A stretch of 64,000 bases of DNA, taken from positions 27,478 to 91,477 of the IMG/VR virus record IMGVR_UViG_3300034069_000595, one strand, 5' to 3'. The notes beneath the pieces were generated by a model. It ran no database searches, was not told the DNA's origin, and saw only the letters and a list, made by a program, of their open reading frames with translations. Numbering within the stretch: the first letter of the stretch is position 1; each line of letters starts with the position of its first letter. The position numbers and the translations under genes are program-made. Shown here one piece after another: positions 1-64,000 of the stretch. The DNA comes from a virus.

Positions 1-1
1 C

Positions 2-445
2 TGGCTGTGGAGCAACGACCGAGACGGTGCGATGGGCGATGAGCGAGGCTGGTGGCACGCGAATGCCCCGTTCGGGCTCGGCGCCGATCATTGGTTCTCG
101 CAGCTGGTGTGGCTGGCCTATCGCAACCCAGCGAACAACGCGCGGTTCACCCGCTTCATGGGGTGCCCCGTCACCGAGTGCAGCTACGAGTTCTTGGGTG
201 ATGCGGTGGTGAAGGACAAGCCAGGCCTCGGGGGTGCCCGGTTCCTCGTGGCGACGCACAAGGAAACAGGACGCCGCTATTTTGGCTTCTACGGCGTGAA
301 GACCTGGAGCGACGAGCGTGCTTTGGTAGTTCAGATAGGGTTCAAGGGTGAGCCGTCCGACTGGGCGGAGGACTATACGGGCGACGAGAGCCGCCAGTGG
401 AAAGGTCTGACCTGCGAGATCAACCCCTGGAAGAACATTGCGTAA
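2..445 (+). CDS. Hypothetical protein, 5'-truncated by window edge
   Basis: Frame is open from base 2 to TAA at 445 and is followed by a terminator; Trp/Tyr-rich, no family recognised. Confidence 0.6.
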   Translation, partial: WLWSNDRDGAMGDERGWWHANAPFGLGADHWFSQLVWLAYRNPANNARFTRFMGCPVTECSYEFLGDAVVKDKPGLGGARFLVATHKETGRRYFGFYGVKTWSDERALVVQIGFKGEPSDWAEDYTGDESRQWKGLTCEINPWKNIA

Positions 446-449
446 TGGG

Positions 450-474
450 ACGGGGCTTCGGCCCCGTTTTTATT
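450..474. terminator. Rho-independent terminator between convergent genes
   Basis: acggggc-ttcg-gccccgt followed by ttttattt. Confidence 0.8.
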
Positions 475-865
475 TGATGTCGGACACCATGAATGGGCCC
501 ATGTAGTTGCCCCACTCGGTGAAGCCCGCGAGTTTCTTGAAATTCCCCGCGTCAACCTTGGCGTAGTCGAACTGTCTGGTCTGCTCGTTCAGCGACGAAT
601 ATTCTACGGCGCCGTCCCGGTTCACCACCCAGCACCCAACGCTCGTGCGCTGAGTCGAATTGGGGTCGCCGACACGGGTGACCAGGATTCTGGCGGCGAG
701 CTTGCCGAACTTGCAGGCGGTGTAGGCGTCAGCCTTCTGATCGCTGAGCTGGAGCTTCACTTCGAAGCCGTTCTCGACGGTGGACACCTCGGCAATCGGG
801 CCGGCGGCAAAAGCTGAGCTGATGCCGGTGAGCATGAGTACGGCCAGGATAGCGATGCGCTTCAT
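470..865 (-). CDS. Secreted/periplasmic hypothetical protein (131 aa)
   Basis: GGAGG RBS before ATG 865; signal peptide MKRIAILAVLMLTGISSAFA; two Cys. Confidence 0.75.
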   Translation of the reverse strand: MKRIAILAVLMLTGISSAFAAGPIAEVSTVENGFEVKLQLSDQKADAYTACKFGKLAARILVTRVGDPNSTQRTSVGCWVVNRDGAVEYSSLNEQTRQFDYAKVDAGNFKKLAGFTEWGNYMGPFMVSDIK

Positions 866-942
866 AGAACCTCCAGAGTGGTGGACGTAGCGGGTCAGTG
901 ACCCGCTGTCGATGAGTTTAGCGTCACTTGGGTGTGGGCGGA

Positions 943-2754
943 TCAGGCGGCGACCACCGCCGCCTCCGGCTCGCTCATGTTTGCGCGTACCAGAGCAGCA
1001 GACAGCGGCGGGCAGACGCTGTTCCCGCACATGCGAACCTGCGAAGCCTTGCTGAGCGGCTTACCTGTGGCCGGGTTGGTGAAGTTGTGGATGTAATCTT
1101 TCGGGAAGCCCTGAGCAGCGAACAGCTCGTGAGGCTCAAGCATCCGCATGCCGATATCGACGATCTGCCACGGCTCGCCATGGATCAGCACCAGGCCAAA
1201 CCGCGGCTTGGATGTCACGGTATGCAATGGGTCGCTGAGATCCTGTCCGTCGACCGCGCTGCCGAAATATTTGATCAGGAAGGCGCGGACCTCGGCGAGG
1301 TGGTTACCCTGCGCGCTGATGGTTGCGGCCGGCTCGGTGACTGGCTGCCCGTCACGGCAGGTGCCGCGCAGTTTGACGAGGTTGCTGGAGACCAACGCGG
1401 CCTTGCCGCTACCGCCGGCTGTTATCGAGCCCAAAGGCTCATCAGCGCCATGGCCCACGCTCTTTCCAAAATCGCGCTGGATGTGTGCGGTAACCAGACT
1501 GTGGTGGTCGACGCTGGTCACGGTGCCGATCGGTGACTCCAGCTCGCTGCCGACCACGCCGGTGTAGTGTTTGGCGAGGAAGGCACCAACGAGCGCGGCT
1601 TTCCCCCCACCGGCGACGACTGTTCCCAGCGGCTTGTCGAGGCCTGGGACACGAGGCGCCTGGCCCTCACGCTCGCCGTAGCCGACCTGCACCAGCGTTG
1701 GTGACACCACGGCGAAGTGTCCTCCCTTCGTCTGGGCACAGATGGTCCGCAGCGGGTCGTCGGCGGCCATGTTGCGCTGGCTGCTGCCGTTCGCGTGCTC
1801 GGTGATGAATGGCGCAAGCTTCGGCACGATGACGCCAGTGCCAAGCTTGCTGGTGATGGTCTGCAGCGGCTCGTCGATCGGCTGACCGCGGAACGCATCG
1901 TAGCCGTGGTTCACCTTCACCAGGAATGGCGTCTCGGCATTGACCACGTAACGCATGATGCCAGCCGCGATCCGCCGCATCGTGTTGTCGGCGAGCGGTC
2001 TTTTCCGGTCGAAGATCGAGGGGCACGGCAGGGACCAGTCGATGATATCGGCGGCCGTCTTCCATGGCATCAACAGGCCGTCACGCACCGCCTGGCTGGT
2101 CGGTTTCCCGTGAGTCGGCTTCGGCCAGACAATCGGCAGGCCGTCGCGACGAGCTACCAGAAACAGGCGCTTACGGATGGTAGGCGCACCGTAGTCGCAG
2201 GCACGCAGCTCCTTCCACTCTACGGCGTAGCCATGGCGGCGGAGGGCGTTCACGAAGGAGTTGAAGGTGCGGCCCTTATTCTTCGGGCAAGGCCTGCCGT
2301 CGTCAGCGATCGGGCCCCAAGTGACGAACTCCTCGACGTTCTCCAGCATGATCACCCGCGGCGCCACGGTGGCCGCCCAGCGCAACGTGACCCATGCCAG
2401 GCCACGGATCAGTTTGTTGACCGGCTTGCCGCCCTTGGCCTTGCTGAAGTGCTTGCAGTCGGGGCTGAACCAGGCCAGTCCGACCGGACGCCCGCCAGTG
2501 ACCGCTACAGGGTCAATTTCCCACACGGACTCGCAGAAGTGCTTCGTGTGAGGATGGTTGATCTCGTGCATGCTGATGGCTTCGAGATCGTGGTTGATGG
2601 CGATATCAACGGGGCGGCCAAGGCCTTCCTCGATGCCGGTGCTGGCACCGCCGCCACCAGCGAAATTGTCGATGGCAAGTTCGTGGAAGTTGAAGCCGGC
2701 CTGCGGATGGATCCGGAAGCGGTTGTTGTCGTTCGCGTGAGTACGTGCCTTCAC
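943..2754 (-). CDS. DNA (cytosine-5) methyltransferase, phage Dcm-like
   Basis: Motif I FAGGGG, catalytic SPDC, ENV, RKRLF and C-terminal GNSV. Confidence 0.93.
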   Translation of the reverse strand: MKARTHANDNNRFRIHPQAGFNFHELAIDNFAGGGGASTGIEEGLGRPVDIAINHDLEAISMHEINHPHTKHFCESVWEIDPVAVTGGRPVGLAWFSPDCKHFSKAKGGKPVNKLIRGLAWVTLRWAATVAPRVIMLENVEEFVTWGPIADDGRPCPKNKGRTFNSFVNALRRHGYAVEWKELRACDYGAPTIRKRLFLVARRDGLPIVWPKPTHGKPTSQAVRDGLLMPWKTAADIIDWSLPCPSIFDRKRPLADNTMRRIAAGIMRYVVNAETPFLVKVNHGYDAFRGQPIDEPLQTITSKLGTGVIVPKLAPFITEHANGSSQRNMAADDPLRTICAQTKGGHFAVVSPTLVQVGYGEREGQAPRVPGLDKPLGTVVAGGGKAALVGAFLAKHYTGVVGSELESPIGTVTSVDHHSLVTAHIQRDFGKSVGHGADEPLGSITAGGSGKAALVSSNLVKLRGTCRDGQPVTEPAATISAQGNHLAEVRAFLIKYFGSAVDGQDLSDPLHTVTSKPRFGLVLIHGEPWQIVDIGMRMLEPHELFAAQGFPKDYIHNFTNPATGKPLSKASQVRMCGNSVCPPLSAALVRANMSEPEAAVVAA

Positions 2755-2828
2755 TTTCTTTCCTGAGCAGGGCGACGCCCCGCTGTAACGTGATCGTGGG
2801 ATGCCCGGCCGTGACCGGGCGGAATGGA

Positions 2829-3407
2829 TCAGGCCAGCACGACTTGAGGCTTGTGCTGGCGGGCGTAGTGGCGGATCAGCAGGGCGGTGATCAGGATGCC
2901 GCCGCCGATCGCGATAGCCACGATCAGGATCACTAGGGCGACCTTCTGATCATCCTTGTCGCCGCTGAACATATCGGACACCTTATCGAAGGCGTCAGGC
3001 ACGTCGCTGAAGGCGTTGTACAGGTTCATGCCACTGGCGAACGTGTTCCAGGCAGCAACGCCCATGTTTGCGATGCTGCGCTCACGCCACGCGGTGATGA
3101 GCGAGTGCACGGTGATGATCAGGCCGGTGCCGATCGCGGGGAAGACCACCAGCAGATACCAGAGGCTCGCGGCGCCATCGGCATACTTCACTGGCAGGTA
3201 GCCAGTCGCGTAGGCCGAAAACACCAGCAGCAGCATGATCACCGAGCTGAAGCCTACGGCCGCCTGTATGGCGCCGCACCAGGCAAGCGCTCGCATGAAG
3301 CCGCCCACGAATTTGCTCTCGTGCCAGATCGAGCCAACGACCCGACAGTTCCACCAGCTGATCACCAGGTTCAGCACAAGCAGGCCGAAGATAAGTATTG
3401 AGGTCAT
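2829..3407 (-). CDS. Multi-pass membrane protein
   Basis: About five hydrophobic segments; start placed at MTSIL, downstream of the AT-rich promoter region. Confidence 0.7.
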   Translation of the reverse strand: MTSILIFGLLVLNLVISWWNCRVVGSIWHESKFVGGFMRALAWCGAIQAAVGFSSVIMLLLVFSAYATGYLPVKYADGAASLWYLLVVFPAIGTGLIITVHSLITAWRERSIANMGVAAWNTFASGMNLYNAFSDVPDAFDKVSDMFSGDKDDQKVALVILIVAIAIGGGILITALLIRHYARQHKPQVVLA

Positions 3408-3464
3408 GGTTGAATCCACGTTATTGGCCGCGCTTCGGGGCGACTGTCCGTGGAGCAATAGTAA

Positions 3465-3504
3465 TTGATCATATTTGATTATTGCAACAGCAATATAAGA
3501 TCAA
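3465..3504. promoter_or_regulatory. Operator copy (TTGATC-N6-GATCAA family) plus half site in the early leftward promoter
   Basis: TTGATCATATTTGATTAT at 3465-3482 and GATCAA half site at 3499-3504. Confidence 0.6.
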
Positions 3505-3531
3505 TAAACGTGCCAGCATTTATCGTGCCAA

Positions 3532-3547
3532 GTCGTGATGAAAGGAT
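3532..3547 (+). promoter_or_regulatory. Late promoter motif variant
   Basis: GTCGTGAT-GAA-A-GGA-T upstream of the 3576 operon. Confidence 0.5.
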
Positions 3548-3575
3548 TATTTTACGAACCTTAGCAGCGTGCATC

Positions 3576-3848
3576 ATGAACTTCGGAAGCAAAACCATCC
3601 CTGCGGGACAGACCTTGACCATATCTGACGTCCCGGCCGGTACAGCGCTGGGCGTGAACCCGGGTCCAGGCGGGACAATGCGGGTGCAATATCGGATCAG
3701 CTCGAACGGGCAATTGTTCGACTGGCCATCGGGCCCGGTGACCGCGCAGATGTCTGACGTAACTGGATCGCCCTCATTCCAAGTCGTGTTCTCGGCGCTC
3801 GATGCGGACGGCTTCGCGGAATGGAACTCGCCGAAGCGGCGACCATAG
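3576..3848 (+). CDS. Small beta-rich virion accessory/adaptor protein
   Basis: ORF just downstream of the late motif; resembles small phage adaptor proteins (VNPGPGGTMRVQY..WPSG). Confidence 0.5.
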   Translation: MNFGSKTIPAGQTLTISDVPAGTALGVNPGPGGTMRVQYRISSNGQLFDWPSGPVTAQMSDVTGSPSFQVVFSALDADGFAEWNSPKRRP

Positions 3849-4087
3849 GAGGCAGACCCATACCAACAATATTTCAGCGCGGATCTGCCTCCCTCATGGG
3901 CGGCGCCTCCGCGAGCAAGCGCGGCATGTCAGGCGGCGTTCCGGCCCCGAGTGTCGGCGATCAAAACATGTTCCTCCGTGGCGATGGCACTTGGTCGCCA
4001 CCGCCAGCAGCTGATGCCGCCCTGAGTGTCGATGACCTATCCCTTCCCTTTGACCCCGTTGCAGCGTTCGAGAACGCCATAGGCTGA
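3821..4087 (+). CDS. Small fibre-like protein
   Basis: GGVPAPSVGDQNMFLRGDGTW is a motif typical of phage fibre proteins. Confidence 0.55.
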   Translation: MELAEAATIGGRPIPTIFQRGSASLMGGASASKRGMSGGVPAPSVGDQNMFLRGDGTWSPPPAADAALSVDDLSLPFDPVAAFENAIG

Positions 4088-4090
4088 CCC

Positions 4091-4585
4091 ATGTCTCTCG
4101 TTACCCAAGTCCAAAACCTGATCACCCGCACCGGCACCGAATTCAAGTCGGTGCGGGCGGCGATCGGCAATCTCGCCAATCTGACCACTTCGGCAAAAGG
4201 AGATGTGGTTACGGCAGTGAATGAGGTCCGCGCGCTGGCGAACAGTGCCGCTGGCATGATCAACGACTCGGCAGCCTCGACCGGGACAACGTACTCAAGC
4301 AGCAAGACCGACGCCCAGATCGCAGCAGCGCTCGCCGCCTTCACATCGGGAGCGCCGGCCGCGTTGGACACCTGGAACGAGTTGGTAGCCGAGCTGCAGA
4401 AAGATGCGACGGGCATCGCCGCGCTCACGGCAGCGCTGGGCAACCGTCTGGCGACAGATGCTGTGCAGACCCTCACGCCGCAACAGAAGGCTCAAGCCAT
4501 CGCGAACCTTGGCTCGATCGCAGCTGCTGATGTCGGCGACGTGACCACGGACTTTGTGGCTGCCTTCAATCAGGCCCTCCTGTGA
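4091..4585 (+). CDS. Head-fibre/collar-like coiled-coil protein
   Basis: MSL..R..TEFKSVR..IGNLANLTT.AK..VV.AVNE and APAALDTW.EL motifs of phage fibre/decoration proteins. Confidence 0.6.
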   Translation: MSLVTQVQNLITRTGTEFKSVRAAIGNLANLTTSAKGDVVTAVNEVRALANSAAGMINDSAASTGTTYSSSKTDAQIAAALAAFTSGAPAALDTWNELVAELQKDATGIAALTAALGNRLATDAVQTLTPQQKAQAIANLGSIAAADVGDVTTDFVAAFNQALL

Positions 4586-4995
4586 GCCTGGCCGGCGAGG
4601 TCGTTAAGGGTGTCCTGAGGATCGCAGCGGAGTTCAAATCAGTCAGGACCGCCCTGGCGAGCCGCGTGGCATGCTGGGACGCGCTCGGCCTTATGCCTGC
4701 TCCGGTGGAGTGGCAGGGGACGGCAACCTCTCTGTCGGATGGCACCTGGTCGGTGAGCTTTCCCGCGGGCCTGTTCACCAAGGCTCCGCTCGTGTTCACG
4801 CAGGCAATATCCCCCGATAAGACGGCAGCTGCCACCTATGTCGCTGCGCCATGGCCGTCCACAATCTCTGGCTGTAGCGGCCACGTAGTCACTGGCAACA
4901 TCGTCACCACGCTGCTGATCAACGCCGGCGCCAACGGCCTCAAACTGTCCGGCGCGGGGATCACGGTGAACGTCCTGGCGAAATCTGTGCGCTAG
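4582..4995 (+). CDS. Fibre-tip-like protein paralogous at its N-terminus to the 4091 gene
   Basis: GTGA overlap with the previous gene; MSLAGEV..RIAAEFKSVRTAL; C-terminal lectin/gp53-like beta domain (WSVSFPAGLFTKAPLVF). Confidence 0.55.
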   Translation: MSLAGEVVKGVLRIAAEFKSVRTALASRVACWDALGLMPAPVEWQGTATSLSDGTWSVSFPAGLFTKAPLVFTQAISPDKTAAATYVAAPWPSTISGCSGHVVTGNIVTTLLINAGANGLKLSGAGITVNVLAKSVR

Positions 4996-5086
4996 TCCTG
5001 CGACGCTTCGACTCCCGTGCAAAATGGCTATTCCCCAAAGTCGCTCATCGCAATAGGACGACACCGCTCTCACAAAGGAGTTGTGT

Positions 5087-5368
5087 ATGGGTATAGGTAA
5101 GCGACCGGGATGGACAGCCGCTGAGCTTGAGTTGCTTGGCGGGTTAGCCGCCCACTTTCCACCAGACACCTTGGGCGAGCAGGGCTGTACAGAGGAGGGA
5201 GATCCTTGGTTTGTCTTGGAGCGGCCTGACGGATCAGCTCTCGTGCACTTTGCTAAAATTGAAAAACGCTACGTCAGCGCGACATCGCAGGCCGGTGAGT
5301 TTGATGCTCACGATCAAATAGTGCCGCTGGTGCTGAGATTTCTCCGGCGCAACAACAAGACTGACTGA
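5087..5368 (+). CDS. Hypothetical protein with a TEEGDPWFV...VHFAKI motif
   Basis: AAGGAG RBS; visibly more A/T-ending codons than the structural genes. Confidence 0.6.
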   Translation: MGIGKRPGWTAAELELLGGLAAHFPPDTLGEQGCTEEGDPWFVLERPDGSALVHFAKIEKRYVSATSQAGEFDAHDQIVPLVLRFLRRNNKTD

Positions 5369-5394
5369 CTAGAAATGTAGACTTTCGAATATGG

Positions 5395-5420
5395 AAAACC
5401 CCGCCGGAGCGGGGTTTTTT
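5395..5420. terminator. Bidirectional terminator
   Basis: aaaaccccgc-cgga-gcggggtttttt between convergent genes. Confidence 0.85.
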
Positions 5421-5425
5421 GTGCC

Positions 5426-6016
5426 TTACAGAAGATTTCCGACGTAGGCGTTTGGGTCATCCAGAGCGGCTGCGCGCAGCATCGAGTTGATGTTGGCGTA
5501 GGTGCGGTTGATGAACTCCTGGCCCTCGCTGAAGGCGACGATGCAATTGGAGCGGGTCAGGGAGCCGCTGTCCAGCGCGGCGGTATAAGCTGCCAAGCCA
5601 CCAGCGTCTGGCGAGCGGCCGAGGACAACCTCGTACAGGATGGTGACGAAGGTGCTGTTCGACGAGCTGGGCGAGTAGACGGCCTGGAATTCGGCCGAGG
5701 TTGCCAGGGCGGCGGCAACAGCCTGCACCGCTGCGGTCTGATTTCCGAGGGCATTGCGGTTGGCGACCAGGCTCGCAGCCCAGCTGTCCAAGCCTGCGGT
5801 GTCTGGCTTGCGTCGGAACATTGCCTGGTAGAGGCGGCAGATCGGGCGGACGTTGGAATCCACTTCGCCCTGGCCGATCAACTCTTCCACCATAGTGGCA
5901 TAGGTCGTACCGCTGCCAAGCCGGACGTTGTAGGCCTCAAGGTAACCAGATGGAGCAGAGGGGGTGCGAACAGTCGCGTGCCAGGCTTTGTTAATTTGCG
6001 CGTCATAAACGCCCAT
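5426..6016 (-). CDS. Stand-alone DUF4214 / S-layer-anchor-like protein 1
   Basis: RLYQAMFRRKPDTAGLDSW and FVTILYEVVLGRSPDAGGL motifs; GAGGT RBS before ATG 6016. Confidence 0.75.
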   Translation of the reverse strand: MGVYDAQINKAWHATVRTPSAPSGYLEAYNVRLGSGTTYATMVEELIGQGEVDSNVRPICRLYQAMFRRKPDTAGLDSWAASLVANRNALGNQTAAVQAVAAALATSAEFQAVYSPSSSNSTFVTILYEVVLGRSPDAGGLAAYTAALDSGSLTRSNCIVAFSEGQEFINRTYANINSMLRAAALDDPNAYVGNLL

Positions 6017-6046
6017 GAAGCACCTCAGTACAATGGATGAGGGCAC

Positions 6047-6062
6047 ATGGTCAGGTCACGAC
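6047..6062 (-). promoter_or_regulatory. Late promoter motif
   Basis: GTCGTGAC-CTG-A-CCA-T on the minus strand. Confidence 0.7.
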
Positions 6063-6073
6063 AAATACGGCGC

Positions 6074-6103
6074 AAAAAAAGGCCCACCGAAGTGGGCCCT
6101 TTT
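6074..6103. terminator. Terminator
   Basis: aaaaaaa-ggcccac-cgaa-gtgggcc-ctttt. Confidence 0.8.
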
Positions 6104-6115
6104 ACTGGGTGCTGA

Positions 6116-6715
6116 TCAGGCGGCGACGTCGTGGTCCGTCACCTGGCGGGCATAGGCGTTCGGCACGTCGAAGAAAGCTTCCTTCAAGGTGCGCTCAAAC
6201 GAGGCGTCGAAGCGCCCGATGAACTCTGGCGAGCCGGCAAAGCGAGCCACGGTGCCCGGGCGGGTCCACTGACCGCTGTCAATCAGGTTGACGACATTGG
6301 TGATCTCGCTCGCCTCGCCAGGTCGACCAAGAAGGTCGGTGTACAGCTTCTGGACGAAAAAGATGGTGGTCATGGTCTGCGGAAAGCGAGCCAGGTACTC
6401 AGCCGTGTTCGCCCAGTACGTTTCCATGAAGTAAATGGTGTTCTGGTTCTGGATGCCCCGCAGGATCCCTGCCCACAAATCCAGCCCGGCAGAGTCGGCC
6501 GATCGACCGAATGCAGCTCGATAGAGACGCATCATTTGCAGCGTCTCCAGTTGCACGGTTGTTGCGCGGAACACGTTGCTGAGCACCTGGTCAAGCGGTG
6601 TTCCGGCGTTGAGCATATTGGTCAAGTAAGTTCGAAAATCGGCGGGAACCGTAGTCGAAGTCAGTCGGAAGTACACGGCGTAGATTTTGTTGATTGCAGC
6701 GTCGAATGAGACCAT
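6116..6715 (-). CDS. Stand-alone DUF4214 / S-layer-anchor-like protein 2
   Basis: RLYRAAFGRSADSAGLDLW and FVQKLYTDLLGRPG motifs; GAGGT RBS. Confidence 0.75.
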   Translation of the reverse strand: MVSFDAAINKIYAVYFRLTSTTVPADFRTYLTNMLNAGTPLDQVLSNVFRATTVQLETLQMMRLYRAAFGRSADSAGLDLWAGILRGIQNQNTIYFMETYWANTAEYLARFPQTMTTIFFVQKLYTDLLGRPGEASEITNVVNLIDSGQWTRPGTVARFAGSPEFIGRFDASFERTLKEAFFDVPNAYARQVTDHDVAA

Positions 6716-6741
6716 AGGCACCTCAATTGGGTTGAGGCTTT

Positions 6742-6757
6742 AGTCTGCTGTCACGCC
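6742..6757 (-). promoter_or_regulatory. Late promoter motif variant
   Basis: GGCGTGAC-AGC-A-GAC-T on the minus strand. Confidence 0.55.
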
Positions 6758-7005
6758 ACACATTGAGCCTCAACCTTTTGCGTTCGCGCGCGGTACTGAC
6801 GGGTCCGTTCAGCTTCACACGCACGGCACCAGCTTCGATAGTGACCGACTGACGGAATCCAGCCGAAGCAGGTCTCATCGTGCGGCCACCACTCACCGCA
6901 GCAAGGGCAGAGTTTTTCCCGCCCGTCTTCCCCTTGCCTTGTTGAAAGTTCTATCCAGTGTTGTTCCAGCTGGTTCCTATTTCTTTGCTTCAGTGCGAAT
7001 CTCAT
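6751..7005 (-). CDS. Small C4 zinc-finger protein
   Basis: CPCC..WWP and WCRACE cysteine pairs; basic C-terminal helix. Confidence 0.6.
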   Translation of the reverse strand: MRFALKQRNRNQLEQHWIELSTRQGEDGREKLCPCCGEWWPHDETCFGWIPSVGHYRSWCRACEAERTRQYRARTQKVEAQCVA

Positions 7006-7080
7006 TTTTCTGCATATTCTCCAATGATTGCTGGAGCATACATCAAATATGATCATAGCCTCAAGCGAGCCGCTGAAAAC

Positions 7081-7096
7081 GTCGTGACGGCACTAT
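7081..7096 (+). promoter_or_regulatory. Late promoter motif; predicted leaderless portal mRNA
   Basis: GTCGTGAC-GGC-A-CTA-T, 7 nt before ATG 7104; no SD. Confidence 0.75.
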
Positions 7097-7103
7097 CGCG
7101 GCT

Positions 7104-8744
7104 ATGACTGATATCGCCCTCGAAGTTGCGCACAACCCGAATGCTCCGAAAGATGAGCAGCAGGACGCTATGCGTATCGCGCAGAAAGCCGCGATGCCCT
7201 CGTCCGTCCCGGATATGCTCCCCCTTGTCCAGTACGTGGCCGAGCAGTACCGCGAGCAGGAGTTCGCCAAGTCGCTGTCGAAGCAGAACGTCATCCCCTT
7301 CCCGAGCCGCAGTGCCGAGATGGGCCAGATCGGTATGCAGTCGGTCTGGCTGGACGATCAGCGCACGAACATCCAGGGCGAATGGTACGAGCGGCCGACC
7401 GCATTCAGCTTCGACACCATGCGCACTATGGCGGATAACACCCCGATCCTGGCTTCGGTGATCATGACCCGGCAGCGCCAGATCAAGCGCTTCTGCCGCG
7501 CCAGCGCGGACGGCAAGGGGCCAGGTTTCCAGATCAAGCTGAAGGACGGCGGCGCCAAGGTTGGGGCCGAGGAGCAGAAGAACATTCAGCTCCTGCAGGG
7601 CTTCTTCACCAACTGCGGCTGGGAGAGCAAGCCACGCATCCGCCAACGCCTGCGCCGGGACAACTTCTCCGGCTTTATGGCGAAGCAGATCCGCGACAGC
7701 CTGATCATGGACAGCGCGCCGATCGAGATCGAGTGGAAGCGCGACAAGAGCAAGGGCATCGACGGCTTCTATGCCGTTGACGGCTCGACCATCAGGCTTT
7801 GCAACGAGGTTGGCTACCAGGGCGACGATGAGATCTACGCGCTCCAGGTGCTCGAAGGCCGCATTCGTGCCGCCTACACCTATGACGACCTGATCTACGT
7901 GCCTCGCAACCCGCGCTCCGATGTCCTGGCCGGCGGCTACGGCATGTCCGAGACCGAGCTGCTGATCAAGGTGGTGACGGGCTTCCTGAACGCTTTCACG
8001 TACAACACCAAATACTTCGACTCGAACGCCATCCCGAAGGGACTGTTGCACCTCACAGGCGACTACAGCCAGGAAGATCTGGCCGCGTTCAAGCGGCAGT
8101 GGAATGGGATGGTCAAAGGCATTAACAACGCCTGGACGATGCCGGTGATGGTCTCGAAGAACTCGGAGTCGAAAGTAGGTTTCGAAAACTTCAATGCCGA
8201 CGTGAACGAGATTATGTTCGGCAAGTGGATGACCTTCCTGACGTCAATCATCTGCGCCATTTACGGCATGGCGCCAGACGAAATCAACTTCGAAAGCTTC
8301 ACCACGGGTGCCAGTTCGCTCTCCGGAAGCGACACCGAGGAAAAGCTGATCAACTCGAAGGATAAGGGTCTACGCCCTCTCCTGTCCCACTACGAGGATC
8401 TGCTGAGCGACTACATCGTCGGGGAGTTTGGCGACAAGTACGTGTTCCGCTGGACCGGCCTCGACGAGAAGGATCCGAGTCAGCTCTGGGCTGAGGAAGT
8501 CGCCCTAAGCACCTGGAACGAAGGCCGAAAGGCGCGTGGCTGGGATGAGATCAAGGATGAGATCCTTGGCAATGCTCCGCTGAACCCGAACCTAATGGGC
8601 GTCTACATGCAGGCCAACATGCCTGATGCGGCGCCAGGTGACGATCAGGGTGACGGCGACGACAAGCCGCCGAAGCCGAAAAAGCCCGGCGATGACATGG
8701 CGAAGGCTTTCGGGCTGCCTCCCATCTACAAAGTCCAGCCGTAG
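7104..8744 (+). CDS. Phage portal protein
   Basis: HK97/Herelle-type portal features (VDGSTIR, RNPRSD..GYGMSETELL, F.SNAIPKGLL); first gene of the head module. Confidence 0.9.
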   Translation: MTDIALEVAHNPNAPKDEQQDAMRIAQKAAMPSSVPDMLPLVQYVAEQYREQEFAKSLSKQNVIPFPSRSAEMGQIGMQSVWLDDQRTNIQGEWYERPTAFSFDTMRTMADNTPILASVIMTRQRQIKRFCRASADGKGPGFQIKLKDGGAKVGAEEQKNIQLLQGFFTNCGWESKPRIRQRLRRDNFSGFMAKQIRDSLIMDSAPIEIEWKRDKSKGIDGFYAVDGSTIRLCNEVGYQGDDEIYALQVLEGRIRAAYTYDDLIYVPRNPRSDVLAGGYGMSETELLIKVVTGFLNAFTYNTKYFDSNAIPKGLLHLTGDYSQEDLAAFKRQWNGMVKGINNAWTMPVMVSKNSESKVGFENFNADVNEIMFGKWMTFLTSIICAIYGMAPDEINFESFTTGASSLSGSDTEEKLINSKDKGLRPLLSHYEDLLSDYIVGEFGDKYVFRWTGLDEKDPSQLWAEEVALSTWNEGRKARGWDEIKDEILGNAPLNPNLMGVYMQANMPDAAPGDDQGDGDDKPPKPKKPGDDMAKAFGLPPIYKVQP

Positions 8745-8776
8745 TCATCCGAACGTAAATTTCCAGCGAGGCAGAC

Positions 8777-9109
8777 ATGAGCGTCAAAATCAAAACCGTT
8801 ACAGGCCGGACTCAGGCGCAGGGCGTATTCGTCATTGCTCTCGACCGAAATCACTCATCCATCCAGATTGATGCCGAGACTTCCGCGAAGGCTCAAGGTG
8901 GAACGCTGAAGCTTCAGTTCGTCTCGCCAGGCATGTCGGTTGCGAAGGATTTTCTCGGCGCCACTGGATCCGCTGTTGTGATCGACCTAGCAAAACCTTA
9001 CCCAGTCGTATTCAAAGACCTTAGCGTAGATCAGCTAATCGTCACTCCGATCGGGTTCGATGCTGACAAGTCCTTCAGCGTTGGCATCGTACTCGGCGGG
9101 CAGCTCTGA
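8777..9109 (+). CDS. Small beta-sandwich virion protein
   Basis: ORF coupled to the downstream SGNH gene. Confidence 0.55.
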   Translation: MSVKIKTVTGRTQAQGVFVIALDRNHSSIQIDAETSAKAQGGTLKLQFVSPGMSVAKDFLGATGSAVVIDLAKPYPVVFKDLSVDQLIVTPIGFDADKSFSVGIVLGGQL

Positions 9110-10509
9110 TGGGTTTCGCTAATCAGCAGGCCTTTGGTGCGGACACGCCATTCGCCCTCAAACTGATCGCCGATGCGACGTCGGACCTCGGCACGGTCGG
9201 CGACTCGCGCATCGCTCAGCACTTCACCGGCACGGCACCGAACATCATCCGCGAGCACCGAGGCATTGCCTACTGGCTGGGCCTGCTCACGGATGGCGCC
9301 GTACAGGTCCAGCAGGCCTTCGCAGGTGGCGTCGGTGGTGACACCACTCCGATGTGCTTCGTGCGGACGCCAGCCCTGTCAGCGCTCAAATCTGGCACGG
9401 TCCTGTCGCGGTTCGGCACCAACGATCCGACCAGCTCGACCTACACCGCGAGCTGGACCGTGGACATGGCGATCGCAGCGTCGATCGAGTACATGACCGC
9501 CATCATCACCAACTTCCTCGACAACGGACACCCGGTTGTCCACGTCTCCCAGACCCCGCGTGGTGGCGTGGATGGCCCCGACAAGGAACTGACCGGCGAC
9601 AAGCTCAAGCACTTCCTCGGCATCCTGAATTGGGAGCTGAACGTGCTGCCGACGCTACGACTCGGGCGATATCAGCGTAGCGTGGATGGTGTCGGTAACG
9701 CCTGGAAGCTGTGGCTCGACCCAGCCTCAACGCCAGATCGCCCGCTGCCACTGCCAGGCCTGACCGTTGACGGGCTACACGACACCCACACGGGTGCCTT
9801 CCTGGCGACGCTGTCCGTGCTGCCGTTCTACAAGCGCCGCTACGCCACTAAGGCGCACTTGCCGAACACGCCATCTCGCAGCTTGGCCTATTCGAGCCTC
9901 GCCGCTACGCCTGTGCCGCTCGGCGTGCTGACCCGCAACCCGACTATGCTAGGCACCGCCGGCAACATTCCTGCGTCCGTGAACGCCCTGCCTAGCAGTG
10001 TGCTGCCCGATACCTGGAACGCGGTTGCCGCCAGCTTCACCGGTGTCAAAACCAAGTTCGATATCGTTGACACGCCGGCTGGCAAGGGCATCAAGGTGAC
10101 CTTCAGCGGTAACGCGACCACCGCAGGGGCTTACCTCTCGATCGAGCCAGCAGCGGTGGTTGCCCTGGCCGACGTCGTGGCAGGCGACAAGCTTGAGGCG
10201 ATCGGGTGGATGAAGGCCGAGGGCAAGCTGTCTGCCTGCCTGCAGGCGGCGCCGGAGATCCGCTTCGTCCGCGGCGGCACCACCTCCTATGTTCGCGACG
10301 GGAACAAGTACACCACCGTGGTGTGCCCGCTCCTGATGGATGCGTTCGTGGGCAGCGGTGTCTCCGGCGTAACGCGCACTCCAACACTGGCGGTCGATAA
10401 AACCGAAACCGAGATCAAGCAACGGTTCACGATCTACCTGCAAAACGGGGTCGATCTGAACTTCTCGGTGACCATTGCCGCACATGGAACGAGGAAGATC
10501 TATTCCTGA
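9109..10509 (+). CDS. SGNH/GDSL hydrolase with C-terminal beta domain (putative virion esterase)
   Basis: Block I GDS, block III GTND, block V DGLH. Confidence 0.75.
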   Translation: MGFANQQAFGADTPFALKLIADATSDLGTVGDSRIAQHFTGTAPNIIREHRGIAYWLGLLTDGAVQVQQAFAGGVGGDTTPMCFVRTPALSALKSGTVLSRFGTNDPTSSTYTASWTVDMAIAASIEYMTAIITNFLDNGHPVVHVSQTPRGGVDGPDKELTGDKLKHFLGILNWELNVLPTLRLGRYQRSVDGVGNAWKLWLDPASTPDRPLPLPGLTVDGLHDTHTGAFLATLSVLPFYKRRYATKAHLPNTPSRSLAYSSLAATPVPLGVLTRNPTMLGTAGNIPASVNALPSSVLPDTWNAVAASFTGVKTKFDIVDTPAGKGIKVTFSGNATTAGAYLSIEPAAVVALADVVAGDKLEAIGWMKAEGKLSACLQAAPEIRFVRGGTTSYVRDGNKYTTVVCPLLMDAFVGSGVSGVTRTPTLAVDKTETEIKQRFTIYLQNGVDLNFSVTIAAHGTRKIYS

Positions 10510-10516
10510 CGCCCAT

Positions 10517-10532
10517 GTCGTGACGTGAAGAT
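10517..10532 (+). promoter_or_regulatory. Late promoter motif
   Basis: GTCGTGAC-GTG-A-AGA-T. Confidence 0.7.
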
Positions 10533-10538
10533 TCAACT

Positions 10539-10788
10539 ATTCAAGCCCGTGTATTCCCTGAAGTCTGACAGGGCCGGTGGGGGCTAAGCCGCCGGATACT
10601 TTTCACCTTGCATCGCTCAAGGTGCTGCCATGGCAACATGGTGAGCCAGACAAAGCGGAGAGCGCAGCCCCTCTGTCCCTCGGGATAGTCGTAAGGGGGG
10701 AAGTCCGGATTGTCGGGCGGTGACCCCATACTCCCCGATGGGATCACCGCCCGGGGCGCATCCCTCCAACCTGATCTAGGATCTGGCA
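10539..10788 (+). ncRNA. Candidate structured ncRNA / long structured 5' leader
   Basis: At least seven helices including a GCAA tetraloop hairpin and a 10-bp GC stem; no convincing ORF; preceded by the late motif. Confidence 0.5.
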
Positions 10789-11943
10789 GTGTCCCTTCTC
10801 CTCGACATCACCCCTGTCAGTCAGCACGCTACCGACGCGGCTCTCGAATTCCTGTTCAAATCCACCCATGACCACGACAAGGGCATCTGGAACCCGCACG
10901 AGTCTGTGCTGATCCGGCGTCTGGTCGAGCTTTTCAGCGACCGCGGCCTCGATCGCCTCGAACACGTCAAACAGCAGATCATCGCGTGGGAGGCCGGTGA
11001 GCACCATAAGCCTGGCGCACCGGTGCCGACGAACGTTCCTGGCATGATGACGCGTTGGACCGAAGCCGAGCTTGGACTGGTCCGTGTCTACCTCGAAGCA
11101 CTCCCGCCAGGCGCATGGACCCTTGCCGACCACATGATGGCGGTCGACTACGTCGTGCAGCGTTACCTGCCGGCCGAGGAGATGAAGACCGAAGCCGAGT
11201 GGATGAGCACCCGAGCAGCGCTGATGGGCAAGGTGCAGGCCAACATGGCGGCCGCGGCCACCCCGCAGCAGGCGGACAAGATCCTCGCAGCCCTGCCTTC
11301 GACCGAAGCCGCGGCGAACCACCAGTTCAAGCTCAACGCGCAGCAGCAGTCGGTGATGGCGTTCGGCAACGCCCGGGCTGCCGAGAATGTGCGCGCCTTG
11401 GCCGAGGACGTTCGCCACCGGATGCGCAACACCATCATGCAGCACCTGGAGCAGCAGCAGACGTTGCCACCAGGCGTGCCCGGCGAGGCGCTACAGAGCA
11501 AGCTGGTCGATCAGTTCGGCACCCTGAACCGAGACTGGCGCAGGATCGCCGTCACTGAGGCTGGCGAGTGCCAGACACAGGGTTTCATCGCCAGCCTGAA
11601 GCCGGGCACGAAGGTCCGCCGCGTCGAGATGTACGCTACGGCGTGCAACTTCTGCAAAAAGATCCACGGCAAGATCGCTACCGTCGTCTCTCCGGACAAG
11701 CCCGATAAGGACTGGGAGAACGAGATATGGGTCGGCAAGAACAACATCGGCCGATCGGCATCGCCCCGCAAGCGCGTTGGCGATACGTTGGTCGATCGCG
11801 AGCCAGAGGAGATGTGGGCGCTTCCCGCCGGCCTGGCTCACCCACATTGCCGCGGGCGCTGGGTTCTGGTCGAAGAACTTGCTCAGGAAGGCGATGATCC
11901 CGACTTTGCGGCATGGCTTCGCGAGACGCTTGCCGGCGAATAG
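10789..11943 (+). CDS. Head morphogenesis protein, Mu gpF/SPP1 gp7-like
   Basis: RIAVTEAG, ACNFC and HPHCRG motifs; position between portal and protease. Confidence 0.8.
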   Translation: MSLLLDITPVSQHATDAALEFLFKSTHDHDKGIWNPHESVLIRRLVELFSDRGLDRLEHVKQQIIAWEAGEHHKPGAPVPTNVPGMMTRWTEAELGLVRVYLEALPPGAWTLADHMMAVDYVVQRYLPAEEMKTEAEWMSTRAALMGKVQANMAAAATPQQADKILAALPSTEAAANHQFKLNAQQQSVMAFGNARAAENVRALAEDVRHRMRNTIMQHLEQQQTLPPGVPGEALQSKLVDQFGTLNRDWRRIAVTEAGECQTQGFIASLKPGTKVRRVEMYATACNFCKKIHGKIATVVSPDKPDKDWENEIWVGKNNIGRSASPRKRVGDTLVDREPEEMWALPAGLAHPHCRGRWVLVEELAQEGDDPDFAAWLRETLAGE

Positions 11944-11980
11944 CTGCTATATTTGAGCAACCGCCTAACGAGTGCTCGCC

Positions 11981-12178
11981 ATGAAACTGCTATCCGCCTT
12001 TGCCCTGTCGCTTCTATCCCTGTCAGCAGCTGCCGCCGACTCCGGCAGTTGCTATGGCGTCAATGATGCCGATGCCCGCTCCTACTGTCTTGCCAAGGCT
12101 CACCAGGATCCGAGCGCCTGCTACACCATCCAGAACAGCGCCACTCGATCGATGTGTCTTGCAGAGGTGCGAAAATAG
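11981..12178 (+). CDS. Small secreted Cys-rich protein (moron-like)
   Basis: Signal peptide plus two repeats, SCYGVNDADARSYCLA and ACYTIQNSATRSMCLA. Confidence 0.7.
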   Translation: MKLLSAFALSLLSLSAAAADSGSCYGVNDADARSYCLAKAHQDPSACYTIQNSATRSMCLAEVRK

Positions 12179-12234
12179 ACGATATGCTGTCCGCCGGACT
12201 GATGGAGTTCCGTAGCCTGTAAAGGCACCATCAC

Positions 12235-12264
12235 AAAAAGCCGCCCTTCGAGGTGGCTTTTTTT
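12235..12264. terminator. Terminator
   Basis: aaaaagccgcc-cttcga-ggtggctttttt. Confidence 0.85.
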
Positions 12265-12289
12265 ATGCCTGCGGTTCGCCGCGCGAAGT

Positions 12290-12305
12290 GTCGTGACGGC
12301 ACTGT
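12290..12305 (+). promoter_or_regulatory. Late promoter motif; predicted leaderless protease mRNA
   Basis: GTCGTGAC-GGC-A-CTG-T; predicted +1 is the A of ATG 12312. Confidence 0.75.
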
Positions 12306-12311
12306 AGCGGC

Positions 12312-13196
12312 ATGAACCAAGACGAACAGCTTCTTGCTGACATCCCCGATTTCTTAAGCATCTCCGAGATGCTGAAAGCTACGCCTTCTGAGGAAGGTGG
12401 GGAGCGCTACATCTATCTGGAAGCCAGCAACGAGGGCGTCGACCAGCAGGGCGAGCGCGTTCTTGCCAAGGCACTGGAAGAAAGCGCGAGCCACTTCCTC
12501 AAGTTCGGCAACATCGACCTCGACCACTACACCATCATCGGTCAGCGGATGGGCCTGGCTAACCCCATGGCCTACGAGGTCGGCCGCCCGGTCGACGTGA
12601 CCGTTCGTGGTGATCGCACCTTCGTCAAGGCCCAGCTGTATCGCGGCACCGGCGAACTCGCGAAGAACGCGAACATGGTCTGGGAGTCGATGACTCAGAT
12701 CAGCCCGCCGGCGCGCTGGTATCCGTCCGTGGGCGGGTCAGTGCTGGCTAAGAGCGTGGCTGTTGACCCGAGCGGCGGCGGCAAGATCGGCGTCGTTACC
12801 AAGGTGCGCTGGACGAACATCGCCCTGAGCCGCACGCCGGTGAACCAACACCTGCCAGCTGCTGGCACTGTTCCCCTCGCCACGTTCGCCAAATCCTTCG
12901 GTGGCCTGGTGATGAACAAGTCCCTCGCTGCGGGCTACGGCTCCGACATGGCGACGCTGTTTGGTGGTGATGCGATCCGCATGCAGTCCCTGGATAGCAC
13001 ACCGCAAGGTTACTTCGAGTTTCGCGATGAGATCGCTGGCGCTGTCAGCAGTCGTGAAGCCAATAATCAGACCCGAGATGGTTTGATCGCGTTTTCAACG
13101 CACAAATTCAATCTGTCGGCTCCTGAAGCTGCGGAGTGGGTGGATCGCTTCCTGAGCGATTTGAAAAAACATCAATCTAACCGGAGCAATCCATGA
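12312..13196 (+). CDS. Prohead protease
   Basis: ASNEGVDQQGE, IDLDH, SVGG catalytic-Ser region, IALSRTPVN; canonical position. Confidence 0.85.
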   Translation: MNQDEQLLADIPDFLSISEMLKATPSEEGGERYIYLEASNEGVDQQGERVLAKALEESASHFLKFGNIDLDHYTIIGQRMGLANPMAYEVGRPVDVTVRGDRTFVKAQLYRGTGELAKNANMVWESMTQISPPARWYPSVGGSVLAKSVAVDPSGGGKIGVVTKVRWTNIALSRTPVNQHLPAAGTVPLATFAKSFGGLVMNKSLAAGYGSDMATLFGGDAIRMQSLDSTPQGYFEFRDEIAGAVSSREANNQTRDGLIAFSTHKFNLSAPEAAEWVDRFLSDLKKHQSNRSNP

Positions 13197-13852
13197 GCAA
13201 ATTCAACGAATTGCTCGCTGCTATCGATGCTGAAGCGGTAGAGCAGAGCGAACTCGCAAAATCCCTCCCAGCAGCTAACGCGAAGGATGATGCCACCATC
13301 GCCGCCGCTGCCGCTGATGGCACCAAGGTCGACGCCGAACTGACCGATGCCGAGAAGGCCGCGAAGGCCGGCGAAGCCGACCTGACCAAATCTCTGGGCG
13401 AAGGCGCTGGCGCCGTGGCCGACGAGAACGTCGAAGTCATTGAGGTCGACGAGCTGATCAAGTCGATGGGCGAGCTGAACCAGCGCTTCGATGAAAACGA
13501 AGGCCTGATGGCGAAGGCGCTCGGCAACACGCTGAACCTGGTGAAGACCCAGGGCGAGATGATCAAGTCTCAGAACGAGCTGATCAAGTCGCTGAGCACC
13601 CGCGTGGACGCCCTGGGCAGTCAAGGTGCCGGCCGCAAAGCGTTGCTGGTAGCTACCGAGCGCGCCCAGCCCGGCGAACATCTGGCGAAGTCGCTTCCTC
13701 AAGTGGACGCGCCGAAACCCCAAGAAATTCTTGCCAAGTGCCTGGATGCTCAGCGTGCCGGCAAGCTTACCGGTGGCGACGTTGCTCGCGCCGAATCTCA
13801 ACTGAACCACGGTGTTGCGATCGATCCGCGCATCCTGGCAGTCATTTCCTAA
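13193..13852 (+). CDS. Scaffolding protein
   Basis: Acidic coiled coil between protease and capsid genes with repeated hydrophobic-x-KS motifs. Confidence 0.75.
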   Translation: MSKFNELLAAIDAEAVEQSELAKSLPAANAKDDATIAAAAADGTKVDAELTDAEKAAKAGEADLTKSLGEGAGAVADENVEVIEVDELIKSMGELNQRFDENEGLMAKALGNTLNLVKTQGEMIKSQNELIKSLSTRVDALGSQGAGRKALLVATERAQPGEHLAKSLPQVDAPKPQEILAKCLDAQRAGKLTGGDVARAESQLNHGVAIDPRILAVIS

Positions 13853-13867
13853 GCCCCGGAGGCATCG

Positions 13868-15328
13868 ATGGACTTCCTCAACAACCCCAACACCTCCGGC
13901 GAAGGCATTGCCGGTGATATGGGCCAAGCGGACCTGGTAGCGCTGCAGAAGTCTCTGCAAGCGGGCTACGGCTCCGACATGAACGACCTGAGCGGTGGTT
14001 CGGCCCTGCGTATCCAGTCTCTGGATACCACCCTGCAGGCCACTGTGCAGGACAACCAGCACTTCGCGCTGTTCAACGCTCTGCCGAAGCCCAAGGCGAC
14101 TGCGGTGCTGGATGAATGGACCGAGCAGTCTGACATCGGCGGCTTCCTGGGCGACAGCTTCAACGACCAGGATGGTGCTGCGTCTGAGACCAATGGTCAG
14201 TACGACCGCCGCATCGGTCGTGTGAAGTACATGACCACCTACCGCAAAATCCCGATCGTTCTGCAAAGCCAGAACAACCTGGCCGACGCGGTTTCCCTGG
14301 AGACCATCAACGGCTCCAAGCAGCTGCTGTCCTCGATCGAGTTCAGCCTGTTCGAAGGTAACGATCAGGTCACCCCGAAATCCTTCGCCGGCATTCGCCA
14401 GCAGATCGAAAGCCTGGGCAGCCCCGACCACGTGATCGACATGCGCGGCTCGTCCCTGGACAGCGCCGATCCGATCATGAAGGCCGCTGAGACCGTGTTC
14501 GGCTTCGGCAACTTCGGCAAGCTGACCGACATCTACATGCCTCCGAGCGTGCAGAGCGACCTGAACACCAACCTCGACCCGGCTTTCCGTGTCGCGTTGG
14601 ACAACAGCCCGAACAGCATCTCGTACGGCACCCACGTCCGCGCGATCCGCACCTCCTGGGGTGACATCGCCACGAAGAACGACGTGTTCATCCGTGACGA
14701 GAAGATGCAGAAGCCGTTCGAGATCCGTAACGGGATCCACGCAGCTGCCGCTGTGGCGAACGCTGCGTACAAGCCTGTCGGCCTGACCGCTGTGGCTGCT
14801 GCTGGCCCTGCTGACTCGTACTGGGAAGCGTCTCACGCTGGTGCCTACGTGTACTACGTGACCGGCATCACCGAGAAGGGCGAGACTCAGGTCGTTGCGG
14901 CAACTGGCGGCGCTGTCACCGTCGCTGCTGGCGGCAAGGTCACCCTGTCCATCACCCCGTCTGCCTCCGGCATCGAGACTGGCTACGTGATCTATCGCGG
15001 TCGCAAGGATGGCACCGCTGCCCTGACCGACGTTCGCGAGATGGTTCGCGTGCCGAAGAACTCCGGCGGCAACACCGTGTACGTGGACCTCAACCGCGAG
15101 ATCCCTGGCACCACCTGCTCCTACGCCCTGAACCTGTCGGCCAGCGACCACGCCATTGCCTGGCGCCAGTACCTGCCGATGATGAAGATCCCGATGGCAG
15201 CGGTGAACAGCCCGATCATCCCTTGGCTGCAAATGATCTGCGGTTACCTGCGGATCACCAAGCGCAACCAGCACGTGGTTCTGAAGAACATCGTGCCTCG
15301 TGGCGCACTCTGGAAGCCTTTCGGCTGA
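13868..15328 (+). CDS. Major capsid protein (Herelleviridae-like)
   Basis: KSLQAGYG...GGSALRIQSLD resembles phage K-type KSFQTGYG...AGALRREILD; strongly biased codons. Confidence 0.92.
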   Translation: MDFLNNPNTSGEGIAGDMGQADLVALQKSLQAGYGSDMNDLSGGSALRIQSLDTTLQATVQDNQHFALFNALPKPKATAVLDEWTEQSDIGGFLGDSFNDQDGAASETNGQYDRRIGRVKYMTTYRKIPIVLQSQNNLADAVSLETINGSKQLLSSIEFSLFEGNDQVTPKSFAGIRQQIESLGSPDHVIDMRGSSLDSADPIMKAAETVFGFGNFGKLTDIYMPPSVQSDLNTNLDPAFRVALDNSPNSISYGTHVRAIRTSWGDIATKNDVFIRDEKMQKPFEIRNGIHAAAAVANAAYKPVGLTAVAAAGPADSYWEASHAGAYVYYVTGITEKGETQVVAATGGAVTVAAGGKVTLSITPSASGIETGYVIYRGRKDGTAALTDVREMVRVPKNSGGNTVYVDLNREIPGTTCSYALNLSASDHAIAWRQYLPMMKIPMAAVNSPIIPWLQMICGYLRITKRNQHVVLKNIVPRGALWKPFG

Positions 15329-15380
15329 TGAATGCGGGGGTGGCTTCGGCCACCCCTCTCCAGTTCAACGAGGAAACGAT

Positions 15381-15863
15381 ATGCCTATCCTAATTCGCGC
15401 TTTGCCCGGCCTGCTGACCCCCATCAATGGTGTGGCGTTCGCCGTTCATGAAGCTGGTTCGATCTCCGATGAAGTGGACGACGAGCTGGCTGAGCTGTTC
15501 CTGTCTGTCCCGAGCTTCCGCCTGGCGACCGATGCCGATCTGCCTGAGCCGGCTCCAGCTCCGGAGCCGCAAAAGAAGGACGAGCCGAAAAAGCCTGCTG
15601 AGACCGCGGCTCAGAAGAAGACCCGTGAAAAGCTTGAGGCTAAAAAGCTGGCTGATGACAAGGCCGAGCAGGAAGCTGCCGCCGCCGCGCAGGCCGAGCA
15701 GGACCGCTTAGCTGAAGAAGCTGAGGCGACTCAGAAGGCCGAGGAAGAACGCCTTGCCAATGAAGCCGAAGCTGCGCGCCTGGCGGACGCTGGCGAGCAG
15801 AGCGAGGACGAGCCGGAAAGCGACAAGCCGGAAAGCGAAGCCCCTACCGACAACGTTTTCTAA
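15381..15863 (+). CDS. Capsid-associated protein with low-complexity A/E/K/P tail
   Basis: GAGG RBS; directly follows the capsid gene. Confidence 0.65.
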   Translation: MPILIRALPGLLTPINGVAFAVHEAGSISDEVDDELAELFLSVPSFRLATDADLPEPAPAPEPQKKDEPKKPAETAAQKKTREKLEAKKLADDKAEQEAAAAAQAEQDRLAEEAEATQKAEEERLANEAEAARLADAGEQSEDEPESDKPESEAPTDNVF

Positions 15864-15872
15864 GGAGGCCAC

Positions 15873-16028
15873 ATGGCTGCCAAGACTCCGACCCCTGAGC
15901 AGATCGCGCATCTACTCAACAACATCAACATCGGTACGAACAAAGCAAAGATCGGCGATCTGATCGCTGCCTTGCTGGATCGCGTAGCCACGCTGGAAGT
16001 CGCCGTCAAAGCGCTCCAGACCCCCTGA
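15873..16028 (+). CDS. 51-aa coiled-coil protein (MAAKTPTPEQIAHLLNN...), below ORF-track cutoff
   Basis: AAGGAGG RBS; heptad pattern; followed by a terminator. Confidence 0.7.
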   Translation: MAAKTPTPEQIAHLLNNINIGTNKAKIGDLIAALLDRVATLEVAVKALQTP

Positions 16029-16059
16029 CCGCAGAACCAGTGCCGAGCTTCGGCGAACC

Positions 16060-16084
16060 AAAGGCCGCCTCGTGCGGCCTTTTT
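16060..16084 (+). terminator. Terminator ending the capsid operon
   Basis: aaaggccgc-ctcgt-gcggccttttt. Confidence 0.8.
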
Positions 16085-16093
16085 CATGAGTGA

Positions 16094-17191
16094 ATGACCA
16101 TGCCCACAATCGTAGCCGGCAGCCCGGCACAATTCGTCGTCAACGTGCAGCGCGATGGAAAACCTGTCCCGCTCGTTGGCGATGTCGCAATGCGCGTGCT
16201 CAGCATGGGCGGCCGGCAGACGCTGATCCAGCAGCGCACGCTGGACCCGGACCTGGCAGGCTCCGACTTCGCCAATGGGACCGTGGCGATCGAGCTGTCG
16301 GTTGAGGACACGAACAGCCTCCCGGGCGGTGACTCGCTGCTGGTGCTGTCCGGCGCCTTCGGCCTTCACCGCTTCAAGCTGTCCGTCGAGACGCTGTTCG
16401 AGGGAACGCGCAACTCGCTGTTCATTCGTGACCTGGTGATCGACGAGATCCGCGGTGACCGGCTGATGTCGGCCGCGGCCGGCGTCCTTCAGGGCATCAG
16501 CGTGTCAGATGACTATCTCTGGGAGAAGGTCAGGGCTGCGGAGTCGGAGATGTCCCACACGCTCCGCGTGCCGCTGGTCCCAACCCACTTCTTCGCGATC
16601 GACCCGACACCCGAGCAGATCGCCGAGCTGGATGGCATGGCCTGGGCGATCGACCCTGCCTACGACTACTCGCCCGATATGTTCCACGGCGAGAAGTGGG
16701 GCTTCATGATCACCCGCCAGCACCCGATCATCGACATTAAGCACCTGCGGTTCGCCTACCCAACGCCGGACAAGGGCTTCGTCGATATCCCCCACGACTG
16801 GATCCGCTACGACGCCAAATACGGCCACGTGCGCATCGTGCCGGCCTCGCCAGCCATTTTCCTACAGATGGACACCTTCATCATGACGGCCCTGACCGGT
16901 GGCCGATCGGTCCCATTCATGATGCAGCTCGAGTACACCGCCGGCCTGACCGACGTAGAGACCAACTTCCCCGAGCTGCTGGACGCCATCAAGAAAATGG
17001 CGGTGATGAAGATCGTGGGCGACGCCTTCCTCCCACAGTCGGGCTCGATCAGCGGAGACGGTCTGTCCGAGTCCATCTCGGTGGACCTGAGCAAGTACCA
17101 GGACATGGTCGATCACATCATCAACGGGCCGCCTGGCTCGAATGGCGGCCTGATGACCAAGATCAACGGCATTCGCATGCTGGTCATGTGA
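16094..17191 (+). CDS. Putative head-tail adaptor/neck protein
   Basis: Position; C-terminal Y.AG and SISGDGLSES motifs typical of adaptors. Confidence 0.55.
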   Translation: MTMPTIVAGSPAQFVVNVQRDGKPVPLVGDVAMRVLSMGGRQTLIQQRTLDPDLAGSDFANGTVAIELSVEDTNSLPGGDSLLVLSGAFGLHRFKLSVETLFEGTRNSLFIRDLVIDEIRGDRLMSAAAGVLQGISVSDDYLWEKVRAAESEMSHTLRVPLVPTHFFAIDPTPEQIAELDGMAWAIDPAYDYSPDMFHGEKWGFMITRQHPIIDIKHLRFAYPTPDKGFVDIPHDWIRYDAKYGHVRIVPASPAIFLQMDTFIMTALTGGRSVPFMMQLEYTAGLTDVETNFPELLDAIKKMAVMKIVGDAFLPQSGSISGDGLSESISVDLSKYQDMVDHIINGPPGSNGGLMTKINGIRMLVM

Positions 17192-17201
17192 GGGAGGCGG
17201 C

Positions 17202-17837
17202 ATGAGACTTAATCCAGGACACTTCAACCGCTTTCTCGGCAACATCGGCCAGCAGTTCCTATGGCGACGCGCCTACTCCTGCTCATGCTTCAATCCCGCA
17301 TCAGGAGCACCTGACACGAAGTGCACCTTCTGCCTTGGCAAGGGGCACCAGTGGGTTGAGCCCCTTCAGGCCTCTGCCGCATCGGCAGGGCAGAAGACGC
17401 AGGTCGCTTGGGCGCAGATGGGGCTGTACGAGCAGGGCGACATGGTCCTGACGGTTCCGGAGAATTCGCCGCTTTGGGATGCTGGCCAGTTCGACCGCGT
17501 GACCATGCTGAATGCTACCGATCGCTTCTCGATGCCGTTGACCCGTGGCGCTCCTACCGAAAAGGTCATGTTCACGGTCAAGAAAATCGATCGAGTGTTC
17601 TGGATTAATCAGAGCACGAAGTCGATCGTCGAGGGAGGCATTCCAACCATTGACGCGAACGGTCGCCCTGTGTGGACTGCAGGTGAACCGCCGCCAGGTA
17701 TGTCCTATTCGATATCAGGAACGCGCCTGTCGGAATATTTCATCTACATGGACCTGCCACGGAACCGGAACATGCACGATGGGGCGCGCCTGCCGAAACT
17801 GACGGTGCTGCGTCGCTGGGATCTGCTGGGGCGTTAG
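17202..17837 (+). CDS. Putative head-closure/neck protein
   Basis: WRRAYSCSC...CTFCLGKG metal motif; position. Confidence 0.5.
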   Translation: MRLNPGHFNRFLGNIGQQFLWRRAYSCSCFNPASGAPDTKCTFCLGKGHQWVEPLQASAASAGQKTQVAWAQMGLYEQGDMVLTVPENSPLWDAGQFDRVTMLNATDRFSMPLTRGAPTEKVMFTVKKIDRVFWINQSTKSIVEGGIPTIDANGRPVWTAGEPPPGMSYSISGTRLSEYFIYMDLPRNRNMHDGARLPKLTVLRRWDLLGR

Positions 17838-18691
17838 GACTTCTTCGCCAGCGTCCGCTTGATCGCCTCGGCGAAAGCGGCGTTGGCCTTGGGTTGGATG
17901 GCGTCTACGGTCTTCTTCGCCAGGAACAGGCCTGGCTGCGGAGGGATAACCCAGCCGGCCGAGCCCTCGATCATGATCCGGAACGTCAGGAACGCCGAGG
18001 ACTTCGCGCCACCTGGTGTGCTGGTGTCGAAGCGGTGCATGCCGGCCGCCCACTTCCGCGCCGCAGGGCTGATGCCCGCCTCCTTCATCGCGGTCTTCTT
18101 CAGCCGATCGCCCCACGCGTAGTTGTTCTTCGGCACCATCAGCGCCTGCTTCGTTTTCGGGTTCGACAAGAACGGCGTTTGGCTTTTGGACGGCGACATG
18201 CCCGACGTAGGCGACAGGTGGGTCACCTCTCCGCTCGGACGCTCACCCTGGCCGAGGATGGTCGAGGCGTTCAGCTCGGAGGCCATGCCGTAGACCCCGG
18301 CGTCTTCGAGCTTCTTCACGTTGTGGCGCATCGGGATCACCAGGAACCGGCGCCCGTCCTCTGTCCTTCGCACCTTCACGCTCGTGCCGAGCATCTTCTT
18401 GAGGTCGCGCGCCGGCCTGCCGCTCTCGATCTCCTGCGCGTAGCGGTAGTCCGACTCCACCAACGCGGTGAAATCGCCCGTCATCGACCACTTGATCGTT
18501 TTGGCGTAGGCGTCCTTTTCGCCCGACCAGAGCTTCGCCTGGTAGACGTTCGCCTGCCAGTTCGAGGCCGTTTGAGCGGCAACAGCCCTCACCGCCTGAT
18601 TGAGCAGCGGGAAGACTTGCTTGTTCACAATGCCTTGGACGTCGAGCGTGCTGCCGAGGTCAAAGCTGAATTTGATATTGAGGTCTGCCAT
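17834..18691 (-). CDS. Putative neck/tail-completion protein on the opposite strand
   Basis: Natural-looking ORF (YAQEIESG...DLKKML, RFLVIP); own late motif; position among neck genes. Confidence 0.6.
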   Translation of the reverse strand: MADLNIKFSFDLGSTLDVQGIVNKQVFPLLNQAVRAVAAQTASNWQANVYQAKLWSGEKDAYAKTIKWSMTGDFTALVESDYRYAQEIESGRPARDLKKMLGTSVKVRRTEDGRRFLVIPMRHNVKKLEDAGVYGMASELNASTILGQGERPSGEVTHLSPTSGMSPSKSQTPFLSNPKTKQALMVPKNNYAWGDRLKKTAMKEAGISPAARKWAAGMHRFDTSTPGGAKSSAFLTFRIMIEGSAGWVIPPQPGLFLAKKTVDAIQPKANAAFAEAIKRTLAKKS

Positions 18692-18698
18692 ACCATCC

Positions 18699-18746
18699 AG
18701 CATCGCGTCACGAGGGAGCGCCGACAAACCGTCGTGACGCCATCAT
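18699..18746. promoter_or_regulatory. Back-to-back divergent late promoters
   Basis: CTCGTGAC-GCG-A-TGC-T (minus, 18699-18714) and GTCGTGAC-GCC-A-TCA-T (plus, 18731-18746). Confidence 0.75.
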
Positions 18747-18752
18747 CGGCGC

Positions 18753-19577
18753 ATGATCTCAATTATCCGGCCGCTTCCGATCGGCAACGCGCTTCGAATC
18801 TTCGTCGAGCCCCCAGCAGGCGCGAAGTATTGGCGCGTCCTGCGCAAAGCCTCCGACACATTCGATGGTGGTCCGGACGATGACTACGCCCTGAAGGTCT
18901 ACGAGGGCGATGAGAAGTCGTTCGTGGATGCCGCCTCGCTGCCGAATGAGCAGATGGCGTTCTACAAGCCGTTCTACCGGATCGGCTCGGCATGGGTTCC
19001 TGGCGAAACAGGCTATGGAACGCCGGCCTCCACCTTCGAAGACCACAGCACAGATGTGATCGCCATTCTGCGCAGTCGCCTTGAGGCTGGCATGCGGGTC
19101 GAGTGTGAGCGCGGCAACTTCGCAACCGAGCTGGGCTACATCCAGGTGTTCACCGCGCCCCCCTCGCTGGGCAACGTCGAGCTGCCGGTAGTCACCGTCG
19201 AGCTGGACCATGCCGGCCCCGGCGATCGCGCGATCGGTGAGGACATCATCGGAGATGAGTTCGACGATGACGGCTGGATGGATTCCGAAGGCTGGCTGGA
19301 GAACGTCACCGCCACCATCGTGGCCTGGTCGCTGAACAGCGATGAGCGCATCGAGCTGAGAAAGGCGTTGCGCCGCATCCTTCTGGCGAATCTGCCGGTC
19401 CTCAATGACGCTGGTGTCCAGCAAGTAAGCTTCAGCTTTACAGATATGAATGCAGTCGGCGGCGAGTTTGACGCCCCGATGTACCAGGTCATCTGCAATT
19501 TCTCATGTATCGCACCAGCTCGCGTCAGTGGCCGCGTCGGTTCGATCGAGGATGTCGAGGTCACCGTTCGCGACTGA
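18753..19577 (+). CDS. Putative tail terminator / tail completion protein
   Basis: Position before the sheath; LPVVTVEL..., SLNSDERIELR pattern. Confidence 0.5.
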   Translation: MISIIRPLPIGNALRIFVEPPAGAKYWRVLRKASDTFDGGPDDDYALKVYEGDEKSFVDAASLPNEQMAFYKPFYRIGSAWVPGETGYGTPASTFEDHSTDVIAILRSRLEAGMRVECERGNFATELGYIQVFTAPPSLGNVELPVVTVELDHAGPGDRAIGEDIIGDEFDDDGWMDSEGWLENVTATIVAWSLNSDERIELRKALRRILLANLPVLNDAGVQQVSFSFTDMNAVGGEFDAPMYQVICNFSCIAPARVSGRVGSIEDVEVTVRD

Positions 19578-19628
19578 TCTCAACGTAACCCCGCCAGTGC
19601 GGCGGACAGCTTCAACAAAGGACCAATC

Positions 19629-19946
19629 ATGGCAACCACAAGCAACAAAGCAAGCAAGACGGCTGATGAATCGACAGAGGTTGCCGAAACTTCCTCCGCC
19701 GCACCGCTCGTCGAACAACCTCCACTCACTACTGCCGAGGACCAATCGATGTCGGCGAGTCCAGTGCAATCCGCGGTGCAGATCACCCTGCAGGAGTTCA
19801 TGCAGAAGCTTTCGCAGCGCGATAACCGTGTCGAATTGATCAACGGTTTCTACTTCACCGAACGTCAGCGTGGAACGATCAAGGACTACGAGTCCAACTT
19901 CCAGGCCCGGTTCATTGAGTTCACTCAACTCGTCATCGAGGACTAA
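19629..19946 (+). CDS. Small tail-associated protein
   Basis: AAAGGA RBS; disordered N-terminus and compact C-terminus; directly before the sheath. Confidence 0.6.
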   Translation: MATTSNKASKTADESTEVAETSSAAPLVEQPPLTTAEDQSMSASPVQSAVQITLQEFMQKLSQRDNRVELINGFYFTERQRGTIKDYESNFQARFIEFTQLVIED

Positions 19947-19951
19947 CAACG

Positions 19952-21670
19952 ATGTCCTATTTCTTCAACGGGCGGCTCTACACCACCCCAACGACCATGT
20001 CGAAGGTCGATGACTCTGCGTTGCAGAGCGCAAACCTCGGCGTTGGCAACTTCGCGGCCTTCGTTGGCAGCGCGACTGGCGGAAAGCCTAATACCGAACT
20101 GGCGTTCAGCTCGCCAGCTGAGGCGAAGGCGGTCCTGCGCAGCGGTCCGCTGCTGGATGCGATCACCAAGGCATTTGCGCCGAGCGCCGACACTGGCGGC
20201 CCGACCACCGTTTACGGTGTGCGCGTCAACCCTGCGCTCCAGGCTTCCCTCGTGCTGTCTGACGCAAACAGCAGCCCGTCGATCAACCTGCTGTCCACCG
20301 ACTACGGGCTCTGGACCAATCAGATCAAGATCAAGATCGAAGCTGGCACCGACGTAGGCCTGGCTGTCACCACCCAGTACCAGAGCGATTATTACAGCCA
20401 GGATAACATCGCCCGCGATGCACTCTCGGTGCAGTATGGCGGTGCGGCTGCGACTGCCACCATGTCCGTAACCGGCACCAGCATCGTGCTGCAGGCTCCG
20501 AGCGGTAGCACCGTCGCCACGGTAGATCTGAACGTCTACTCCACCTACTCGCAGGTGGTCGACTACATCAACACCGTGGCTGGCTTCTCCGCCATGATCG
20601 TTGATTCGCAGAACAGCGAGCTGGCGTCGCTGAATGGCTTGGACTTCCTGACCTCTGCGGACGTTAAGACCAACCCGGTCACCGTCACTGCGAACCTGCA
20701 AGCGGTCATCGACTGGTTCAACTCCACTGGCGAAGGCTTCGTCACGGCTGCGCGCGCGGCGGGTGCAGGTGCCATCCCAGCTCAGACCTCGCTCGTTTAT
20801 CTGAGCGGCGGCTCTGACGGTGTTACCAGCACCCCCGAGTGGTCTGCGGCCTTCAACACGCTCCAGTCCATCGACGCGCAGTGGATCTGCCCCGTCAGCA
20901 GCAACGCGGCGATCTGGGCCATGGCCGACTCGCACGTGCAGTTCATGTCTGGCGTAGGTCGCATGGAGCGCCGAGCGATCGTGGGCACGCCTGTCGGCAC
21001 CACTGACGCGGCTGCAATCGCGTTCGCCAAATCGTTGAACAGCGATCGCACCTCGCTCGTGCACCTCGGGTACTACGACTACAACGCAGCTGGGAAGCTG
21101 GTGCTGTTCGCCCCGATGTACATGGCAGCCCTGCTGACCGGCATGTTCTCCGGCGTCAACCCGGGCACCGCGCTGAGCAACAAAACGATCAGCGTCAGCG
21201 GCCTGGAACGCAAGCTGCGCAACCCGACCGACACCGATGCCCTGATCCGCGGCGGCGTGCTCTGCATCGAGGACACCAAAACCGGCTACAAGGTCGTTCA
21301 GTCGATCAGCACCTGGCTCAAGGACAAGAAGTTCAACAAGGTCGAGCAATCCTGCGGCTGGGCAACGGACTACACCGCCCGGATCGTTCGCGAAGCGCTG
21401 GATATCTTGCGCGGCGAGAAGAACAACCAGGTCAACATTGGTCGCGCCGCGAGCATTACCGAAACCGCCCTGAAGGCCCTGTCCGTTTCGGAGCCTGCTG
21501 GTCCAGGTGTGCTGGCCGGTGACAAGGACAACCCTCCGTTCAAGGGCATCACCGTGACCGCAAATGGCGACGTGCTCGCCGTGGCGTTCCAGTGCTCTCC
21601 GGTCATTCCTATCAACTACATCCCTGTGTCGATCTCGCTTCAGATCTTCACCGGCACTGCCTCGGCATAA
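19952..21670 (+). CDS. Contractile tail sheath protein
   Basis: GGKPNT...AK..LRSGPLLDAI resembles the phage K-type sheath; C-terminal sheath domain. Confidence 0.9.
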   Translation: MSYFFNGRLYTTPTTMSKVDDSALQSANLGVGNFAAFVGSATGGKPNTELAFSSPAEAKAVLRSGPLLDAITKAFAPSADTGGPTTVYGVRVNPALQASLVLSDANSSPSINLLSTDYGLWTNQIKIKIEAGTDVGLAVTTQYQSDYYSQDNIARDALSVQYGGAAATATMSVTGTSIVLQAPSGSTVATVDLNVYSTYSQVVDYINTVAGFSAMIVDSQNSELASLNGLDFLTSADVKTNPVTVTANLQAVIDWFNSTGEGFVTAARAAGAGAIPAQTSLVYLSGGSDGVTSTPEWSAAFNTLQSIDAQWICPVSSNAAIWAMADSHVQFMSGVGRMERRAIVGTPVGTTDAAAIAFAKSLNSDRTSLVHLGYYDYNAAGKLVLFAPMYMAALLTGMFSGVNPGTALSNKTISVSGLERKLRNPTDTDALIRGGVLCIEDTKTGYKVVQSISTWLKDKKFNKVEQSCGWATDYTARIVREALDILRGEKNNQVNIGRAASITETALKALSVSEPAGPGVLAGDKDNPPFKGITVTANGDVLAVAFQCSPVIPINYIPVSISLQIFTGTASA

Positions 21671-21683
21671 GGAGGGGTAGACC

Positions 21684-22106
21684 ATGAGACAAAATCGCAA
21701 GGTCAAGAGCGGCAACCGGATCGTCATCACTTACGATGGCTTTCAGGTTGGCCTGATCCAGTCGGTTCGCATGAACGACGACTACTCGCCAGAGCCGGCA
21801 TCGGGCATCGGTGACATCCATGTCGCCGAGTGGGTGCCGACCATGGCGCGTCACAGCCTGACCGTCAGCCGCATGATTCTGGAATCCGACAAGATGCGCG
21901 AGCGTGGCATCATGTCGGAGAACGGCGACGCGGTCCTGGAAGGCCTGGTGTTCGACATCGAGACCTACTCCAAGGACGACGGCACTCTGCTGCGCAAGTA
22001 CGTCGGCTGCTCCTACGCATCCGGCGACCTGGAAGTGTCCAAGCATCAGATCCTGATGGGTTCCGGGCAGTTCAACGCACTGGATGTGAGCGGCGGCGGC
22101 GCTTAA
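21684..22106 (+). CDS. Tail tube protein
   Basis: 140 aa after the sheath; KSGNRIVI...VGLIQS...GIGDIHVAEWV resembles the K-type tube. Confidence 0.85.
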   Translation: MRQNRKVKSGNRIVITYDGFQVGLIQSVRMNDDYSPEPASGIGDIHVAEWVPTMARHSLTVSRMILESDKMRERGIMSENGDAVLEGLVFDIETYSKDDGTLLRKYVGCSYASGDLEVSKHQILMGSGQFNALDVSGGGA

Positions 22107-22126
22107 CCGCCCCGACAGCAACACCG

Positions 22127-22168
22127 GAAAGCCCGCCTCGCGCGGGCTTTCTGTCGTGACGGGACAAT
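22127..22168 (+). promoter_or_regulatory. Terminator (22127-22151) directly followed by late promoter motif (22153-22168)
   Basis: gaaagcccgc-ctcgc-gcgggctttc then GTCGTGAC-GGG-A-CAA-T. Confidence 0.75.
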
Positions 22169-22203
22169 GGCTGAACAAGCCCATTCCCTGACCGAGAGCT
22201 GTT

Positions 22204-22587
22204 ATGACCAACGAGCAACGCGAGCTTCGCGCCCCCTCAACCTCCGACTTCCATCTCGACGTTGAGGGCGTCGGCACCTTCGTTTTCGCTCGGCGCACCA
22301 TGCGCGACGAGCTGCGGATCTCCGCCGAATACTCCCGCCTGACAGAGGGCGTGCTGACCCCGACCCCTTACCTCGACACCGTTGCCGGCTGGATGGCGAC
22401 GCTGAAGGTGCTGACCGTCAAGTGCCCGCACAACTGGGATCCAGAGACCATGGACCCGTTTGATACGGACACCGAGGAGAAAATCCTTAAGGTCTACGGT
22501 GCACTCCGCGTCAAGGAGGGCTCTTTTCGCAAAAAACCGCAAGTGGACAGCCAAGCAGAACGGCCGGGAACTGTCCCAGACGCTTAG
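22204..22587 (+). CDS. Tail assembly chaperone (G-like)
   Basis: Position between the tube and tape measure genes. Confidence 0.75.
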   Translation: MTNEQRELRAPSTSDFHLDVEGVGTFVFARRTMRDELRISAEYSRLTEGVLTPTPYLDTVAGWMATLKVLTVKCPHNWDPETMDPFDTDTEEKILKVYGALRVKEGSFRKKPQVDSQAERPGTVPDA

Positions 22588-22864
22588 CTTTTGGTACCGG
22601 CGAAAGTACAACTTGCCGCCGAATGACCCGGGCTTTTTGGACCTCACGCTCGAAGAAATCGAGACCGAGTATTGGGCAATCCACTACTTCGAGGAAGAAC
22701 CCGGCAAGAGTGAAGAATTCGAGGACGATGATTTCGACATGGATGCGGAGATCGCCGCAATCGAAGCAAGAGCCCTGGAAAAAGAACGCCAACGCGAGGC
22801 TGAGCAAGGCCCGCCGGACCCGGGTGACTGGGAAGACATCGAGAACGAGCAGCCCACGACATGA
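22526..22864 (+). CDS. Frameshift extension of the tail chaperone (GT-like), +1 frame
   Basis: Conserved-looking FWYRRKYNLPPNDP segment with no nearby start codon; overlaps the chaperone 3' end. Confidence 0.6.
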   Translation, partial: FAKNRKWTAKQNGRELSQTLSFWYRRKYNLPPNDPGFLDLTLEEIETEYWAIHYFEEEPGKSEEFEDDDFDMDAEIAAIEARALEKERQREAEQGPPDPGDWEDIENEQPTT

Positions 22865-25800
22865 CCGGCATCAAAATCCCCGTAAGCGCCGAGCTGAACC
22901 AGCAGGACATCCAGGCCCAGATCAAGCAGCTTGAGACCGCCCTGAATGACCTTGGCACAGTGGCCCAGAACGCAGGCAAGGTTCGGTTCTCGCCTATCAC
23001 GAAGACCACCGTCGACGACGTGAAGCGCATTCGGGCTGAGTTTGATGCCATGGTGCGCATGGCGCCTGGCCTGAAGCGTGCGCTTGAAGCGGGCGGGCAG
23101 GGCGGCAAAAAGTTCGACACCGTTGACTGGGGCAAGGTCTGGAGCGATCCGAACCAACGCGCTGGGCATGCGGCAACGATGCTGAAGCGCTTCAAGCCTG
23201 GCTCCGCTGAGATCCTTGTTCCGCCGGCTGAGAAGGTGCCTCCAACAACGCCTCCCACGCCTACGCCTTCTGGTGGGGGCGGTAGTCGTCGCCGCCGCCG
23301 TCGCCCGGCAAGCGAGGAGGGTGAAGACGATACCCCTCCAAGCGCTGGCGGTCGGTGGAAGCGGGCGGCCGCTGGCGGTATCGCCGGCATTGCAGGCGGC
23401 GTTGCCAGCCAGCTCGGCGGCGTTGCAGGCGGCGTTGCCACTGGCGCACTCTCAGGCGGCCTTGCGGGCGGCCCTATCGGCGCTGCGGTCGGCGGCCTTG
23501 CTGGTGCCATCACCAGCCTGCTGGGCTCCATTGGCGAGGCTCGGGACATCGCCATCAGCCTCGACACACTCAAGCGCACGCTCGGCGATACGAACGTGTC
23601 GTTCAGCAAGCTTCAGGACAACACGCATCGCCTGGCGGATGAGTTCAGCCTGACGGACGCTGAGGCCATTGGCCTGACCAAAAACTATTCCAACCTGTCG
23701 GGCCACGACAAGGATCTGCCCGGCCTGCGCGATGAGGTCGGCGTTGGTGTGGGCTTCTCCCGCTCGTTCGGTCTGGACCCTTCAGCCGGCGTCGGCTTCT
23801 TCGGGCAGATGCGCGGCATGGGCATCACCGGCAGCGCGGACGACAACAAGAAGCTCGCCCTGCTGATCGGCGAGAGCGTGGCTAAGGCCGGTGACCTGCC
23901 ACGGCTCGGTGACGTGCTGGCGGGTCTCACCCGCTATATGGAGGGCGCTGCACGGACCAGCCTGACCGCGCCGAACTCGGCTGCCTGGCTGTCGCGGTTC
24001 GCGGGCCTGGAGAAATCCGGCCTGGCGGGCATGGACCCCACCACGGCATCCAGCATCATCGGCAGCATCGACGGTTCGATCCGGCAGGGCGGCCTAAGCG
24101 AAGCCGGCAAGAACTTCATGTCCGGCGCCCTGCAAAAGGATCAGGGCCTGAACCCGATCCAGGCAGCCATCCAGCTGGAGGGCGGCGCGTTCGGCTCCGG
24201 TCGATCGACGTTCGGTCCTAACTCCCCGATGTCGCGCTTCTACTCCCGTTTCGGCGGTGGTTCGCCTCTCAGCTCGTGGTCGTCCGACGAGAGCAACGTC
24301 AGCGTGCTCCAGCGGAACCTGACCAAGCAGTACGGCAACAAGTCGCCTGACCTGATGCTGGATGCCTTCAAAAACACGTTCGGAACCAGCTACGGGCAGT
24401 CCGCTGCGTGGCTGGCGACCGACCCTGAGCAGAACGACAGCATGCTCAAGCGCATGCAGCGCCTGGGCCTGAACTGGAAGGACGTGAACGCCTCCGGTGT
24501 GTCGAAGCTCAGCCAGATCGAATCCGATGGCAGCCTGAGCGACGAGCAGAAGGACCAGATGGTCCGTGAGACCGCGTCCAAAAACCAGGAGGACACCATC
24601 GGCTCCGAGGCGCGCCGGGCATCCATTGACGGCAGCAACGCCATGGTGCGCCTGGCAGCTGAGGGCCTGCCGATGCTCAGCTCTATCCAGGCTGGCGTGC
24701 TGAAGCTTGCCGGTCTGGACCCAATGGGCCCGCAGAAGGCGAAGCTGAAGGAGGAGCACGAAGCAAACCTCCAGGCGATCGCAGCCGACCAGGGCGCGGT
24801 CCGTGACAAGGCTGTCGAGGCCTATAAGGCGATCACGCCATGGGCGAAGCGGGCAACCGGTCTCGGTCTGACCGAGGAGCAAGCCAAGGCCAAGGAGGCT
24901 GCCGATATCGCGGGCGGCAACCTGCGCACTGCCGAGCGGGCGGAGAACGACCGCTACGATACAGCCGTATCGGATCTCGACAAGAAAACCGGCCCTGCAC
25001 GCAGCCCGACGCCAGGCACCTCAACCAAGCCCCCGGAAGCTGCGCGCCAGATGGATAAGCAGCAGCAAAAGCTGCTGGCTGAAAACGACGCCAAGCATCA
25101 GACCGCCCTGAGCAAAATCAAGAGCGAACAGGGCGTTGCTATGGCGGAGGCGGTCCGCGACGCCTACAAGATCATGACCCCGGAGCAGCTTAAATCTGGC
25201 GGGCCGGATCTGTCCGATGACCAGCTGTTCGCAAAGGATCGGTTTGACGCGGCGAAGGACGACTACGACTCCGCGATCGCCGAGGCGAACGGCAGCTGGT
25301 CGTCCAAGCGCGAACAGCTGACAGCGCCGCCGTCTCCTGGAACGTCCAGCCAGCCAGTGGCGTCCGGCCTGCCTGGCAAGGCGAGTGGCGTAACCCCGGA
25401 ACTGCTCGCACGGGCGGCAGAGTCCGATCGCAAGGCCGGTCTACCCGAGGGCACGACTGCTGGGCTGATGATGCAGGAGAGTTCGTTCAACTCCGGCGCC
25501 GTCAGCAGCGCCGGAGCCCGCGGGCTGCACCAGCTCATGCCGGCGAACGTGAACACGTTCTCCCAGCGCGTTGGCCGCCGTCTCGACCCGACCAACACCG
25601 ATGATTCGTTCTACATGTACGACGAGCTGATGAAGGAGCGGAAGTCCAAGTACGGCGGCAACACCGACAAGATGCTGAAAAGCTACCACGGTGGCTATGA
25701 CGAGGATCAGTGGGGCCCGGTCAATGCCGACTACGTTCCGGCGATCGAGCGCCGCAAACGTGAGATGGCAGCAGCAGGCCAGACCGTGCAGCAAATGCAG

Positions 25801-25911
25801 CACAGCGTTGCGGTCGATGTCACCATGCGCGATCAATCCGGTAACCGCATCGAAGATGCGCAAATCAATACAACTGTCGGCAAGCCTGTCGCCAGTGGAG
25901 TACCCCAATGA
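22861..25911 (+). CDS. Tape measure protein with C-terminal lytic transglycosylase (SLT) domain
   Basis: 1016 aa, Ala/Gly-rich; MMQESSFN...GARGLHQLMP and SYHGG SLT motifs. Confidence 0.88.
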   Translation: MTGIKIPVSAELNQQDIQAQIKQLETALNDLGTVAQNAGKVRFSPITKTTVDDVKRIRAEFDAMVRMAPGLKRALEAGGQGGKKFDTVDWGKVWSDPNQRAGHAATMLKRFKPGSAEILVPPAEKVPPTTPPTPTPSGGGGSRRRRRRPASEEGEDDTPPSAGGRWKRAAAGGIAGIAGGVASQLGGVAGGVATGALSGGLAGGPIGAAVGGLAGAITSLLGSIGEARDIAISLDTLKRTLGDTNVSFSKLQDNTHRLADEFSLTDAEAIGLTKNYSNLSGHDKDLPGLRDEVGVGVGFSRSFGLDPSAGVGFFGQMRGMGITGSADDNKKLALLIGESVAKAGDLPRLGDVLAGLTRYMEGAARTSLTAPNSAAWLSRFAGLEKSGLAGMDPTTASSIIGSIDGSIRQGGLSEAGKNFMSGALQKDQGLNPIQAAIQLEGGAFGSGRSTFGPNSPMSRFYSRFGGGSPLSSWSSDESNVSVLQRNLTKQYGNKSPDLMLDAFKNTFGTSYGQSAAWLATDPEQNDSMLKRMQRLGLNWKDVNASGVSKLSQIESDGSLSDEQKDQMVRETASKNQEDTIGSEARRASIDGSNAMVRLAAEGLPMLSSIQAGVLKLAGLDPMGPQKAKLKEEHEANLQAIAADQGAVRDKAVEAYKAITPWAKRATGLGLTEEQAKAKEAADIAGGNLRTAERAENDRYDTAVSDLDKKTGPARSPTPGTSTKPPEAARQMDKQQQKLLAENDAKHQTALSKIKSEQGVAMAEAVRDAYKIMTPEQLKSGGPDLSDDQLFAKDRFDAAKDDYDSAIAEANGSWSSKREQLTAPPSPGTSSQPVASGLPGKASGVTPELLARAAESDRKAGLPEGTTAGLMMQESSFNSGAVSSAGARGLHQLMPANVNTFSQRVGRRLDPTNTDDSFYMYDELMKERKSKYGGNTDKMLKSYHGGYDEDQWGPVNADYVPAIERRKREMAAAGQTVQQMQHSVAVDVTMRDQSGNRIEDAQINTTVGKPVASGVPQ

Positions 25912-27410
25912 AGATGTCGGTTCACCAACCGCGCATTGAGGTCTCGCTGTTTAAGACCATCAAGCGCAGCACCACGAACGGGACTGAGCCGACGTCGTCG
26001 CGCTTCCAAGGCACCAAGCCCATCATCTCGCTGGGCCCATGGCTTGGCGAAGGGTCTTCGGTCAGCACGTCCAAAAACATCAACGCGGGAGCTGGTGGCT
26101 TCTCAATCACGCTGGTCGATAAGCCATACGACCGGGACGGGCTCGACAGCCTGTACGGGATCATCGAGCCGATGGACATCGTCACCATCCGTTTCCGGCA
26201 CGGAATGAACCCCACTGACGGCGATACGAGCATGCCGATCGTCATGCGCGGATTTGTATCGAACGTTTCCCGCAGCGAAAACATGTCGCCAGACGGAAAG
26301 CCTCAACGCACCGTGACCATTCAGGGTCAGGACTACGGGAAAATCTGGCAGATGCTCCAGATCTTCTACGGCCCGAACTACATCACCGGGGAGGACATCC
26401 TGTCGGCGTTCAAGCTGATGGATAAGTTCGGCGCCGGCTTCAAGGTTGCTCTGACCAATGTCGAATTCCTGAAGATCGCGATCGAGCAGATCGTCAACCC
26501 GTTCCTGAAACGACTGCTGCCTGATGGCGGGTATCTCCCGCAGATCACCCTCGACACGTCGCACGTTGTCGAGGCGGCTGTGGGTATCGCCGGCATCCAA
26601 TCTGCGGAGGGCAACATCTATGACCTGCTGCGCAGATACCTCGACACGGGGCCGTTCAACGAGCTGTTCCTGATGGATGACGAGGATACGGTTCGGTGCG
26701 TGTATCGGCAGAACCCGGCCTTGGGCCTGGACGCCTTACCGCTCGCGCCAAAGGTCACTGATGCTCCGAGTACCGATCGGGCTAAGGGCCGGGATGATGC
26801 CTCAGTGCTGACGCTCATCACCCTGAAGGATGAGGACATTCTGGGCATTGACGTGCAGCGCTCGGACTCGAACGTTGCCAACTATTACTGGGTCGCTGCG
26901 CCCGCGTTCAGCCTGAACAGCGACGTCCTGCAGCGGCAGATGGGGTACAGTGCGGCGGATCGCGCATCCACGGACCTGTCGGCCTACGACAACTGCGCCT
27001 CGAAGCTCTACGGCATGCGCCTCATGTGGCTGAACACCAGCCTCGGCGGCAAGGTGACCAACGTCAAATCCGGCCTCACAGAAGCCGAGCACGACCGCCG
27101 GGATGGCGACCTGAACGAGTGGATCCGCGATCGACGCGAGTTCGTGGTGGCCCAGAACCGGGACAACAGCATCCTGGAGCGCGGCTCGATCCGGATCTCC
27201 GGCAACGAAGGCATTCGCGCAGGCAACTACGTCCAGGTGGTGCGTGGTCGGTTCAAGTCGATCTACTACGTCGTGCAGGTTTCCCACCAGGTGATCCCTT
27301 TCCGCGGCATTTACACAACACTCCTGGTCGAGCGCGGGCTTGGCTTCGCAGACAGGATCAAAATGGGCGGCGGCGTCGACTCGCCTTACCTGAGCGAGTT
27401 GGCACGATGA
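25908..27410 (+). CDS. Baseplate hub protein
   Basis: Position after the TMP; TIQGQDYGKI motif. Confidence 0.65.
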   Translation: MKMSVHQPRIEVSLFKTIKRSTTNGTEPTSSRFQGTKPIISLGPWLGEGSSVSTSKNINAGAGGFSITLVDKPYDRDGLDSLYGIIEPMDIVTIRFRHGMNPTDGDTSMPIVMRGFVSNVSRSENMSPDGKPQRTVTIQGQDYGKIWQMLQIFYGPNYITGEDILSAFKLMDKFGAGFKVALTNVEFLKIAIEQIVNPFLKRLLPDGGYLPQITLDTSHVVEAAVGIAGIQSAEGNIYDLLRRYLDTGPFNELFLMDDEDTVRCVYRQNPALGLDALPLAPKVTDAPSTDRAKGRDDASVLTLITLKDEDILGIDVQRSDSNVANYYWVAAPAFSLNSDVLQRQMGYSAADRASTDLSAYDNCASKLYGMRLMWLNTSLGGKVTNVKSGLTEAEHDRRDGDLNEWIRDRREFVVAQNRDNSILERGSIRISGNEGIRAGNYVQVVRGRFKSIYYVVQVSHQVIPFRGIYTTLLVERGLGFADRIKMGGGVDSPYLSELAR

Positions 27411-28183
27411 GCGAGTTCAAGAAGGGGCGCGTTGTCGCCATCCACCCAGAAGATCACTCCTGCGATATCGTCATGCTGGGCGATGGCTCGCGCCTGGCCG
27501 GCGTGCAGATCCAGTCCCAGTCGGCCAGCACCAATACGGGCCTAAACGACCTGGTGGCTCCGGCTGCTGCGCCAGACGGCAATAAGTGGAACGCCAGCCA
27601 GAAGACTGGCCGCGATATCCTTGCCATCGTCGGGTGGTGCGAGGGCGTGCCGTTCGTGAACGGCTTCCTGTTCCCGCAAATCTGCCAGATGACCTTCCCC
27701 GAGGCGAACCGGAAGATCGATCGACACGCTTCGGACTTCTACCAAACGATCGATGCCAAGGGTAACGTCGAGTGGTCTCACCCGAGCGGCACCTACCTGC
27801 GCATTGGCGAGAGCCCTGCGCACGAGGATCTGACCGGCAAGGACTTCGACAAGAAGTGGGCCATCAAGAACAACACCGGGACGGCGCCGCACGTGCACCT
27901 GACGGTGGCCAGTGCCGGTTCGGTCGTCGCTACAATCGATATCGCACCATCTGGAGCCATCACGGTGACGGGCGCATCGCTGATGGCGACGCTCACCGGG
28001 GCAGCCACCTTGATCGCGCCTGGTGGGGTCACCGTCGATACGCCAGACGCGCACTTCACCGGCAACATCAAGGCCGATGGCAATATCACCGACCTGGTGC
28101 GCAGCATGGCGGCGGATCGCCTGATCTACAACAGCCACACCAACCCGAACGGCGGCAGCAGCGCGCCTCCGCAGCAGATGTGA
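27407..28183 (+). CDS. Baseplate spike (gpV/gp45-like)
   Basis: OB-fold N-terminus (KGRVVAIHPEDHSCDI), beta-helix repeats, C-terminal YNSHTN; ATGA overlap. Confidence 0.8.
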   Translation: MSEFKKGRVVAIHPEDHSCDIVMLGDGSRLAGVQIQSQSASTNTGLNDLVAPAAAPDGNKWNASQKTGRDILAIVGWCEGVPFVNGFLFPQICQMTFPEANRKIDRHASDFYQTIDAKGNVEWSHPSGTYLRIGESPAHEDLTGKDFDKKWAIKNNTGTAPHVHLTVASAGSVVATIDIAPSGAITVTGASLMATLTGAATLIAPGGVTVDTPDAHFTGNIKADGNITDLVRSMAADRLIYNSHTNPNGGSSAPPQQM

Positions 28184-28185
28184 TC

Positions 28186-28201
28186 GTCGTGACGCCATCA
28201 T
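28186..28201 (+). promoter_or_regulatory. Late promoter motif; predicted leaderless mRNA
   Basis: GTCGTGAC-GCC-A-TCA-T; predicted +1 is the A of ATG 28208. Confidence 0.75.
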
Positions 28202-28207
28202 GGCGTC

Positions 28208-29362
28208 ATGGACCTATCTACGCCTGCATCTCAGAAAGCCGAGGAGTGTCCCATCACCTTTGTGATGGATGACGACTCCGCCGGCACGTCCGAAGAAATG
28301 ACCCTCCTGATCCGTCCGGAGGAGCTTTCGATCGGGTTCCCAAGCCGCCTGTCTGTGAACCAGACGCTGGGCGGCGCGTGGGCGGACAGCTTCGGCGAAG
28401 GGCTTGAGGAGGGAACCTTCTCGGGCACCCTCGGGTGGCGCGCCACCAGCAACGACAGCGGCGGCACTGAGCGCCTGGTGAACCTGAAGAACTTCGCCTA
28501 CTCCGACTGGCATGCACGGCGAGCAGCTGCGGTGGCAAAGGGCAACGACCCGGCCATGGTGCGCTTGCAGCTGGTGGACACGCTGAACAACTACTCGCGG
28601 GTCATCGCGCCCCGGGTGTTCGAGCTGAAGCGCAGCAAGAGCCGGCCGCTGCTGGCGCAGTACCGGTTCAACTTCGTCATGCTGTCGCGCGACCTGACGG
28701 GCAAGGATCTGCTCCAGTCGGACAGCGCGCTCGGCGGCTTCCTCGGCACCATCGGCTCGTGGATCGACAGCTTTACCACCTCGATCAACAACATCACCGA
28801 CCGCATTCGGACCGCGTACCGCTGGATCGATAAGACCATCATCACGCCGGTCAAAGCCTTCGTGGCGAAAACGATGCAGATCTACAAAGCCGTCAACAAC
28901 CTGGTCACCGCGGGCGTCGGGATCATTCGGCAGGTCGGCAGCATTGCGACACTGGCTACCTCCGCAATTACGAACGTGCTGCGAACCGCTGCGCTGGCAG
29001 TCAACATCCCCAACATCGCCAAGGCGGCGATCATGAACGTCGTGCGTGAGTACACCAACATCTTCTGTCTGCTGCGCAACGCCCGCGGCCTGCTGAGCTA
29101 CGAGGATTATTCGGACATCTACGGCGCCTCGAACTGCTCCTCGACGTCGGGTGGTCGCTCGATCTCGATCTACTCAGGATCGACCAACAACACGTTTGCC
29201 GCCATCTCGAAGCAGGACGCCTCGCCGATCGTGGTCACTCAGGGCGCATCGAACAGCCTCAAATCACTCGCCAGCGCGGACCTGGTCACCACCAGCCTGT
29301 CCTCGACCACGATCAACGGAAACCTCTCGGTAGCGAACGCCGGTATCACGGTGACCGCATGA
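28208..29362 (+). CDS. Baseplate/tube-initiator protein
   Basis: LLIRPEEL...QTLGGAWADSFGEG motif of tube-initiator-type proteins. Confidence 0.6.
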   Translation: MDLSTPASQKAEECPITFVMDDDSAGTSEEMTLLIRPEELSIGFPSRLSVNQTLGGAWADSFGEGLEEGTFSGTLGWRATSNDSGGTERLVNLKNFAYSDWHARRAAAVAKGNDPAMVRLQLVDTLNNYSRVIAPRVFELKRSKSRPLLAQYRFNFVMLSRDLTGKDLLQSDSALGGFLGTIGSWIDSFTTSINNITDRIRTAYRWIDKTIITPVKAFVAKTMQIYKAVNNLVTAGVGIIRQVGSIATLATSAITNVLRTAALAVNIPNIAKAAIMNVVREYTNIFCLLRNARGLLSYEDYSDIYGASNCSSTSGGRSISIYSGSTNNTFAAISKQDASPIVVTQGASNSLKSLASADLVTTSLSSTTINGNLSVANAGITVTA

Positions 29363-29982
29363 CGGACTTCACCAAGGAGATATCAGGGTTCCGCTACGCC
29401 AAAACGCGGCGTGGGGACACTCTGCAGCTGATCGCATACCGCGAGCTGGGCGATGCAACCAAGTGGGCGACGTTGGCGTGGTTCAACAACCTGGTGTCGC
29501 CGTTCATCACCGACGATGAGGCGCTATCCAGCGATCGCGTGCTGCTGACCGGTACGCCGATCAAGGTGCCTGCAACCGTTGCAGAATCGGAGCCGACCAA
29601 TAACGAGGCCACCAACGTCCTACTGACCGACTGCCGGCTCAGCCAGGGCAAGCTCACGGTGGACGCTGCGACTGGCGACCTCACGGTCGTCACGGGGCGC
29701 GATAACCTCAAACAGGCCATCGTGCACCGCATCGTCACGGACCGAGGCGAGCTGATCTACCACCCTGAGTACGGGTGCAAAATTCAGCGGAGGAAGGGCT
29801 CGAAGAACACACCGGTCGCCTTGCTGCTCGGGCGAAGCGATATCCAGGACGCCCTGGAGCAAGAAAACCGCCTCAAGCGCATCAACAAAATCACCACCAC
29901 CAGCAGCGGCGATGTTTTGGCGGCTCAAGTGGATGTCACCCCTATTTCAGGCGACTCAGTACAAGTCGACGCGAGCGTATAA
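29359..29982 (+). CDS. LysM + gp25-like baseplate wedge protein
   Basis: RGDTLQLIAYRELGD..KW..LA..N (LysM); GRDNLKQAI..R..T.RGEL..HPEYG (gp25). Confidence 0.8.
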   Translation: MTDFTKEISGFRYAKTRRGDTLQLIAYRELGDATKWATLAWFNNLVSPFITDDEALSSDRVLLTGTPIKVPATVAESEPTNNEATNVLLTDCRLSQGKLTVDAATGDLTVVTGRDNLKQAIVHRIVTDRGELIYHPEYGCKIQRRKGSKNTPVALLLGRSDIQDALEQENRLKRINKITTTSSGDVLAAQVDVTPISGDSVQVDASV

Positions 29983-31097
29983 TGGCATTTCAGGTAAAGG
30001 ACTTTATCTCGATCGTCGCATCGATGCTCAACTGGTCGAAAGCGAGCACCAACAAGATCAGCGATTACAACGTCGGATCGGTGGCGCGAACGCTGATGGA
30101 GGCTCCTGCCGCCGAGATCGATGAGTTGTATCAGCAGATGTTCATCGGGATCAAAGAAGCGATCCCCGTGGCAACTTACAACAGCTTCGATTTCGGCAAA
30201 CTGGATGCTATCAGCGCAGGCGGTCTGATCCGCGTGCAGATCACTCCAGCGGCCACTGGAACCGTCATTCAGGCCGGCACGACCTTCGCGGCGCCAGGCC
30301 TCGCATCCACTTACACTTCCATCCAGGACACCACGATCCCGGCTGGTTCGTCGTTCATGGACATCAGCGTCAAGGCCGACACGCCTGGCACGGCCGGCAA
30401 CATCGCTGCTCAGCAGGCCTTCACGCTCACACCGTCGCCGAGCAACTTCGTCAGCGCGTCCAACCTGTCCGCGTTTGCATCAGGTCAGGATGTCGAGAGC
30501 GATGATGAGCGCAAGCTTCGATTCGCCGCCTACATCAGCTCGATTAGCCGCGCCACCAACGCGGCAATCCGGTACGGCCTCAGTACGGTCGCCATCCGGG
30601 ATGCGGCAGGCAACATCACCGAGCGCGTCGCGACGGGCATCACCATCGAACCCTACCTGGCGGACCCGAACCAACCGATCGCGCTGGTGGAGTGCTACAT
30701 CCACAACGGCGTAGGCGGAACGTCCGCGGCGCTCGTCGCGGAGGCCACGAAGGTCATCAACGGCTATTACGACGTGAATGGCGTGGCCGTGCCTGGCTAC
30801 AAAGCGGGCGGCATTCCAACCCCTGTGTATGCCGCTACCGAGGTCGTCGTGAACGTAACCGCGGCGCTGACCGCGCTGGATGGGTATGACGAGCCAACGC
30901 TGATCAACGACGCAACGCTGGCGATCTTCGCCTACATCCAAGGGCTTCAGATTGGCGCGCCCGCGATCGTCTCGGAAATCATCCGGCGGGTTAAAGACCT
31001 TGAAGGCGTTTACGACTTCATCCCGAGTGCTCCGACCGTGAACGTGTCCGTGTCCGGCAAGCAAAAACTGATGCCGGGGAGCATTTCTATCACATGA
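29982..31097 (+). CDS. Baseplate J-like wedge protein
   Basis: DYNVGSVARTLMEA, G.AGNIAA, G.DVESDDERK.RF motifs. Confidence 0.88.
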   Translation: MAFQVKDFISIVASMLNWSKASTNKISDYNVGSVARTLMEAPAAEIDELYQQMFIGIKEAIPVATYNSFDFGKLDAISAGGLIRVQITPAATGTVIQAGTTFAAPGLASTYTSIQDTTIPAGSSFMDISVKADTPGTAGNIAAQQAFTLTPSPSNFVSASNLSAFASGQDVESDDERKLRFAAYISSISRATNAAIRYGLSTVAIRDAAGNITERVATGITIEPYLADPNQPIALVECYIHNGVGGTSAALVAEATKVINGYYDVNGVAVPGYKAGGIPTPVYAATEVVVNVTAALTALDGYDEPTLINDATLAIFAYIQGLQIGAPAIVSEIIRRVKDLEGVYDFIPSAPTVNVSVSGKQKLMPGSISIT

Positions 31098-32194
31098 GAC
31101 TGACCCAGAAGCTCCTCGGCCTTCTCCATCGTGTGTTCGATCCAGATCCGGATCGTTTCATAGCGCTGCGCATTCGGTACGGCGGCGGACTGGTCTGGAC
31201 CGTGTCGGAAGGCGTGCTGACCACGACAGTTTCCGGTGGCATCGGCAGCAATTTGACCATCAACCTGGTCAACTACACGATCAGACAGCTGATCAATTTC
31301 CTGTCGCAGCAGCCAGGGTACTCGGTCACCAGCGCCGCCAGCAGCGAGCAGATGTCGCTGTCCGCCAGGATCCTGATCGATGGCACTGGAAACATTGCAG
31401 CATCCAATGGTGATCGCCTATTCGCCTACACCAGCCTGGTTTGGGTCTACCTGGAGTCGGTCGGTGTCGAGTTGCGGGCGGCCAAGGCGCAGATCCCGCA
31501 AGCCCTGAACCAGATGAGCATTCCGACAGCGTCGGATGACTGGATCGACGAGCTGGGCGCCTATTACGGCGTGCCGCGTCTTCAGGGTGAGAACGACGCG
31601 AGCTACGGTGCCCGGATCATCGCCGAGGTGGTTCGGCCACGCTCGAACAACGTCGCCATGGAAGCAGCCATCAGCTACTACACCGGGCAGAAGACAAAAG
31701 TCACAGACGTCACGGTCTATGGCGACCAGTTTCCGAAGTACAACGGGGCAATCACGCGCAACAGTGCCTACAAGTACCAGACCCAGAGCACGCCTAGGTA
31801 TGGCTTGTTCGACGTCCAGTACGGCTACGACCTTCTGGGCGGCCAGGATCCGAGCACGTTTGCCTCAACGGTGGCAGGTATCATCGATCGCCTACGGGCT
31901 GCTGGCACACACCTGCGCGCCCTGTCGCTTCAAGCAGGCACCATCTCGGACGATTTCACGCCACCTACTGATGGCGACCTGCCGATCACCGTGACGCCGA
32001 TATTGTCCGACAGCTTCACGGCGCCGGCCGATGTAGAGCCAACTTTGATCGCGACCATCGGCGAAATGTCGGACCCGCTCGACGCGCCAGCAGATACCTT
32101 CGCCGGCTCGATCGCGTACGCCTACAAATACAACAGCACGAGGACTCGCAACAGCGCCATCACCTATGCGGGCGGGACCACAGCCGCCCTATAA
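31094..32194 (+). CDS. Baseplate wedge protein (gpI-like)
   Basis: TASDDWIDELGAYYGVPRLQGENDASY motif. Confidence 0.75.
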   Translation: MRLTQKLLGLLHRVFDPDPDRFIALRIRYGGGLVWTVSEGVLTTTVSGGIGSNLTINLVNYTIRQLINFLSQQPGYSVTSAASSEQMSLSARILIDGTGNIAASNGDRLFAYTSLVWVYLESVGVELRAAKAQIPQALNQMSIPTASDDWIDELGAYYGVPRLQGENDASYGARIIAEVVRPRSNNVAMEAAISYYTGQKTKVTDVTVYGDQFPKYNGAITRNSAYKYQTQSTPRYGLFDVQYGYDLLGGQDPSTFASTVAGIIDRLRAAGTHLRALSLQAGTISDDFTPPTDGDLPITVTPILSDSFTAPADVEPTLIATIGEMSDPLDAPADTFAGSIAYAYKYNSTRTRNSAITYAGGTTAAL

Positions 32195-32202
32195 GCTGTT
32201 TC

Positions 32203-32218
32203 GTCGTGACGCCATGCT
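32203..32218 (+). promoter_or_regulatory. Late promoter motif
   Basis: GTCGTGAC-GCC-A-TGC-T. Confidence 0.7.
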
Positions 32219-32245
32219 TCCGAGAGGTTTCTTGGAGCACGGCGC

Positions 32246-32701
32246 ATGTCCGGTCTAAATATTACTGACAATTATGAGGAGGCCCCCAGTGGCCTTTTCC
32301 TGCTGCGCGTTTTCCGCGGCGATGAGCTGATCGAGGTCTTCGAAGAAAAGAACCTGATCGTCAACGGCTCCAAACAGATCCACGCCCTTCTGCTCGGCGG
32401 CTCGGTGGCGAACCAGAGCGTGACGAAGATTGGCTACGGCACGAACACAACTGCGCCCGCAGTCGGAAACACATCTCTGACCGGCGCCTACATGAAAGCG
32501 CTTGACGGGGTCACGTTCCCAGCAACGAACCAGGTGTCGTTCCAGTTTTCGCTCGGCCCCACTGAGAACAACGGCGTTTCCATTGGAGAGTTCGGCCTGT
32601 TCACTGCGGGGAACGTTCTCTACGCGCGCAAGACGCGCACGACCGCAATTCCTAAAGCGTCCGATTTGTCCTTCTCGGGCTCTTGGATCATTTCTTTCTG
32701 A
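32246..32701 (+). CDS. Tail-fibre attachment (collar) protein
   Basis: NLIVNG, IGYGT, IGEFGLF, LYARK motifs. Confidence 0.75.
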   Translation: MSGLNITDNYEEAPSGLFLLRVFRGDELIEVFEEKNLIVNGSKQIHALLLGGSVANQSVTKIGYGTNTTAPAVGNTSLTGAYMKALDGVTFPATNQVSFQFSLGPTENNGVSIGEFGLFTAGNVLYARKTRTTAIPKASDLSFSGSWIISF

Positions 32702-32712
32702 GGCCCTGAGTA

Positions 32713-34833
32713 ATGGCTAACCAACCCGAAGTCACCAGCTATGATGCTGGCGTCTACCAGCTTGAGATTACAGACCCGGTCGACGGTGGCGTCGGAGCGG
32801 TATCTAACGCCCCCTTGCTCGCCCTGGCGAACCGCACAAACTATCTGAAAAAACACTTGGACGACCTGGAGTCCGGTACAACCATTCCAGCTGGGATCGC
32901 GCGAATTGCCTCTCCTGCTTTTACTGGGTCGCCGACCGCACCTACGCAGGCAGCTGGTGACAACTCCACGAAGCTGGCTACCGATCAGTTCGTGCAGACT
33001 GCCGTGAACGGCATTGTGGTGGTGGACATTTCGGGTGCGGCGACCACCACGCTTACGCAAGCGCAGTGGGGTACCGCAATCATTGTGCTGACCGGCGCAG
33101 TTACAGCCAACAAGGCTGTAGTGTTCCCCGCTCAATCGGGGCACTGGCAAGTCGTAAACAGCACTACCGGGAACTTCACGGTTACCTTGAAGACCGCAGC
33201 AGGCGCTGGGGTGGATATCACTCGCGGACGCTCGTCGAACATCTATTGCGATGGCAATGGTGTCAGCCTCCAGCAAACTGACTTTGTCAGTCCAGCACTT
33301 ACCGGTTCGCCAACTACGCCGACGCCCACGGTCGGCGCGAACAACACTTTGATCGCGAATATGGCCGCCCTTCTACAGGGTATGGCGGCATTCGGGATCG
33401 GAGCTGTCAACGGGCCACAGGTGACAGATCTCAATGCGTTGAGCGCTGGCGGGATGTACTACGCAACGTCTTCTGCCAATGGGCTCCCAATCGCTGCAAA
33501 TTCGTCAATAGCGCACCTTCCGTACAGCGACGGCAGCGCGGCGTTGCAGATTTGCAGTACCTTGGCGGTGCCAGTTCGTATTTATTATCGGACACGCGCA
33601 TCGGGCACATGGAACCCGTGGGACGAGTTTGGCAAGCTGAATTCGCCTGCCTTCACCGGCGCTCCTACCACGCCCACTCCAAGCTTGGGCGACACATCAA
33701 CCAAAGTCGCAAACATGGCCGCATTAGCGCAAGCGCTTACCGCGCGCAGTCGAGCTTATGCCTCGGGCGTCCCAACCGTTACTGCTGACACGACATTACT
33801 TCCTTCCGGAGTTGGTCTTGCCTATCGGATCAACGGCGCAAGCGCGCTGACTGTCACTTTGCCCAGCCCAGCCGATGTCACATCCGGCTGCAGCTACACC
33901 ATTCGCAATGAAAGCCTTTTCCCGGTTACGGTCACCACGCCTGTTGGCAACATTTTCTCAGCTTACGCCGCGCAGGCCACTTCTCTGGTGCTGGCGAGCA
34001 ACGAATGGATTGAAATCCAGGCGTCAGGTACAGGAGCCTGGGTGGTTGATACCCGCGGCAAGCTCAGCGAAACAGCTGCGATCAACTCCCCATCTTTCAC
34101 GGGCGCTCCAACCGCTCCAAGCTTAGCTCGTTTCACCGCTGGTAGTGGCTTGGTAAACGCCGACACACTGAAAGCTTCCGGCATCCAGGCCAACACATTC
34201 CGTAGCGTAGACCTGTCTGTCGCCACCGTTAACCTGGCAGCCTCAGACGCCGGCTCGGTCATTGCTATCACCGGATCTGGTGGCGGCACCCTCGTACTGC
34301 CAGCGGCAAACGCTGTACCAGCAGGGGCGTTGATCACGATCCGATGCAATAACACCGGGGTTTCGACGAACACCCTAAAGGGCTCGGGCACAAATACGAT
34401 CGGCGGCGAAGTGGGTGCCGGAGCGAACACAGCATTGTTGATTTCCGGCGATTGCATGGTGCTCGTGTCGGATGGCGTATCGAAGTGGGATGTTGCTGTC
34501 GAGGCGACAGCGGCTTTCGTAGCCAACCTGTTCACGACTAACCAGCAACTGACCGCCAATGGATATCAGAAGCTTCCCGGCGGATTGATCATGCAGTGGG
34601 GAGGCGCTCAAACATCTGCATCTGGCGTTGTATTGGTTGTTATGCCGGTGACTTTCACGAACCCCCCGAGAAGCATCGTTGCAACCGTTGCGAACAGTGC
34701 TGCTAACAACGTTTCCGTTGCAGTCAACGTTGTGACTAACGGCTCCTTCAGAGGGTACACTACTGCCGGGTCTTCTGGCTCAGTCGGTACGGCCGGACCT
34801 CTGGCATTCAACTGGTTAGCGATCGGATATTAA
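32713..34833 (+). CDS. Tail fibre protein
   Basis: YQLEITDPVDGG..NAPLLALANRT.YLK N-terminus; four SP(A/S)(F/L)TG.PT(A/T)P repeats; C-terminal GYQKLPGGLIMQWG domain. Confidence 0.92.
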   Translation: MANQPEVTSYDAGVYQLEITDPVDGGVGAVSNAPLLALANRTNYLKKHLDDLESGTTIPAGIARIASPAFTGSPTAPTQAAGDNSTKLATDQFVQTAVNGIVVVDISGAATTTLTQAQWGTAIIVLTGAVTANKAVVFPAQSGHWQVVNSTTGNFTVTLKTAAGAGVDITRGRSSNIYCDGNGVSLQQTDFVSPALTGSPTTPTPTVGANNTLIANMAALLQGMAAFGIGAVNGPQVTDLNALSAGGMYYATSSANGLPIAANSSIAHLPYSDGSAALQICSTLAVPVRIYYRTRASGTWNPWDEFGKLNSPAFTGAPTTPTPSLGDTSTKVANMAALAQALTARSRAYASGVPTVTADTTLLPSGVGLAYRINGASALTVTLPSPADVTSGCSYTIRNESLFPVTVTTPVGNIFSAYAAQATSLVLASNEWIEIQASGTGAWVVDTRGKLSETAAINSPSFTGAPTAPSLARFTAGSGLVNADTLKASGIQANTFRSVDLSVATVNLAASDAGSVIAITGSGGGTLVLPAANAVPAGALITIRCNNTGVSTNTLKGSGTNTIGGEVGAGANTALLISGDCMVLVSDGVSKWDVAVEATAAFVANLFTTNQQLTANGYQKLPGGLIMQWGGAQTSASGVVLVVMPVTFTNPPRSIVATVANSAANNVSVAVNVVTNGSFRGYTTAGSSGSVGTAGPLAFNWLAIGY

Positions 34834-34845
34834 GGCGAGATCCCA

Positions 34846-35274
34846 ATGATTTTATACAGCGCGTCAACTGGCCTTTTTTACGATACCGATTTAGGCGCGG
34901 AAACCCCGTCCGACGTGGTTGAAGTCTCCCGCGAAGATCATCAGAAATTGCTCGACGGGCAGACCGATGGGAAGGTTATTTCCTCGTCCGCCGATGGTCA
35001 GCCCGTACTGATCGAGCGGCCTCCGCTGACGGTCGAGGAGCTGACCGCGATGGCCTTTGGCAGTCGCGACAACATGCTTTCGTTTTCCGCCATTCGCATC
35101 GCGCCACTGCAGGATGCGGTAGATATGGATCAGGCCAGCGATGAGGAAGTTGCGAGCCTGGCGACGTGGAAGCAATATCGGATTGATCTGAACCGGATCC
35201 ATCTCCAGAAGGGATTTCCGGAGAAGATTAAGTGGCCCGCATCGCCTGAAGAATTGGCCGCAACTGTCTCGTGA
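34846..35274 (+). CDS. Tail fibre assembly chaperone
   Basis: IAPLQDAVD...WKQYRIDLNRI...WP motif, typical of Pseudomonas prophage fibre chaperones. Confidence 0.88.
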   Translation: MILYSASTGLFYDTDLGAETPSDVVEVSREDHQKLLDGQTDGKVISSSADGQPVLIERPPLTVEELTAMAFGSRDNMLSFSAIRIAPLQDAVDMDQASDEEVASLATWKQYRIDLNRIHLQKGFPEKIKWPASPEELAATVS

Positions 35275-35284
35275 CGCACATAAT
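35268..35284 (+). promoter_or_regulatory. Late promoter motif (N4 spacer variant)
   Basis: CTCGTGAC-GCAC-A-TAA-T. Confidence 0.6.
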
Positions 35285-35307
35285 CTGCTGCTGCAATCCG
35301 CAGTGTC

Positions 35308-35994
35308 ATGAGCGTTTCATATATGCCAGCGATCGGCCCGTTTGAAAAAGTCAGCTTTACCACCTACGCCAATATTCGCGCAGGGAACAATGGCTCTGTC
35401 GTCATCACTACCGGTGACGATAGCGCTCCTGGCGCAGAATTTATCCTCGGCACTGATGGCAGCCTGCTCTCCAACGGGGTTGCATTCAGCAAAGGCGGTG
35501 GCAGTGCGCCTACTGGCGGCGCAACTGAGCAGTACGTCGATGAATCGATCGCTGCCGCCGTGGATGGCCTGGCGAGCGAAGCCTACGTTGCCGACCAGAT
35601 CCAGGCGGCTGTCGGCGCCGGCAGCGGCTCTCCGAGTGCCGTTCCGGCCTGGACTAAGCCGGCGCTGCTGAACAACTGGCGTGCGCACCCGGATGGCCCA
35701 ATTGTAGCGATGGAGCGTCCAGGCTTCCGCAAGGTCGGCCACCGCGTCGAGTTCACCGGTTCGCTGGCTGGTGGTGAGGTCGTAGGTGCGGGGCTCCAGC
35801 CTGGTCATACCTGCGTGATCTTCCGCCTCCCGGTCGGCTATCGCCCGTTGGTAGGTCAGAAGACGCTACTGGTATCGGCACCAGGCAACACCGTGGGCAC
35901 CATCAAGGTTTTCCCTGATGGACAGGTCGTCTACATCGCTGGCGCAATGCAAGGCGAGATCTCGCTGCACGGCGTTTCGTTTCCCCTCGACTGA
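35308..35994 (+). CDS. Accessory receptor-binding-like protein A
   Basis: C-terminal LLNNW...RK...VEFTG.LAGG...IFRLPVGYRP phage RBP head domain. Confidence 0.65.
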   Translation: MSVSYMPAIGPFEKVSFTTYANIRAGNNGSVVITTGDDSAPGAEFILGTDGSLLSNGVAFSKGGGSAPTGGATEQYVDESIAAAVDGLASEAYVADQIQAAVGAGSGSPSAVPAWTKPALLNNWRAHPDGPIVAMERPGFRKVGHRVEFTGSLAGGEVVGAGLQPGHTCVIFRLPVGYRPLVGQKTLLVSAPGNTVGTIKVFPDGQVVYIAGAMQGEISLHGVSFPLD

Positions 35995-36010
35995 TCTTTG
36001 CAGCTGTAAC

Positions 36011-36040
36011 AAGCGCGCCCTACGGGGCGCGTTTCTATTT
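36011..36040 (+). terminator. Terminator
   Basis: aagcgcgccc-tacg-gggcgcgtttctattt. Confidence 0.75.
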
Positions 36041-36065
36041 GCACATCTAATCCGCAAAATGTGTC

Positions 36066-36081
36066 GTCGTGACTGAACAAT
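36066..36081 (+). promoter_or_regulatory. Late promoter motif
   Basis: GTCGTGAC-TGA-A-CAA-T. Confidence 0.7.
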
Positions 36082-36118
36082 CTCTTTGCTGCAATCCGTA
36101 GCGATAGAGATCTTCCTG

Positions 36119-36640
36119 ATGTCCGATATTGGCCCATTCGATCACATTTTTCTCAATGACACCGCAAACCTGGAAGCGCAGCCTGATGGCGCTGTGGTCC
36201 TGTATACCGGCGGCGATGGTGTCTCCGGAAGCCAGTTCACCTTCACGGCCGAAGGCAAGATCCTGGTTGATGGCAGCGAGTACGCTGGTCCGGCCCCGGC
36301 GGCGCCCGCAGTGCCTGCTTTCATCGCTCCGATACTCCTGAACAGCTGGAAGAATCACGGCGATACGGCCAACTACAAGCAATCGGTGGCTGGCTATCGC
36401 AAGCACGCTGACGGCACCGTTGAGCTGACTGGCCTGGTGGATGGTGGGGCTGTTGGCACCAACATTTTCAACCTGCCAGCCGGCTACCGTCCTGCCAACC
36501 AGAAGGCCTTTGCGGTCTGCTGTGCCGCGAGCGGCGACACCATTGCCTTCATCAAGATCCAGCCTAACGGCAACGTGCTGTTCTCCACCGGCACGCCAAA
36601 CTCGGTCTTCTTGACTGGCGTTCGCTTCCCACTGGCTTGA
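36119..36640 (+). CDS. Accessory receptor-binding-like protein B (paralog of A)
   Basis: IGPF N-terminus shared with A; LLNSW...RK...VELTG.VDGG...IFNLPAGYRP. Confidence 0.65.
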   Translation: MSDIGPFDHIFLNDTANLEAQPDGAVVLYTGGDGVSGSQFTFTAEGKILVDGSEYAGPAPAAPAVPAFIAPILLNSWKNHGDTANYKQSVAGYRKHADGTVELTGLVDGGAVGTNIFNLPAGYRPANQKAFAVCCAASGDTIAFIKIQPNGNVLFSTGTPNSVFLTGVRFPLA

Positions 36641-36652
36641 TCCAGACGTAGC

Positions 36653-36681
36653 AAAAAATGCGCCTTCCGGGGCGCATTTTT
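36653..36681. terminator. Terminator
   Basis: aaaaaatgcgcc-ttccgg-ggcgcattttt. Confidence 0.8.
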
Positions 36682-36717
36682 GTTTCCGCCTGTCTGATCG
36701 GCGATTTGCCAGCAGCC

Positions 36718-36733
36718 GTCGTGACATCAGCCT
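36718..36733 (+). promoter_or_regulatory. Late promoter motif for the lysis operon
   Basis: GTCGTGAC-ATC-A-GCC-T. Confidence 0.7.
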
Positions 36734-36764
36734 CTGCTTTGTACTCACACAAAGCGGAACACCC

Positions 36765-37073
36765 ATGACTTCCTTCAAACGTACCAAGGCCCTTGCCGAT
36801 AAGTCGGCCTGGCTGCTCATGCTCCCCTCAATCGTTGCGCTGTGTTTCATCGACCTGTCGATGCTCAAGACGCTGCTCCAGTGGCTCGTCTTCGCCCCAG
36901 TCCTGGCCGGTGTGGCGGTCATCGTCAGCCGCATCGTGTTCCCCCAGATCCATCTCAGCGACCTGGTTGATCAGACCGAGCAGGGCAACACGGCCTCCGC
37001 CATCCTGGCGTCCGCTCTGGTGATTTTCGTGGCTCTTGTGGTGCTCGCCCTGGTCATGTGGGCGAAGGCGTAA
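36765..37073 (+). CDS. Putative holin
   Basis: 102 aa, three hydrophobic segments, directly upstream of the endolysin. Confidence 0.6.
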   Translation: MTSFKRTKALADKSAWLLMLPSIVALCFIDLSMLKTLLQWLVFAPVLAGVAVIVSRIVFPQIHLSDLVDQTEQGNTASAILASALVIFVALVVLALVMWAKA

Positions 37074-37786
37074 TGAAGCGCCTCCTGCTCGCCCTCATCG
37101 TCCAGGCGATCCTGTCTGTCCCGGCGGCTGCCGCGGACGCAGTGCCAGCCCGGGCGGCTCAGTACCTGCCGACCCTGGTGGGTGCCCAGCGTTCGATCTG
37201 GCCGGGCGCACCTATGCCGTCCTTCCTGGCCGCTCAGGTCGAGCAGGAAAGCTGCATCACGCTCAAGCACTCCAAGTGCTGGAACCCGACAGCCCAGCTC
37301 AAAACCTCGCGCGAGTGGGGCCGCGGACTGGGCCAGGTCACCACGGCCTACCGCACAGACGGCTCGGTGCGCTTCGACAAGCAGGAGGAGCTGCGCCAGC
37401 AGTTTCCCTCGCTGCGAGGCTGGACCACTGCCAGGTGGTCGGACCCAACCTACCAGCTGACCGCCATCGTCGAGATGGACAAGTCGATCTACGGGCGCCA
37501 GCGCGACGCGGCCGATCCGATCGAGCAGCTGAAGTTCACGCTGTCAGCCTATAACGGCGGCGAGGGTGGCGTGCTCCAGGACCGCCGGCTCTGCGCGAAC
37601 ACGAAGGGTTGTGACCCTTCGCGCTGGACTGGACACGTCGAGCGCACAAGCCTGAAAAGTAAAATCGCCTCGAAGGGCTACGGAAAGTCCTTCTTCGCAA
37701 TAAACCGGGAGTACGTCACCAATATTCTGGATGTACGTCGGCCCAAATACGAACGATTTTTCAGGGCCACATCCGATGTCAATTGA
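37073..37786 (+). CDS. Endolysin, lytic transglycosylase (SLT) family with N-terminal signal
   Basis: AAQVEQES catalytic Glu, GRGLGQ, LSAYNGGEG. Confidence 0.85.
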   Translation: MKRLLLALIVQAILSVPAAAADAVPARAAQYLPTLVGAQRSIWPGAPMPSFLAAQVEQESCITLKHSKCWNPTAQLKTSREWGRGLGQVTTAYRTDGSVRFDKQEELRQQFPSLRGWTTARWSDPTYQLTAIVEMDKSIYGRQRDAADPIEQLKFTLSAYNGGEGGVLQDRRLCANTKGCDPSRWTGHVERTSLKSKIASKGYGKSFFAINREYVTNILDVRRPKYERFFRATSDVN

Positions 37787-38000
37787 ACGCGAGGAATTTC
37801 GCGAGTTGGAAAAGGCGGTCGATGCGGTCGATCGCAACACCATCCGCCTGCAAGAGCAGGTGAGTAGCATGCAGAAGAAGATCGACGACCTTGTGTCCCG
37901 AGCTGAATTTGCTCCCGTCAAACTGATCGCTTACGGGCTCGCAACTGCCGTTGGCTCATCGGTTATCATGGCGATCCTCGCCAAGGTGATCATCAAATGA
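37776..38000 (+). CDS. Coiled-coil plus C-terminal TM lysis-associated protein
   Basis: 74 aa with a single C-terminal TM segment, inside the lysis cassette. Confidence 0.55.
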   Translation: MSIEREEFRELEKAVDAVDRNTIRLQEQVSSMQKKIDDLVSRAEFAPVKLIAYGLATAVGSSVIMAILAKVIIK

Positions 38001-38455
38001 ACCTCGATCTCAGCTTCAGAGACCGCGCCTTTATTGGCGCGGCTCTCTACCTCGGTTTCCTGTTCGTCTCGATGATCACGCTGTATTGGCTGATCCTCAT
38101 CGGCGGCAACCCGATGACGGTCACCAACGTCGGGATCGTCAGCGCAACGGGGTTCCCGAACGATCGATTCCACGCAGGCGATGTTGTCGGCATCAAGCGT
38201 CAGCTCTGCTCGAAGCACGAGTTGGCGGTGCAGTTCTTCCCGTCTCTGGTCGATTCACGCGGATACAGGTTCCCGCTGCCTGGCGGCATGGCTGAAGTCC
38301 AGGAGGGCTGCCACACGACCACCTACGGGTTCGTCGTCCCTGACCTGCCGGCCGGCGAATACACCTACTCGAACGCCGTCCGCTTCCAGAACAACCTGGT
38401 GGGCCGCGACGAGGCCGCAACCTTTCCCCCGCTGCGCATAAGGATCATGAGATGA
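37997..38455 (+). CDS. Membrane-anchored periplasmic protein (antiholin-like?)
   Basis: N-terminal TM and beta-rich domain with two Cys; ATGA overlaps. Confidence 0.5.
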   Translation: MNLDLSFRDRAFIGAALYLGFLFVSMITLYWLILIGGNPMTVTNVGIVSATGFPNDRFHAGDVVGIKRQLCSKHELAVQFFPSLVDSRGYRFPLPGGMAEVQEGCHTTTYGFVVPDLPAGEYTYSNAVRFQNNLVGRDEAATFPPLRIRIMR

Positions 38456-38889
38456 GCATTGTTACCGATCTGGCGCTGGGCACAGCATCGTCCGCCGTCA
38501 AGCGCTCCCTTCTTCCCTGGTTCCTCGTGGCCGCCATGCTGGCCCTCGGCTCTGCTGGCGCAGCTGGCATGTACGGCGGCTATGAGATCGCCAACGCCCG
38601 CTACGCCAAGGAGCGCGCTGCACTGCAGGACGCACAGCTCGAAGCATTGAAAGCCAAGGGCGAGGCGCTGGCAGAGGCGACCAAGCGCGGCGATGAGGTC
38701 GCAGGCAATTTCCTTGCTGCGCTGAAGGACATGAAGATCGTGAACACCACGATCAACAACGAGGTGCGCAAGGAGACTGAGAAGCTGGTCTACACCGACT
38801 GCAAGCTCCCCGACAGCGGCGCTGACCTGCTCAAGAAGAACGTGGACGCGGTCAACCTGCGTCTGCTTGGGAAGGGGAAAACGAAGTGA
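38452..38889 (+). CDS. i-spanin (Rz-like)
   Basis: TM anchor, coiled coil, C-terminal YTDCKLPD. Confidence 0.7.
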   Translation: MSIVTDLALGTASSAVKRSLLPWFLVAAMLALGSAGAAGMYGGYEIANARYAKERAALQDAQLEALKAKGEALAEATKRGDEVAGNFLAALKDMKIVNTTINNEVRKETEKLVYTDCKLPDSGADLLKKNVDAVNLRLLGKGKTK

Positions 38890-39140
38890 GATATCTGGCA
38901 CTGGCCATCGCCCTGATGCTGGGCGGCTGCGGCACAACTTATGAGTTCAGGGTTGATGCCGATCAGGCAAAGGCCGATCGAGCGCTGACAGAGACTTGCG
39001 ACATCGTGCCGGACCCGCCGTCCCGTGGATCGTCGTTCGGAACGGTCTATGAGTTCGGCAACAAAATGGTCGGGCTGTACGGTGAGTGCGCGGTACGTGA
39101 CCGCGCGAAGTACGATTACATCAAGAGCCAGGGGCACTAA
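38886..39140 (+). CDS. o-spanin (Rz1-like lipoprotein)
   Basis: LGGC lipobox; YGECAVR motif. Confidence 0.7.
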   Translation: MRYLALAIALMLGGCGTTYEFRVDADQAKADRALTETCDIVPDPPSRGSSFGTVYEFGNKMVGLYGECAVRDRAKYDYIKSQGH

Positions 39141-39367
39141 GCCCGCTGGGCCGCGGCCTTCTCCTGGAGCGTCTTGCACCCGACGCAGATGCGAAAACCG
39201 TGGGACCGCCTGGCGTCCGGCATGTCATCGCCGCAGCTGTCAACGACGCAGAACTCCGGACCGTAGCCGGGCTCACCAGGTGCATATTTCACGGGCGCCG
39301 GCCGCGACCGGTTGTTGCGTTCCCACTCCAGCAGCTCGACCGCCTGCGTTTGATCTTCCAAAGACAT
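39137..39367 (-). CDS. TraR/DksA C4-type zinc-finger protein
   Basis: C..C.DDMPDARR....ICVGCK; 76 aa. Confidence 0.75.
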   Translation of the reverse strand: MSLEDQTQAVELLEWERNNRSRPAPVKYAPGEPGYGPEFCVVDSCGDDMPDARRSHGFRICVGCKTLQEKAAAQRA

Positions 39368-39419
39368 CCTGTGTTCCTCGCATAAAAATGGCCCCGGGTT
39401 CGTTCCGGGGCCTGTTGTC

Positions 39420-39435
39420 ATTCTGGTGTCACGCC
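39420..39435 (-). promoter_or_regulatory. Late promoter motif variant for the TraR-like gene
   Basis: GGCGTGAC-ACC-A-GAA-T. Confidence 0.5.
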
Positions 39436-39438
39436 GCC

Positions 39439-40749
39439 TCAGGCAGCGAGCTTGAACGCCATGGCCGCCGGGGCTTTCGCCTCGACGTTATCCGCCAGCC
39501 AGGCGGACCACTTATCCATCGCGGCAGTCATCTCGGGCAGGTAGTCGGCCCTGTCGTAGTTCTTCGAGCCGGTGTCGTTCTTCGCGTGCTGCTGGATCAG
39601 GTCGCGGGTGAAGCGATCGACACCAGCGTCATGGGCACGCGACTTCCAGGTTCGTCGGATGTCGCGGGTCTGGAAGTGGTCGAGCTTGCAGCCCTCGCTG
39701 TCCAACCAGCGGGTGATGGCGCGCCCTACCAGCCTGAAGTCCATCATCTCGCCCTGACCGTTGTTGAACAGGGGCCCGTCGCCAAATTGCATAATCAGCT
39801 CGCGCAGCGGCTCGATCGCCTGCGTCGGCAGCGGGATCGTATGGGCGCGCTTGCGGCCCTTCGTTTTCTCTTTGGGCATCTTCCACAAGCCGTTCAAGAG
39901 GTCGATGTCGGCGCCGTCGATCCGCAGCGTCTCCTGCACGCGCTGCCCGCAGCAGATGAGCATGCGGATGCAGATCGCAATCTTCTGGTTGAACACCTCG
40001 GCACCCGGGTCGCTGGCTTTCCAAAGGATCTTCAGCTCGGCGGCATCGAGGTTCCGGTCGCGGGTTCCGACTGCCTCGGGATCTCGTGCGACGTCGGCGG
40101 CCGGGTTGCGGGTCAAGGTCCAGGTGTACTGCACCTTCGCCGTGTAGTCGTTCGTGGACCGGATCGCCCAGTTGTAGGCCGAGGAGATGTAGCCGCGCTG
40201 CTTGTCGGCTGCTCCACGGTGGCCCCTTTGGAAGAACTCGGCCACGTGGGCGACCACGTCCTTCGGCTGCACGTCAGCCGCCGGCGTATCACGCCCGAAG
40301 GCCTTCGCCGCTGCGTACCTGCCCGTCAGCAGCGCGCGCTCGACGTTGATGGCGCTGGCCTTGCCCTTGGCCCGCATGTGGGCCACGTAGCCCTCGAACA
40401 CCTCCGCAACTGATCCAGGCTTGGCGAGGTTCGGATCGACCGGCTCGCCCTGATCGGCTGCCTTGACGGGCTTCAGGGCAAGGGCAGGGTCATGGCCCTG
40501 AGCAATCTCGGCGAACTTGGTGCGGGCCAGGTCGCGGGCCTTCTCGGGCGGCATGTCGGAGGTCCGGCACAGGCTCAGTTTGCGCGCTGTCCGTTCGGCC
40601 GTCTTGGTCCGATATCGGATCACATAGGCCTTCCGGCCGCTAGCCTGGACACGGACGCCGAAGCCCTCCAGCTCGCTGTCCCAGTGGCACACGTAGCCCG
40701 TCGCGGGGGCTGCCAGCTTATCCACAAACGCCTTCGTCAGTTTCGGCAT
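39439..40749 (-). CDS. int: Tyrosine integrase with arm-binding N-terminal domain
   Basis: KLTKAFVD...WDSELEGFGVRV arm domain; CGQR, RDIRRT, H and YDRADY catalytic motifs. Confidence 0.93.
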   Translation of the reverse strand: MPKLTKAFVDKLAAPATGYVCHWDSELEGFGVRVQASGRKAYVIRYRTKTAERTARKLSLCRTSDMPPEKARDLARTKFAEIAQGHDPALALKPVKAADQGEPVDPNLAKPGSVAEVFEGYVAHMRAKGKASAINVERALLTGRYAAAKAFGRDTPAADVQPKDVVAHVAEFFQRGHRGAADKQRGYISSAYNWAIRSTNDYTAKVQYTWTLTRNPAADVARDPEAVGTRDRNLDAAELKILWKASDPGAEVFNQKIAICIRMLICCGQRVQETLRIDGADIDLLNGLWKMPKEKTKGRKRAHTIPLPTQAIEPLRELIMQFGDGPLFNNGQGEMMDFRLVGRAITRWLDSEGCKLDHFQTRDIRRTWKSRAHDAGVDRFTRDLIQQHAKNDTGSKNYDRADYLPEMTAAMDKWSAWLADNVEAKAPAAMAFKLAA

Positions 40750-40956
40750 GATGGTCTCTTTTGTCGGTCGTCCGGTGCTCGATCGCGATCGAACTCCTTG
40801 GGTTGCACGCCGGAGAAAGCTGGGCCCAATCGGGCCCCGACTTTCGCGACATGGCAGTGAATTTACGGGGTGCAACGGCGGGCCGAAACCCTGTTAAGCC
40901 GTTGATGCAATGATCATAAATGATCAATCGGTAATTGGCGAGATTTTTCCGAAAGC

Positions 40957-41003
40957 GACTACGAATCTGGGGGTCAGAGGTTCGAATCCTTTCGGGCGCG
41001 CCA
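40957..41003 (+). other. attP core: 3' half of tRNA-Arg(ACG)
   Basis: GACT-ACG-AATCTGG GGGTC AGAGG-TTCGAAT-CCTTT CGGGCGC G CCA: anticodon loop, T-arm and CCA present, 5' half absent; beside int. Confidence 0.88.
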
Positions 41004-41208
41004 GTTTCTTCCCTGTAAATTCACTTACAGGTCAACGACTTGCACAGCGGTGAATCCGCTGTCAATGAGGCCCCCTTGCGGGGCCTTTTTCGTTCGGGCC
41101 CCTCATGGGCCTCAAGTCGTATCGGGATGGGCCGTGATGAGGCCCACTTTCGGGGCCCATTGCGTGAACTCGCGGGGGTGCGACGTTCTGTCAAAGCAGG
41201 CTTGAGGT

Positions 41209-42117
41209 CTACCATATCTGGGGGGCGGACACGGCAACTGGCATGTCGCCCGGCACCGGCTCGACACCCTCCTTGCTCATGTCTTGAACCCGCCGGAAAA
41301 AGTCGCGAAGGCGTTGCACCTCGCGGTCTCCCTCGATGCGTCGGGCCGCCCCGCGCATCGCGGCTGCCAGCTCCGCTGTTGAAGCTTCGGGCGGCAACCC
41401 CAGCACCCTTGCCAGCTCCAGCTGAGCCTCGTTGATGCGGGCGGCCTCGCGGTCCAGGGCATCCTTACGCCATTGGATCTCGCGAAGGACTTCGGCATGC
41501 GTGCCTTGGCGGATCTCGTCGCGCTCGCGCTGCGCTGCCTCATTGGCCGTCTTCAGAGAGTCGGCGCTGAGGTAAGCGGTTCGGACGAGCCCTCCCAGCT
41601 CATCGCCCAGCTTCTTGCGAAGCGCTGTGTCGGCAGCCCAGATCGACCCCTCGCCACGCGACTGGATCCGCGCTCGGGTCGTCTCGCGATCGATGCCGTC
41701 CATGAGCAGCTTGAGCCAGGCGTCACGTGGCAGGTTACCGAGGTTGCCCAGCGTCGGGCCCTTGGCGACCTTCCAGCCGCTTTCATGGCGAATGATCAGG
41801 CCGCACCCGTTCGGGATATCGGCCTTGGTGATCAGCCCGGCCGGCGCGGCGAACACAACGGCGCTGGCGAACTGCAGGTAGGTCTGCCATTTGCCGGCGG
41901 TCACATCCCGGCGGAAATCCGCGATCGAGATCTTGGCCTCGTAGGCGATCGGCGCGAATCGGCTGAAGCTCTTTTTGACCGCGTACACGTCAGGACGCGG
42001 CGAGCCGGAAGGCCCGAGCTGCATGTTCTCCCACGCCATGACATCGGACGTGGTGCGCAGGTGATTCGCGAGGTCGGTTGCCAGCTCGTCATGGCCCCAC
42101 TTCCGCGGGGCGCTCAC
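41209..42117 (-). CDS. MmcB-like PD-(D/E)XK nuclease with C-terminal coiled coil
   Basis: RPDVY...YEAKISIADFRRD..KWQTY motif. Confidence 0.7.
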   Translation of the reverse strand: MSAPRKWGHDELATDLANHLRTTSDVMAWENMQLGPSGSPRPDVYAVKKSFSRFAPIAYEAKISIADFRRDVTAGKWQTYLQFASAVVFAAPAGLITKADIPNGCGLIIRHESGWKVAKGPTLGNLGNLPRDAWLKLLMDGIDRETTRARIQSRGEGSIWAADTALRKKLGDELGGLVRTAYLSADSLKTANEAAQRERDEIRQGTHAEVLREIQWRKDALDREAARINEAQLELARVLGLPPEASTAELAAAMRGAARRIEGDREVQRLRDFFRRVQDMSKEGVEPVPGDMPVAVSAPQIW

Positions 42118-42626
42118 ACGGCCACCAGCGGCAGCAGTGGCGTCGTGTACGGCAGGAACAGCGGGTGCTTCGGGTCACCGCCATCGGTCGAGCCGAAGTG
42201 GAGCACCGGTTTGCCGCTACGATGCAGCCAGGCCAGCAGCAGATCGAGCTGTGGACGCAGGTTTTTCGGCACCTTGTCGCGACCGCCCCAGCAAGGGACC
42301 AGCACGTCAGCCTCGGCGATGATTCGCTCCAGGTGCGTAAAGTGCTGCGGGCCCTGCGGGAACGGCACCTTGCCGATCTGCTTCACGTCGGTCGCCCGGT
42401 AGCTGAACACGTTGCCGACGATGAAGCGGTGCCCGCCGTTGCGCTGGGTGAAGCCGATCCACTTGCGAACGGTAGGGTCGTCGAGCATGGCGTCAGCGGT
42501 CGACGGGTTGATCCCGAAGTAGGCGAACACCTTGCTGTCTTCGTCGTATTCAGCGGGGATCAACCCCTCACAGCTCCGATCGAGGCGATAGCGGTACAAG
42601 CCGCACTCGCTGATCACAGCGCTCAC
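42114..42626 (-). CDS. DUF1643 family protein
   Basis: YRYRL, GINPSTADA..DDPTVR, GNVFSYRAT, PKHPL. Confidence 0.85.
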   Translation of the reverse strand: MSAVISECGLYRYRLDRSCEGLIPAEYDEDSKVFAYFGINPSTADAMLDDPTVRKWIGFTQRNGGHRFIVGNVFSYRATDVKQIGKVPFPQGPQHFTHLERIIAEADVLVPCWGGRDKVPKNLRPQLDLLLAWLHRSGKPVLHFGSTDGGDPKHPLFLPYTTPLLPLVAV

Positions 42627-43837
42627 GGATGCACCGCCGGGTCGGTCAGGCGGTAGGCTACAACGCGGGTACGGCCCATCTCTGGCTCATGGCGCCAATC
42701 CCAGCGCGAGGCGTAGCCAGGCCGTCCGAACGTCGTTGGAGCGTCGCCCTCAAGACGCACCCAGATCATGGCATCCAGATCCGCAACGGGGCACAGGCCA
42801 CCCGTCCACTCTATCCAGCCATCATCGGCAGCCTTCGGCAGGTAGGCCACCACCTGGCAATGGCGGAAGCTGTCTGACTGCGGCGCCCAGTTCACTCCGC
42901 TGACGGAGGTGGTCTCGTCGCCATTCTGGAAGCGGACCTTTGCCACGTTCTCGGGGCGCGGCCCGCAAGCGTCAGCGTTCCACTCGATCCAGCCGTCATC
43001 GGACGGCGCTGGGCGCTTAGCGATCACGGTCCACATGCTTTGCGGGCTGTCCAGAGCCGCAGTCTGCGAACTTCCGGCTGGTCGCCGATCAAATTCAACC
43101 GCCAGGACGCCTGTGGTGGCGCAATCCAACTCCGGCACCCAGACAAGAAGCCGTCGCTCTGGATCTTCAGTGCTGGTCGTGCCTGCGATTAGCGCGATCG
43201 CATCGGCCGGCGCGACATCCCAGGTCAGGCCATGGGGCAGCTCCCCGGCAGGCTCGAAGCCAGCTTGCAGCATGGCGGCATCAGCCAGGCCCTTGCTCAG
43301 CTCCCGATCCAGACGCTCGATCTCGGCGAGGATCAGCGCTCCGGCTTTGACCAGGTTGCGGCGTGGGGTGCCGAGCTTGAACCACTTCGCTTCCCACGGC
43401 CACCAAGCCGGCGTGCCGTCTAAAGTGGCAGCATCGTAGGCGTGCAACGCGTAGGTGCCGGCGGCTTCCGCCAAGTCGCCTTGGGCATATTTGTCGTCAT
43501 GCTCTGGCGTCCGGCCTTCCACTTCAACCTGGCGCCGCCGCTCTATCAGCACGTCACGGGAGGCATCGGTCCGCCACTCGGACGCATGGATATCGATCAG
43601 AGCGTCGCAGGCCACGAGCGTCTGGCCCTTCGCGTCCTCAAGCCTGGCCCGTAAATCCTCAAGCTGCCGACCCGTCAACGATGGGTCTATCGTGATGAAT
43701 TGAGGTTCTTCAAAACTGGTATTCAGCAGGGCGGCAGTGATCTCGCCCATTGCTGTCGCACCATCGGTGGTCTGATCTGTCAGCCAGTTGCTGGCTACCT
43801 TGCGGATCTTCTCGACCGCTTCACGTACTGAGTTCAC
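42623..43837 (-). CDS. Multidomain phage protein
   Basis: ERRRQ..EG.TPEHDD...RRNLVKAGALILAEIERLDR domain plus two DDGWIEW repeats; GTG start with GGAAGG RBS. Confidence 0.65.
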   Translation of the reverse strand: MNSVREAVEKIRKVASNWLTDQTTDGATAMGEITAALLNTSFEEPQFITIDPSLTGRQLEDLRARLEDAKGQTLVACDALIDIHASEWRTDASRDVLIERRRQVEVEGRTPEHDDKYAQGDLAEAAGTYALHAYDAATLDGTPAWWPWEAKWFKLGTPRRNLVKAGALILAEIERLDRELSKGLADAAMLQAGFEPAGELPHGLTWDVAPADAIALIAGTTSTEDPERRLLVWVPELDCATTGVLAVEFDRRPAGSSQTAALDSPQSMWTVIAKRPAPSDDGWIEWNADACGPRPENVAKVRFQNGDETTSVSGVNWAPQSDSFRHCQVVAYLPKAADDGWIEWTGGLCPVADLDAMIWVRLEGDAPTTFGRPGYASRWDWRHEPEMGRTRVVAYRLTDPAVHP

Positions 43838-43912
43838 CTTCCTTCCCCTTGCCGTGCTGATCACGGCCATGCGCATAAAAAAATGGCGGGACGCTAGGCC
43901 CCGCCGTTTTGA

Positions 43913-44185
43913 TCAGTTGATGCCGTCTTTCAGGACTTTGCCAGCGACGAACTTCGCCACCTTCTTCGCCTCGATCGGCACTGGCGCCCCGGTTGCTGGG
44001 TTGCGGGCGACGCGGGCGGCGCGGTCGATCCCTTTGAATTTGCCGAGGCCTGGCAGAGGCACTTCCTCACCGTTGCGCAGCAGGGCGATGGTTTCATGCG
44101 CCAGCGCGTCCAGGACGCGGGTGACAGTGGCCTGGCTCTCGTTGGTGCGGGTAGCGATGCTGGCGATCAGGGAATGTTTGCTCAT
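43913..44185 (-). CDS. HU/IHF-family DNA-binding protein
   Basis: GLGKF...RAAR.ARNPATG..V.I...VAKFVAGK.LKD. Confidence 0.92.
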   Translation of the reverse strand: MSKHSLIASIATRTNESQATVTRVLDALAHETIALLRNGEEVPLPGLGKFKGIDRAARVARNPATGAPVPIEAKKVAKFVAGKVLKDGIN

Positions 44186-44214
44186 GATGCTCCAATGTAT
44201 GCGGTCAGGCCGCG

Positions 44215-44433
44215 TCAGTTTGATGCTTGATATTCGCAGGTGCCGCCCACGGTGCGGGCGTTTTCGTAGCTGTTGATATCCTCAACACGGTAAGCAACTC
44301 GCCCACCGATTTTGATGTAGCGGGGGCCTGTTGACGTGGATCTCCAATTCGCCAGGGTCCGAGTGGTGATTCGGTTATCCCAGCGCTCAACCAGTTCCAC
44401 GGGGCTCAGGTAACGCTTCCCTGCGTCGTTCAT
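44215..44433 (-). CDS. Excisionase-like winged HTH
   Basis: YLSPVEL.ERW...TLANWR...GPRYIKIGGRVAY. Confidence 0.8.
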   Translation of the reverse strand: MNDAGKRYLSPVELVERWDNRITTRTLANWRSTSTGPRYIKIGGRVAYRVEDINSYENARTVGGTCEYQASN

Positions 44434-44451
44434 CGGTCCTAATCTTTCTTG

Positions 44452-45540
44452 TTAAAAAACGTCTTCTACCGCGCCGTCCGCCTTCGGATCGGTGTCGGAT
44501 TGCTCGGGCGTATCAACTGCATCGGCCTTGTCGTCTTCGGCTTTAGCCTCGGTATCCGCCTCGACCGCGGTGACTTCTGGCTTGGCGGTTTCTACGGGTT
44601 CAGCCTTCTTCCCGGCTTCCACGTTTTTGCTGTCCTTGTTCTCGGTTTTGCCCTTTGCACCGGCGGCCGGGCCGTTCTTTTTGGCACCCTCCTTGGCGGT
44701 CTCGGTGATAGCTGTTGAAGTTTTCGCCGCGGCGCCGTCGTCGTCCTCGGAAGCGCCGAAGTGGTCAGCGATCTTGTCGCCGCCCTTGATGGCGTTGTAG
44801 ATCGCGATCAGGTCGGTCAGCTCGTCGACGTTGGTGCTGTCCAGGGCGTGCCCGAGGTGCGTTTTCAGGATCTCGGTGGTGACGCCCATTTTCGCGAAGG
44901 CGTCAGTCATCTTCTCGACGCGCTGTTTCAGCGATACGCCGTTGCCGCCTGCGATGGTCAGCTTGCAGCGGGCGATCGCGGCCTCGGTGAACGACTTCGG
45001 CACCAGGGCCAGGATCGCACCACGCATCTGCTTGGACGCAACGTTGGCGATCTTGTCGTCGATGTCCTTGCTGTCGCGCAGCTTCTGCGGACCGTTTTTC
45101 GTGTCGCGGAAGTGGTCGACGGTGATCTGGCGGATGCGGCGGTTGTTCTTCTGCTTGTCCCAGGCGTAAACCTCGACCTCGGACTTCCCGTCGCCGCGGG
45201 ACAGCTCACGGTGGCCCCACTCCATGTGCCCATAGGCGCTCGCCACGGCCTCAGCCAGGCGGATGCTCGGGCCGGTGACGGTGCCACCAGCGCGCGGCAC
45301 GGCGTAGGAGGCGACCACCGCGAACTCGTACACGTCGCACTCAGCCATCAGTTCAAGGCGGGCGGCTGCCACGTCACGCGGGAACATCTGCGCGACTTGG
45401 ATCTGACCGCGCGCCTCGGCGATCGCACGCTCCGACTCAATCGCTACAGCGCCAGCGTTCAGGTTGACTGATGGGGAGCGCCCTTGCGCGGCAAGCAGAT
45501 GACCCTGTTGTGCCGTCTGCTGGATTACTTCTTGAGACAT
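44452..45540 (-). CDS. Putative single-strand annealing/recombination protein
   Basis: Y.VPRAGGTVTGPSIRLAE motif; acidic tail; next to a RecE-like exonuclease. Confidence 0.55.
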   Translation of the reverse strand: MSQEVIQQTAQQGHLLAAQGRSPSVNLNAGAVAIESERAIAEARGQIQVAQMFPRDVAAARLELMAECDVYEFAVVASYAVPRAGGTVTGPSIRLAEAVASAYGHMEWGHRELSRGDGKSEVEVYAWDKQKNNRRIRQITVDHFRDTKNGPQKLRDSKDIDDKIANVASKQMRGAILALVPKSFTEAAIARCKLTIAGGNGVSLKQRVEKMTDAFAKMGVTTEILKTHLGHALDSTNVDELTDLIAIYNAIKGGDKIADHFGASEDDDGAAAKTSTAITETAKEGAKKNGPAAGAKGKTENKDSKNVEAGKKAEPVETAKPEVTAVEADTEAKAEDDKADAVDTPEQSDTDPKADGAVEDVF

Positions 45541-45579
45541 GTTTTCACCTTCATTTATTGGTGCGTTGATTATAAATGA

Positions 45580-46965
45580 TTATTCAGCGCTGTCGGTAGC
45601 CTGAATGTTAAAGTCTTCGCCGCTGACTGTAGTGACGAACAACTGCAGCCCGGACTCAAGGATCTGTCTGCGGAATTCGTCGAACGCCTCAGGATCCAGA
45701 CACTCAAGGCGGTCTACGCAGCAGATGCCCAGCTCACCGGCGCGCAACTTGGCGATCTCGACCGCGATCTGGACCTGCTGGGCGGTGTTGAGGCGGTCGA
45801 ACACCACGCCATCGCGGTAGATCTCGCCGTCGATGATTTCCACGCCAGGGATCGGCAGCGACTTCAGCAGCTCCAGCTTGTAGGCGTCGATGTCGTTCAG
45901 CGCCTTCGTCTGGGCCTCTACGTCGCTCTGCAACTCCTCCAGCTCGGACTCCATCTGTTTGACTGTCTCCAGAGCCTGCTCACGCTTGGCATGGGCGCTG
46001 CGATTGGTCTTGATCGACTCCAGCGTCTGGTTCAGCGGCGTGACCTTGTCGGTATGCGCCTGGATGGTCTTCTCGCGCTGAATGCCTGCCTTGCCCTCGA
46101 ACTCAGTGAACGCCTTGTTCAGGGCGTCAACCTCGGCAGTGGACGCAGCCTTGGCCTCATCGATCTCAGCCTGAGCCTTTGCGCGGATGGCGTCGATCGT
46201 CTCCTGCAGGGTGGCGCGCAGGACATCGACCTTTCCCTGGTTCTCGGCGCGCAGACCGTCGAGCTTGTCGCGGACGCGGTTCAGCTCCTTGTCCTTGGCG
46301 ATCGTGGCTGCCTCGACCTGCGCCCGCAGCTCATCCTCGTTCCCCTCGGCGCCACCAGGCACATCGGGCATCGCCAGGCGCAGCTGGTTGATCGTGCTGT
46401 CCTTCTCCTTGACGGCGCGGTTCGTGCCGGTGCGCTCGTCGAACACCTCCTTGCGAACGAAATCGATCAGGGCCAGCCCGCCGATCGAATCGTCCTGGAA
46501 TGGGGGTCGACCGCTGATCTCCTCCAGGCGCTTCAGGTCGACGTTGATCGGCATTGCTTCGAGCAATACCTTCACGCGGTCCTTCTTCGGCGCATCCAGG
46601 AACTCGATCGGGTTCACGCTCAGGGTGTCGGTCAGCTGCTGGATGAACTCGCCCGGCTTGCCGACCTTCTTGCCATCGGCGTCGGTCACGTCCGTGGTGC
46701 TACGGGCCTCGGCGATGCGCTTCTTGATCTCGGAGCCGTCGTCCAGCACCAGCACGATCTCGCCCTTGGTCTCACCCTTGCGCAGCAGCGTGGCGTCATG
46801 ACCCTTGCCGGTCGCCGCCTTGATGGCTTCGAGGACGCTGGTCTTGCCGGTGCCGTTCTTGCCGCGAATGTCGTTGAAGCCGGCCGGGCTAAACTCCAGC
46901 TCGTCAATGCCGAGGATGTTGGAGATTTTCAGGTGCGCAATGCGCAAGTGGTTTTCGGTGGTCAT
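45580..46965 (-). CDS. SbcC/SMC-like AAA ATPase
   Basis: Walker A GKNGTGKTS, long coiled coil, degenerate signature LNTAQQ and Walker B CVDRLE. Confidence 0.85.
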   Translation of the reverse strand: MTTENHLRIAHLKISNILGIDELEFSPAGFNDIRGKNGTGKTSVLEAIKAATGKGHDATLLRKGETKGEIVLVLDDGSEIKKRIAEARSTTDVTDADGKKVGKPGEFIQQLTDTLSVNPIEFLDAPKKDRVKVLLEAMPINVDLKRLEEISGRPPFQDDSIGGLALIDFVRKEVFDERTGTNRAVKEKDSTINQLRLAMPDVPGGAEGNEDELRAQVEAATIAKDKELNRVRDKLDGLRAENQGKVDVLRATLQETIDAIRAKAQAEIDEAKAASTAEVDALNKAFTEFEGKAGIQREKTIQAHTDKVTPLNQTLESIKTNRSAHAKREQALETVKQMESELEELQSDVEAQTKALNDIDAYKLELLKSLPIPGVEIIDGEIYRDGVVFDRLNTAQQVQIAVEIAKLRAGELGICCVDRLECLDPEAFDEFRRQILESGLQLFVTTVSGEDFNIQATDSAE

Positions 46966-46991
46966 GCCTTTTCTTCCTGATTTGATTGGAG

Positions 46992-47957
46992 TTAAGCGGC
47001 TTCTTCGAAGTCGCGATATGCGTAAGGGGGGAGCTGTGCCTGGATGACTTTCCCGCCATCGGCGCCAGGCCAGATGTCGTGCGCCTCGCACCACAGCAGA
47101 CGAGCCAAGTCGCGCTGATACGTCCGGCGGCCGAGTTCGATCTGGTCTGCGGTGAGGAAGTGAACTGCTACGTCGTGCGGGCGCGCCTTCTGAGCAGCAA
47201 CAAACGCGAAGATCTCCGGCGCATCTTTGCCGTAGAGCCCGTAGAGAATGTCCAGATACCAGGCGGCCTGTACGTGGTATCGACGCTGGAAGATCGTGCG
47301 ACCGAAGCCGACCTCGCTGACATCTTCAGTCGTCTTCAGGTCCGGAATGACCAGCCCGTTGGCGCTGATGGCGTCTGTACGGCATTTGCGCAGAACGCCC
47401 TGATCGTCACGCCAGTAGAACGATTGCTCAGTTGCAGCGCCTTTGAGGAGCCCGCCAGCGGTATGGTGGCGCTCGACTGAGCGGAGCATGCCGAGCATGT
47501 TCTTATAGTCGCTCGCAGGGATAGCGATCTTGCCCGCCATCTTTGCCTCATGGTCCTGCTTGAGCAGCATCATGATCTTTTCGCGAGGGTAGCCGGCCTC
47601 CTCGATGAGGCGGCGAGACAGCTCAGCCTTCGTACCGCTGGTAACCAGCATCTCTCTGGCGAGCGCCTGCTTCAGATCGTCAGCGCTATCCAGCGCATTA
47701 GGATGCGCCGAACGATCGAAACCGACCGCGTAGGTCTGCTCGAACGTGCCGGGCTCCAGGATGATCTTGTGCGTGCCGTCACCTACGGCGAAAGCGTGCT
47801 TGTATTCACGTTCTTCGCGGTTCGGATTGACGTATTGATCCCAGTAATTCAGGCCGCTGATCGCGATGGCGTCGAGCTTACTCTTACTGATACCTGGTCC
47901 CGCGTGATACTGCTCGTTGGTTTGCTCAACCAAGCCGAGCGGATGGTCATCGCTCAC
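46992..47957 (-). CDS. RecE/exonuclease VIII-like PD-(D/E)XK nuclease with inserted SAP motif
   Basis: YHAGPGISKSKL, KCRTD, PDLKTT, YHVQAAWY. Confidence 0.85.
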   Translation of the reverse strand: MSDDHPLGLVEQTNEQYHAGPGISKSKLDAIAISGLNYWDQYVNPNREEREYKHAFAVGDGTHKIILEPGTFEQTYAVGFDRSAHPNALDSADDLKQALAREMLVTSGTKAELSRRLIEEAGYPREKIMMLLKQDHEAKMAGKIAIPASDYKNMLGMLRSVERHHTAGGLLKGAATEQSFYWRDDQGVLRKCRTDAISANGLVIPDLKTTEDVSEVGFGRTIFQRRYHVQAAWYLDILYGLYGKDAPEIFAFVAAQKARPHDVAVHFLTADQIELGRRTYQRDLARLLWCEAHDIWPGADGGKVIQAQLPPYAYRDFEEAA

Positions 47958-48100
47958 TGGTGTTTGCCTCGGTGGATGGGTGTGAGGCAAAGGATAGCGT
48001 CAAATTTGAATAACGCGCAAGCATTTACAGGCGCTTTTCACGCGAAGTACCTGAATTGACCGACAGTTACTTGCGATTACCTATAAAAGCTTTCACCCCA

Positions 48101-48118
48101 TTGATCAAATAAGATAAA
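48101..48118. promoter_or_regulatory. Operator copy in the divergent promoter region
   Basis: TTGATCAAATAAGATAAA, 17/18 to the perfect copies. Confidence 0.7.
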
Positions 48119-48149
48119 CTGGCCCGACATTCACTTGGCTGAGACCACC

Positions 48150-48488
48150 ATGAGCGGGCAGAAAACGACAGAAAATAACGGCGCTGAACCACAGGGCTTC
48201 CAGGCGCTCTTTTATGGGCACCTCGATGCTCTGGAGCAGCGCGCTCACGCGGTAGGTCTGACCCTCACCGATATGTGCCGTGACGCCGATGTGGCGCGGG
48301 CGACCCCGGATCGCTGGCGCAAGAAGCTCCCGAAGACGATCCAGAACGTCTGCGACCTGGAAGCCGTCGTGGTGAAGGCCGAGCGCGAGGATGCGAAGGA
48401 CGCCGCGAGGCTCGAAGCCCGCGACCCTGACCAGCCGCCCGCGCCGGACACCCGAGCTGCGCTGCTGGCGGCACGCGCCCGCAACTGA
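48150..48488 (+). CDS. Cro/XRE-like HTH regulator
   Basis: LTLTDMCRDADVARATPDRW helix-turn-helix; first gene of the rightward operon. Confidence 0.6.
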   Translation: MSGQKTTENNGAEPQGFQALFYGHLDALEQRAHAVGLTLTDMCRDADVARATPDRWRKKLPKTIQNVCDLEAVVVKAEREDAKDAARLEARDPDQPPAPDTRAALLAARARN

Positions 48489-48522
48489 CCCCGGTCAACA
48501 TCGACTTTCAAGGTTTTGACCG

Positions 48523-50163
48523 ATGAAAATTACGCCCCGCGACTATCAGCAAGAGCTGATGGATAAAGTGCTGTCGTCATTCCGCTCCGGGAAGCGCTCT
48601 CCGCTTGTTGTTGCGGCGACCGGCGCTGGCAAAACGGTTGTATTCAGTGCCATTGCTTCAAGGGCTGCCAGTAAAGGCAATAAGGTTCTAATCCTTGCCC
48701 ACCGTGACACCCTAATCAAACAGGCCAGCAGCAAGCTGAAGGACTACGAGGTAGGCCACGGCATCATCATGGCGAGCTACACGCCGGATGCCCTCGCCAA
48801 GGTGCAGGTGGCATCGGTTCAGACCCTGGTGCGCCGCCTCGGCAAGATGCGGTTCGTTCCCGACCTGATCATCATCGACGAGGCCCATCTGTCGGCCGCG
48901 AAGTCGTACCTGGCGATCCTCGCGCACTTCGCGAAGGCGCTGGTGATCGGCTTCACCGGTTCGCCCTGCCGTCTCGACAACAAGCCGCTCGGGAAGGAAT
49001 CCGGCGGGATCTACGACGACCTGATCCAGGCCATTTCGATCCGCCAGCTCATTGATCGCGGGTTCCTGGTGCAGCCGACCGTATTCGGCGCCGAGGAAGC
49101 GCTGGATCTGTCCGGCATCAAAAAGAGCATGGGCGACTACAACACCGAGGAGCTGGCGGCGGTCGTCGATAAGCCGAAAATCACCGGTGACGCGGTCAAG
49201 CAGTACCAGAAGATCTGCCCGGGCGCCCCGGCCGTCGCCTGGTGCGTGACCGTCGAGCACGCCCAGCACGTAGCGGACGCCTTCAACGCCAACGGCATCA
49301 AGGCCGTCATGCTGTGTGGCGAGCACGACACCGCGTATCGGGACAAGACGCTGAAGGGGCTGGAGACCGGCGAGGTCCAGATCGTCACCTTCGTCGGCAT
49401 CCTGATCGAGGGCGTGGATTGCCCGGCGATCAGCGCCATCATCCTCCTGCGCCCGACCATGTCACTCGCCAGCTACTTGCAGGTGATCGGCCGTGGCCTG
49501 CGCCCGTACACGCTCCCGAGCGGCGAGAAGAAGTCGGTCTGCTACGTGCTCGACCACGCGGATCTCTGGCGCAAGCACGGGTTCGCGGACGAGGAGCGCG
49601 AGTGGGATCTGAACGGCGAGGTCAAAAAGAAGGGCAAGAAGAAGGACAAGGAGCCCACGGTCGATTTGATCCAGTGCCGCGGCTGCTTCGCGGTGTTCAG
49701 CCCCACCGCCGCTGCCGAAGCGGGCCAGAAGCATGACCTGGCCGGCGAGAAGCGTGGCCCGTGCTGCCCGAACTGCGGCAAGGCGATCGAGGTCAAGGTT
49801 CGCAAGCTGGAGCAGGTCGACGGCGAGCTGACCCAGATCACGCCCGAGATGGTCGAGGCGATGCGCAAGGATACCCGCCGCGAACAGGGTAGCGCACAGA
49901 CGCTAGAGGATCTGAAGGCGCTGGGCGCCAAGCTGGGCCGGTCGCCCAAGTGGGCCGAGCACGTGTTCAACGCTCGCCAGACCAAAAAGCCCAAGCCGAA
50001 ACGCCTGACGGCGCCGCCTCAGATCGAGCTGCCACCGGTACCCACCGATATCGAATTGAACAGCATGACGCTGGAGGAGCTGGAAGGCGTCCGCCTGGCG
50101 CAAGGTTGGCCGCTGTCGTGGCCGGTCGAATACTACAACCAACTTCGCGGCAACGCGTCGTGA
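48523..50163 (+). CDS. SF2 (DEAD/DEAH-like) helicase with C-terminal Zn finger
   Basis: ATGAGKT, DEAH, TGSP, QVIGRGLR; CRGC...CPNC. Confidence 0.92.
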   Translation: MKITPRDYQQELMDKVLSSFRSGKRSPLVVAATGAGKTVVFSAIASRAASKGNKVLILAHRDTLIKQASSKLKDYEVGHGIIMASYTPDALAKVQVASVQTLVRRLGKMRFVPDLIIIDEAHLSAAKSYLAILAHFAKALVIGFTGSPCRLDNKPLGKESGGIYDDLIQAISIRQLIDRGFLVQPTVFGAEEALDLSGIKKSMGDYNTEELAAVVDKPKITGDAVKQYQKICPGAPAVAWCVTVEHAQHVADAFNANGIKAVMLCGEHDTAYRDKTLKGLETGEVQIVTFVGILIEGVDCPAISAIILLRPTMSLASYLQVIGRGLRPYTLPSGEKKSVCYVLDHADLWRKHGFADEEREWDLNGEVKKKGKKKDKEPTVDLIQCRGCFAVFSPTAAAEAGQKHDLAGEKRGPCCPNCGKAIEVKVRKLEQVDGELTQITPEMVEAMRKDTRREQGSAQTLEDLKALGAKLGRSPKWAEHVFNARQTKKPKPKRLTAPPQIELPPVPTDIELNSMTLEELEGVRLAQGWPLSWPVEYYNQLRGNAS

Positions 50164-50219
50164 ACACAAACTGAACCCCACGCCATTTGGCGATGAGTGG
50201 AATAACCGAGGAATAAGCA

Positions 50220-50714
50220 ATGGCTCGTGGTGTAAACAAGGTGATTTTGGTCGGTACGTGCGGCCAGGATCCAGAGGTGAAGTACCTCCCCAACGGCAAC
50301 GCAGTGACCAACCTCAGCCTCGCAACCAGCGAGTCGTGGAAGGACAAGCAGAGCGGGGAGAAGGTCGAGAAGACCGAATGGCACCGCGTGTCGATGTTCG
50401 GCAAGGTCGCCGAGATCGCTGGCGAGTACCTGCGCAAGGGCTCCCAGGTCTACATCGAGGGCAAGCTACAGACCCGCGAGTGGGAGAAGGACGGCATCAA
50501 GCGCTACACGACCGAGATCGTCGTGGACATGCAGGGCACCATGCAGCTGCTCGGCGGCCGGCAGGACAATAACGGCGGCCAGGGTCGTGACAGCAACAAT
50601 CAGCCCTCACAGCGCCCGCAGCAACAGTCGCGCCCGCAGCAGCAAGCTCGGCCACAGCAGCCGCAGAACCCGGCCCCAGACTTCGACAGCTTTGACGACG
50701 ACATTCCGTTCTGA
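50220..50714 (+). CDS. ssb: Single-stranded DNA-binding protein
   Basis: [20 protein letters not shown]...FDDDIPF; closely resembles Pseudomonas SSB. Confidence 0.97.
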
Positions 50715-50769
50715 CGGGCTGCGCGGGAAAGGATGATGACCAATATCAATGTTGTTGAGGGCGGTACAA

Positions 50770-51216
50770 ATGGCCTCTGAAGGCGCAGTACAAAAGACGA
50801 TCTGGCTCGGCCTCGGCGTGCTCTCCCGCCTGTTCCGACTCAATAGCGGGAAGGCTTACCTCTCGAACCTCGGCCCGGCCGGCGTACAGCGCCTTCAGGA
50901 TGGATCCGTCCTGATCAGGTCGGCGAGAACGGTCAGCCTCGGGATCGCGCTTCCATCTGGAGATCCGGTCAACGGGCAGAGTGACCTGGCTGGCTGGACC
51001 AGCGTCGTCATCACACCCGAGATGGTCGGCAAACGCGTCGCCGTCTTCACCGCCATCGAAACTAAACGATCGAAGGGTGGCAAGATCTCCAGCGACCAGG
51101 TGAACTTTGTGACGCAGGTGGCGGAGCAAGGCGGAATTGCGGGAATCGCCAATAGCTTGGATGCGGCCCGTAAAATTTTTGATGAATGGGCCAACAAAAT
51201 CGGGGCGGTCTTGTAG
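50770..51216 (+). CDS. VRR-NUC nuclease
   Basis: SDLAG, AIETK, Q.NF motifs. Confidence 0.8.
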   Translation: MASEGAVQKTIWLGLGVLSRLFRLNSGKAYLSNLGPAGVQRLQDGSVLIRSARTVSLGIALPSGDPVNGQSDLAGWTSVVITPEMVGKRVAVFTAIETKRSKGGKISSDQVNFVTQVAEQGGIAGIANSLDAARKIFDEWANKIGAVL

Positions 51217-51299
51217 TATCATTTCAACACCGTTTCGACTTTCAAAGAATTAATTGAGTTACAGACTGCAGCATTTCCCGTGCTGTAGTCTCTGAGTTT

Positions 51300-51356
51300 G
51301 GGCTAGGAACAGGTTAGCTACCTGTTCCGAAAAGCGTCTTCTGCGGGCGCCTGCCC
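51300..51356 (+). ncRNA. C4-antisense-like structured RNA
   Basis: GGGCTAGG...TAGCT...CCGAAAAG...CCTGCCC closing stem with two inner hairpins. Confidence 0.5.
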
Positions 51357-51425
51357 ATTTTTTCTATTACGCAGATCGGACAGAGCAGGGTCGGAAAATG
51401 ACAAAGCAACGTGGCAGCGTCGCGT

Positions 51426-54278
51426 ATGAGTGACCACGCCGTTATCCAACAGTTCCTCAAAGCAATGTCAGATCAGGACATCGTTCCTGGCGACAATCTC
51501 AATTTCGACGGCACTCTTGAGCGTTTTTTCGTCGAGGGTGATCGTAAAGGCAGCAAAAACGGTTGGGCCATCCTGCACATCGACAAGAGCCCTGTAGGGC
51601 AGTTCGGCTGCAACAAGCGCTATGGCGACCACAAGTTCGTCTGGAAGGGCGATCGCGACACCAAGCCCATGAGCCCGGCCGAGCGCAAGTCGCAGCAGGA
51701 CGAGTGGGACCGCAAGAAGGCCGAGAAGGCTGCCACCGAGCGCAAGCGTCACGCTGATGCGGCGGCCCGAGCGCAATCGACGTGGGCCGCTTCGGCGCCA
51801 GCGACCAACGACCATCCTTACCTGGTTCGCAAGGGCGTCAAGGCCCATGGGCTGCGCGTGGGTAAGTGGGAGTTCATCAACGATGAGACCGGCGAGATCT
51901 GGAACCTCACCGACAACGCGCTGCTGGTGCCGCTGTGCGACAAGACCCGGGCGATTCACAGCCTGCAGGGCATTTTCCCAGGCAAGATCCTTGGCAAGGG
52001 CGACGGCGCCCGCGACAAGGATTTCCTCAAGCACGGGGCGAAGATCGGCCTGTTCCACGTCATCGGGAAGCCGCAGACGGTCGATGACTGCCTGGTGTTC
52101 ATCCTGTGCGAGGGCTACGCGACGGGCGCCAGCATCCACGAGGCCACAGGCCACTGCGTGCTGGTGTGCTTCGACACGAGCAATCTGCTGCCCGTCGCGG
52201 ACGCGATCCGCGAGAGCAAGCCCGAGGCGATCATCGTCCTGGCGGCCGACAACGACCAATGGACCAGCAAGCCAGTCCAGAACCCCGGCGTGCATTTCGC
52301 CAGCAGAGCAGCTGCGGCTGTCGGTGGGCTCCTGGCCGTTCCCCAGTTCCCCTCAGACCACCCTGACCAGCCTACCGACTTCAACGACCTGGCTGCTCTC
52401 ATGGGGAATGAGGTGGTTGCCGACGTCATTCACGAGGTCATCGCCGCCAACAAGGTCGCTCAGGATGAGCCTGAGCCGGCCGCTGAGGTCATGCCGTGGG
52501 AAGATGGGCCGCCATCGCACCACGAGGACATCCCGCTCCCTGGTGGCTACGACAGCGAACCAGCGGTGCAGCCAGATCCTGAGCCATCGCCAGCCGCTGC
52601 CGTGCCGCCGTCGAAGCCGCTCGATCCGAGCGATGAGCATGATGATGACGAGCTGACCAACAACGGCTACTTCACCATCCTCGGCTACGATCAGGACGAC
52701 TACTTCTTTTTCCAGCACGAGAAACGGCAGGTGCTCGCCCGCAAGTCGGGCCAGTTCAGCGAACCCGGCCTGCAGGAGCTGGCGCCGATCAACTGGTGGG
52801 AGACCTACTTCCCGAGCGAGAAGGGTTTCAGCCGCAAGCAGGCGTTGGAGTTCATTTTCCGCACGGCGAACCGCCGCGGCATCTATGACCCATCCAAGGT
52901 GCGCGGGCGCGGTGCCTGGACTGACAAGGGGCGCGCTGTCTACCACCACGGCGACTACCTTACCGTCGATGGCGTCGAGACGGCGCTGACCAAGATCAAG
53001 TCGGGCTACGTGTACCCGATGGGTCGCAGCATGCCGAGCCTAGCCGATCAGCCCATGAGTGACGAGGAAGGCGGCCACCTGGTGGACGTGGCGAGCTTGG
53101 TTCGATGGAGTACGCCCGGCAGCGCGGCCCTGATGGCTGGCTGGGTCATCCTCGCACCGATATGCGGCGCCCTTGGCTGGCGCCCACACATCTGGCTCAC
53201 CGGCGCGGCCGGCAGCGGTAAATCGACCGTCCAGGGCAAATACTGCGCCGCTCTGGTACGCAACATCGGCCACTACTACTCCGGTGACAGCACCGAGGCC
53301 GGCATCCGGCAGGATCTGAAGGCGGACGCATTGCCGGTGCTCATCGATGAGGCGGAGAGCAACAACGAGCGGGACAAACAGCGCGTCGAGAGCGTCATCG
53401 GCCTGATCCGGAAGACCTCGACCGAGTCGCAGATGAAGACCGCCAAGGGCACTGTGTCCGGCACAAGCCAGCAGTACCAGATCCGGTCCATGTTCTGCCT
53501 GGCCTCGATCAACGTGAACCTGCCCACCAAGGCGGACATCGACCGTCTGACCAAACTGGTCATCAAGGCCCCCAAGGATGTTGGCGAAGACCACTGGCCA
53601 CAGCTGGAAGCCGAGCTGAACAGGATTGATCTGGACGACACCATCTCCAGCCGCTTGCTGGCGCGCTCCCTTCACATGATGCCCACGATCCTGGAGACCG
53701 TGAAGGTGTTCCGGAAGGTGGCGGCGAAGCACTTCGGCAGTCAGCGCGACGGCGACCAGTACGGCACGCTGCTGGCTGGCTGCTGGTGCCTGCAAAAGAG
53801 CTACGTCCCGAGCGATCTGGAGGCCATGGTCCTGATCAAGGGCTACGACTGGAGCGAGCACACTGAGGATGCCGATCAGGACGAAAGCACCAAGGCGATC
53901 GGAGCGCTGCTCAGCGCGAAGATCCGCATGGGCGGCGGCGCTCCGGACCAGACCATCTTCGACCTGGTGCGCGACGCGACCACCTCGTACGGGACCGGGA
54001 AGACCAAGCTCGATGATGCGGTCGACATCCTTCGCCAGCACGGGATCATCGTCGATGCCACGTCCGACAAGCTGATCTTCGGCACCAGCCAACCGAACCT
54101 GACCGCGCTGATCGAGAAGATGTCAGCTATCACCGACCTCCGCGGGCAGCTGCTGCGCGTGAACGGCGCCGAGCGGATGGCTTCCAAGAGCTTCAACGGC
54201 GCGAAGTCGAAGTGTGTATCCATCCCCCTCTCGCCGATCCTTGGCGACCTGAAAGAGCGAGAAGACGAGCCATTCTGA
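51426..54278 (+). CDS. Primase-helicase (Toprim plus P-loop NTPase)
   Basis: CEGYATGAS, AADND, TDFNDL (Toprim); GAAGSGKST and IDEAE (NTPase). Confidence 0.9.
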   Translation: MSDHAVIQQFLKAMSDQDIVPGDNLNFDGTLERFFVEGDRKGSKNGWAILHIDKSPVGQFGCNKRYGDHKFVWKGDRDTKPMSPAERKSQQDEWDRKKAEKAATERKRHADAAARAQSTWAASAPATNDHPYLVRKGVKAHGLRVGKWEFINDETGEIWNLTDNALLVPLCDKTRAIHSLQGIFPGKILGKGDGARDKDFLKHGAKIGLFHVIGKPQTVDDCLVFILCEGYATGASIHEATGHCVLVCFDTSNLLPVADAIRESKPEAIIVLAADNDQWTSKPVQNPGVHFASRAAAAVGGLLAVPQFPSDHPDQPTDFNDLAALMGNEVVADVIHEVIAANKVAQDEPEPAAEVMPWEDGPPSHHEDIPLPGGYDSEPAVQPDPEPSPAAAVPPSKPLDPSDEHDDDELTNNGYFTILGYDQDDYFFFQHEKRQVLARKSGQFSEPGLQELAPINWWETYFPSEKGFSRKQALEFIFRTANRRGIYDPSKVRGRGAWTDKGRAVYHHGDYLTVDGVETALTKIKSGYVYPMGRSMPSLADQPMSDEEGGHLVDVASLVRWSTPGSAALMAGWVILAPICGALGWRPHIWLTGAAGSGKSTVQGKYCAALVRNIGHYYSGDSTEAGIRQDLKADALPVLIDEAESNNERDKQRVESVIGLIRKTSTESQMKTAKGTVSGTSQQYQIRSMFCLASINVNLPTKADIDRLTKLVIKAPKDVGEDHWPQLEAELNRIDLDDTISSRLLARSLHMMPTILETVKVFRKVAAKHFGSQRDGDQYGTLLAGCWCLQKSYVPSDLEAMVLIKGYDWSEHTEDADQDESTKAIGALLSAKIRMGGGAPDQTIFDLVRDATTSYGTGKTKLDDAVDILRQHGIIVDATSDKLIFGTSQPNLTALIEKMSAITDLRGQLLRVNGAERMASKSFNGAKSKCVSIPLSPILGDLKEREDEPF

Positions 54279-54296
54279 CCATCGGCCAGATATGAC

Positions 54297-54320
54297 AAAG
54301 CCCGCAGATGCGGGCTTTTT
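54297..54320. terminator. Bidirectional terminator
   Basis: aaagcccgc-agat-gcgggcttttt. Confidence 0.85.
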
Positions 54321-54333
54321 GCTGGGCAGCGGT

Positions 54334-54513
54334 TCAATCGTTGGGCGTGTGCTTCACGATCCCAAAATCGGCATAGAGATCTTCACGCAGGCCGCAGCAC
54401 GCGCACTCGCGCATGTTCCAGGTGTGGTAAATCACCCATGGGTGCCGCTCGCCAGGTGTGCAGACGCCATCCGGCCGCCACTCCCAGATATCGATATCGT
54501 CGACCGCTTCCAT
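54334..54513 (-). CDS. 59-aa Cys/His protein (MEAVDDIDIWEW...ECACCG)
   Basis: GAGGGG RBS; manually translated. Confidence 0.55.
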   Translation of the reverse strand: MEAVDDIDIWEWRPDGVCTPGERHPWVIYHTWNMRECACCGLREDLYADFGIVKHTPND

Positions 54514-54583
54514 AATCCCCTCGCATAAAAAAGCCCGGTCAGTGCCGGGCGGGTTGATTGGTTCATGGTGGCATCACTAGTGA

Positions 54584-54748
54584 TTAGCGTGGCAACCTGG
54601 TCAGCTCGATGTCGCAATCGTTCCAGCCTGCCAGCCACCAGGCCCAAAGCCGGGTCATGGGCTTGTGGGGCACAGTGTCTTTGGCCTGGTTACGCCTGCG
54701 CTCGCTTTTACCGTCGTAATAGGCGCCGGGCAGCTGCTGGTTACTCAT
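54584..54748 (-). CDS. Rmf/CrpP-fold-like 54-aa protein
   Basis: AYYDG...P...R..WWLAGWND; manually translated. Confidence 0.55.
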   Translation of the reverse strand: MSNQQLPGAYYDGKSERRRNQAKDTVPHKPMTRLWAWWLAGWNDCDIELTRLPR

Positions 54749-54875
54749 GGACGCGCATCCTTTCCACGAACACCGTCCAGCGCTCGAAGGAATTAATCGG
54801 GCTGCTGCCGAATGAGTGAAGGCCCAGGCCCGCGCATTCCCACAGGCCTTTCCAGTATTTTATGTGAGGTTTCAT
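54741..54875 (-). CDS. 44-aa hypothetical protein (MKPHIKYWKGLWEC)
   Basis: ATGA overlap with the upstream ORF. Confidence 0.5.
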   Translation of the reverse strand: MKPHIKYWKGLWECAGLGLHSFGSSPINSFERWTVFVERMRVHE

Positions 54876-55033
54876 CGCGGCCACGCCTTGTGCGAGGTGT
54901 AGTTGTGGAAGCGCATCGACCAGTTGCTGTAGCCGCTCAGGGCCATGGCTGGATGTGCGACCAGATCGTGCAGGATGGCCCACAGCCGGCGCTCGCCTGT
55001 GTTCTTGCAGGCCTTGTTCGGGTCGGTTTTCAC
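54872..55033 (-). CDS. 53-aa hypothetical protein (KTDPNKACKN...LHDLVAHP)
   Basis: GTGA overlap, coupled in the operon. Confidence 0.55.
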   Translation of the reverse strand: MKTDPNKACKNTGERRLWAILHDLVAHPAMALSGYSNWSMRFHNYTSHKAWPR

Positions 55034-55389
55034 GGCTCACCGCCTTGCGCAGCCGCCGCCGCGGCGCTGTATCCGGCCATTACGGTGTCGAGATCCGCCA
55101 TGTTGCGGTCGGACACAGATGCGTAGACCTTGGCTGCAGGAACCCCCCGAGCAAACAGCCTGGCGCCTTCCTGCTCAGGCGTCTCTAGCTTGGGTTTACC
55201 CTCCTGGCGACGCTCATAATCCTTCCAGTTCGCGCACGCCAACCAGCCGTAGAAGCGGCGGTTTAGACTGGCGTCACGGAACCGACGCATGTTCGGGTTG
55301 TTCGTCATGCCCTTAGCAAACTGAGGCTTGAAGCGATCGCCACAGTTGGCAATAAAGTCTCTCAGCTCCTTTTCTTCATCGACAGCCAT
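55030..55389 (-). CDS. Hypothetical early protein
   Basis: Overlap-coupled ORF in the leftward operon. Confidence 0.6.
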   Translation of the reverse strand: MAVDEEKELRDFIANCGDRFKPQFAKGMTNNPNMRRFRDASLNRRFYGWLACANWKDYERRQEGKPKLETPEQEGARLFARGVPAAKVYASVSDRNMADLDTVMAGYSAAAAAAQGGEP

Positions 55390-56171
55390 TATTCACCATC
55401 CTTCATGGCTGGCTTCAGCTTCAGATTGCAGCGAGTGCAGGCCGCTGAATGTCCGCCTTGGGTGATTACGCGAGGGTTGCCTGGCTCTAATACGCATTGG
55501 CAGAGCTTTGCGGTCTCCTTAGCCTTGAGCCATTCCTTGAAATCAGCCCATTCTTCGACCGATACGCCCAGTTCTTCGCGCAGGGTCTTTCCAGGGGTGG
55601 CTGGCACAGATTTGGGGGCGAGGTACTGCTTAACGTCGGTGCTCAGGTCAGGGAATCGACCGAAAGCGCCTGCCAGATCGCCTCTCTCAATCAGCTCCCG
55701 CGCCTTGGTCAGTTCGGATTGCAGGTTTTCAGCGTAGTCCTGCGCCTCGATGCAGAGGTTCTTCTGATGCGTGAGTTCGTCGTTGTGGGCATCGCGAGCC
55801 AACGAGGCGAGATGAAGATCGGCGGTCAGGCGGGTGACGTGGATGCGGTCTATCAGTTCGACAACCTCAACAGCGCGGCCGAATCTAGCATGATGCTTCA
55901 GCGCGTCCTCTACGAGTACCGCATGTTCGTGGTACTTCGTTGAGTGGCCTTCGACAGCTACACGCCACGCCAGCACTTCCACATCGCCAGCAGGCGGCAC
56001 AGTCGCACCGCTCGACGCCGCGTAACCGACGTTGGTGTCTTTGAGGATCGTCGGCTTGACGACCGCGGCGCTCGGTTTTCCAGCGCCGAAGCGACCAGGG
56101 CAATCAGTAGCATGCCACTCGGGCGCAGCGCTGAAGCCGGCCAGGCAGTTGCAAAGGGTGAAGCGGCTCAT
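55389..56171 (-). CDS. Hypothetical early protein with coiled coil and Cys motifs
   Basis: Overlap-coupled; Ead/Ea22-like mosaic character. Confidence 0.55.
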   Translation of the reverse strand: MSRFTLCNCLAGFSAAPEWHATDCPGRFGAGKPSAAVVKPTILKDTNVGYAASSGATVPPAGDVEVLAWRVAVEGHSTKYHEHAVLVEDALKHHARFGRAVEVVELIDRIHVTRLTADLHLASLARDAHNDELTHQKNLCIEAQDYAENLQSELTKARELIERGDLAGAFGRFPDLSTDVKQYLAPKSVPATPGKTLREELGVSVEEWADFKEWLKAKETAKLCQCVLEPGNPRVITQGGHSAACTRCNLKLKPAMKDGE

Positions 56172-56755
56172 ACCGCACCGCCATCAGCAGCCGGCGCGGG
56201 TTGGAACTCGATCGCCTTGCACAGCTTCCGAGCATGATCGAGAAGTGGCGCCGACCAGTCGCGACCAACGCCGTCGTCAAAGGCGAACAGCATGCCGCCT
56301 AGAGCAGTTTCCAGCTCGGCGACCCGTTCCAGCAGCGCAACCTCGCGGCGCTCCGCATCATTGCAGTCGGCCACGGCCACGTCGGCACGGACGCGTTCTG
56401 GCGCGCTGGCCGCTTCGAGCAGCTGATCGCTTTGAGCCCTCAGCGCCGCCAATGCCCACGCCATCAGGCCCGTGGTGTTGCCAGGGCGAATGGCGCGGGC
56501 GTTGCCGACCAGCCAGCTTTGCAGCTCGGCGGCCTCGGCATTGTCGTCGTGGCGACGCTGCTGGGGAGTGACGGGCGCGCGCAACGGCTGGCGCGCTGCG
56601 GCGTCGTCAGCGATCACGGCACTGACAGGATCATCGCCGCGGCAGAAAGCCAGGCGTTCGGTTGGGTTCATGTTGCTGTAGTCGATCTGGCGGACTGTCG
56701 CGCACGAGCAGGTCAAGCGTCCTTGGTTGCAGTCACACATTTTCGCTGCGTTCAT
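56168..56755 (-). CDS. Hypothetical early protein
   Basis: CDCNQGRLTCSC N-terminus; GAGG RBS; directly after the operator/promoter. Confidence 0.6.
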   Translation of the reverse strand: MNAAKMCDCNQGRLTCSCATVRQIDYSNMNPTERLAFCRGDDPVSAVIADDAAARQPLRAPVTPQQRRHDDNAEAAELQSWLVGNARAIRPGNTTGLMAWALAALRAQSDQLLEAASAPERVRADVAVADCNDAERREVALLERVAELETALGGMLFAFDDGVGRDWSAPLLDHARKLCKAIEFQPAPAADGGAV

Positions 56756-56800
56756 TTCCCTTTCCTCGGTGTGTTGTTTGATGCCCAAATAATAGCGCCG

Positions 56801-56818
56801 TTGATCAAATAAGATCAA
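56801..56818. promoter_or_regulatory. Operator, perfect copy, overlapping a leftward sigma70-like promoter
   Basis: TTGATCAAATAAGATCAA; on the minus strand TTGATC-N18-TATTAT. Confidence 0.8.
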
Positions 56819-56851
56819 CGGCGCAGGTAGAACTGTTTGGAATAAGGAAAG

Positions 56852-57040
56852 CTATTTACAAGCAAATTCCTTGTGCTTCTGCGGGTACTGCTCGGGCGGC
56901 AGCAGCAAGCCCTTGTCATCGGCGAACGCCTTACGAACGATCATGCACTGATGCAGTGTGGTCTTCGCCGGCAGTTTGACTTCCATGGTGGTGCAGTCGA
57001 GTTTCGCCGCGCTGGCGCACAGCAGGATTTCAAGGATCAT
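56852..57040 (-). CDS. 62-aa Cys-containing protein
   Basis: ATGA overlap. Confidence 0.5.
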   Translation of the reverse strand: MILEILLCASAAKLDCTTMEVKLPAKTTLHQCMIVRKAFADDKGLLLPPEQYPQKHKEFACK

Positions 57041-57669
57041 GGTCGGTTGTCCTGGCCGCAGTTGCGGCAGTCGTATTGGAAGCGCTGGCGATCGGAGACG
57101 AAGCGTCCGCAACCGCCGCAGTTGAACACCATCTCGCGGGCGCGCTGAGGTCTGGGAAGCTTGATGCCGGTGCCGAGCAGGGCCTGCCTCAGATCAACAT
57201 CTTGGCGGTGAACCAGCCGGCGGCGGATTGCGTCGATATAGTCGGCAGACCAGATCTTGCGGCTCCCTCCCATGAGGCCTCCGGCGAACTGCTTCCTGGC
57301 GTCCTCGATCGACAGGTGCGCTGCCCGTCCGAGATCTTCGGTCACCTGCCCCTTGTTCCAGCCGATCCAGTAGACGTCGTTACCGTTCCAGTCGCCTGGC
57401 ACATGCACGTAGACGCGACAGCCTGGCATCAGCAGCGCATCGCTCGCGGCCTCATCCATAACCTGGTGGTCGACGCCGTAATGCGCCCGAGCGTCGATGT
57501 AGTCCTTCGGCCACGGGACATCGGTGTCGCGGTGGCTGGAGGCCTGCTCGGCGGTGAACAGCTCGGCGCCGTCGAGATCCGTGACGTAGCCGCGGCGATC
57601 TTTGCCCCAGAACTGCAAGCCGTCGCCAACATGGCTGCGGCTGTCCTGCAGGTAGAACAGGCGGGTCAC
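57037..57669 (-). CDS. Conserved prophage protein with duplicated domain and C-terminal Zn ribbon
   Basis: FYLQDSRS.VGD...FW...GY.TDL; CGGC...CRNC. Confidence 0.7.
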   Translation of the reverse strand: MTRLFYLQDSRSHVGDGLQFWGKDRRGYVTDLDGAELFTAEQASSHRDTDVPWPKDYIDARAHYGVDHQVMDEAASDALLMPGCRVYVHVPGDWNGNDVYWIGWNKGQVTEDLGRAAHLSIEDARKQFAGGLMGGSRKIWSADYIDAIRRRLVHRQDVDLRQALLGTGIKLPRPQRAREMVFNCGGCGRFVSDRQRFQYDCRNCGQDNRP

Positions 57670-58283
57670 ACAGCACCGCCTGCGGCTGTTACGGCATCGA
57701 TCTCCTCAGATTCCTTCTCGATCTGCCAGCGTTTCACCTCGGTCCAGCCGGCCGGAACCTCCCAGAGCAGGTGATCCAGTTCGCGATCGAAAGTGGTTTT
57801 GGCTGCCCGGTCGACTTTGTACTGCGCGAGCTTTTCGGGATCGACGTCCTTCCACGGAACGCTGACGTACCAGATGGGCGTCGGCTCGCTGAAGCCCCAC
57901 ACCGTGGGCGCATACCATCGATTGCCGTGAGTGAGGCAAGGCAGGCCCGGCGTCAGCTCTACTAGCTTGAGCGCATTTTCGATCGGCTCAGGGCGCGGCA
58001 GTGAGTCGATTTCCTTCCAGATCTCAGCACCTGGCCCACGGCGGCGTGGCACCCACATGCGGTGCTTCTGGATCAAGCGATAGACCGTGGTGTCTGGGCG
58101 CTCCTTGAAGATAAAGCCGGCGAACTGACCAGTGTGGTCGTAGTTGTTGACCTGGCTGGCGCCGTACTTGTCGCCCAGCTCCTTGAACAATTTCCCGGCA
58201 GCGTTGCGCAGCTCGAACAGGCGAGCGATTTCGTCAACAACAGGCCCTTCGGTGATGCGGAAATAGCGTTGATATACGGACAT
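57666..58283 (-). CDS. Hypothetical early protein
   Basis: Overlap-coupled ORF, natural composition. Confidence 0.65.
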   Translation of the reverse strand: MSVYQRYFRITEGPVVDEIARLFELRNAAGKLFKELGDKYGASQVNNYDHTGQFAGFIFKERPDTTVYRLIQKHRMWVPRRRGPGAEIWKEIDSLPRPEPIENALKLVELTPGLPCLTHGNRWYAPTVWGFSEPTPIWYVSVPWKDVDPEKLAQYKVDRAAKTTFDRELDHLLWEVPAGWTEVKRWQIEKESEEIDAVTAAGGAV

Positions 58284-58293
58284 AGGTAGGGTC

Positions 58294-58440
58294 TCAGTTC
58301 AGGTGGTAGCCGCCGCACTTGGTGCAGCGCTTCGGGGTCACAGTGACGCGATCGCGCCGGTAGATCGCAGACGCCGCTGCGGTCGCGCTCTCGACACTGG
58401 CGAAACGCTTGCGGGGGTGGCAGGCGTGGCGCTCTGGCAT
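58294..58440 (-). CDS. 48-aa zinc-finger-like protein (C..RKRF...RCTKCGGYHL)
   Basis: GGAG RBS; manually translated. Confidence 0.55.
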   Translation of the reverse strand: MPERHACHPRKRFASVESATAAASAIYRRDRVTVTPKRCTKCGGYHLN

Positions 58441-58484
58441 GGCGATGCACTCCAGGATGGGCGCCGGAGCGCCCGGGTGGGGGA

Positions 58485-59606
58485 TCAGATGTGGCAGTCG
58501 TAGACCGACAGCAGGGTTTCATCCGGCAGGCCATCGAGCAGCTTGCCCAGCTCTGTCAGCCAGGTGTTGTCGTCCTTCTCGTCGGCGACCATGCCCCACC
58601 AGCCCATCGAGCCACGCTCGTGCCAGACGCCGTCCTTCAGGATCGCGAAGGTCGAGGCTGACTTCAGACCGGAGAGGCGGATGTAGGTCTCGCGATCGAC
58701 CAGGAATTCGTCCGGGCCTTCCCAGCTGCGCGTCGCTTCCTTGTAGGCCAGCACGCCAGCCTGAGCGTGGTAGACGTCGCGAGCAGCATTAATTCCGCCG
58801 GGCAGCTCAGGGGTCTCGCCGAGGTATTTGGCGCGCAAGGTTACCCAGTCGGCGACCTGCGGATGCAGCGCCAGGATCGCGGCAGCGCGATCATATTGTT
58901 CGGCGGCCTTCACTTCGGCATCGACGCGCATTCCGTCAAAGTCGATGTCGAGCTTGAACGCTTGGTCGGCGGTACCCTCAGGAGCGCCCGAGGTCATCAA
59001 GCCAGGCTTGCCGGTGATACCGTTGGTGCGTGGCTTCATCTTGAAGAAGCCTGACCAGCGACCGCCCAGCTGATGCCAGTCCCACTTGCGGTTCGGGTTG
59101 GTGCGGCGGACAACCTTGGTGACTTCGCCGCCTTCCGTCAGCACGTAGCCGTATTTGTGATCGCCCTCGATGTCGATCGGGGTATCTTCGTTGGCTTCGC
59201 TCATGCCGTGGTAATCGCACAGATGCTCGCGCAACGTCATGATTTCTGGAGTCGGGATCTCCAGCTCGACGTAACCGTCAGGAATATTATGAACGGTACG
59301 GTTGGACATGATATCGCCGGGCTTGTACTCGGGATTTGGAACCTGGAAAAGATTCGACCATTTGCGGATGAGTGCGCCGTGCACGGGGTGGATCACTACT
59401 TCCTTCTGCTGCTCGCCGTTCATCAGCGTGCCTTCGGGAATCTGCACCATCGACATGGTGTCGTTCGCGTATTCGGTGCGCTTTTCTTCGGTCTCGTCGA
59501 GGTCTTGAACGTAGCGGTCGTTTGTGCCGGTGCATTCAAACTCGTGGAACGGTGCCAGTTGCTTTTCTGGATCCTGGCCGATGACCAGAACTGTGAAGTG
59601 GCTCAT
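58485..59606 (-). CDS. Conserved phage protein (MSHFTVLVIG family)
   Basis: NPNRKWDW..LGGRWSG and GEWHE.G.MGWWG-like motifs; AAAGGA RBS. Confidence 0.75.
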   Translation of the reverse strand: MSHFTVLVIGQDPEKQLAPFHEFECTGTNDRYVQDLDETEEKRTEYANDTMSMVQIPEGTLMNGEQQKEVVIHPVHGALIRKWSNLFQVPNPEYKPGDIMSNRTVHNIPDGYVELEIPTPEIMTLREHLCDYHGMSEANEDTPIDIEGDHKYGYVLTEGGEVTKVVRRTNPNRKWDWHQLGGRWSGFFKMKPRTNGITGKPGLMTSGAPEGTADQAFKLDIDFDGMRVDAEVKAAEQYDRAAAILALHPQVADWVTLRAKYLGETPELPGGINAARDVYHAQAGVLAYKEATRSWEGPDEFLVDRETYIRLSGLKSASTFAILKDGVWHERGSMGWWGMVADEKDDNTWLTELGKLLDGLPDETLLSVYDCHI

Positions 59607-59692
59607 ATCCTTTCTCTCTTGAGTGCCAGCAGCGGGCTGGCTCCGTTACCGCGAAACCCCGCACTCGGCGGGGTTCGTTGATAGGGTGAGGG

Positions 59693-59860
59693 TTAGCGGA
59701 GGCTGGCGACCTGGGCGCGAGCATCGCTGTCATCAAGCTGACGCTGCTTGGTGAGCTTCGCCAGCATCGGGGATACCGGGGTCGCGGCGCGCACGCGTGC
59801 TTTGCTGTGCTTCTCGATCAGATCAGCCGCGGATGGGCGTTTCGGTTGAGGATGGGACAT
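59693..59860 (-). CDS. 55-aa basic protein
   Basis: GGAG RBS; followed by a GC hairpin. Confidence 0.55.
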   Translation of the reverse strand: MSHPQPKRPSAADLIEKHSKARVRAATPVSPMLAKLTKQRQLDDSDARAQVASLR

Positions 59861-60023
59861 TGTGTTGCTCCTTGGTGGCGTGGTTACCGGTCTGAGTTAC
59901 CGGCACGGTTACGGTTGATTGGGTCGGCTTGCTGAACGTCCAAGCCAGGCACAGAGCCAGCAGCACCACACCAGCCCACAGACCGAAGTCATCAACGTTT
60001 TTGCGGGGCTGTTTGTCTGTCAT
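59823..60023 (-). CDS. Small single-TM protein
   Basis: AGGAG RBS; one hydrophobic segment. Confidence 0.6.
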   Translation of the reverse strand: MTDKQPRKNVDDFGLWAGVVLLALCLAWTFSKPTQSTVTVPVTQTGNHATKEQHNVPSSTETPIRG

Positions 60024-60067
60024 GCTGCTTGCTCCTGTGTGCTTTTGTTGGAGCAATTATTGCTCTA

Positions 60068-60085
60068 TTGATCAAATAAGATCAA
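60068..60085. promoter_or_regulatory. Operator, perfect copy
   Basis: TTGATCAAATAAGATCAA, identical to 56801-56818. Confidence 0.8.
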
Positions 60086-60111
60086 TCGAATGCTTAGAAC
60101 GGTTTGGAATA

Positions 60112-60759
60112 TCAGAAAGGAAGACCTCCGTTGTAAACGCATATGGCGTTGCCTGATGGATCGCGCCCGGTGCCGTCGCAGCACCAGCACTCTGGGTCGT
60201 GGCAGCGTCGATCTGCATCAGCCACCGGCTCGGCAATCTCGCTCCATGGTGCTGGTAGCGGTGTGATCGCCCCGGCCTTCATCGACGCATCCATGTCGAT
60301 GCCGAGCATGGCAGCACGGTTGCGAGCACGGTTGCCGTTGCCTGGCGAGAAGTCGGGGATGTCATCAGCGTCGGTGGCGGTCCCTGGCGGATTGTCTGGG
60401 GCATACATCCAGCCAGTGACGGTGACCGTGTCCGGGATGTTGAACCAGGAGCCGCCGTAGCAATAGCGATCGACAATCCCACCGCAGCCCAGGCCAGGCC
60501 AGAACCCGTCGAACTTCATGATGACGACGTGCATGTCTGGCGGCAGGCTGTCCGTGATCCACCCGTGCGCAGCTTGCAGCGCCTCGATCGCGCCCACCAG
60601 ATCGGCGACGTGATCGAGCAGCGTGTCATCGCAATACGAGTGGCGAGCGATGAGCCATTGCCCATCGGCCTCGAACTCCCACTGCCAGCCTTCGGGCCGA
60701 GCTGGGTTGCGGCGGAACTGGACGCCGGGGAACAGCTCGATGATGGGGAGGTCGCTCAT
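60112..60759 (-). CDS. Mosaic hypothetical protein (DUF551-like segment, Cys-rich tail)
   Basis: WITDSLPP...VTGWMYAPDNP; IPDFSPGNGNRAR. Confidence 0.6.
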   Translation of the reverse strand: MSDLPIIELFPGVQFRRNPARPEGWQWEFEADGQWLIARHSYCDDTLLDHVADLVGAIEALQAAHGWITDSLPPDMHVVIMKFDGFWPGLGCGGIVDRYCYGGSWFNIPDTVTVTGWMYAPDNPPGTATDADDIPDFSPGNGNRARNRAAMLGIDMDASMKAGAITPLPAPWSEIAEPVADADRRCHDPECWCCDGTGRDPSGNAICVYNGGLPF

Positions 60760-60986
60760 ACCGACGCCTCCATCACCACGATCGGGTCGTACCACTCGGC
60801 GCAGAACAGGACGCGAGCACGCTTGTGTCCGCCATCGATCATGGCTTTCACGGCGATCGACGCGGCCAGGGCCTTGTCATCGTAGGCCTCGATCGCGCTG
60901 TCAGCCGCTTGCCAGGTGCGGCAGCCGCGACCGCGCACCTGTGGATGGTAGAGGCCTTTTGGAGCGTGGATGTGCAGGCCGGTCAT
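60756..60986 (-). CDS. 76-aa hypothetical protein
   Basis: Coupled through the shared junction motif. Confidence 0.6.
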   Translation of the reverse strand: MTGLHIHAPKGLYHPQVRGRGCRTWQAADSAIEAYDDKALAASIAVKAMIDGGHKRARVLFCAEWYDPIVVMEASV

Positions 60987-61447
60987 GGTTGCACCGCCTG
61001 CATCAGCTCGGCCGGGACGCTGACGGTTTCGCCGAACGACCAGCACACAATGCAGCGCATCGCGGCTACCAGCGGCTCATCAGGATGGTTGTGGGCTTTG
61101 CGACGGTGTTCGCCCTTGCGGAAGATGGTCGCTCCCCAGTAACCGCTTTCGCGCCAGCCAGCGTTCGGACCGCCGTGCACGTGGATCAGGGCTTCCTTTG
61201 GCGAAAGCAGGACGCCGTATTTCTGGACCAGTGGGCCGCCCTGAGCCCAGTCGGTGGAAGGGGAGTAGCTGGATTTGAGCCAGGACTGCGGATCAGCGGC
61301 GTCGTGCGCGATGCCGATCACCCAGCAGCCGATATCGGCGGTGGCGTCGCGCAGTACGAAGCCTTCCGGTTTTTCGATCTGCGCGACAGCCCAGTCCAGC
61401 GGGCGCCCGACCAAGTCCGCGACGCGCACCTCTATAAGCGCGGTCAC
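60983..61447 (-). CDS. DUF2591/NinX-like protein
   Basis: L.GRPLDWAVA...YSPSTDWAQGGPLVQKY. Confidence 0.75.
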   Translation of the reverse strand: MTALIEVRVADLVGRPLDWAVAQIEKPEGFVLRDATADIGCWVIGIAHDAADPQSWLKSSYSPSTDWAQGGPLVQKYGVLLSPKEALIHVHGGPNAGWRESGYWGATIFRKGEHRRKAHNHPDEPLVAAMRCIVCWSFGETVSVPAELMQAVQP

Positions 61448-62010
61448 GATTGCACCGCCTGGACCAACTCGACGGGAACGCTGACGACTTCGCCCAGCGC
61501 TGCCCGCACTATGAGGCGGCAGGCTGCAATGAGGTGGGTGGGACCGACGCCCTGTTGCTCCTCATCCGCAGGGGCGGCGAAGGCGAGCCAGTTGTCAGCG
61601 TCTTTGCCGACGAACCCGATGGCGTGCTTGGCGATCAGCGGGCCGCCGATGTCCCAATCGATGTCCGGTCGGTAGCAGCCCCAGTCGTCGGTCCAGATAT
61701 TGCCGAACTTGCCCGAGCCATCGTGGCGGCAGCACCACTCAACCGTTTCGGCCGAGCCCTCTGCCACCGCAACAGCGTAGGCCAGCAACGGGCCAGCCAG
61801 GTCCGCGACGCGCAGTTCGACGAGGGCAGTCAGCGGAGCTGGCGAGAGTTCGTGATCCTCAATGCCGCCTTCGATCCCGTCCTTATAGCGGACCTCGTAA
61901 TTAGTGCGGCCTTCAAAGCCATCATCGTCCACGCTGGACACGGTCGCAGGTTTGCCTCGGTAGATCACGGACTGGTTACGCTGAAATCTTGGCGCGCCTG
62001 GAGTGCTCAC
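61444..62010 (-). CDS. DUF2591/NinX-like paralog with extra N-terminal SH3-like domain
   Basis: LAGPLLAYAVA...YRPDIDWDIGGPLIAKH. Confidence 0.7.
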   Translation of the reverse strand: MSTPGAPRFQRNQSVIYRGKPATVSSVDDDGFEGRTNYEVRYKDGIEGGIEDHELSPAPLTALVELRVADLAGPLLAYAVAVAEGSAETVEWCCRHDGSGKFGNIWTDDWGCYRPDIDWDIGGPLIAKHAIGFVGKDADNWLAFAAPADEEQQGVGPTHLIAACRLIVRAALGEVVSVPVELVQAVQS

Positions 62011-62444
62011 GATTGCACCTCGTTTTCGTATGGAGGCAGGTTCTCCGGCTTGCGCGGCTCAAGGAACATCGCGTGTTCGCCTGCCGTGACGTAAGCCGGG
62101 ATGTTCAGGATGTGCGAATCCCAAGTCGCATGGGCGTGATCGCGATACGGTGTTTCGATGCTCTTATGGTCAAGCCAGACCACTGGTGACTTGCCACTAA
62201 ACCTGCGAACGGTGCAGCCCAGCTCTGTTTCCTTGCGGTCGCGCACCTGCTCGCCTTCCGCATCCTCGCGCCGGATATCCCACTTGGTGAGCGGAACAAC
62301 GAGCAGGTAGCGGCAGCACTTAGCGCCGGCCGAGTAACCCTCTGGCGGCTCGGCACCTTCGGGATCCCAGCGCAGTTCGAGGCGCGGCATCGGCAGTTCG
62401 CTGGCTTTGAGCAGTGGCGGGTTGGGGGTATTGGTGGTGCTCAC
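62007..62444 (-). CDS. Hypothetical early protein
   Basis: GTG start within the junction motif. Confidence 0.6.
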   Translation of the reverse strand: MSTTNTPNPPLLKASELPMPRLELRWDPEGAEPPEGYSAGAKCCRYLLVVPLTKWDIRREDAEGEQVRDRKETELGCTVRRFSGKSPVVWLDHKSIETPYRDHAHATWDSHILNIPAYVTAGEHAMFLEPRKPENLPPYENEVQS

Positions 62445-62986
62445 GATTGCACCTCCGGGACCGCCGTGAACATCCATGGCTCGGTGCGGAACGTCTTGAT
62501 CCGCTTTCCGTCGACAACCGGCTCAAGTATCAACGAGGTGGTAGTCACGGCCGGGCCTTCGAGGAACAGCACTACGGCATCTCGCGAAAAGACGATCGAA
62601 TGCACTTGGTCATGAGTCATGCCGTACCAGTCGCCTGCCCGGTAGCAGTGGCGATATCCCTCCCACCGGCTGACGGTCATGCTCTCCGTTTCGTACTGCC
62701 CAGGAGCCCCGCCGTATTCCATAGCGGTTAGGCAGAATTCATCACCAGCTTCAATCTCCTGGAAGACGATGTTCGTCACTTCGCCTCGCAGTACCAGGCA
62801 CTGGAAGTCGAAGCGGTGGCTGTGCGGGGTGATGTGTTCGTACTGCCGGCGACTATTGATGAACAGGCGCGCGACGCCCTGATCCGACTTGGCCGCAAGC
62901 AAACTGCTCGTCAGCCCTGGGATTATGTAGTTTTGCAGCGGCGAGTGCGACAAGCGCAGCAGCTGCTCCAGATCCAGTCCGTTCAT
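62441..62986 (-). CDS. Cupin-like metal-binding protein
   Basis: PHSHRFDF..LVL.G and HDQVHSI motifs; AAAGGA RBS. Confidence 0.6.
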   Translation of the reverse strand: MNGLDLEQLLRLSHSPLQNYIIPGLTSSLLAAKSDQGVARLFINSRRQYEHITPHSHRFDFQCLVLRGEVTNIVFQEIEAGDEFCLTAMEYGGAPGQYETESMTVSRWEGYRHCYRAGDWYGMTHDQVHSIVFSRDAVVLFLEGPAVTTTSLILEPVVDGKRIKTFRTEPWMFTAVPEVQS

Positions 62987-63029
62987 TCCTTTCTCCAGGC
63001 CCCGCAGGGCCGGTCGGTGGGTGGTGGGT

Positions 63030-63434
63030 TCAGTAGCGGGCGCCGCAGTCGTGGACGCGCTGGCGTTTCTCCAGTGGGCGCTGGGCTTCCAAGGCTGCTT
63101 GGCTCTCGCGGTGACGGGCCTCATCAATCTCCCATGGCGGCCGGCAGTTGGTGGGCAGCTTCTCGCCAGTTTCCACCAGGCGGCGGATCTCGGCGACCAG
63201 GGCTTTGGTGTCCAGCAGACGCTCGAACTTGCGACCGAGCGGGCGTGCTGGCTGATCGAAGATGTCCGAGTCGTGTTCGAACAGCGTCCAGCCGGAGCAG
63301 CTGCGGCCCATCGCGTAGAAGTAGCGGCCTTCGAGCGTGCAGCTGCGCTCGCGGCTGCTGTGCACGGTGAATTCAAGGCCGGCGACGCGAACGATCTTGC
63401 GCTCGCGGGCTGGCTGGGTGGTGGTGTCGGTCAT
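63030..63434 (-). CDS. Hypothetical early protein
   Basis: AAAGGA RBS. Confidence 0.55.
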   Translation of the reverse strand: MTDTTTQPARERKIVRVAGLEFTVHSSRERSCTLEGRYFYAMGRSCSGWTLFEHDSDIFDQPARPLGRKFERLLDTKALVAEIRRLVETGEKLPTNCRPPWEIDEARHRESQAALEAQRPLEKRQRVHDCGARY

Positions 63435-63480
63435 GTCCTTTCTCCGGGCCTAAAAAAGCCGGTCACGAGTTGTTGGGTTT

Positions 63481-63999
63481 TCAGAAATCATCCAGACCAA
63501 GGCGCAGCACGTTGCCGGCCAGGTCGATGATCGTTGCGTGAGGTTTATCGCTGGCGGCTATCGCATCGCGGCGCTGGTCAGATGTCAGGGTGCGGTGGCC
63601 CTTCGGGAACCGCGGCGTCAGTCCGATCGATACCTGCTGCATGAATTTGGTTCGGCTGCGCGTTGGGTTGGCAATGATCACGGCATCCACCTCGGGCCAT
63701 CGGATGCCCGTCAGCAGCACAGCGACGTTGACCAAAACCTTCAGATCTCCGGACAGGAAGCATTCAATGTTCGCTGTCCGCTCGGCTTGGTTTTGGCTGC
63801 CGAGAAGGGTTGCGGCGCGGATGCCTGCGTTTTCGAACAGTGCGCAGGTGCGCTCGGCGTGCTCGACGGTGATGCAGAACACGATCGCCTTCTTGCCGTC
63901 GCAGTGCTTGCGGTACTGGTCAATTGGCGAGCCGATGTGCAGATCGTTGAACTCGTCGGCGGTCACGAAAAACTTCGGCTGACAGACGCGGCCATCCTC
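63481..63999 (-). CDS. Second SF2 helicase, C-terminal part (5'-truncated by window edge)
   Basis: IVFCITVEHA, VLLTG...PEVD, PTRS...QQV; frame open to the window end. Confidence 0.8.
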   Translation of the reverse strand, partial: EDGRVCQPKFFVTADEFNDLHIGSPIDQYRKHCDGKKAIVFCITVEHAERTCALFENAGIRAATLLGSQNQAERTANIECFLSGDLKVLVNVAVLLTGIRWPEVDAVIIANPTRSRTKFMQQVSIGLTPRFPKGHRTLTSDQRRDAIAASDKPHATIIDLAGNVLRLGLDDF

Positions 64000-64000
64000 G

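Follow-up and report, generated by a model that had tools for sequence, protein, structure and literature searches.

An 18-bp palindrome at nearly every predicted non-late promoter of a temperate myophage is a probable repressor operator

The window analysed here, a 64,000-nt stretch of viral DNA, belongs to the 93.6-kb genome of a temperate Pseudomonas-type myophage that is approximately 80% identical to Pseudomonas phage Touem01. GC3-based gene calling missed some genes, such as parA, and we therefore compared the gene maps with those annotated for Touem01. The window contains the following features that bear on lifestyle and regulation:

39439-40750, minus strand: tyrosine integrase with an arm-binding domain (Pfam PF13356 and PF00589; start codon read from the sequence)
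40957-41003, plus strand: attP core, an exact match to the 47 nt at the 3′ end of a tRNA-Arg(ACG) gene
48150-48488, plus strand: P0001, a small HTH protein of 112 aa, candidate binder of the palindrome described below and first gene of a helicase-SSB-primase operon

The arm-binding integrase, an attP core matching the 3′ end of tRNA-Arg, and a relative of the phage found integrated at a tRNA-Arg gene together indicate that the lineage is temperate. The plasmid records searched matched only at the SSB gene, and no plasmid form of the lineage is recorded there. The group comprises poorly studied large temperate myophages (Toucanavirus/Phabquatrovirus-like) whose hosts are plant-associated Pseudomonas, Bordetella, Aeromonas and others, and our literature search returned no description of promoters or regulation for such phages.

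We found that an 18-bp palindrome, TTGATC-N6-GATCAA (consensus TTGATCAWATWWGATCAA under the explanation that we favor), recurs across this genome, with the following copies in the window, none of which is assigned a strand:

3465-3482: degenerate site TTGATCATATTTGATTAT in a divergent gap; Touem01 ortholog ATGATCATATTTGATCAA
7039-7056: degenerate site TACATCAAATATGATCAT at a leftward promoter-like element that precedes an 87-aa HNH/endonuclease VII-like gene; Touem01 ortholog TTACTCAAATTAGAGCAG
40910-40927: one-mismatch site ATGATCATAAATGATCAA with the start of the integrase gene on one side and the attP core on the other; 18/18 identical in Touem01
45566-45583: degenerate site TTGATTATAAATGATTAT containing the -10 of a leftward promoter; 18/18 identical in Touem01
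47996-48013: degenerate site scoring 10.4 bits, within the spacer of a promoter predicted to read leftward into the exonuclease operon; related elements lie at the same place in relatives
48101-48118: 17/18 site TTGATCAAATAAGATAAA, within the spacer of a promoter predicted to read rightward into the 48150 operon
56801-56818: exact site TTGATCAAATAAGATCAA, its distal TTGATC forming the -35 of a leftward promoter; identical in Touem01
60068-60085: exact site TTGATCAAATAAGATCAA, forming the -35 of a leftward promoter with its -10, AATAAT, at 60056-60061; identical in Touem01

An earlier note on this DNA had reported the exact copies at 56801 and 60068, the 17/18 copy at 48101 and degenerate copies at 3465, 7039 and 45566, and all of these were verified, coordinates included. 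The copy at 40910, which the note had placed beside attP and the integrase gene and listed among the degenerate ones, is also present and carries a single mismatch. The gene following the 45566 site, which the note had called a recombinase, encodes an unannotated 362-aa protein and not a demonstrated recombinase. Further copies lie outside the window, including a perfect site at genome position 92239, for a whole-genome tally of 11 strong and three weaker sites.

The recurrence of the palindrome far exceeds expectation. The two exact copies of TTGATCAAATAAGATCAA compare with 0.01 expected, and at least two copies were found in 0 of 100 shuffles. A symmetrized matrix identified 14 sites of at least 10 bits in the 93.6-kb genome versus 0.8 in shuffles, 10 of these 14 being the sites on which the matrix was trained. 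All 12 genomic occurrences of the central 10-mer TCAWAWWWGA fall inside sites, and the sites at 56801, 60068 and genome position 92239 are dyad-symmetric, with perfect half-sites. All 11 strong sites are intergenic, and every copy in the window falls in a gap between ORFs (the note had described these gaps as AT-rich), with the 45566 copy overlapping the stop codon of the upstream gene.

We compared the positions of the sites with sigma70-like promoter elements, which gave the following arrangements:

56818 to 56789, minus strand: TTGATC-N18-TATTAT, with the -10 hexamer TATTAT at 56789-56794, 18 bp from TTGATC (sigma70 scan)
60085 to 60056, leftward: TTGATC-N18-AATAAT (sigma70 scan)
48101 promoter, rightward: -35 TTCACC at 48092-48097, -10 TAAACT at 48115-48120
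47996 promoter, leftward: -35 TTGCGC at 48020-48015, -10 TATCCT at 47996-47991
45566 promoter, leftward: -35 CCGACA, -10 TATAAT at 45574-45569, inside the site
7039 promoter, leftward: ATGATC-N18-AGCAAT

The palindrome thus appears to overlap predicted core promoters in three registers. It provides the -35 and covers the spacer at 56801, 60068 and genome positions 92239 and 9737, lies within the spacer at 48101, 47996 and genome position 20047, and sits over the -10 at 45566. The suggestion that TTGATC doubles as a -35 therefore holds at several sites, the leftward promoter at 56818 with its TATTAT among them. Several sites (40910 and genome position 634) have weak -10 hexamers, which counts against the repressor reading proposed below. 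The sites at 47996 and 48101 form the closest pair, 105 bp apart, and make up a divergent region with two putative operators. Nearly every predicted non-late promoter core carries the palindrome, in this phage and in its relatives, and late and structural genes are headed by a different motif, TCGTGAC.

The sites are also more conserved than the DNA that surrounds them, with 138 of 144 site positions identical between this phage and Touem01 (96%) versus 315 of 480 positions in the ±30-bp flanks (66%). Related loci contained 18 sites in 625 kb compared to none in 10 shuffles, and each of 10 complete related viral genomes, all gathered through P0001, carried between 2 and 13 copies, with reversed-pattern controls yielding zero. 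Half-sites tend to co-vary among relatives (TTGCTC with GAGCAA), as would be expected for a site read by a symmetric dimer, and phage Jeremy carries a perfect palindrome of the 40910 sequence. The layout seen at 48101 recurs in distant relatives and in Aeromonas phage ST4, and the promoter of the P0001 gene itself keeps only the left half-site in the distant relatives, a further point against the reading proposed below.

From this arrangement of sites and promoters we propose, with a probability of roughly 0.6, that the palindrome is the operator of a phage-encoded dimeric repressor of non-late, host-sigma70-type promoters. One operator would serve each non-late promoter core, and a dimer bound over that core would exclude RNA polymerase. 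The P0001 promoter, with its weaker, half-degenerate operator, would be subject to negative autoregulation, and the repressor would also control the integrase region through the site adjacent to attP. Such a repressor may maintain lysogeny or may act in the manner of Cro, shutting off early genes during lytic growth. There is no terminator between the P0001 gene and the helicase and primase genes, and we read them as co-transcribed; this co-transcription with replication genes would be awkward for a repressor that maintains lysogeny, were P0001 the binder.

The differing registers are more readily explained by a repressor than by an activator or promoter element. A positive element, read by a phage activator or sigma-redirecting protein and defining an early or middle promoter class, is quite unlikely, although it would account for a motif that marks a single temporal class when late genes use TCGTGAC, for the coincidence of TTGATC with the -35 at the best copies, and for 18-bp spacers and weak -10 hexamers, which could mean that these promoters need help. 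However, the offset between site and -10 differs among promoters by up to approximately 15 bp, where an activator or promoter element normally needs a fixed position, and a protein bound over the spacer or the -10, as at these sites, usually blocks polymerase.

The protein that reads the palindrome may be P0001, whose gene is the first behind the divergent region at 47996/48101 and whose HTH has an invariant recognition helix; we hold this identification tentatively, at somewhat less than even odds, although we consider no other candidate as likely. The earlier note had named the 48150 product, or a protein encoded outside the window, as the cognate repressor; the product plausibly has an HTH and is the leading candidate, but its role as a repressor is one that we infer. 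P0001 matched no curated family above threshold (HTH_26, E 0.19), structure searches with Foldseek and VIA produced weak generic HTH matches with Z below 5, and a profile search against solved structures gave a marginal match to a TetR-type HTH (E 0.16). No Pfam CI, Cro or XRE family reached E 0.001 among 83 early ORFs. P0001 is present in all 10 complete motif-bearing relatives, but by construction, since these genomes were gathered through it, so only the absence of other candidates is informative. On this basis we rejected an AraC-like regulator (genome positions 8729-9607) and the excisionase-like HTH_17 protein P0021 (44215-44433), each absent from 5 of the 10, as well as an HU/TF1-like protein (43913-44185), absent from 4 of the 10. 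A ParB-like small partner of ParA was also rejected, as it occurs only in this phage and Touem01 and the motif is lineage-wide.

These absences also bear on the possibility, which we consider improbable, that the palindrome is an architectural or recombination-directionality site bound by P0021 or the HU/TF1-like protein, at attP and then at promoters, as with P2 Cox or 186 Apl. In its favor, Touem01 shares all 18 positions of the copy beside attP at 40910 and 45 of 60 in its flanks, several relatives carry close variants 5-9.4 kb upstream of the P0001 gene, P0021 weakly matches excisionase and regulator families, and SPO1 TF1 reportedly binds early promoters. However, neither protein was detected in four to five of the 10 complete relatives, which still hold 4-13 sites, whereas P0001 was detected by the same tool in relatives G006-G010, all of the genomes so tested; moreover, excisionases usually bind direct repeats rather than palindromes.

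Binding by a conserved host regulator, which would couple early transcription to host physiology, seems more doubtful still. The motif differs little among phages and prophages of alpha-, beta- and gamma-proteobacteria, and its half-site resembles core elements of FNR and IHF sites, but such conservation would follow just as well from a conserved phage protein, and we know of no host regulator with such specificity. The FNR box is TTGAT-N4-ATCAA and CRP-type boxes are TGTGA-N6-TCACA; TTGAT and ATCAA stand 8 bp apart in the present site, which matches neither FNR/CRP-family spacing, and the IHF element, WATCAANNNNTTR as generally given, is unmatched. Hairpins or terminators between operons, or partition (centromere) sites, are the least probable alternative by our estimate and were rejected as a general account, because the fold that suggested them (a 12-bp GC-clamped hairpin of -22.7 kcal/mol at 56795-56824, followed by a U-rich tail) is strong in that copy alone, with the remaining copies folding weakly at -1 to -9 kcal/mol, and because the par operon, despite its ParA gene, is flanked by its own CTGCAAG repeats rather than by the palindrome as a parS centromere and has a small partner protein confined to this phage and Touem01.

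Taking the palindrome as a repressor operator, we compared its arrangement with known systems. A dispersed design resembling that of P1 C1 rather than lambda OL/OR had been suggested by the earlier note, and the scattered single sites, 11 of them strong over 93.6 kb, bear this out, but homology to C1 does not, as a tblastn search of the genome with P1 C1 returned no homolog (best E 0.78). As in P1, a temperate myophage genome of approximately 94 kb has many single operators spread over it, every one at the promoter of a different, unlinked operon, and a par gene is present; among the annotated P1 operators compared, ATTGCTCTAATAAATTA matches the copy at genome position 9737 at 13 of 17 positions. 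In contrast, P1 operators are asymmetric 17-mers (ATTGCTCTAATAAATTT) whereas the present sites are symmetric 18-bp palindromes, and the present lineage, unlike P1, integrates at a tRNA-Arg gene. The lambdoid CI/Cro and P22 c2 systems likewise use dyad sites of 17-18 bp that overlap the -35 or -10 and are presumably read by an HTH dimer, and CI/Cro control also includes a divergent region, represented here by the two sites at 47996 and 48101; however, the tandem tripartite arrays of lambda OL/OR are replaced by single sites distributed genome-wide. KorA/KorB of IncP plasmids similarly achieve coordinate repression through one type of palindromic operator at many promoters of a large mobile replicon, although these regulators belong to a plasmid and their operator is unrelated in sequence. 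The top Foldseek match of the P0001 model, which was not significant, was lambda CII (E 0.87), likewise a small HTH protein with an SRW/DRW-type recognition helix and one that acts at -35 regions, including that of the int promoter, to which we likened P0001. Unlike the site described here, a palindrome over the spacer or -10, the CII target is a direct repeat, TTGC-N6-TTGC, and CII is an activator.

These comparisons most likely indicate an operator of an ordinary kind and conventional design in a little-studied phage lineage. What this result adds is annotation and a clearly defined experiment, not a new principle: it provides a testable map of early transcription with about a dozen promoters, one operator type and a few candidate regulators. 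A broader reading, which we regard as unlikely, is that the approximately 80-aa HTH family of the 48150 protein is an uncharacterized master repressor across 85-98-kb temperate myophages of alpha-, beta- and gamma-proteobacteria, using a single near-invariant 18-bp palindrome to silence the integrase region and all non-late promoters, as a P1-like dispersed immunity network built on an unrelated protein. Immunity specificity between these phages would then have to come from something other than the near-invariant operator and recognition helix, such as an antirepressor.

The earlier note had also speculated that adenine methylation of the GATC in each half-site modulates binding. We found instead that GAGC often replaces GATC in the motifs of relatives and that the three methylases of the phage, two of PF01555 and one of C5 type, include none of the Dam family (PF02086), so a Dam/GATC methylation switch was rejected. 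GATC itself is abundant here, at 839 copies in the genome.

Both exact sites are accompanied by an additional box, again with no strand assigned:

56828-56844: box TAGAAC.GTTTGGAATA, 9 bp from the 56801 site and upstream of the -35 when read leftward; conserved in Touem01
60095-60111: second copy of the TAGAAC.GTTTGGAATA box, beside the 60068 site

The whole-genome motif scan that the earlier note had named as a check covered the complete contig, a single sequence of 93,589 bp (~61% G+C) of which the window spans bases 27478-91477; positions marked "genome" follow whole-contig numbering. Every copy of the palindrome TTGATC-N6-GATCAA claimed in the window was recovered, and further copies lie outside it:

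56801 and 60068: exact copies with identical centres
48101: 17/18 copy
3465, 7039, 40910 and 45566: degenerate copies
genome 92239: perfect copy beyond the window (TTGATCATATTTGATCAA)
genome 9737 and 20047: good copies (whole-genome search)
genome 634, 3226, 75473 (window 47996) and 92764: weaker copies (whole-genome search)

The two exact copies in the window compare with a chance expectation of 0.01, and a symmetrised matrix returned 14 matches of at least 10 bits across the genome versus 0.8 in shuffles, 10 of the 14 being training sites. All 12 genomic instances of the central 10-mer TCAWAWWWGA fall within an 18-mer site (12/12), as do all nine (9/9) in the nearest named relative, Pseudomonas phage Touem01. 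The authors who described this 91.6-kb myovirus (Toucanavirus emiw) predicted a temperate lifestyle from its integrase and ParA-like genes (PMC11256456). Touem01 is ~78-81% identical to the present phage over most of the contig, and its orthologous gaps also bear the motif: in eight pairs, the 18-mers are identical at 138/144 positions versus 315/480 in the 30-bp flanks on either side. Remoter relatives include Pseudomonas phages Dolphis and Jeremy, Bordetella phage PHB04 and Aeromonas phage ST4; none of the papers searched treats promoters or regulation in the Touem01-like group.

Related loci (39 viral and 9 from bacterial genomes) were gathered via the neighbouring P0001, a 112-aa helix-turn-helix protein encoded at 48150-48488 on the plus strand. 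Across 35 non-redundant loci totalling 625 kb, the pattern TTGMTC-W6-GAKCAA has 18 matches at one mismatch or fewer, against none in ten shuffles, and each of ten complete related viral genomes (84-98 kb) holds 2-13 dispersed copies at up to two mismatches, compared with none of a reversed-pattern control. Half-sites tend to covary, TTGCTC with GAGCAA and TTACTC with GAGTAA, and a single genome can hold both types, a pattern that fits binding by a symmetric dimer. The suggestion that GATC in both half-sites might make binding sensitive to methylation is not supported by this comparison: GAGC often replaces GATC in relatives, so what is conserved is not the GATC as such.

Promoters were assigned from sequence, by a sigma70 scan and a reading of the flanks, and fall into three predicted layouts, with the site as the -35, in the spacer or over the -10:

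56818 to 56789, leftward: TTGATC-N18-TATTAT, site as -35, facing the gene starting at 56755 (scan)
60085 to 60056, leftward: TTGATC-N18-AATAAT, site as -35, facing the gene starting at 60023 (scan)
genome 92239: TTGATC-N18-CACAAT, same plan as 56801/60068 (flanks)
genome 9737: TTGCTC-N18-CATAAT, same plan (flanks)
7039: ATGATC-N18-AGCAAT, same plan (flanks)
48101: site in the 17-bp spacer between -35 TTCACC and -10 TAAACT (flanks)
genome 20047: site in spacer between TTGCGC and TAAGCT (flanks)
47996, leftward: site in spacer between TTGCGC and TATCCT, preceding the exonuclease operon (flanks)
45596 to 45569: CCGACA-N16-TATAAT, -10 within the 45566 site (scan)
3533, 7082, 10518, 12291, 16426, 18732, 22154, 28187, 32204, 35269, 36067 and 36719, plus strand: TCGTGA(C/T), the separate structural-gene motif described below

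The scan thus bears out the claim that TTGATC doubles as a predicted -35, including the leftward example at 56818. A shared TGCTCC...ATCAAC stretch follows most copies placed as a -35, and Aeromonas phage ST4 and distant relatives repeat the spacer layout ahead of their P0001 homologs. The site always covers the predicted core promoter, in a variable register. Such variation is tolerable for a repressor operator but not for an activator site or a promoter element, and the different registers therefore favour an operator. Structural genes bear a different motif, TCGTGAC, with 12 plus-strand copies just upstream of gene starts from 3533 to 36719; this is a separate late-promoter-like element, so the palindrome appears to mark a non-late class. 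The best reading, to which we give a probability of roughly 0.6, is that a phage-encoded dimer would bind the palindrome and occlude non-late promoters, with weaker, half-site autoregulation of the binder's own operon. Such a dimer might serve to maintain lysogeny or to shut off early genes in the manner of Cro. That the palindrome is instead an activator site or a class-specific promoter element is unlikely, given its varying register relative to the core promoter. At 3465 and 7039, TCGTGA(C/T) lies within ~70 bp of the palindrome and faces the opposite way. A 17-bp box, TAGAAC.GTTTGGAATA, at 56828-56844 and 60095-60111, 9 bp from the palindrome and upstream of the -35 read leftward, occurs nowhere else in the genome and is also conserved in Touem01; an UP-like element or the site of a further regulator would each be possible.

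One copy, at 40910, has the integrase gene on one side and the attP core on the other, and would therefore remain beside the integrase gene in a lysogen:

39140-39367, minus strand: DksA/TraR-like zinc-finger protein (phrog_54, E 2e-7), adjoining the integrase gene
39439-40750, minus strand: tyrosine integrase with arm-binding domain
40957-41003: attP core, a tRNA 3' end including CCA

At 47/47 nt the core equals the 3' end of the Microvirga lupini tRNA-Arg(ACG) (L051:2469-2545). In this alphaproteobacterium a related prophage is integrated there: directly after the tRNA gene comes the phage right arm, with a P0001 homolog 7.5 kb on. Other relatives are found inside bacterial contigs or carry a provirus label. 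Together with the integrase, these matches indicate a temperate lineage that integrates at tRNA-Arg. In its other parts the phage has a Pseudomonas-type look. An architectural or recombination-directionality role for the palindrome is unlikely.

As to the dimer that would occupy the proposed operator, Pfam recognised only two DNA binders, one AraC-family and one HU-family protein, among 83 early-region ORFs, with no CI, Cro or XRE family at E 0.001. P0001, which the earlier note had named as one possible cognate repressor, has a clear helix-turn-helix whose recognition-helix motif RATPDRW shows no variation among 16 homologs, and its gene is the first behind the two-site divergent region 47996/48101. 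In Jeremy, Dolphis and ST4 the orthologous protein bears the annotation 'SaPI-like transcriptional repressor'. Support for its fold is weak: a Cro/C1-type match below threshold (E 0.19), a marginal TetR-type HTH match, a model of mean pLDDT 74.5, and weak fold similarity to lambda CII, to XRE regulators and to controller proteins of restriction-modification systems. P0001 is a tentative candidate for the binder, at somewhat under even odds. Its predicted transcript also covers the helicase, SSB and primase genes, uninterrupted by any terminator, and this speaks against a repressor devoted to maintenance alone; that operator and recognition helix hardly vary from host to host speaks against its system determining immunity specificity. 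The other candidates are discounted on their distribution. The AraC-like and excisionase-like HTH_17 (44215-44433) proteins were each undetected in the same 5/10 complete relatives and the HU-like protein (43913-44185) in 4/10, and relatives without one of these still hold 4-13 sites. The same tool detected P0001 in all genomes so tested (G006-G010 of that set; G003 left out), a presence given by construction since relatives were gathered via P0001; the informative part is solely that the other candidates are dispensable. The small ParA partner is restricted to the present phage and Touem01. Binding by a host factor is improbable.

The likeness to the P1 C1 network proposed earlier holds for the dispersed layout, but the present sites are symmetric and no P1 C1 homolog was detectable. 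P1 C1 operators (e.g. ATTGCTCTAATAAATTA, in L059, phage P1 94166-94740) match the genome 9737 copy aTTGCTCAAATAAGATC at 13/17 positions, probably because both have converged on a TTGCTC resembling a -35 with an AT-rich spacer behind it. Lambdoid CI/Cro operators are of the same site type, but the present phage lacks their tandem arrays. The set of sites is real, conserved and testable, and unsurprising in principle.

An RNA hairpin or centromere is very improbable: only the 56801 copy, with its GC clamp, folds strongly (-22.7 kcal/mol) and the others reach -1 to -9 kcal/mol, so the property common to the copies is at the DNA level, and the par operon comes with CTGCAAG repeats of its own. At 56795-56824, GCGCCG/CGGCGC extends the palindrome into a 12-bp stem followed by a U-rich stretch, a hairpin that might also act as terminator of the gene upstream. 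The par operon (genome 23592-24567; L005:5643-6567) encodes ParA (212 aa, counted from an internal Met) and a 98-aa partner, both 98-99% identical to Touem01 against the ~80% genome average; in the present phage, a stop falls at codon 2 of the Touem01-style upstream start. The flanking CTGCAAG/CTTGCAG repeats are a likely centromere.

Window 943-3407 (minus strand), between terminase and the 3465 site, encodes two proteins, a C5 cytosine methylase of 603 aa and phrog_37671 of 192 aa; it looks like an inserted cassette, because Touem01 has a single small gene annotated there. Outside the window, genome 92585-93032 (L006:2585-3032) appears origin-like: 18 of the genome's 86 GTTAC/GTAAC pentamers crowd into 450 bp there, on either side of a 130-bp stretch (31% G+C) that contains nested tatatc/gatata repeats. 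The region is bordered by the predicted leftward promoter at genome 92239 and by rightward genes, with the weak 18-mer at 92764 inside it.

Follow-up and report, generated by a model that had tools for sequence, protein, structure and literature searches.

A sequence motif, TCGTGAC-N3-A-N3-T, recurs at the gene junctions of this phage genome of ~94 kb, which raises the question of whether it acts as the promoter of the late genes and, if so, which protein reads it. A preliminary description had listed 15 copies in the window (the 64,000-nt stretch of DNA analysed here), and every coordinate was correct: eleven copies are exact and four are near-copies, including 35268, where the reported extra base was indeed present in front of the A (Table 1). 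Coordinates refer to the G preceding the heptamer (GTCGTGAC). Site 18714(-) begins CTCGTGAC, and its heptamer is therefore intact. The eleven exact matches compare with 0.43 expected in the window, and none of 100 shuffles reached this number. The bare heptamer TCGTGAC was not enriched in the window (17 matches vs 10.8 expected), so the signal consists of box, A and T together. Genome-wide, the full pattern matched 13 times and the reversed control pattern 0 times. A weight matrix derived from 49 sites of three other phages, with none from the present genome, placed 14 of the 15 sites as its top 14 matches in the window (14.9-24 bits); being ungapped, it missed only 35268 with its one-base insertion. 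All weaker matches in the window were coding or at noise level, and those at 50157, 50584, 46802(-), 54580(-) and 35063 were discarded. Beyond the window, the genome has about five further sites (1320, 6168, 14881, 24620 and possibly 27242). The motif as originally proposed was confirmed, with the correction that the box has the family consensus GTCGTGAY, which makes the signal the 16-base GTCGTGAY-N3-A-N3-T.

Table 1. Predicted promoter sites in the window and a candidate reader gene
Feature	Coordinates	Strand	Details
Predicted promoter, near-copy	3532..3547	+	Box GTCGTGAT-GAA-A-GGA-T; 17.0 bits; ATG 28 nt past T; heads 90-aa gene and tail-fibre-like genes; orthologous site in Touem01
Predicted promoter	6047..6062	-	Directly past terminator hairpin; leadered, GAGGTG ribosome-binding site ahead of 206-aa gene
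Predicted promoter	6742..6757	-	Near-copy; box GGCGTGAC; 17.1 bits; leadered; before 201-aa paralogue
Predicted promoter and leaderless ATG (7104)	7081..7106	+	Portal gene
Predicted promoter	10517..10532	+	257-nt untranslated leader, then 384-aa head-module gene (10789)
Predicted promoter and leaderless ATG (12312)	12290..12314	+	Prohead protease; past terminator; orthologous in Touem01, Dolphis, PHB04, ST4
Predicted promoter and leaderless ATG (18691-18689)	18689..18714	-	285-aa gene; half of divergent pair
Predicted promoter and leaderless ATG (18753)	18731..18755	+	274-aa gene; other half of divergent pair
Predicted promoter	22153..22168	+	Abuts terminator after tail-tube gene; 35-nt leader, then 127-aa gene; top matrix score, 24 bits; box identical in Touem01 and PHB04
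Predicted promoter and leaderless ATG (28208)	28186..28210	+	Baseplate-module gene; orthologous in Touem01 and PHB04
Predicted promoter	32203..32218	+	27-nt leader, then 151-aa baseplate/fibre gene
Variant site	35268..35284	+	CTCGTGAC-GCAC-A-TAA-T; one extra base; overlaps stop of preceding gene
Predicted promoter	36066..36081	+	Past terminator; before 184-aa gene
Predicted promoter	36718..36733	+	Past terminator; 31-nt leader, then holin-like gene (36765) and endolysin (both by homology to PHB04)
Predicted promoter	39420..39435	-	Near-copy; box GGCGTGAC; 19.9 bits; between integrase and TraR/DksA-like gene; GC-rich hairpin directly follows; same layout in Touem01 and Dolphis
Candidate reader, small HTH protein	48135..48488	+	Invariant RATPDRW helix; first gene of replication operon

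As had been claimed, all 15 sites are intergenic or lie at gene ends, some overlapping a stop codon, and face the next gene. Terminator hairpins with T runs adjoin five of the boxes on their upstream side (12290, 22153, 36066, 36718 and 6062(-)), again as described, and the back-to-back pair at 18699-18746, with both predicted promoters within about 60 bp, is kept in Touem01, Dolphis, PHB04 and ECML-606-1. The five boxes behind terminators and the two of the divergent pair need initiation of their own, in line with the earlier view of separately started units. The statement that the motif heads structural units held for those units, but non-structural ones are headed as well, namely DNA methylases, terminase, a 1261-aa protein, lysis genes and the TraR/DksA-like gene. 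The same layout bears on a reading in which the motif is an RNA-level signal, such as an endonuclease site at which long transcripts are trimmed to leaderless mRNAs, or else a DNA signal for methylation or packaging. The family encodes many DNA methylases, Dolphis has a MazEF pair, and the distance to the ATG is constant, as such a role might predict. However, five sites sit directly behind terminators, the divergent pair lacks an upstream sense transcript, the conserved A-N3-T together with the A at -8 fits a -10 hexamer, and the sites are strictly intergenic and locked in orientation. We therefore consider this reading hardly credible.

The architecture of the element was derived from a logo of 67 sites from four phages, collected with a pattern that itself prescribed A-11 and T-7. 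Conserved positions were G-22 TCGTGAY-15, A-11, A-8 and T-7. The free positions favoured A (A-8 in 44 and A-9 in 32 of the 67 sites), giving a -10-like consensus nAnaAT that is of sigma70 type both in A-11/T-7 and in the preference for A at -9 and -8. A -35 element was absent from these 67 sites: information stayed below 0.1 bit at -57 to -24, except for 0.11 bit at -50, and no hexamer resembling TTGACA stood 16-18 bp ahead of the -10. The proposal of a fixed box abutting the -10 in place of a -35 is consistent with every sequence-level test applied (logo, terminators and ATG spacing). Nor was there an extended -10 with TG at -15/-14: C or T occupies -15, and G or A predominates at -14; the invariant TG sits at -18/-17, and -12 is C or G, not T. 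We rejected an ECF-type assignment, in which the box would serve as -10 and transcription would start at the conserved A, since there is no -35 and both the AAT preference and the ATG spacing fit a -10. General-purpose tools contributed little: a consensus promoter scan found sigma70-like sites no commoner than in shuffles, a generic promoter/terminator scanner did not discriminate and missed the hairpins next to the boxes, and Rfam gave no family match at 3000-41000.

The position of the start codons provided a further line of evidence. An ATG lies 6-7 nt past the conserved T at five sites of the window and at 8 of 20 sites of the genome, which has about 20 in all (p = 3e-8); in the four phages this was the case at 31 of 67 sites (p = 3e-30). 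The predicted transcript of these sites begins on the start codon because the ATG is 6-7 nt past the T, and the occurrence of an ATG at the predicted +1 at about 40% of sites would independently place the start where a sigma70-type -10 predicts it. Start codons annotated independently in Dolphis and PHB04 coincide with motif-spaced ATGs, and the start of the Dolphis terminase is such an ATG, its site wrapping the record end. For gamma- and beta-proteobacteria it is unusual that abundant late proteins should be translated from mRNAs without a leader. In public RNA data, no raw-read run contained the present phage; one metatranscriptome contig, 98% identical, spans 13848-14106, and contigs cannot reveal starts.

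Scanning the genome and its relatives, as the preliminary description had suggested, showed that box and spacing are kept at matching junctions of Touem01, Dolphis, PHB04, Aeromonas phage ST4 and E. coli phage ECML-606-1. At these junctions the box, the A, the T and their distance are constant, and the bases between and upstream vary. The portal-gene layout with its putatively leaderless ATG recurs in Touem01, Dolphis, PHB04 and ST4, and of 27 related IMG/VR loci with a GC content of 44-69%, 26 show it ahead of that gene. In 18 of 24 IMG/VR records, 6-15 copies each were detected, nearly all on one strand and with almost no matches to the reversed control. The phages that share the motif make up a whole family, with hosts in Pseudomonas, Bordetella, Aeromonas and E. 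coli; across these four host genera the box does not vary, though the phage proteins are only 35-60% identical. Motif, position, orientation, spacing and conservation, like the missing -35, are direct observations. The invariance of the box despite protein divergence could equally reflect a conserved host component as reader. In such a case, the host sigma70 holoenzyme would recognize the element unaided, with the octamer contacting sigma region 3 or the beta' zipper/zinc-binding domain (facing -22 to -15). Apart from the invariance, this reading accommodates the resemblance of GTGACR inside the box to the TTGACA hexamer and the case of the relative Mecenats66, which has lost the box and at these junctions carries extended -10 promoters of the ordinary kind. 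The geometry speaks against it: the TG is at -18/-17 instead of -15/-14, and by the established geometry of the normal holoenzyme, sigma region 4 would be unable to reach a hexamer of -35 type that lies only 1 bp away from the -10. To our knowledge, no host promoter has the form of a box abutting the -10. We regard unaided recognition, with timing set by repressors, replication or template state, as improbable.

We infer, in keeping with the preliminary description, that a phage activator or sigma-like factor reads the motif. For a phage sigma of the kind of T4 gp55, SPO1 gp28 and gp33/34 or ECF-like factors, six-frame searches of the whole genome yielded no match to sigma70 region 2 or 4 (PF04542, PF04545, PF08281) at E<=10, a search that very diverged sigmas could escape, and neither blastp nor phmmer against all predicted proteins found a homologue of P1 Lpa (gp10; best E 0.4). 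A 290-aa AraC-type (HTH_18) protein is conserved in six motif-bearing phages, namely the present one, Touem01, Dolphis, Jeremy, PHB04 and ST4. It was rejected as the reader because ECML-606-1, which bears the motif, lacks the gene (tblastn and Pfam six-frame search), so that the protein is not needed. The AraC-type gene travels with an integrase, a TraR-like gene and a phosphatase, a combination that corresponds to a temperate lifestyle. We consider two other sources as candidate readers of the box, the small HTH protein listed in Table 1 and a pair of basic Cys-rich proteins (181 aa and 132 aa) encoded at the head of an early operon in every family member. The model of the HTH protein (pLDDT 76) gave only generic HTH matches (including lambda CII and IS3 OrfA), all with E>0.3. 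For the 181-aa protein (pLDDT 85), Foldseek against PDB and BFVD and a wide VIA-align search found nothing above noise, and protein-atlas look-ups were uninformative. When complexes of the two candidates and region 4 of Pseudomonas sigma70 were predicted, the score was 0.50 and that of the control 0.42, which speaks neither for nor against an interaction.

These searches also bear on the idea of a phage-encoded, highly diverged sigma-like subunit that replaces sigma70 late and reads all 16 bp (-22 to -7) alone. Recognition of an extended -10 by a phage factor itself is known from T4 gp55. The missing -35, a -12 other than T, the unbroken conservation from -22 to -7 and the family-wide Cys-rich pair, whose 181-aa member is without a recognisable fold, would all suit such a subunit. 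Against this stand the lack of any region 2 or 4 signal in the six-frame searches and a 181-aa model devoid of a helical sigma-2-like domain; moreover, the host primary sigma already reads the A-11/A-8/T-7 pattern, and the authors of the study on Thermus phage Lalka27a likewise found no phage sigma (bioRxiv 10.64898/2026.04.20.719267). We thus deem this explanation unlikely.

Taken together, GTCGTGAY-N3-A-N3-T is very probably a promoter specific to phages and devoid of a -35 box. It is, in our estimation, probably the late (or middle-late) promoter of this phage family, one that combines a host sigma70 -10 with an octamer bound by a phage protein; promoter activity, start point, late timing, host sigma70 use and the phage factor are what we infer from the patterns above. 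The downstream half, A-11 ... A-8 T-7, would amount to a sigma70-type -10 in minimal form, which region 2 of the host primary sigma factor presumably opens. The invariant octamer (-22 to -15) would stand in for the absent -35; presumably a protein of the phage binds it and keeps RNA polymerase in place, in a manner that would resemble P1 Lpa at its -22 box. With initiation 6-7 nt past the T, about 40% of sites would have the A of their ATG as +1, and mRNAs from those sites would therefore be leaderless; the remaining sites would give rise to leaders of 20-260 nt with ordinary ribosome-binding sites. About 20 units in a row, each started separately, would make up the late region, and intrinsic terminators would insulate several of them. 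More tentatively, the octamer may be the docking site of a new type of sigma-appropriation factor that permits a start without a -35 exactly on the A of the ATG, a notion that is conceivable if somewhat doubtful. Candidates for this role are the HTH protein of ~80-117 aa (RATPDRW) and the Cys-rich early pair.

Beta- and gamma-proteobacterial hosts are thought to be poor at translating leaderless mRNAs. Under the promoter model, abundant late proteins would nevertheless be translated without a leader in proteobacteria, and if the sigma-appropriation reading were true, a widespread phage family of these hosts would rely on leaderless mRNAs for its major virion proteins. Phage promoters with a factor-binding box instead of the -35 have shown ways in which RNA polymerase can be re-aimed (T4 MotA/AsiA, P1 Lpa/SspA). 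The present element offers a sharply defined 16-bp signal with a start predictable to the base in dozens of genomes from four host genera, and since members of the family have been cultured on E. coli and Pseudomonas putida, standard biochemistry should be able to find the reader. In annotation, the motif points to true start codons missed by gene callers (ST4 portal, Dolphis gp15 and gp25, five genes of the window) and delimits late transcription units of uncultured relatives.

No published description of a GTCGTGAY-N3-A-N3-T promoter was found in the literature searched, and to that extent the motif is not a described promoter class, as had been supposed. Leaderless mRNAs are common in Thermus, the host of Lalka27a, a distant relative whose major capsid protein is 34% identical. 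Lalka27a carries about 16 late promoters marked by a distinctive -10 and the absence of a -35, half of them backed by 5' ends 6 nt past the -10; its transcripts are mostly leaderless, no phage sigma or RNA polymerase was found, and no antitermination was inferred (bioRxiv 10.64898/2026.04.20.719267). The present phage resembles it in its many predicted late promoters without -35, its predicted leaderless transcripts and the lack of a detectable phage sigma. The signals differ, TAGGGT with a single C at -25 in Lalka27a versus nAnaAT and the octamer at -22 to -15 here, where nothing is conserved at -25. T4 middle promoters, at which AsiA and MotA appropriate sigma, keep the host sigma70 -10 and replace the -35 by a phage-specific box, the MotA box, which is read by a phage DNA-binding protein. 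That box has its centre near -30 and a different sequence, and T4 middle mRNAs have leaders. The extended -10 (TGn) promoters of Thermus phage P23-45 and of Mecenats66 share the independence of a -35 and contacts just upstream of the -10, but here the TG is three bases farther upstream and eight bases are conserved, not two. The closest known system is the late promoter of phage P1 (LPpac, LPhot and others). Its activator Lpa (gp10) is a small protein that binds specific DNA sequences and works with host SspA (PMC1891329). The P1 box differs in sequence and has 9 bp located 4 or 9 bp from the hexamer, whereas the box described here has 8 bp at a distance of 2 bp; moreover, the inspected P1 sites are not leaderless, the virion genes are unrelated, and Lpa has no homologue here. 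Both systems, however, combine a sigma70-type -10 with a spacer box in place of the -35, annotated as '-22 regions' at LPpac and LPhot in the P1 record and located at -22 to -15 here, and the LPpac box ATGTGACTT shares GTGAC with the present one. P1 and this phage are also alike as temperate myoviruses of ~94 kb in which operons for morphogenesis, packaging and lysis are headed by numerous copies of the promoter.

Pattern matching in the window returned 11 copies of TCGTGAC-N3-A-N3-T (0.43 expected); the bare heptamer TCGTGAC showed no enrichment. The preliminary description had listed 15 copies, with coordinates that refer to the G preceding the heptamer and proved correct on recheck. Site 35268 deviates by one inserted base, as stated there; the other three non-exact sites each differ in one box base. 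A weight matrix trained solely on sites of other phages, with none from the present genome, recovered listed sites as its top 14 matches in the window, which shows that no sites are missing from the list and that it owes nothing to tuning on this genome. All sites were indeed intergenic or overlapped a stop codon, each oriented into the next gene, and the hairpin-plus-T-run terminators reported directly upstream of five of them were found as well. Elsewhere in the genome, further sites precede two DNA methylase units, a 1261-aa protein and the terminase.

The closest named relative of the record (93,589 bp, 61.7% GC; the window covers bases 27478-91477) is Pseudomonas syringae phage Touem01, with 78% nucleotide identity across the virion genes. 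The capsid-protein family further comprises Pseudomonas phages Dolphis and Jeremy, Bordetella phage PHB04, Aeromonas phage ST4, Morganella phage Mecenats66, and E. coli phage ECML-606-1 with its Enterobacter and Yersinia relatives. By capsid protein, the Thermus Lalka phages are more distant members. A gene for a 181-aa Cys-rich protein spans the linear record ends with a frame shift at the junction, so the record is a permuted circle whose ends lack or repeat one or two bases. A freshwater metatranscriptome contains a 259-nt contig that matches the beginning of the capsid gene at 98% identity; a close relative is thus present in that sample and possibly expressed there.

The box, its spacing and often an ATG 6-7 nt after the conserved T, here called leaderless, recurred at matching junctions in Touem01, Dolphis, PHB04, ST4 and ECML-606-1. 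Among 27 IMG/VR loci retrieved with the portal protein (53-81% identity, GC 44-69%), 26 carried the box directly before the portal ATG; this range of base composition means that GC content does not account for the motif. A pattern scan collected 24 IMG/VR records, of which 18 contained 6-15 copies, nearly all on the same strand, and a reversed control pattern gave almost no matches. In Mecenats66 (49% GC) the box is largely lost apart from two relics, and ordinary TGnTATAAT-like promoters with ribosome-binding sites occupy the same junctions. Many late genes of this phage (terminase, ORF50, ORF75, holin) are also preceded by a hairpin and T run that follow an extended -10-like box and end at the ATG, a junction design not shared by the other family members. 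Promoters are not covered in the Mecenats66 genome paper.

Alignment of 67 sites from the present genome, Touem01, Dolphis and PHB04 yielded the consensus G-22 T C G T G A Y-15, followed by R at -14, A-11, a-9, A-8 and T-7. Positions -57 to -24 held no information, so that neither a -35 box, whose lack had been proposed from the sequence, nor an UP-like element is present. Position -12 is C or G, not T, and an invariant TG occupies -18/-17, three bases upstream of where the TG of an extended -10 element would sit.

The start point could be located from the ATG spacing. Five window sites and three elsewhere in the genome have an ATG 6 or 7 nt past the T (8/20 sites, p ~3e-8), as do 31/67 sites in the four phages (p ~3e-30; chance 2.8% per site in both cases). 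In Dolphis and PHB04 the depositors' start codons coincide with the motif-fixed ATGs, the terminase site of Dolphis crossing the record end onto base 1. Comparison between phages shows conservation of the first codons following the ATG but not of the 6-7 bases preceding it. Together these observations place +1 on the A of the ATG, the position predicted by a -10 element ending at the conserved T, and the corresponding mRNAs would thus have neither leader nor ribosome-binding site. The remaining sites have 20-260-nt leaders with GGAG-like sites. Some deposited starts lie downstream of the motif-fixed leaderless ATG, by 90 nt for the ST4 portal and by 162 and 60 nt for Dolphis gp15 and gp25. Between the site at 10517 and a 384-aa head-module gene lie 257 nt of untranslated sequence, whereas the PHB04 orthologue is leaderless. 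The folding of this leader is only moderately stronger than that of shuffled sequences (z=-1.8), and no Rfam family matched it.

The motif is orientation-locked and intergenic, and its A-11, A-8 and T-7 reproduce the pattern of a -10 hexamer. Two sites stand back-to-back in the divergent pair; upstream transcription cannot feed these, nor the sites just after terminators. We therefore regard the motif as very probably a promoter whose +1 falls on or beside the ATG. Concerning its reader, we lean somewhat towards host sigma70 plus a phage factor. The host primary-sigma holoenzyme would open the minimal -10, and the contact that normally comes from the -35 box would be supplied by a phage protein binding the octamer (-22 to -15). 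In established structures, sigma region 3 and the beta' zinc-binding domain and zipper lie opposite this stretch of the spacer. One of the two main rivals, reading by the host unaided, would fit the invariance of the box across four host genera. The other is a cryptic phage sigma factor; six-frame searches returned neither sigma region 2 nor region 4.

If host sigma70 acts with a phage factor, candidates for the latter are four small proteins of unknown function that occur in all motif-bearing genomes (see table). The presumed recognition helix of the HTH protein, RATPDRW, is invariant in 18 homologues (43-75% identical). In the box-less Mecenats66, the protein at the corresponding position carries another helix, and BLAST no longer detects it; the conserved core of the 181-aa protein is altered there too, and the comparison thus fails to discriminate between the two candidates. 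Models of the 181-aa and HTH proteins (pLDDT 85 and 76) gave no informative structural match. An AraC-family protein is conserved in six motif-bearing phages and was rejected as reader, since ECML-606-1 has the motif without the gene. It shares one presence pattern with the integrase, a TraR/DksA-like protein and a Ser/Thr phosphatase, six temperate members having the whole set and ECML-606-1 and Mecenats66 none of it; the AraC-type gene thus tracks the temperate genes, not the motif.

Other control elements were observed as well. Between the integrase and TraR/DksA-like genes, a strong GC hairpin with T run (GGCCCCGG...CCGGGGCC ATTTTT) lies within 8 nt downstream of a site. Touem01 and Dolphis have this layout too. 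The hairpin may act as an attenuator, belong to a short RNA, or be the terminator of the integrase gene, located past the promoter. An 18-bp palindromic operator, TTGATCAAATAAGATCAA, gave 7 matches with up to 2 mismatches (2.1 expected), located in early and divergent control regions. Touem01 shares it, Dolphis and ST4 retain it in part, and the lytic ECML-606-1 and Mecenats66 lack it. The operator marks a second promoter class, under repressor control.

Coordinates of the features discussed (window positions, plus strand, unless indicated)
Feature	Position	Remark
Leaderless ATGs	7104; 12312; 18753; 18691 (minus); 28208	portal; prohead protease; divergent pair (two); baseplate module
Divergent pair of sites	18699-18746	
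Untranslated leader	10533-10788	
Capsid gene start matched by contig	13848-14106	
Site and hairpin	39386-39435 (minus)	
AraC-type regulator	genome 8735-9607	
Integrase, TraR/DksA-like protein	39137-40875	
Ser/Thr phosphatase	genome 22756-23520	
Candidate: 181-aa basic protein	genome 93120-93589 + 1-110	first gene of early operon; eight conserved Cys; invariant core CxRCHRGGMRL...CVSCWNRAREV
Candidate: 132-aa Cys-rich protein		directly after 181-aa gene (genome 110-508)
Candidate: DUF7696 protein		
Candidate: 80-117-aa HTH protein	48135-48488	head of replication operon
TTGATCAAATAAGATCAA operator	48101-48118; 56801-56818; 60068-60085; 40910-40927; 3465-3482; genome 9737; genome 92239	

The motif had not been recognised as a described promoter class, and a literature search on the motif and phage promoters likewise gave no match. 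New are the box sequence, its placement 2 bp from the -10, the absence of a recognisable reader, and how widely the motif occurs among phages of beta- and gamma-proteobacteria whose virion genes are leaderless. The kind of promoter is already known: P1 late and T4 middle promoters have a factor box instead of the -35, and Lalka27a has late units that are leaderless. In P1, the Lpa box and SspA occupy the same part of the spacer as the present octamer; no Lpa homologue was found in the present phage. Experimentally, the closest precedent is Lalka27a, a phage of the same capsid lineage. About 16 promoters serve its late genes and combine a special -10 (TAGGGT) with a C at -25 and no -35. For half of them, 5' ends were mapped 6 nt past the -10, and the majority of transcripts are leaderless (bioRxiv 10.64898/2026.04.20.719267). 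Lalka27a encodes no phage sigma or polymerase, and its authors infer a phage factor that re-aims the host polymerase (bioRxiv 10.64898/2026.04.20.719267).

Follow-up and report, generated by a model that had tools for sequence, protein, structure and literature searches.

The 64,000-nt stretch of DNA analysed here (the window) covers most of a complete, metagenome-derived phage record of 93,589 bp (~93.6 kb). It carries a P4-type tyrosine integrase gene and, adjoining it in divergent orientation, an attP core that is a 3' fragment of tRNA-Arg(ACG), together with the other genes and sites listed in Table 1. The integrase start, residue 43 of a 478-aa ORF (39439-40875), was fixed by alignment to the integrase of phage Touem01, which is 77% identical at the amino acid level. 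The arm-binding domain (DUF4102/Arm-DNA-bind_3, PF13356, 5.5e-12) and the C-terminal tyrosine recombinase domain (PF00589, 1.5e-9) both pass the curated cut-offs, and phrog_1 is matched at 1.4e-43. A 28-sequence alignment (A3) shows invariant R, K, H and Y columns, candidates for the catalytic R-K-H-R-H/W-Y residues. P4-type (DUF4102) integrases reportedly insert into tRNA genes and have the 3' part of the tRNA in attP, and the fragment adjoining the integrase gene here runs from the anticodon loop to the tRNA end.

Table 1 Features of the window discussed in the text.
Feature	Position	Strand	Basis
Head-fibre or decoration-like protein, phrog_4757	4091..4585	+	phrog_4757 at 9e-44
Second gene of the 4091/4582 pair	4582..4995	+	70% aa to Touem01_00046; no Pfam or PHROG match
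Doubtful orphan ORF ("5087 protein")	5087..5368	+	Weak coding statistics
Two DUF4214 paralogues	5426..6721 (5426-6046 and 6116-6721)	-	Pfam DUF4214
Tail fibre	32713..34833	+	C-terminus compared with phage proteins
Tail-fibre assembly chaperone	34846..35274	+	Pfam Caudo_TAP
Small gene downstream of int, homologue of Touem01 "TraR protein"	39137..39421	-	65% aa to Touem01_00085; no Pfam match
P4-type tyrosine integrase, 436 aa	39439..40749	-	Pfam Arm-DNA-bind_3 and Phage_integrase, phrog_1
Conserved block between int and core, with palindrome TGATCATAAATGATCA; candidate int promoter/operator or arm-type site	40893..40927		Alignment A1
attP core, 3' 47 nt of tRNA-Arg(ACG)	40957..41003	+	Identical to 3' ends of full tRNA genes
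Hairpin and T-run, candidate replacement terminator for the rebuilt tRNA in a lysogen	41067..41097	+	Terminator scan
Single-strand DNA-binding protein (SSB)	50220..50714	+	Pfam SSB

The attP core and its surroundings

The attP core, whose letters are as given in an earlier note on this DNA, begins two bases 5' of the anticodon loop, continues through the T-arm to the CCA and is oriented away from int. It is present as a single copy in the record. ARAGORN found no whole tRNA in the window, and the DNA upstream of the core is unable to form a tRNA 5' half. The candidate terminator hairpin begins 64 nt past the CCA and its role is suggested by this position, as the one terminator-like site found compares with 1.0 expected from shuffles and is thus not above chance. 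On the other side, the block separating int from the core does not differ between the window and Touem01 and is nearly unchanged in phage Dolphis, and a promoter-like site lies on the minus strand at 40941-40913.

The same divergent arrangement of integrase and tRNA fragment is seen in Touem01, Dolphis, KA2-1 and PHB04. Among the window, Touem01, Dolphis, Jeremy and KA2-1, the 47-mer shows 0 changes where neutral drift would be expected to give ~20, and its 120-bp flanks are only 28-82% identical in the same comparison. All four cultured-type genomes encode an intact integrase, and the integrase dN/dS of 0.17 at a dS of 0.92 (window versus Touem01) points to purifying selection.

Relationship to Touem01 and the genes read as host signals

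The phages closest to the record are Touem01, Jeremy and Dolphis. Touem01 (Toucanavirus emiw, PP179325) is by a wide margin the nearest cultured one and infects Pseudomonas syringae; its lysogeny has not been demonstrated experimentally (PMC11256456). The two genomes align over 68% of bases at a mean identity of 77% in one unbroken order (bases 215-93588), and 48 of the 71 called proteins have Touem01 counterparts, most at 55-97% aa identity. They share end-to-end gene order, core genes including the integrase and a myovirus structural module, the attP core (47/47), the 4091/4582 pair, the SSB OB domain and a gene for a ParA-like ATPase. In contrast, the distal tail-fibre/chaperone module (33350-37830) is replaced, a C5 methylase gene (943-2754) and the two DUF4214 genes are found in the record and not in Touem01, and many early ORFs are unlike. 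Intergenomic similarity, calculated as BLASTN aligned fraction times identity, is ~0.52-0.53 in both directions. Genus demarcation by the ICTV follows a cut-off of 70% nucleotide similarity over the whole genome; the record falls below this value and is therefore placed in a sister lineage of Toucanavirus, not in the same genus. In all, the record is likely the non-integrated genome of a temperate ~93.6-kb myophage of that sister lineage.

This collinearity also bears on how the genome was assembled. The earlier note had described conflicting host signals, a Pseudomonas-type core against an alphaproteobacterial-type att site and cassette, and had offered four explanations: a cross-class host range, a recent host switch, an imported integration module and an assembly chimera. 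In a chimera, a Pseudomonas phage would be joined to the integration module of an alphaproteobacterial phage. The mixed taxonomic signals, and nothing further, speak for this. However, the record follows Touem01 from the first to the last kilobase, the int-attP junctions fall within aligned blocks (37830-41193 is a single block at 76%), the GC content is even along the whole window and three isolates sequenced independently have the module at this locus; a chimera was therefore rejected as extremely improbable. A recent import of the module into this genome was discarded as well, since Touem01, Dolphis and Jeremy have integrase and attP at the corresponding position, and the divergence of the two has kept pace with that of the remaining genome. 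Nor would a host switch be recent for this genome, with the module in both the record and Touem01 and an integrase dS of ~0.9 between them.

Of the individual signals, that of the SSB stood. Its best named matches are all Pseudomonas (75-80% over the full length), its OB domain (aa 1-109) is 92-96% identical to SSBs of Pseudomonas plasmids and 97% to that of Touem01, and 56 of 56 nucleotide matches in PLSDB are Pseudomonas. SSB genes move between replicons, which counts against a host call based on this gene.

The fibre chaperone, likewise proposed as Pseudomonas-like, gave no host signal. It shares only 27% identity with its Touem01 counterpart, and its best phage matches reach at most 41%, the near-full-length ones (35-38%) belonging to phages of Shigella, Erwinia, Ralstonia and Bordetella; the best matches in a large protein set (48-52%) came without organism names. 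No nucleotide alignment to Touem01 was found over 33349-37830, and the distal part of the tail fibre thus appears to belong to a swapped host-range module (~33350-37830). The fibre C-terminus matches only phages of Pseudomonas, Ralstonia and Curvibacter (29-44%), with no match in phages of Alphaproteobacteria.

Two loci that the earlier note had likened to alphaproteobacterial proteins lost this reading too. The 4091/4582 pair occupies the same locus in Touem01, where the first protein (Touem01_00045) is 81% identical, and it was not detected in a prophage of the alphaproteobacterium Microvirga lupini. The phrog_4757 family occurs in phages of Gordonia, Microbacterium, Caulobacter, Sinorhizobium, Rhizobium, Ralstonia and Pseudomonas, the phage relatives of the 4091 protein (41-51%) having hosts in Actinobacteria and Alpha-, Beta- and Gammaproteobacteria; these matches place the pair in a widespread family of head-fibre proteins. 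ORF 5087 has no Pfam or PHROG match, is not in Touem01, shows a GC3 of 0.56 compared with 0.73-0.85 in neighbouring genes, and reaches atlas scores of at most 0.84, within the chance range. The stretch near 4091-5368 that appears truly to differ from Touem01 is that of the DUF4214 paralogues, which are absent from Touem01 and the Microvirga prophage and present as a pair in a metagenomic relative (G466) at 46% and 34% identity.

Distribution of the core and a lysogen in Microvirga lupini

In both Methylobacterium bullatum and Microvirga lupini, a full tRNA-Arg(ACG) gene ends in exactly the 47 nt of the core; full genes were verified at loci of these two species and of M. persicinum. A search with the core, as the earlier note had proposed, gave at least 120 exact matches in GTDB species genomes, from Alphaproteobacteria or unclassified "Proteobacteria" MAGs and one Hydrogenophaga MAG, with no Pseudomonas-named genome among the matches listed. 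Three plasmids matched, from Methylobacterium and Microvirga, and no Pseudomonas plasmid did. The attB is thus an alphaproteobacterial-type tRNA-Arg(ACG) with 47/47 chromosomal identity, as the earlier note had suggested. In the GTDB class of the Hydrogenophaga MAG, presumably Gammaproteobacteria, 6 of 401 sampled genomes have the exact 47-mer and most reach only 84-91%. The genome samples drawn by class contained no Pseudomonas-like genome. All 5426 E. coli genomes reach ~80% at most, and Klebsiella phage KA2-1 carries the core; one case of mismatch with the isolation host is thus already known, E. coli being taken in place of Klebsiella.

The conflict would vanish if the tRNA-Arg(ACG) of Pseudomonas hosts had the same 47 nt and the Pseudomonas sequence given in the earlier note were wrong. 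Three phages of P. syringae or P. putida do keep the 47-mer unchanged, and the motif quoted as that of Pseudomonas (GGCT-ACG-AACCGAG) occurs at provirus locus L314, in a tRNA-Arg(ACG) that we take to be of the E. coli argQ type. Against this stand the missing Pseudomonas names among the exact genome matches listed, though the genus is rich in species, and among the plasmids, the lower identity in most genomes of the Hydrogenophaga class, and the KA2-1 case, leaving this explanation very improbable.

Elsewhere in this integrase family, attP appears to track the target tRNA. In one variant attP (L154), the T-arm is that of the tRNA-Arg(ACG) found at a provirus of Bradyrhizobium elkanii (L253), and further members have fragments of His, Gly, Lys or Thr tRNAs. 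Integration at exactly the tRNA considered here is seen in M. lupini, where a Dolphis-like 95.5-kb prophage occupies it (IMG/VR 2823949316_000001, with proteins named Microvirga lupini). A Microvirga histidine-kinase gene is followed by the full tRNA-Arg(ACG) ending in the 47-mer and then by phage DNA 89% identical to the right flank of Dolphis; the gene order is as expected from a cut at attP, with the integrase at the far end. This junction is attL; the provirus record stops short of attR. Dolphis, isolated like Jeremy on P. putida, has an intergenomic similarity of 0.41 to the Microvirga prophage compared with 0.24 to Touem01 or G000, and is accordingly nearer to the prophage than to Touem01.

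Among the best 120 integrase homologues, nearly all lie on contigs no longer than one phage genome, one lies on the chromosome of Kaistia sp. 32K, and none comes from a Pseudomonas-named genome despite the very many sequenced, which fits poorly with regular integration in Pseudomonas. It could be speculated that a jump from Alphaproteobacteria to Pseudomonas left the module targetless and unused, the phage being virulent in practice or a ParA-partitioned episome. These homologue data and the ParA-like ATPase would agree with this, as would the Jilinvirus-type phages, in which integrases are intact and lysogeny has never been observed (PMC11990801). Yet the intact integrase, its low dN/dS and the unchanged 47-mer are unlike an unused module, and this proposal is considered improbable. 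The module is probably still in use.

Host assignment and comparison with known phages

The clash between a Pseudomonas-like genome and an alphaproteobacterial att site is probably real and has been inherited throughout a family of temperate phages of ~93 kb. The family straddles Alphaproteobacteria and Pseudomonas, and with members in both classes and an unchanged att core, the conflict becomes a property of the family. Of the signals described earlier, those of the att core and SSB remain, and a cross-class host range holds at the family level, given the M. lupini lysogen and the isolation on P. putida of Dolphis, which among cultured phages is the one most closely related to that prophage. 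Integrase and attP would thus be an old, vertically inherited module. Crossover would take place in or beside the anticodon loop of the tRNA-Arg(ACG) gene, the phage-borne 47 nt becoming the new 3' part of the tRNA, followed by the phage terminator, and the host 3' end thereby displaced would lie next to int at the opposite end of the prophage. The att copy is of the type found in Alphaproteobacteria and in a few Burkholderiales-like genomes, and the replication genes and nearest cultured relatives point to Pseudomonas, which is moderately favoured as the present host.

An ordinary lysogenic life in an alphaproteobacterium or Burkholderiales-type host with the exact tRNA, the SSB being a remnant of gene exchange, would involve no conflict at all. 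It would suit the spread of exact attB in Alphaproteobacteria and its occurrence in the Hydrogenophaga class, the Microvirga integration and the family integrase on the Kaistia chromosome, the tracking of host tRNA by attP variants and a GC content of 61.7%, found also in many Alphaproteobacteria. The SSB speaks against it, that of the Microvirga prophage being only 66-74% identical, as do the P. syringae host of Touem01 and the fibre C-terminus, and such a host seems unlikely. A dual life is similarly doubtful: the family, this phage included, might lysogenise Alphaproteobacteria at tRNA-Arg(ACG) and grow lytically or as a ParA-partitioned episome on Pseudomonas. If true, this would explain the unchanged alphaproteobacterial core and intact integrase in phages isolated on Pseudomonas.

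The module resembles those of P4-type integrases in domain make-up, in an attP adjoining int and in tRNA identity from the anticodon loop to the CCA. It differs in that the core is unchanged in phages whose isolation host seemingly has a mismatching tRNA-Arg(ACG), a mismatch shown with E. coli in place of the Klebsiella host of KA2-1 and presumed for Pseudomonas. The Microvirga prophage and Dolphis (MT711888) belong to the same phage family, with the same integrase type (59-60% aa) and an identical core, and the prophage is the integrated form predicted for the attP of the record. However, their intergenomic similarity to the record is only ~0.21-0.24, with 43% identity for the capsid protein; the prophage lies in an alphaproteobacterial chromosome, whereas the record is a free genome. 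The Iiscvirinae/Jilinvirus-like myophages HeidiAbel Bas97, Persinger, Mano and KA2-1 (PMC11990801) form another phage group with genomes of 41-44 kb, half the size, and a likewise unsettled lifestyle. They share a homologous integrase (44-55% aa) with a divergent tRNA element beside it, which is the identical 47-mer in KA2-1, whereas most carry a complete tRNA-Arg(TCT) or tRNA-Lys gene in place of a 3' fragment.

Genome integrity and placement

The window corresponds to positions 27478-91477 of an IMG/VR virus record of JGI/IMG origin, 93,589 bp long and 'complete' by CheckV. By BLASTN, the record aligns with P. syringae phage Touem01 as a single uninterrupted series of collinear blocks spanning bases 215-93588. 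Identity within the blocks, which cover 68% of the record, is 66-88%, and 48 of the 71 called proteins have Touem01 counterparts. As the GC content is also even throughout the window, an assembly chimera is excluded, and the collinearity further identifies the record as the genome of a free phage, with no host flanks. An earlier note had raised the chimera as one explanation for a clash between Pseudomonas-like phage genes and an alphaproteobacterial-type attachment site; this worry proved unfounded, but the observation of the clash itself was largely right. Intergenomic similarity to Touem01 (Toucanavirus emiw), a 91.6-kb myovirus temperate by prediction (PMC11256456), is ~0.52, making the window phage a sister lineage in another genus. 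The P. putida phages KoPa-4 and Roomu-2 were rejected as relatives, as they belong to another family, Vandenendeviridae. The C5 cytosine methylase gene (603 aa) has no copy in Touem01 and shares 75-77% nucleotide identity with genes of P. stutzeri phage vB_PstS-pAN and P. putida phage Dolphis (MT711888), and ~70% with genes of Aeromonas, Burkholderia and Ralstonia phages.

Features discussed in the text (window positions unless stated)
Feature	Position	Strand	Remark
C5 cytosine methylase	943-2754	-	
DUF4214 gene pair	5426-6721		
Distal fiber/chaperone region	~33350-37830		
Fiber chaperone	34846 (start)		
Small paralogue 1	35308-35994		downstream of fiber chaperone
Small paralogue 2	36086-36640		downstream of fiber chaperone
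Integrase	39439-40749	-	divergent from att core; Arm-DNA-bind_3 + Phage_integrase
att core (47-mer)	40957-41003		
SSB	50220-50714		
ParA-like ATPase	G000:C1:23628-24281 (whole record)		outside window

Host signals outside the integration module

The single-stranded DNA-binding protein (SSB) is indeed Pseudomonas-like, its best named relatives all being Pseudomonas proteins (75-80% full-length), with an OB domain that shares 92-96% identity with plasmid-borne Pseudomonas SSBs and 97% with its Touem01 counterpart. Likewise, all 56 plasmid records with a nucleotide match to window positions 41000-64000 are from Pseudomonas, each matching at the SSB gene only. The high identity to the plasmid and Touem01 SSBs covers residues 1-109, with the C-terminal tail outside the alignment, suggesting that the gene is mosaic or that its tail is of low complexity. 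The fiber chaperone, also cited as Pseudomonas-like, carries no host signal: its best phage matches are at most 41% identical, those of near-full length (35-38%) come from Shigella, Erwinia, Ralstonia and Bordetella phages, and its best matches in a large protein set (48-52%) are unnamed. The tail fiber C-terminus matches Pseudomonas, Ralstonia and Curvibacter phages only, and weakly (29-44%). The distal fiber/chaperone region is a module that has been swapped with respect to Touem01; within it, two paralogous small proteins have neither a Pfam match nor a Touem01 counterpart and may be a second receptor-binding set.

On the opposite side, genes 4091 and 4582 had been likened to those of alphaproteobacterial phages. 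Gene 4091 (phrog_4757) has relatives at 41-51% identity, annotated as head fiber, capsid-related or tail fiber proteins, in phages of Caulobacter, Sinorhizobium and Rhizobium and also of Gordonia, Microbacterium, Ralstonia and Pseudomonas; thus, the link to phages of Alphaproteobacteria is real, but not specific. Both genes occupy the same place in Touem01 (81% and 70% amino acid identity) and neither was detected in the Microvirga prophage described below or in four metagenomic relatives, so the pair was rejected as an alphaproteobacterial cassette. For ORF 5087, said to resemble alphaproteobacterial proteins, no relatives were found, the Atlas look-up was at chance level and coding statistics are poor. 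The real difference from Touem01 in this part is the DUF4214 gene pair, which also occurs in one metagenomic relative.

The att core and the owners of its tRNA

The att core, whose sequence stands as first read, occurs once in the record and matches without change the 3'-terminal 47 nt of full-length tRNA-Arg(ACG) genes from Methylobacterium bullatum and Microvirga lupini, the identity running from two bases before the anticodon loop through CCA. ARAGORN detected no intact tRNA anywhere in the window. A distance of 207 bp separates the core from the integrase start, and 64 nt past the CCA there is a hairpin with a T-run.

An exact 47-mer scan of one genome per GTDB species returned at least 120 matching stretches, and those listed belong to Alphaproteobacteria or unclassified 'Proteobacteria' MAGs, plus one Hydrogenophaga MAG. 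None of the 120 matches listed was in a Pseudomonas-named genome, which suggests that the exact core is absent from Pseudomonas. In the class of the Hydrogenophaga MAG, 6 of 401 sampled genomes match at 47/47 and most others at 84-91%, plasmid matches come from Methylobacterium (two) and Microvirga (one), and the best chromosomal match in all 5426 complete E. coli genomes is ~80%. The sample of 401 includes two unpublished genomes, on which none of the conclusions depends. The attribution of the core to an alphaproteobacterial tRNA type thus holds. One E. coli record carries a 90-95% match, and one matching place is on a plasmid; this may be an element like Klebsiella phage KA2-1. The class-level samples around the Hydrogenophaga genome contained no Pseudomonas-like SSB, and one candidate, G123, was the sole member of its order.

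The motif quoted in the earlier note for the Pseudomonas gene is present in provirus locus L314 and is of E. coli type. Two degenerate IMG/VR scans for full tRNA-Arg(ACG) genes returned many variants. Isolate-derived loci named by exact protein belong to Bradyrhizobium, Methylobacterium, Desulfosarcina and Oxobacter. Among the GC-rich variants, several loci (L328 and L309, both derived from isolates, among them) have host flanks 64-70% identical in nucleotides to named alphaproteobacterial loci, and others returned no match. A full-text literature search with the tRNA sequence returned nothing useful. A HAMP sensor histidine-kinase gene lies immediately upstream of tRNA-Arg(ACG) in Microvirga (L231:1-1449) and Bradyrhizobium (L253:313-1791), and nucleotide similarity places the same order in Hoeflea, Pseudaminobacter and Rhizobiaceae loci (several IMG/VR loci). 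This makes it a conserved neighborhood of a busy integration site. A different, distant integrase (23-30% amino acid identity) adjoins the tRNA in 6 of the 120 alphaproteobacterial loci listed (L002-L121), so the site is common to several element families.

Inheritance of the module and present host

The core is unchanged in the window phage, Touem01, Dolphis, P. putida phage Jeremy and KA2-1, whereas the 120-bp flanks are only 28-82% identical. The integrases of the window phage and Touem01 differ with a dS of 0.92 and a dN/dS of 0.17, so core and integrase are both under selection and inherited. Together with the shared position beside the integrase, this refutes the proposal that the module was freshly imported into the window genome.

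A natural lysogen of a relative is found in Microvirga lupini (IMG/VR 2823949316_000001; 95,542 bp, provirus class). The record starts with a histidine-kinase gene (cluster named Microvirga), followed by an entire tRNA-Arg(ACG) gene with the 47-mer as its 3' end and then by phage DNA that shares 89% identity with the right attP flank of Dolphis. Its gene order is as expected for a phage circle opened at attP, and it ends with an integrase named Microvirga lupini. Dolphis has a similarity of 0.41 to this prophage versus 0.24 to Touem01 or the window phage; 55% of bases align with the prophage at 74.5% (~34% for Touem01 and the window record), and the GC contents of Dolphis and the prophage are 63.7% and 63.4%. 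The Dolphis integrase is 77% identical to that of Microvirga and 82% to that of Jeremy. As Dolphis is nearer the Microvirga prophage than Touem01, the family has close members in two bacterial classes. A further integrase homologue lies on the chromosome of Kaistia sp. 32K.

The tRNA fragment adjoining the integrase varies among 78 IMG/VR integrase relatives, obtained with an alignment-based query after a single-protein query returned nothing. These fragments comprise the exact 47-mer, the 47-mer with one change at the 5' edge, T-arm variants of Arg(ACG), and His, Gly, Lys and Thr types. One variant attP (L154) has a T-arm identical to that of the tRNA-Arg(ACG) at Bradyrhizobium elkanii provirus L253, and Jilinvirus-like phages carry complete tRNA-Arg(TCT) genes beside a homologous integrase. 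Elsewhere in the integrase family, attP thus follows its target tRNA, which leaves the constant alphaproteobacterial form in the Pseudomonas isolates as the anomaly. The His type also occurs in Bordetella phage PHB04 (MF663786), where the annotation omits a 3' fragment of a tRNA-His(GTG)-like gene with a CCCA end upstream of the integrase (L129:1135-1490); the att target has therefore been exchanged inside the same 93-kb phage family. HeidiAbel Bas97, Persinger and Mano, Jilinvirus-like phages of 41-44 kb, carry a complete Arg-TCT or Lys-TTT tRNA divergently beside the homologous integrase. In the Jilinvirus-like phages of E. coli and P. aeruginosa, the Arg(TCT) genes are alike, and that of Bas97 differs from E. 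coli argU.

The best-supported reading takes the module to be ancestral and functional, with past movement of the family between Alphaproteobacteria and Pseudomonas. The present host of the window phage is probably Pseudomonas; an alphaproteobacterium is rather unlikely, and other hosts take the remaining share. In Pseudomonas, the phages may persist without integrating. A ParA-like (ParA/MinD-type) ATPase, encoded directly upstream of the large terminase and also present in Touem01, may permit plasmid-like maintenance. Among the best 120 integrase homologues listed, none comes from a Pseudomonas-named genome and most lie on contigs no longer than a phage genome. The related Jilinvirus group is reported to have intact integrases, with lysogeny unobserved (PMC11990801). 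If the core is kept because the phages still integrate, either the integrase accepts an attB that has diverged, or the phages pass between Alphaproteobacteria and Pseudomonas, and both options are testable with cultured Touem01, Dolphis and Jeremy.

Matches of att sites and tRNAs carry much of the weight in predicting the hosts of uncultured phages. In this family, the att signal and the gene content indicate different bacterial classes, a discrepancy that is inherited and no artefact. The inherited mismatch between att site and isolation host is a modest surprise that can be tested, and the Microvirga lupini prophage provides a concrete natural lysogen for a phage group with a lifestyle so far only predicted. 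Among 50,697 phage records, only Touem01, Dolphis, Jeremy and KA2-1 carry the 47-mer, each beside the integrase, and in KA2-1 the identical sequence lies in a 44-kb phage of Klebsiella aerogenes.
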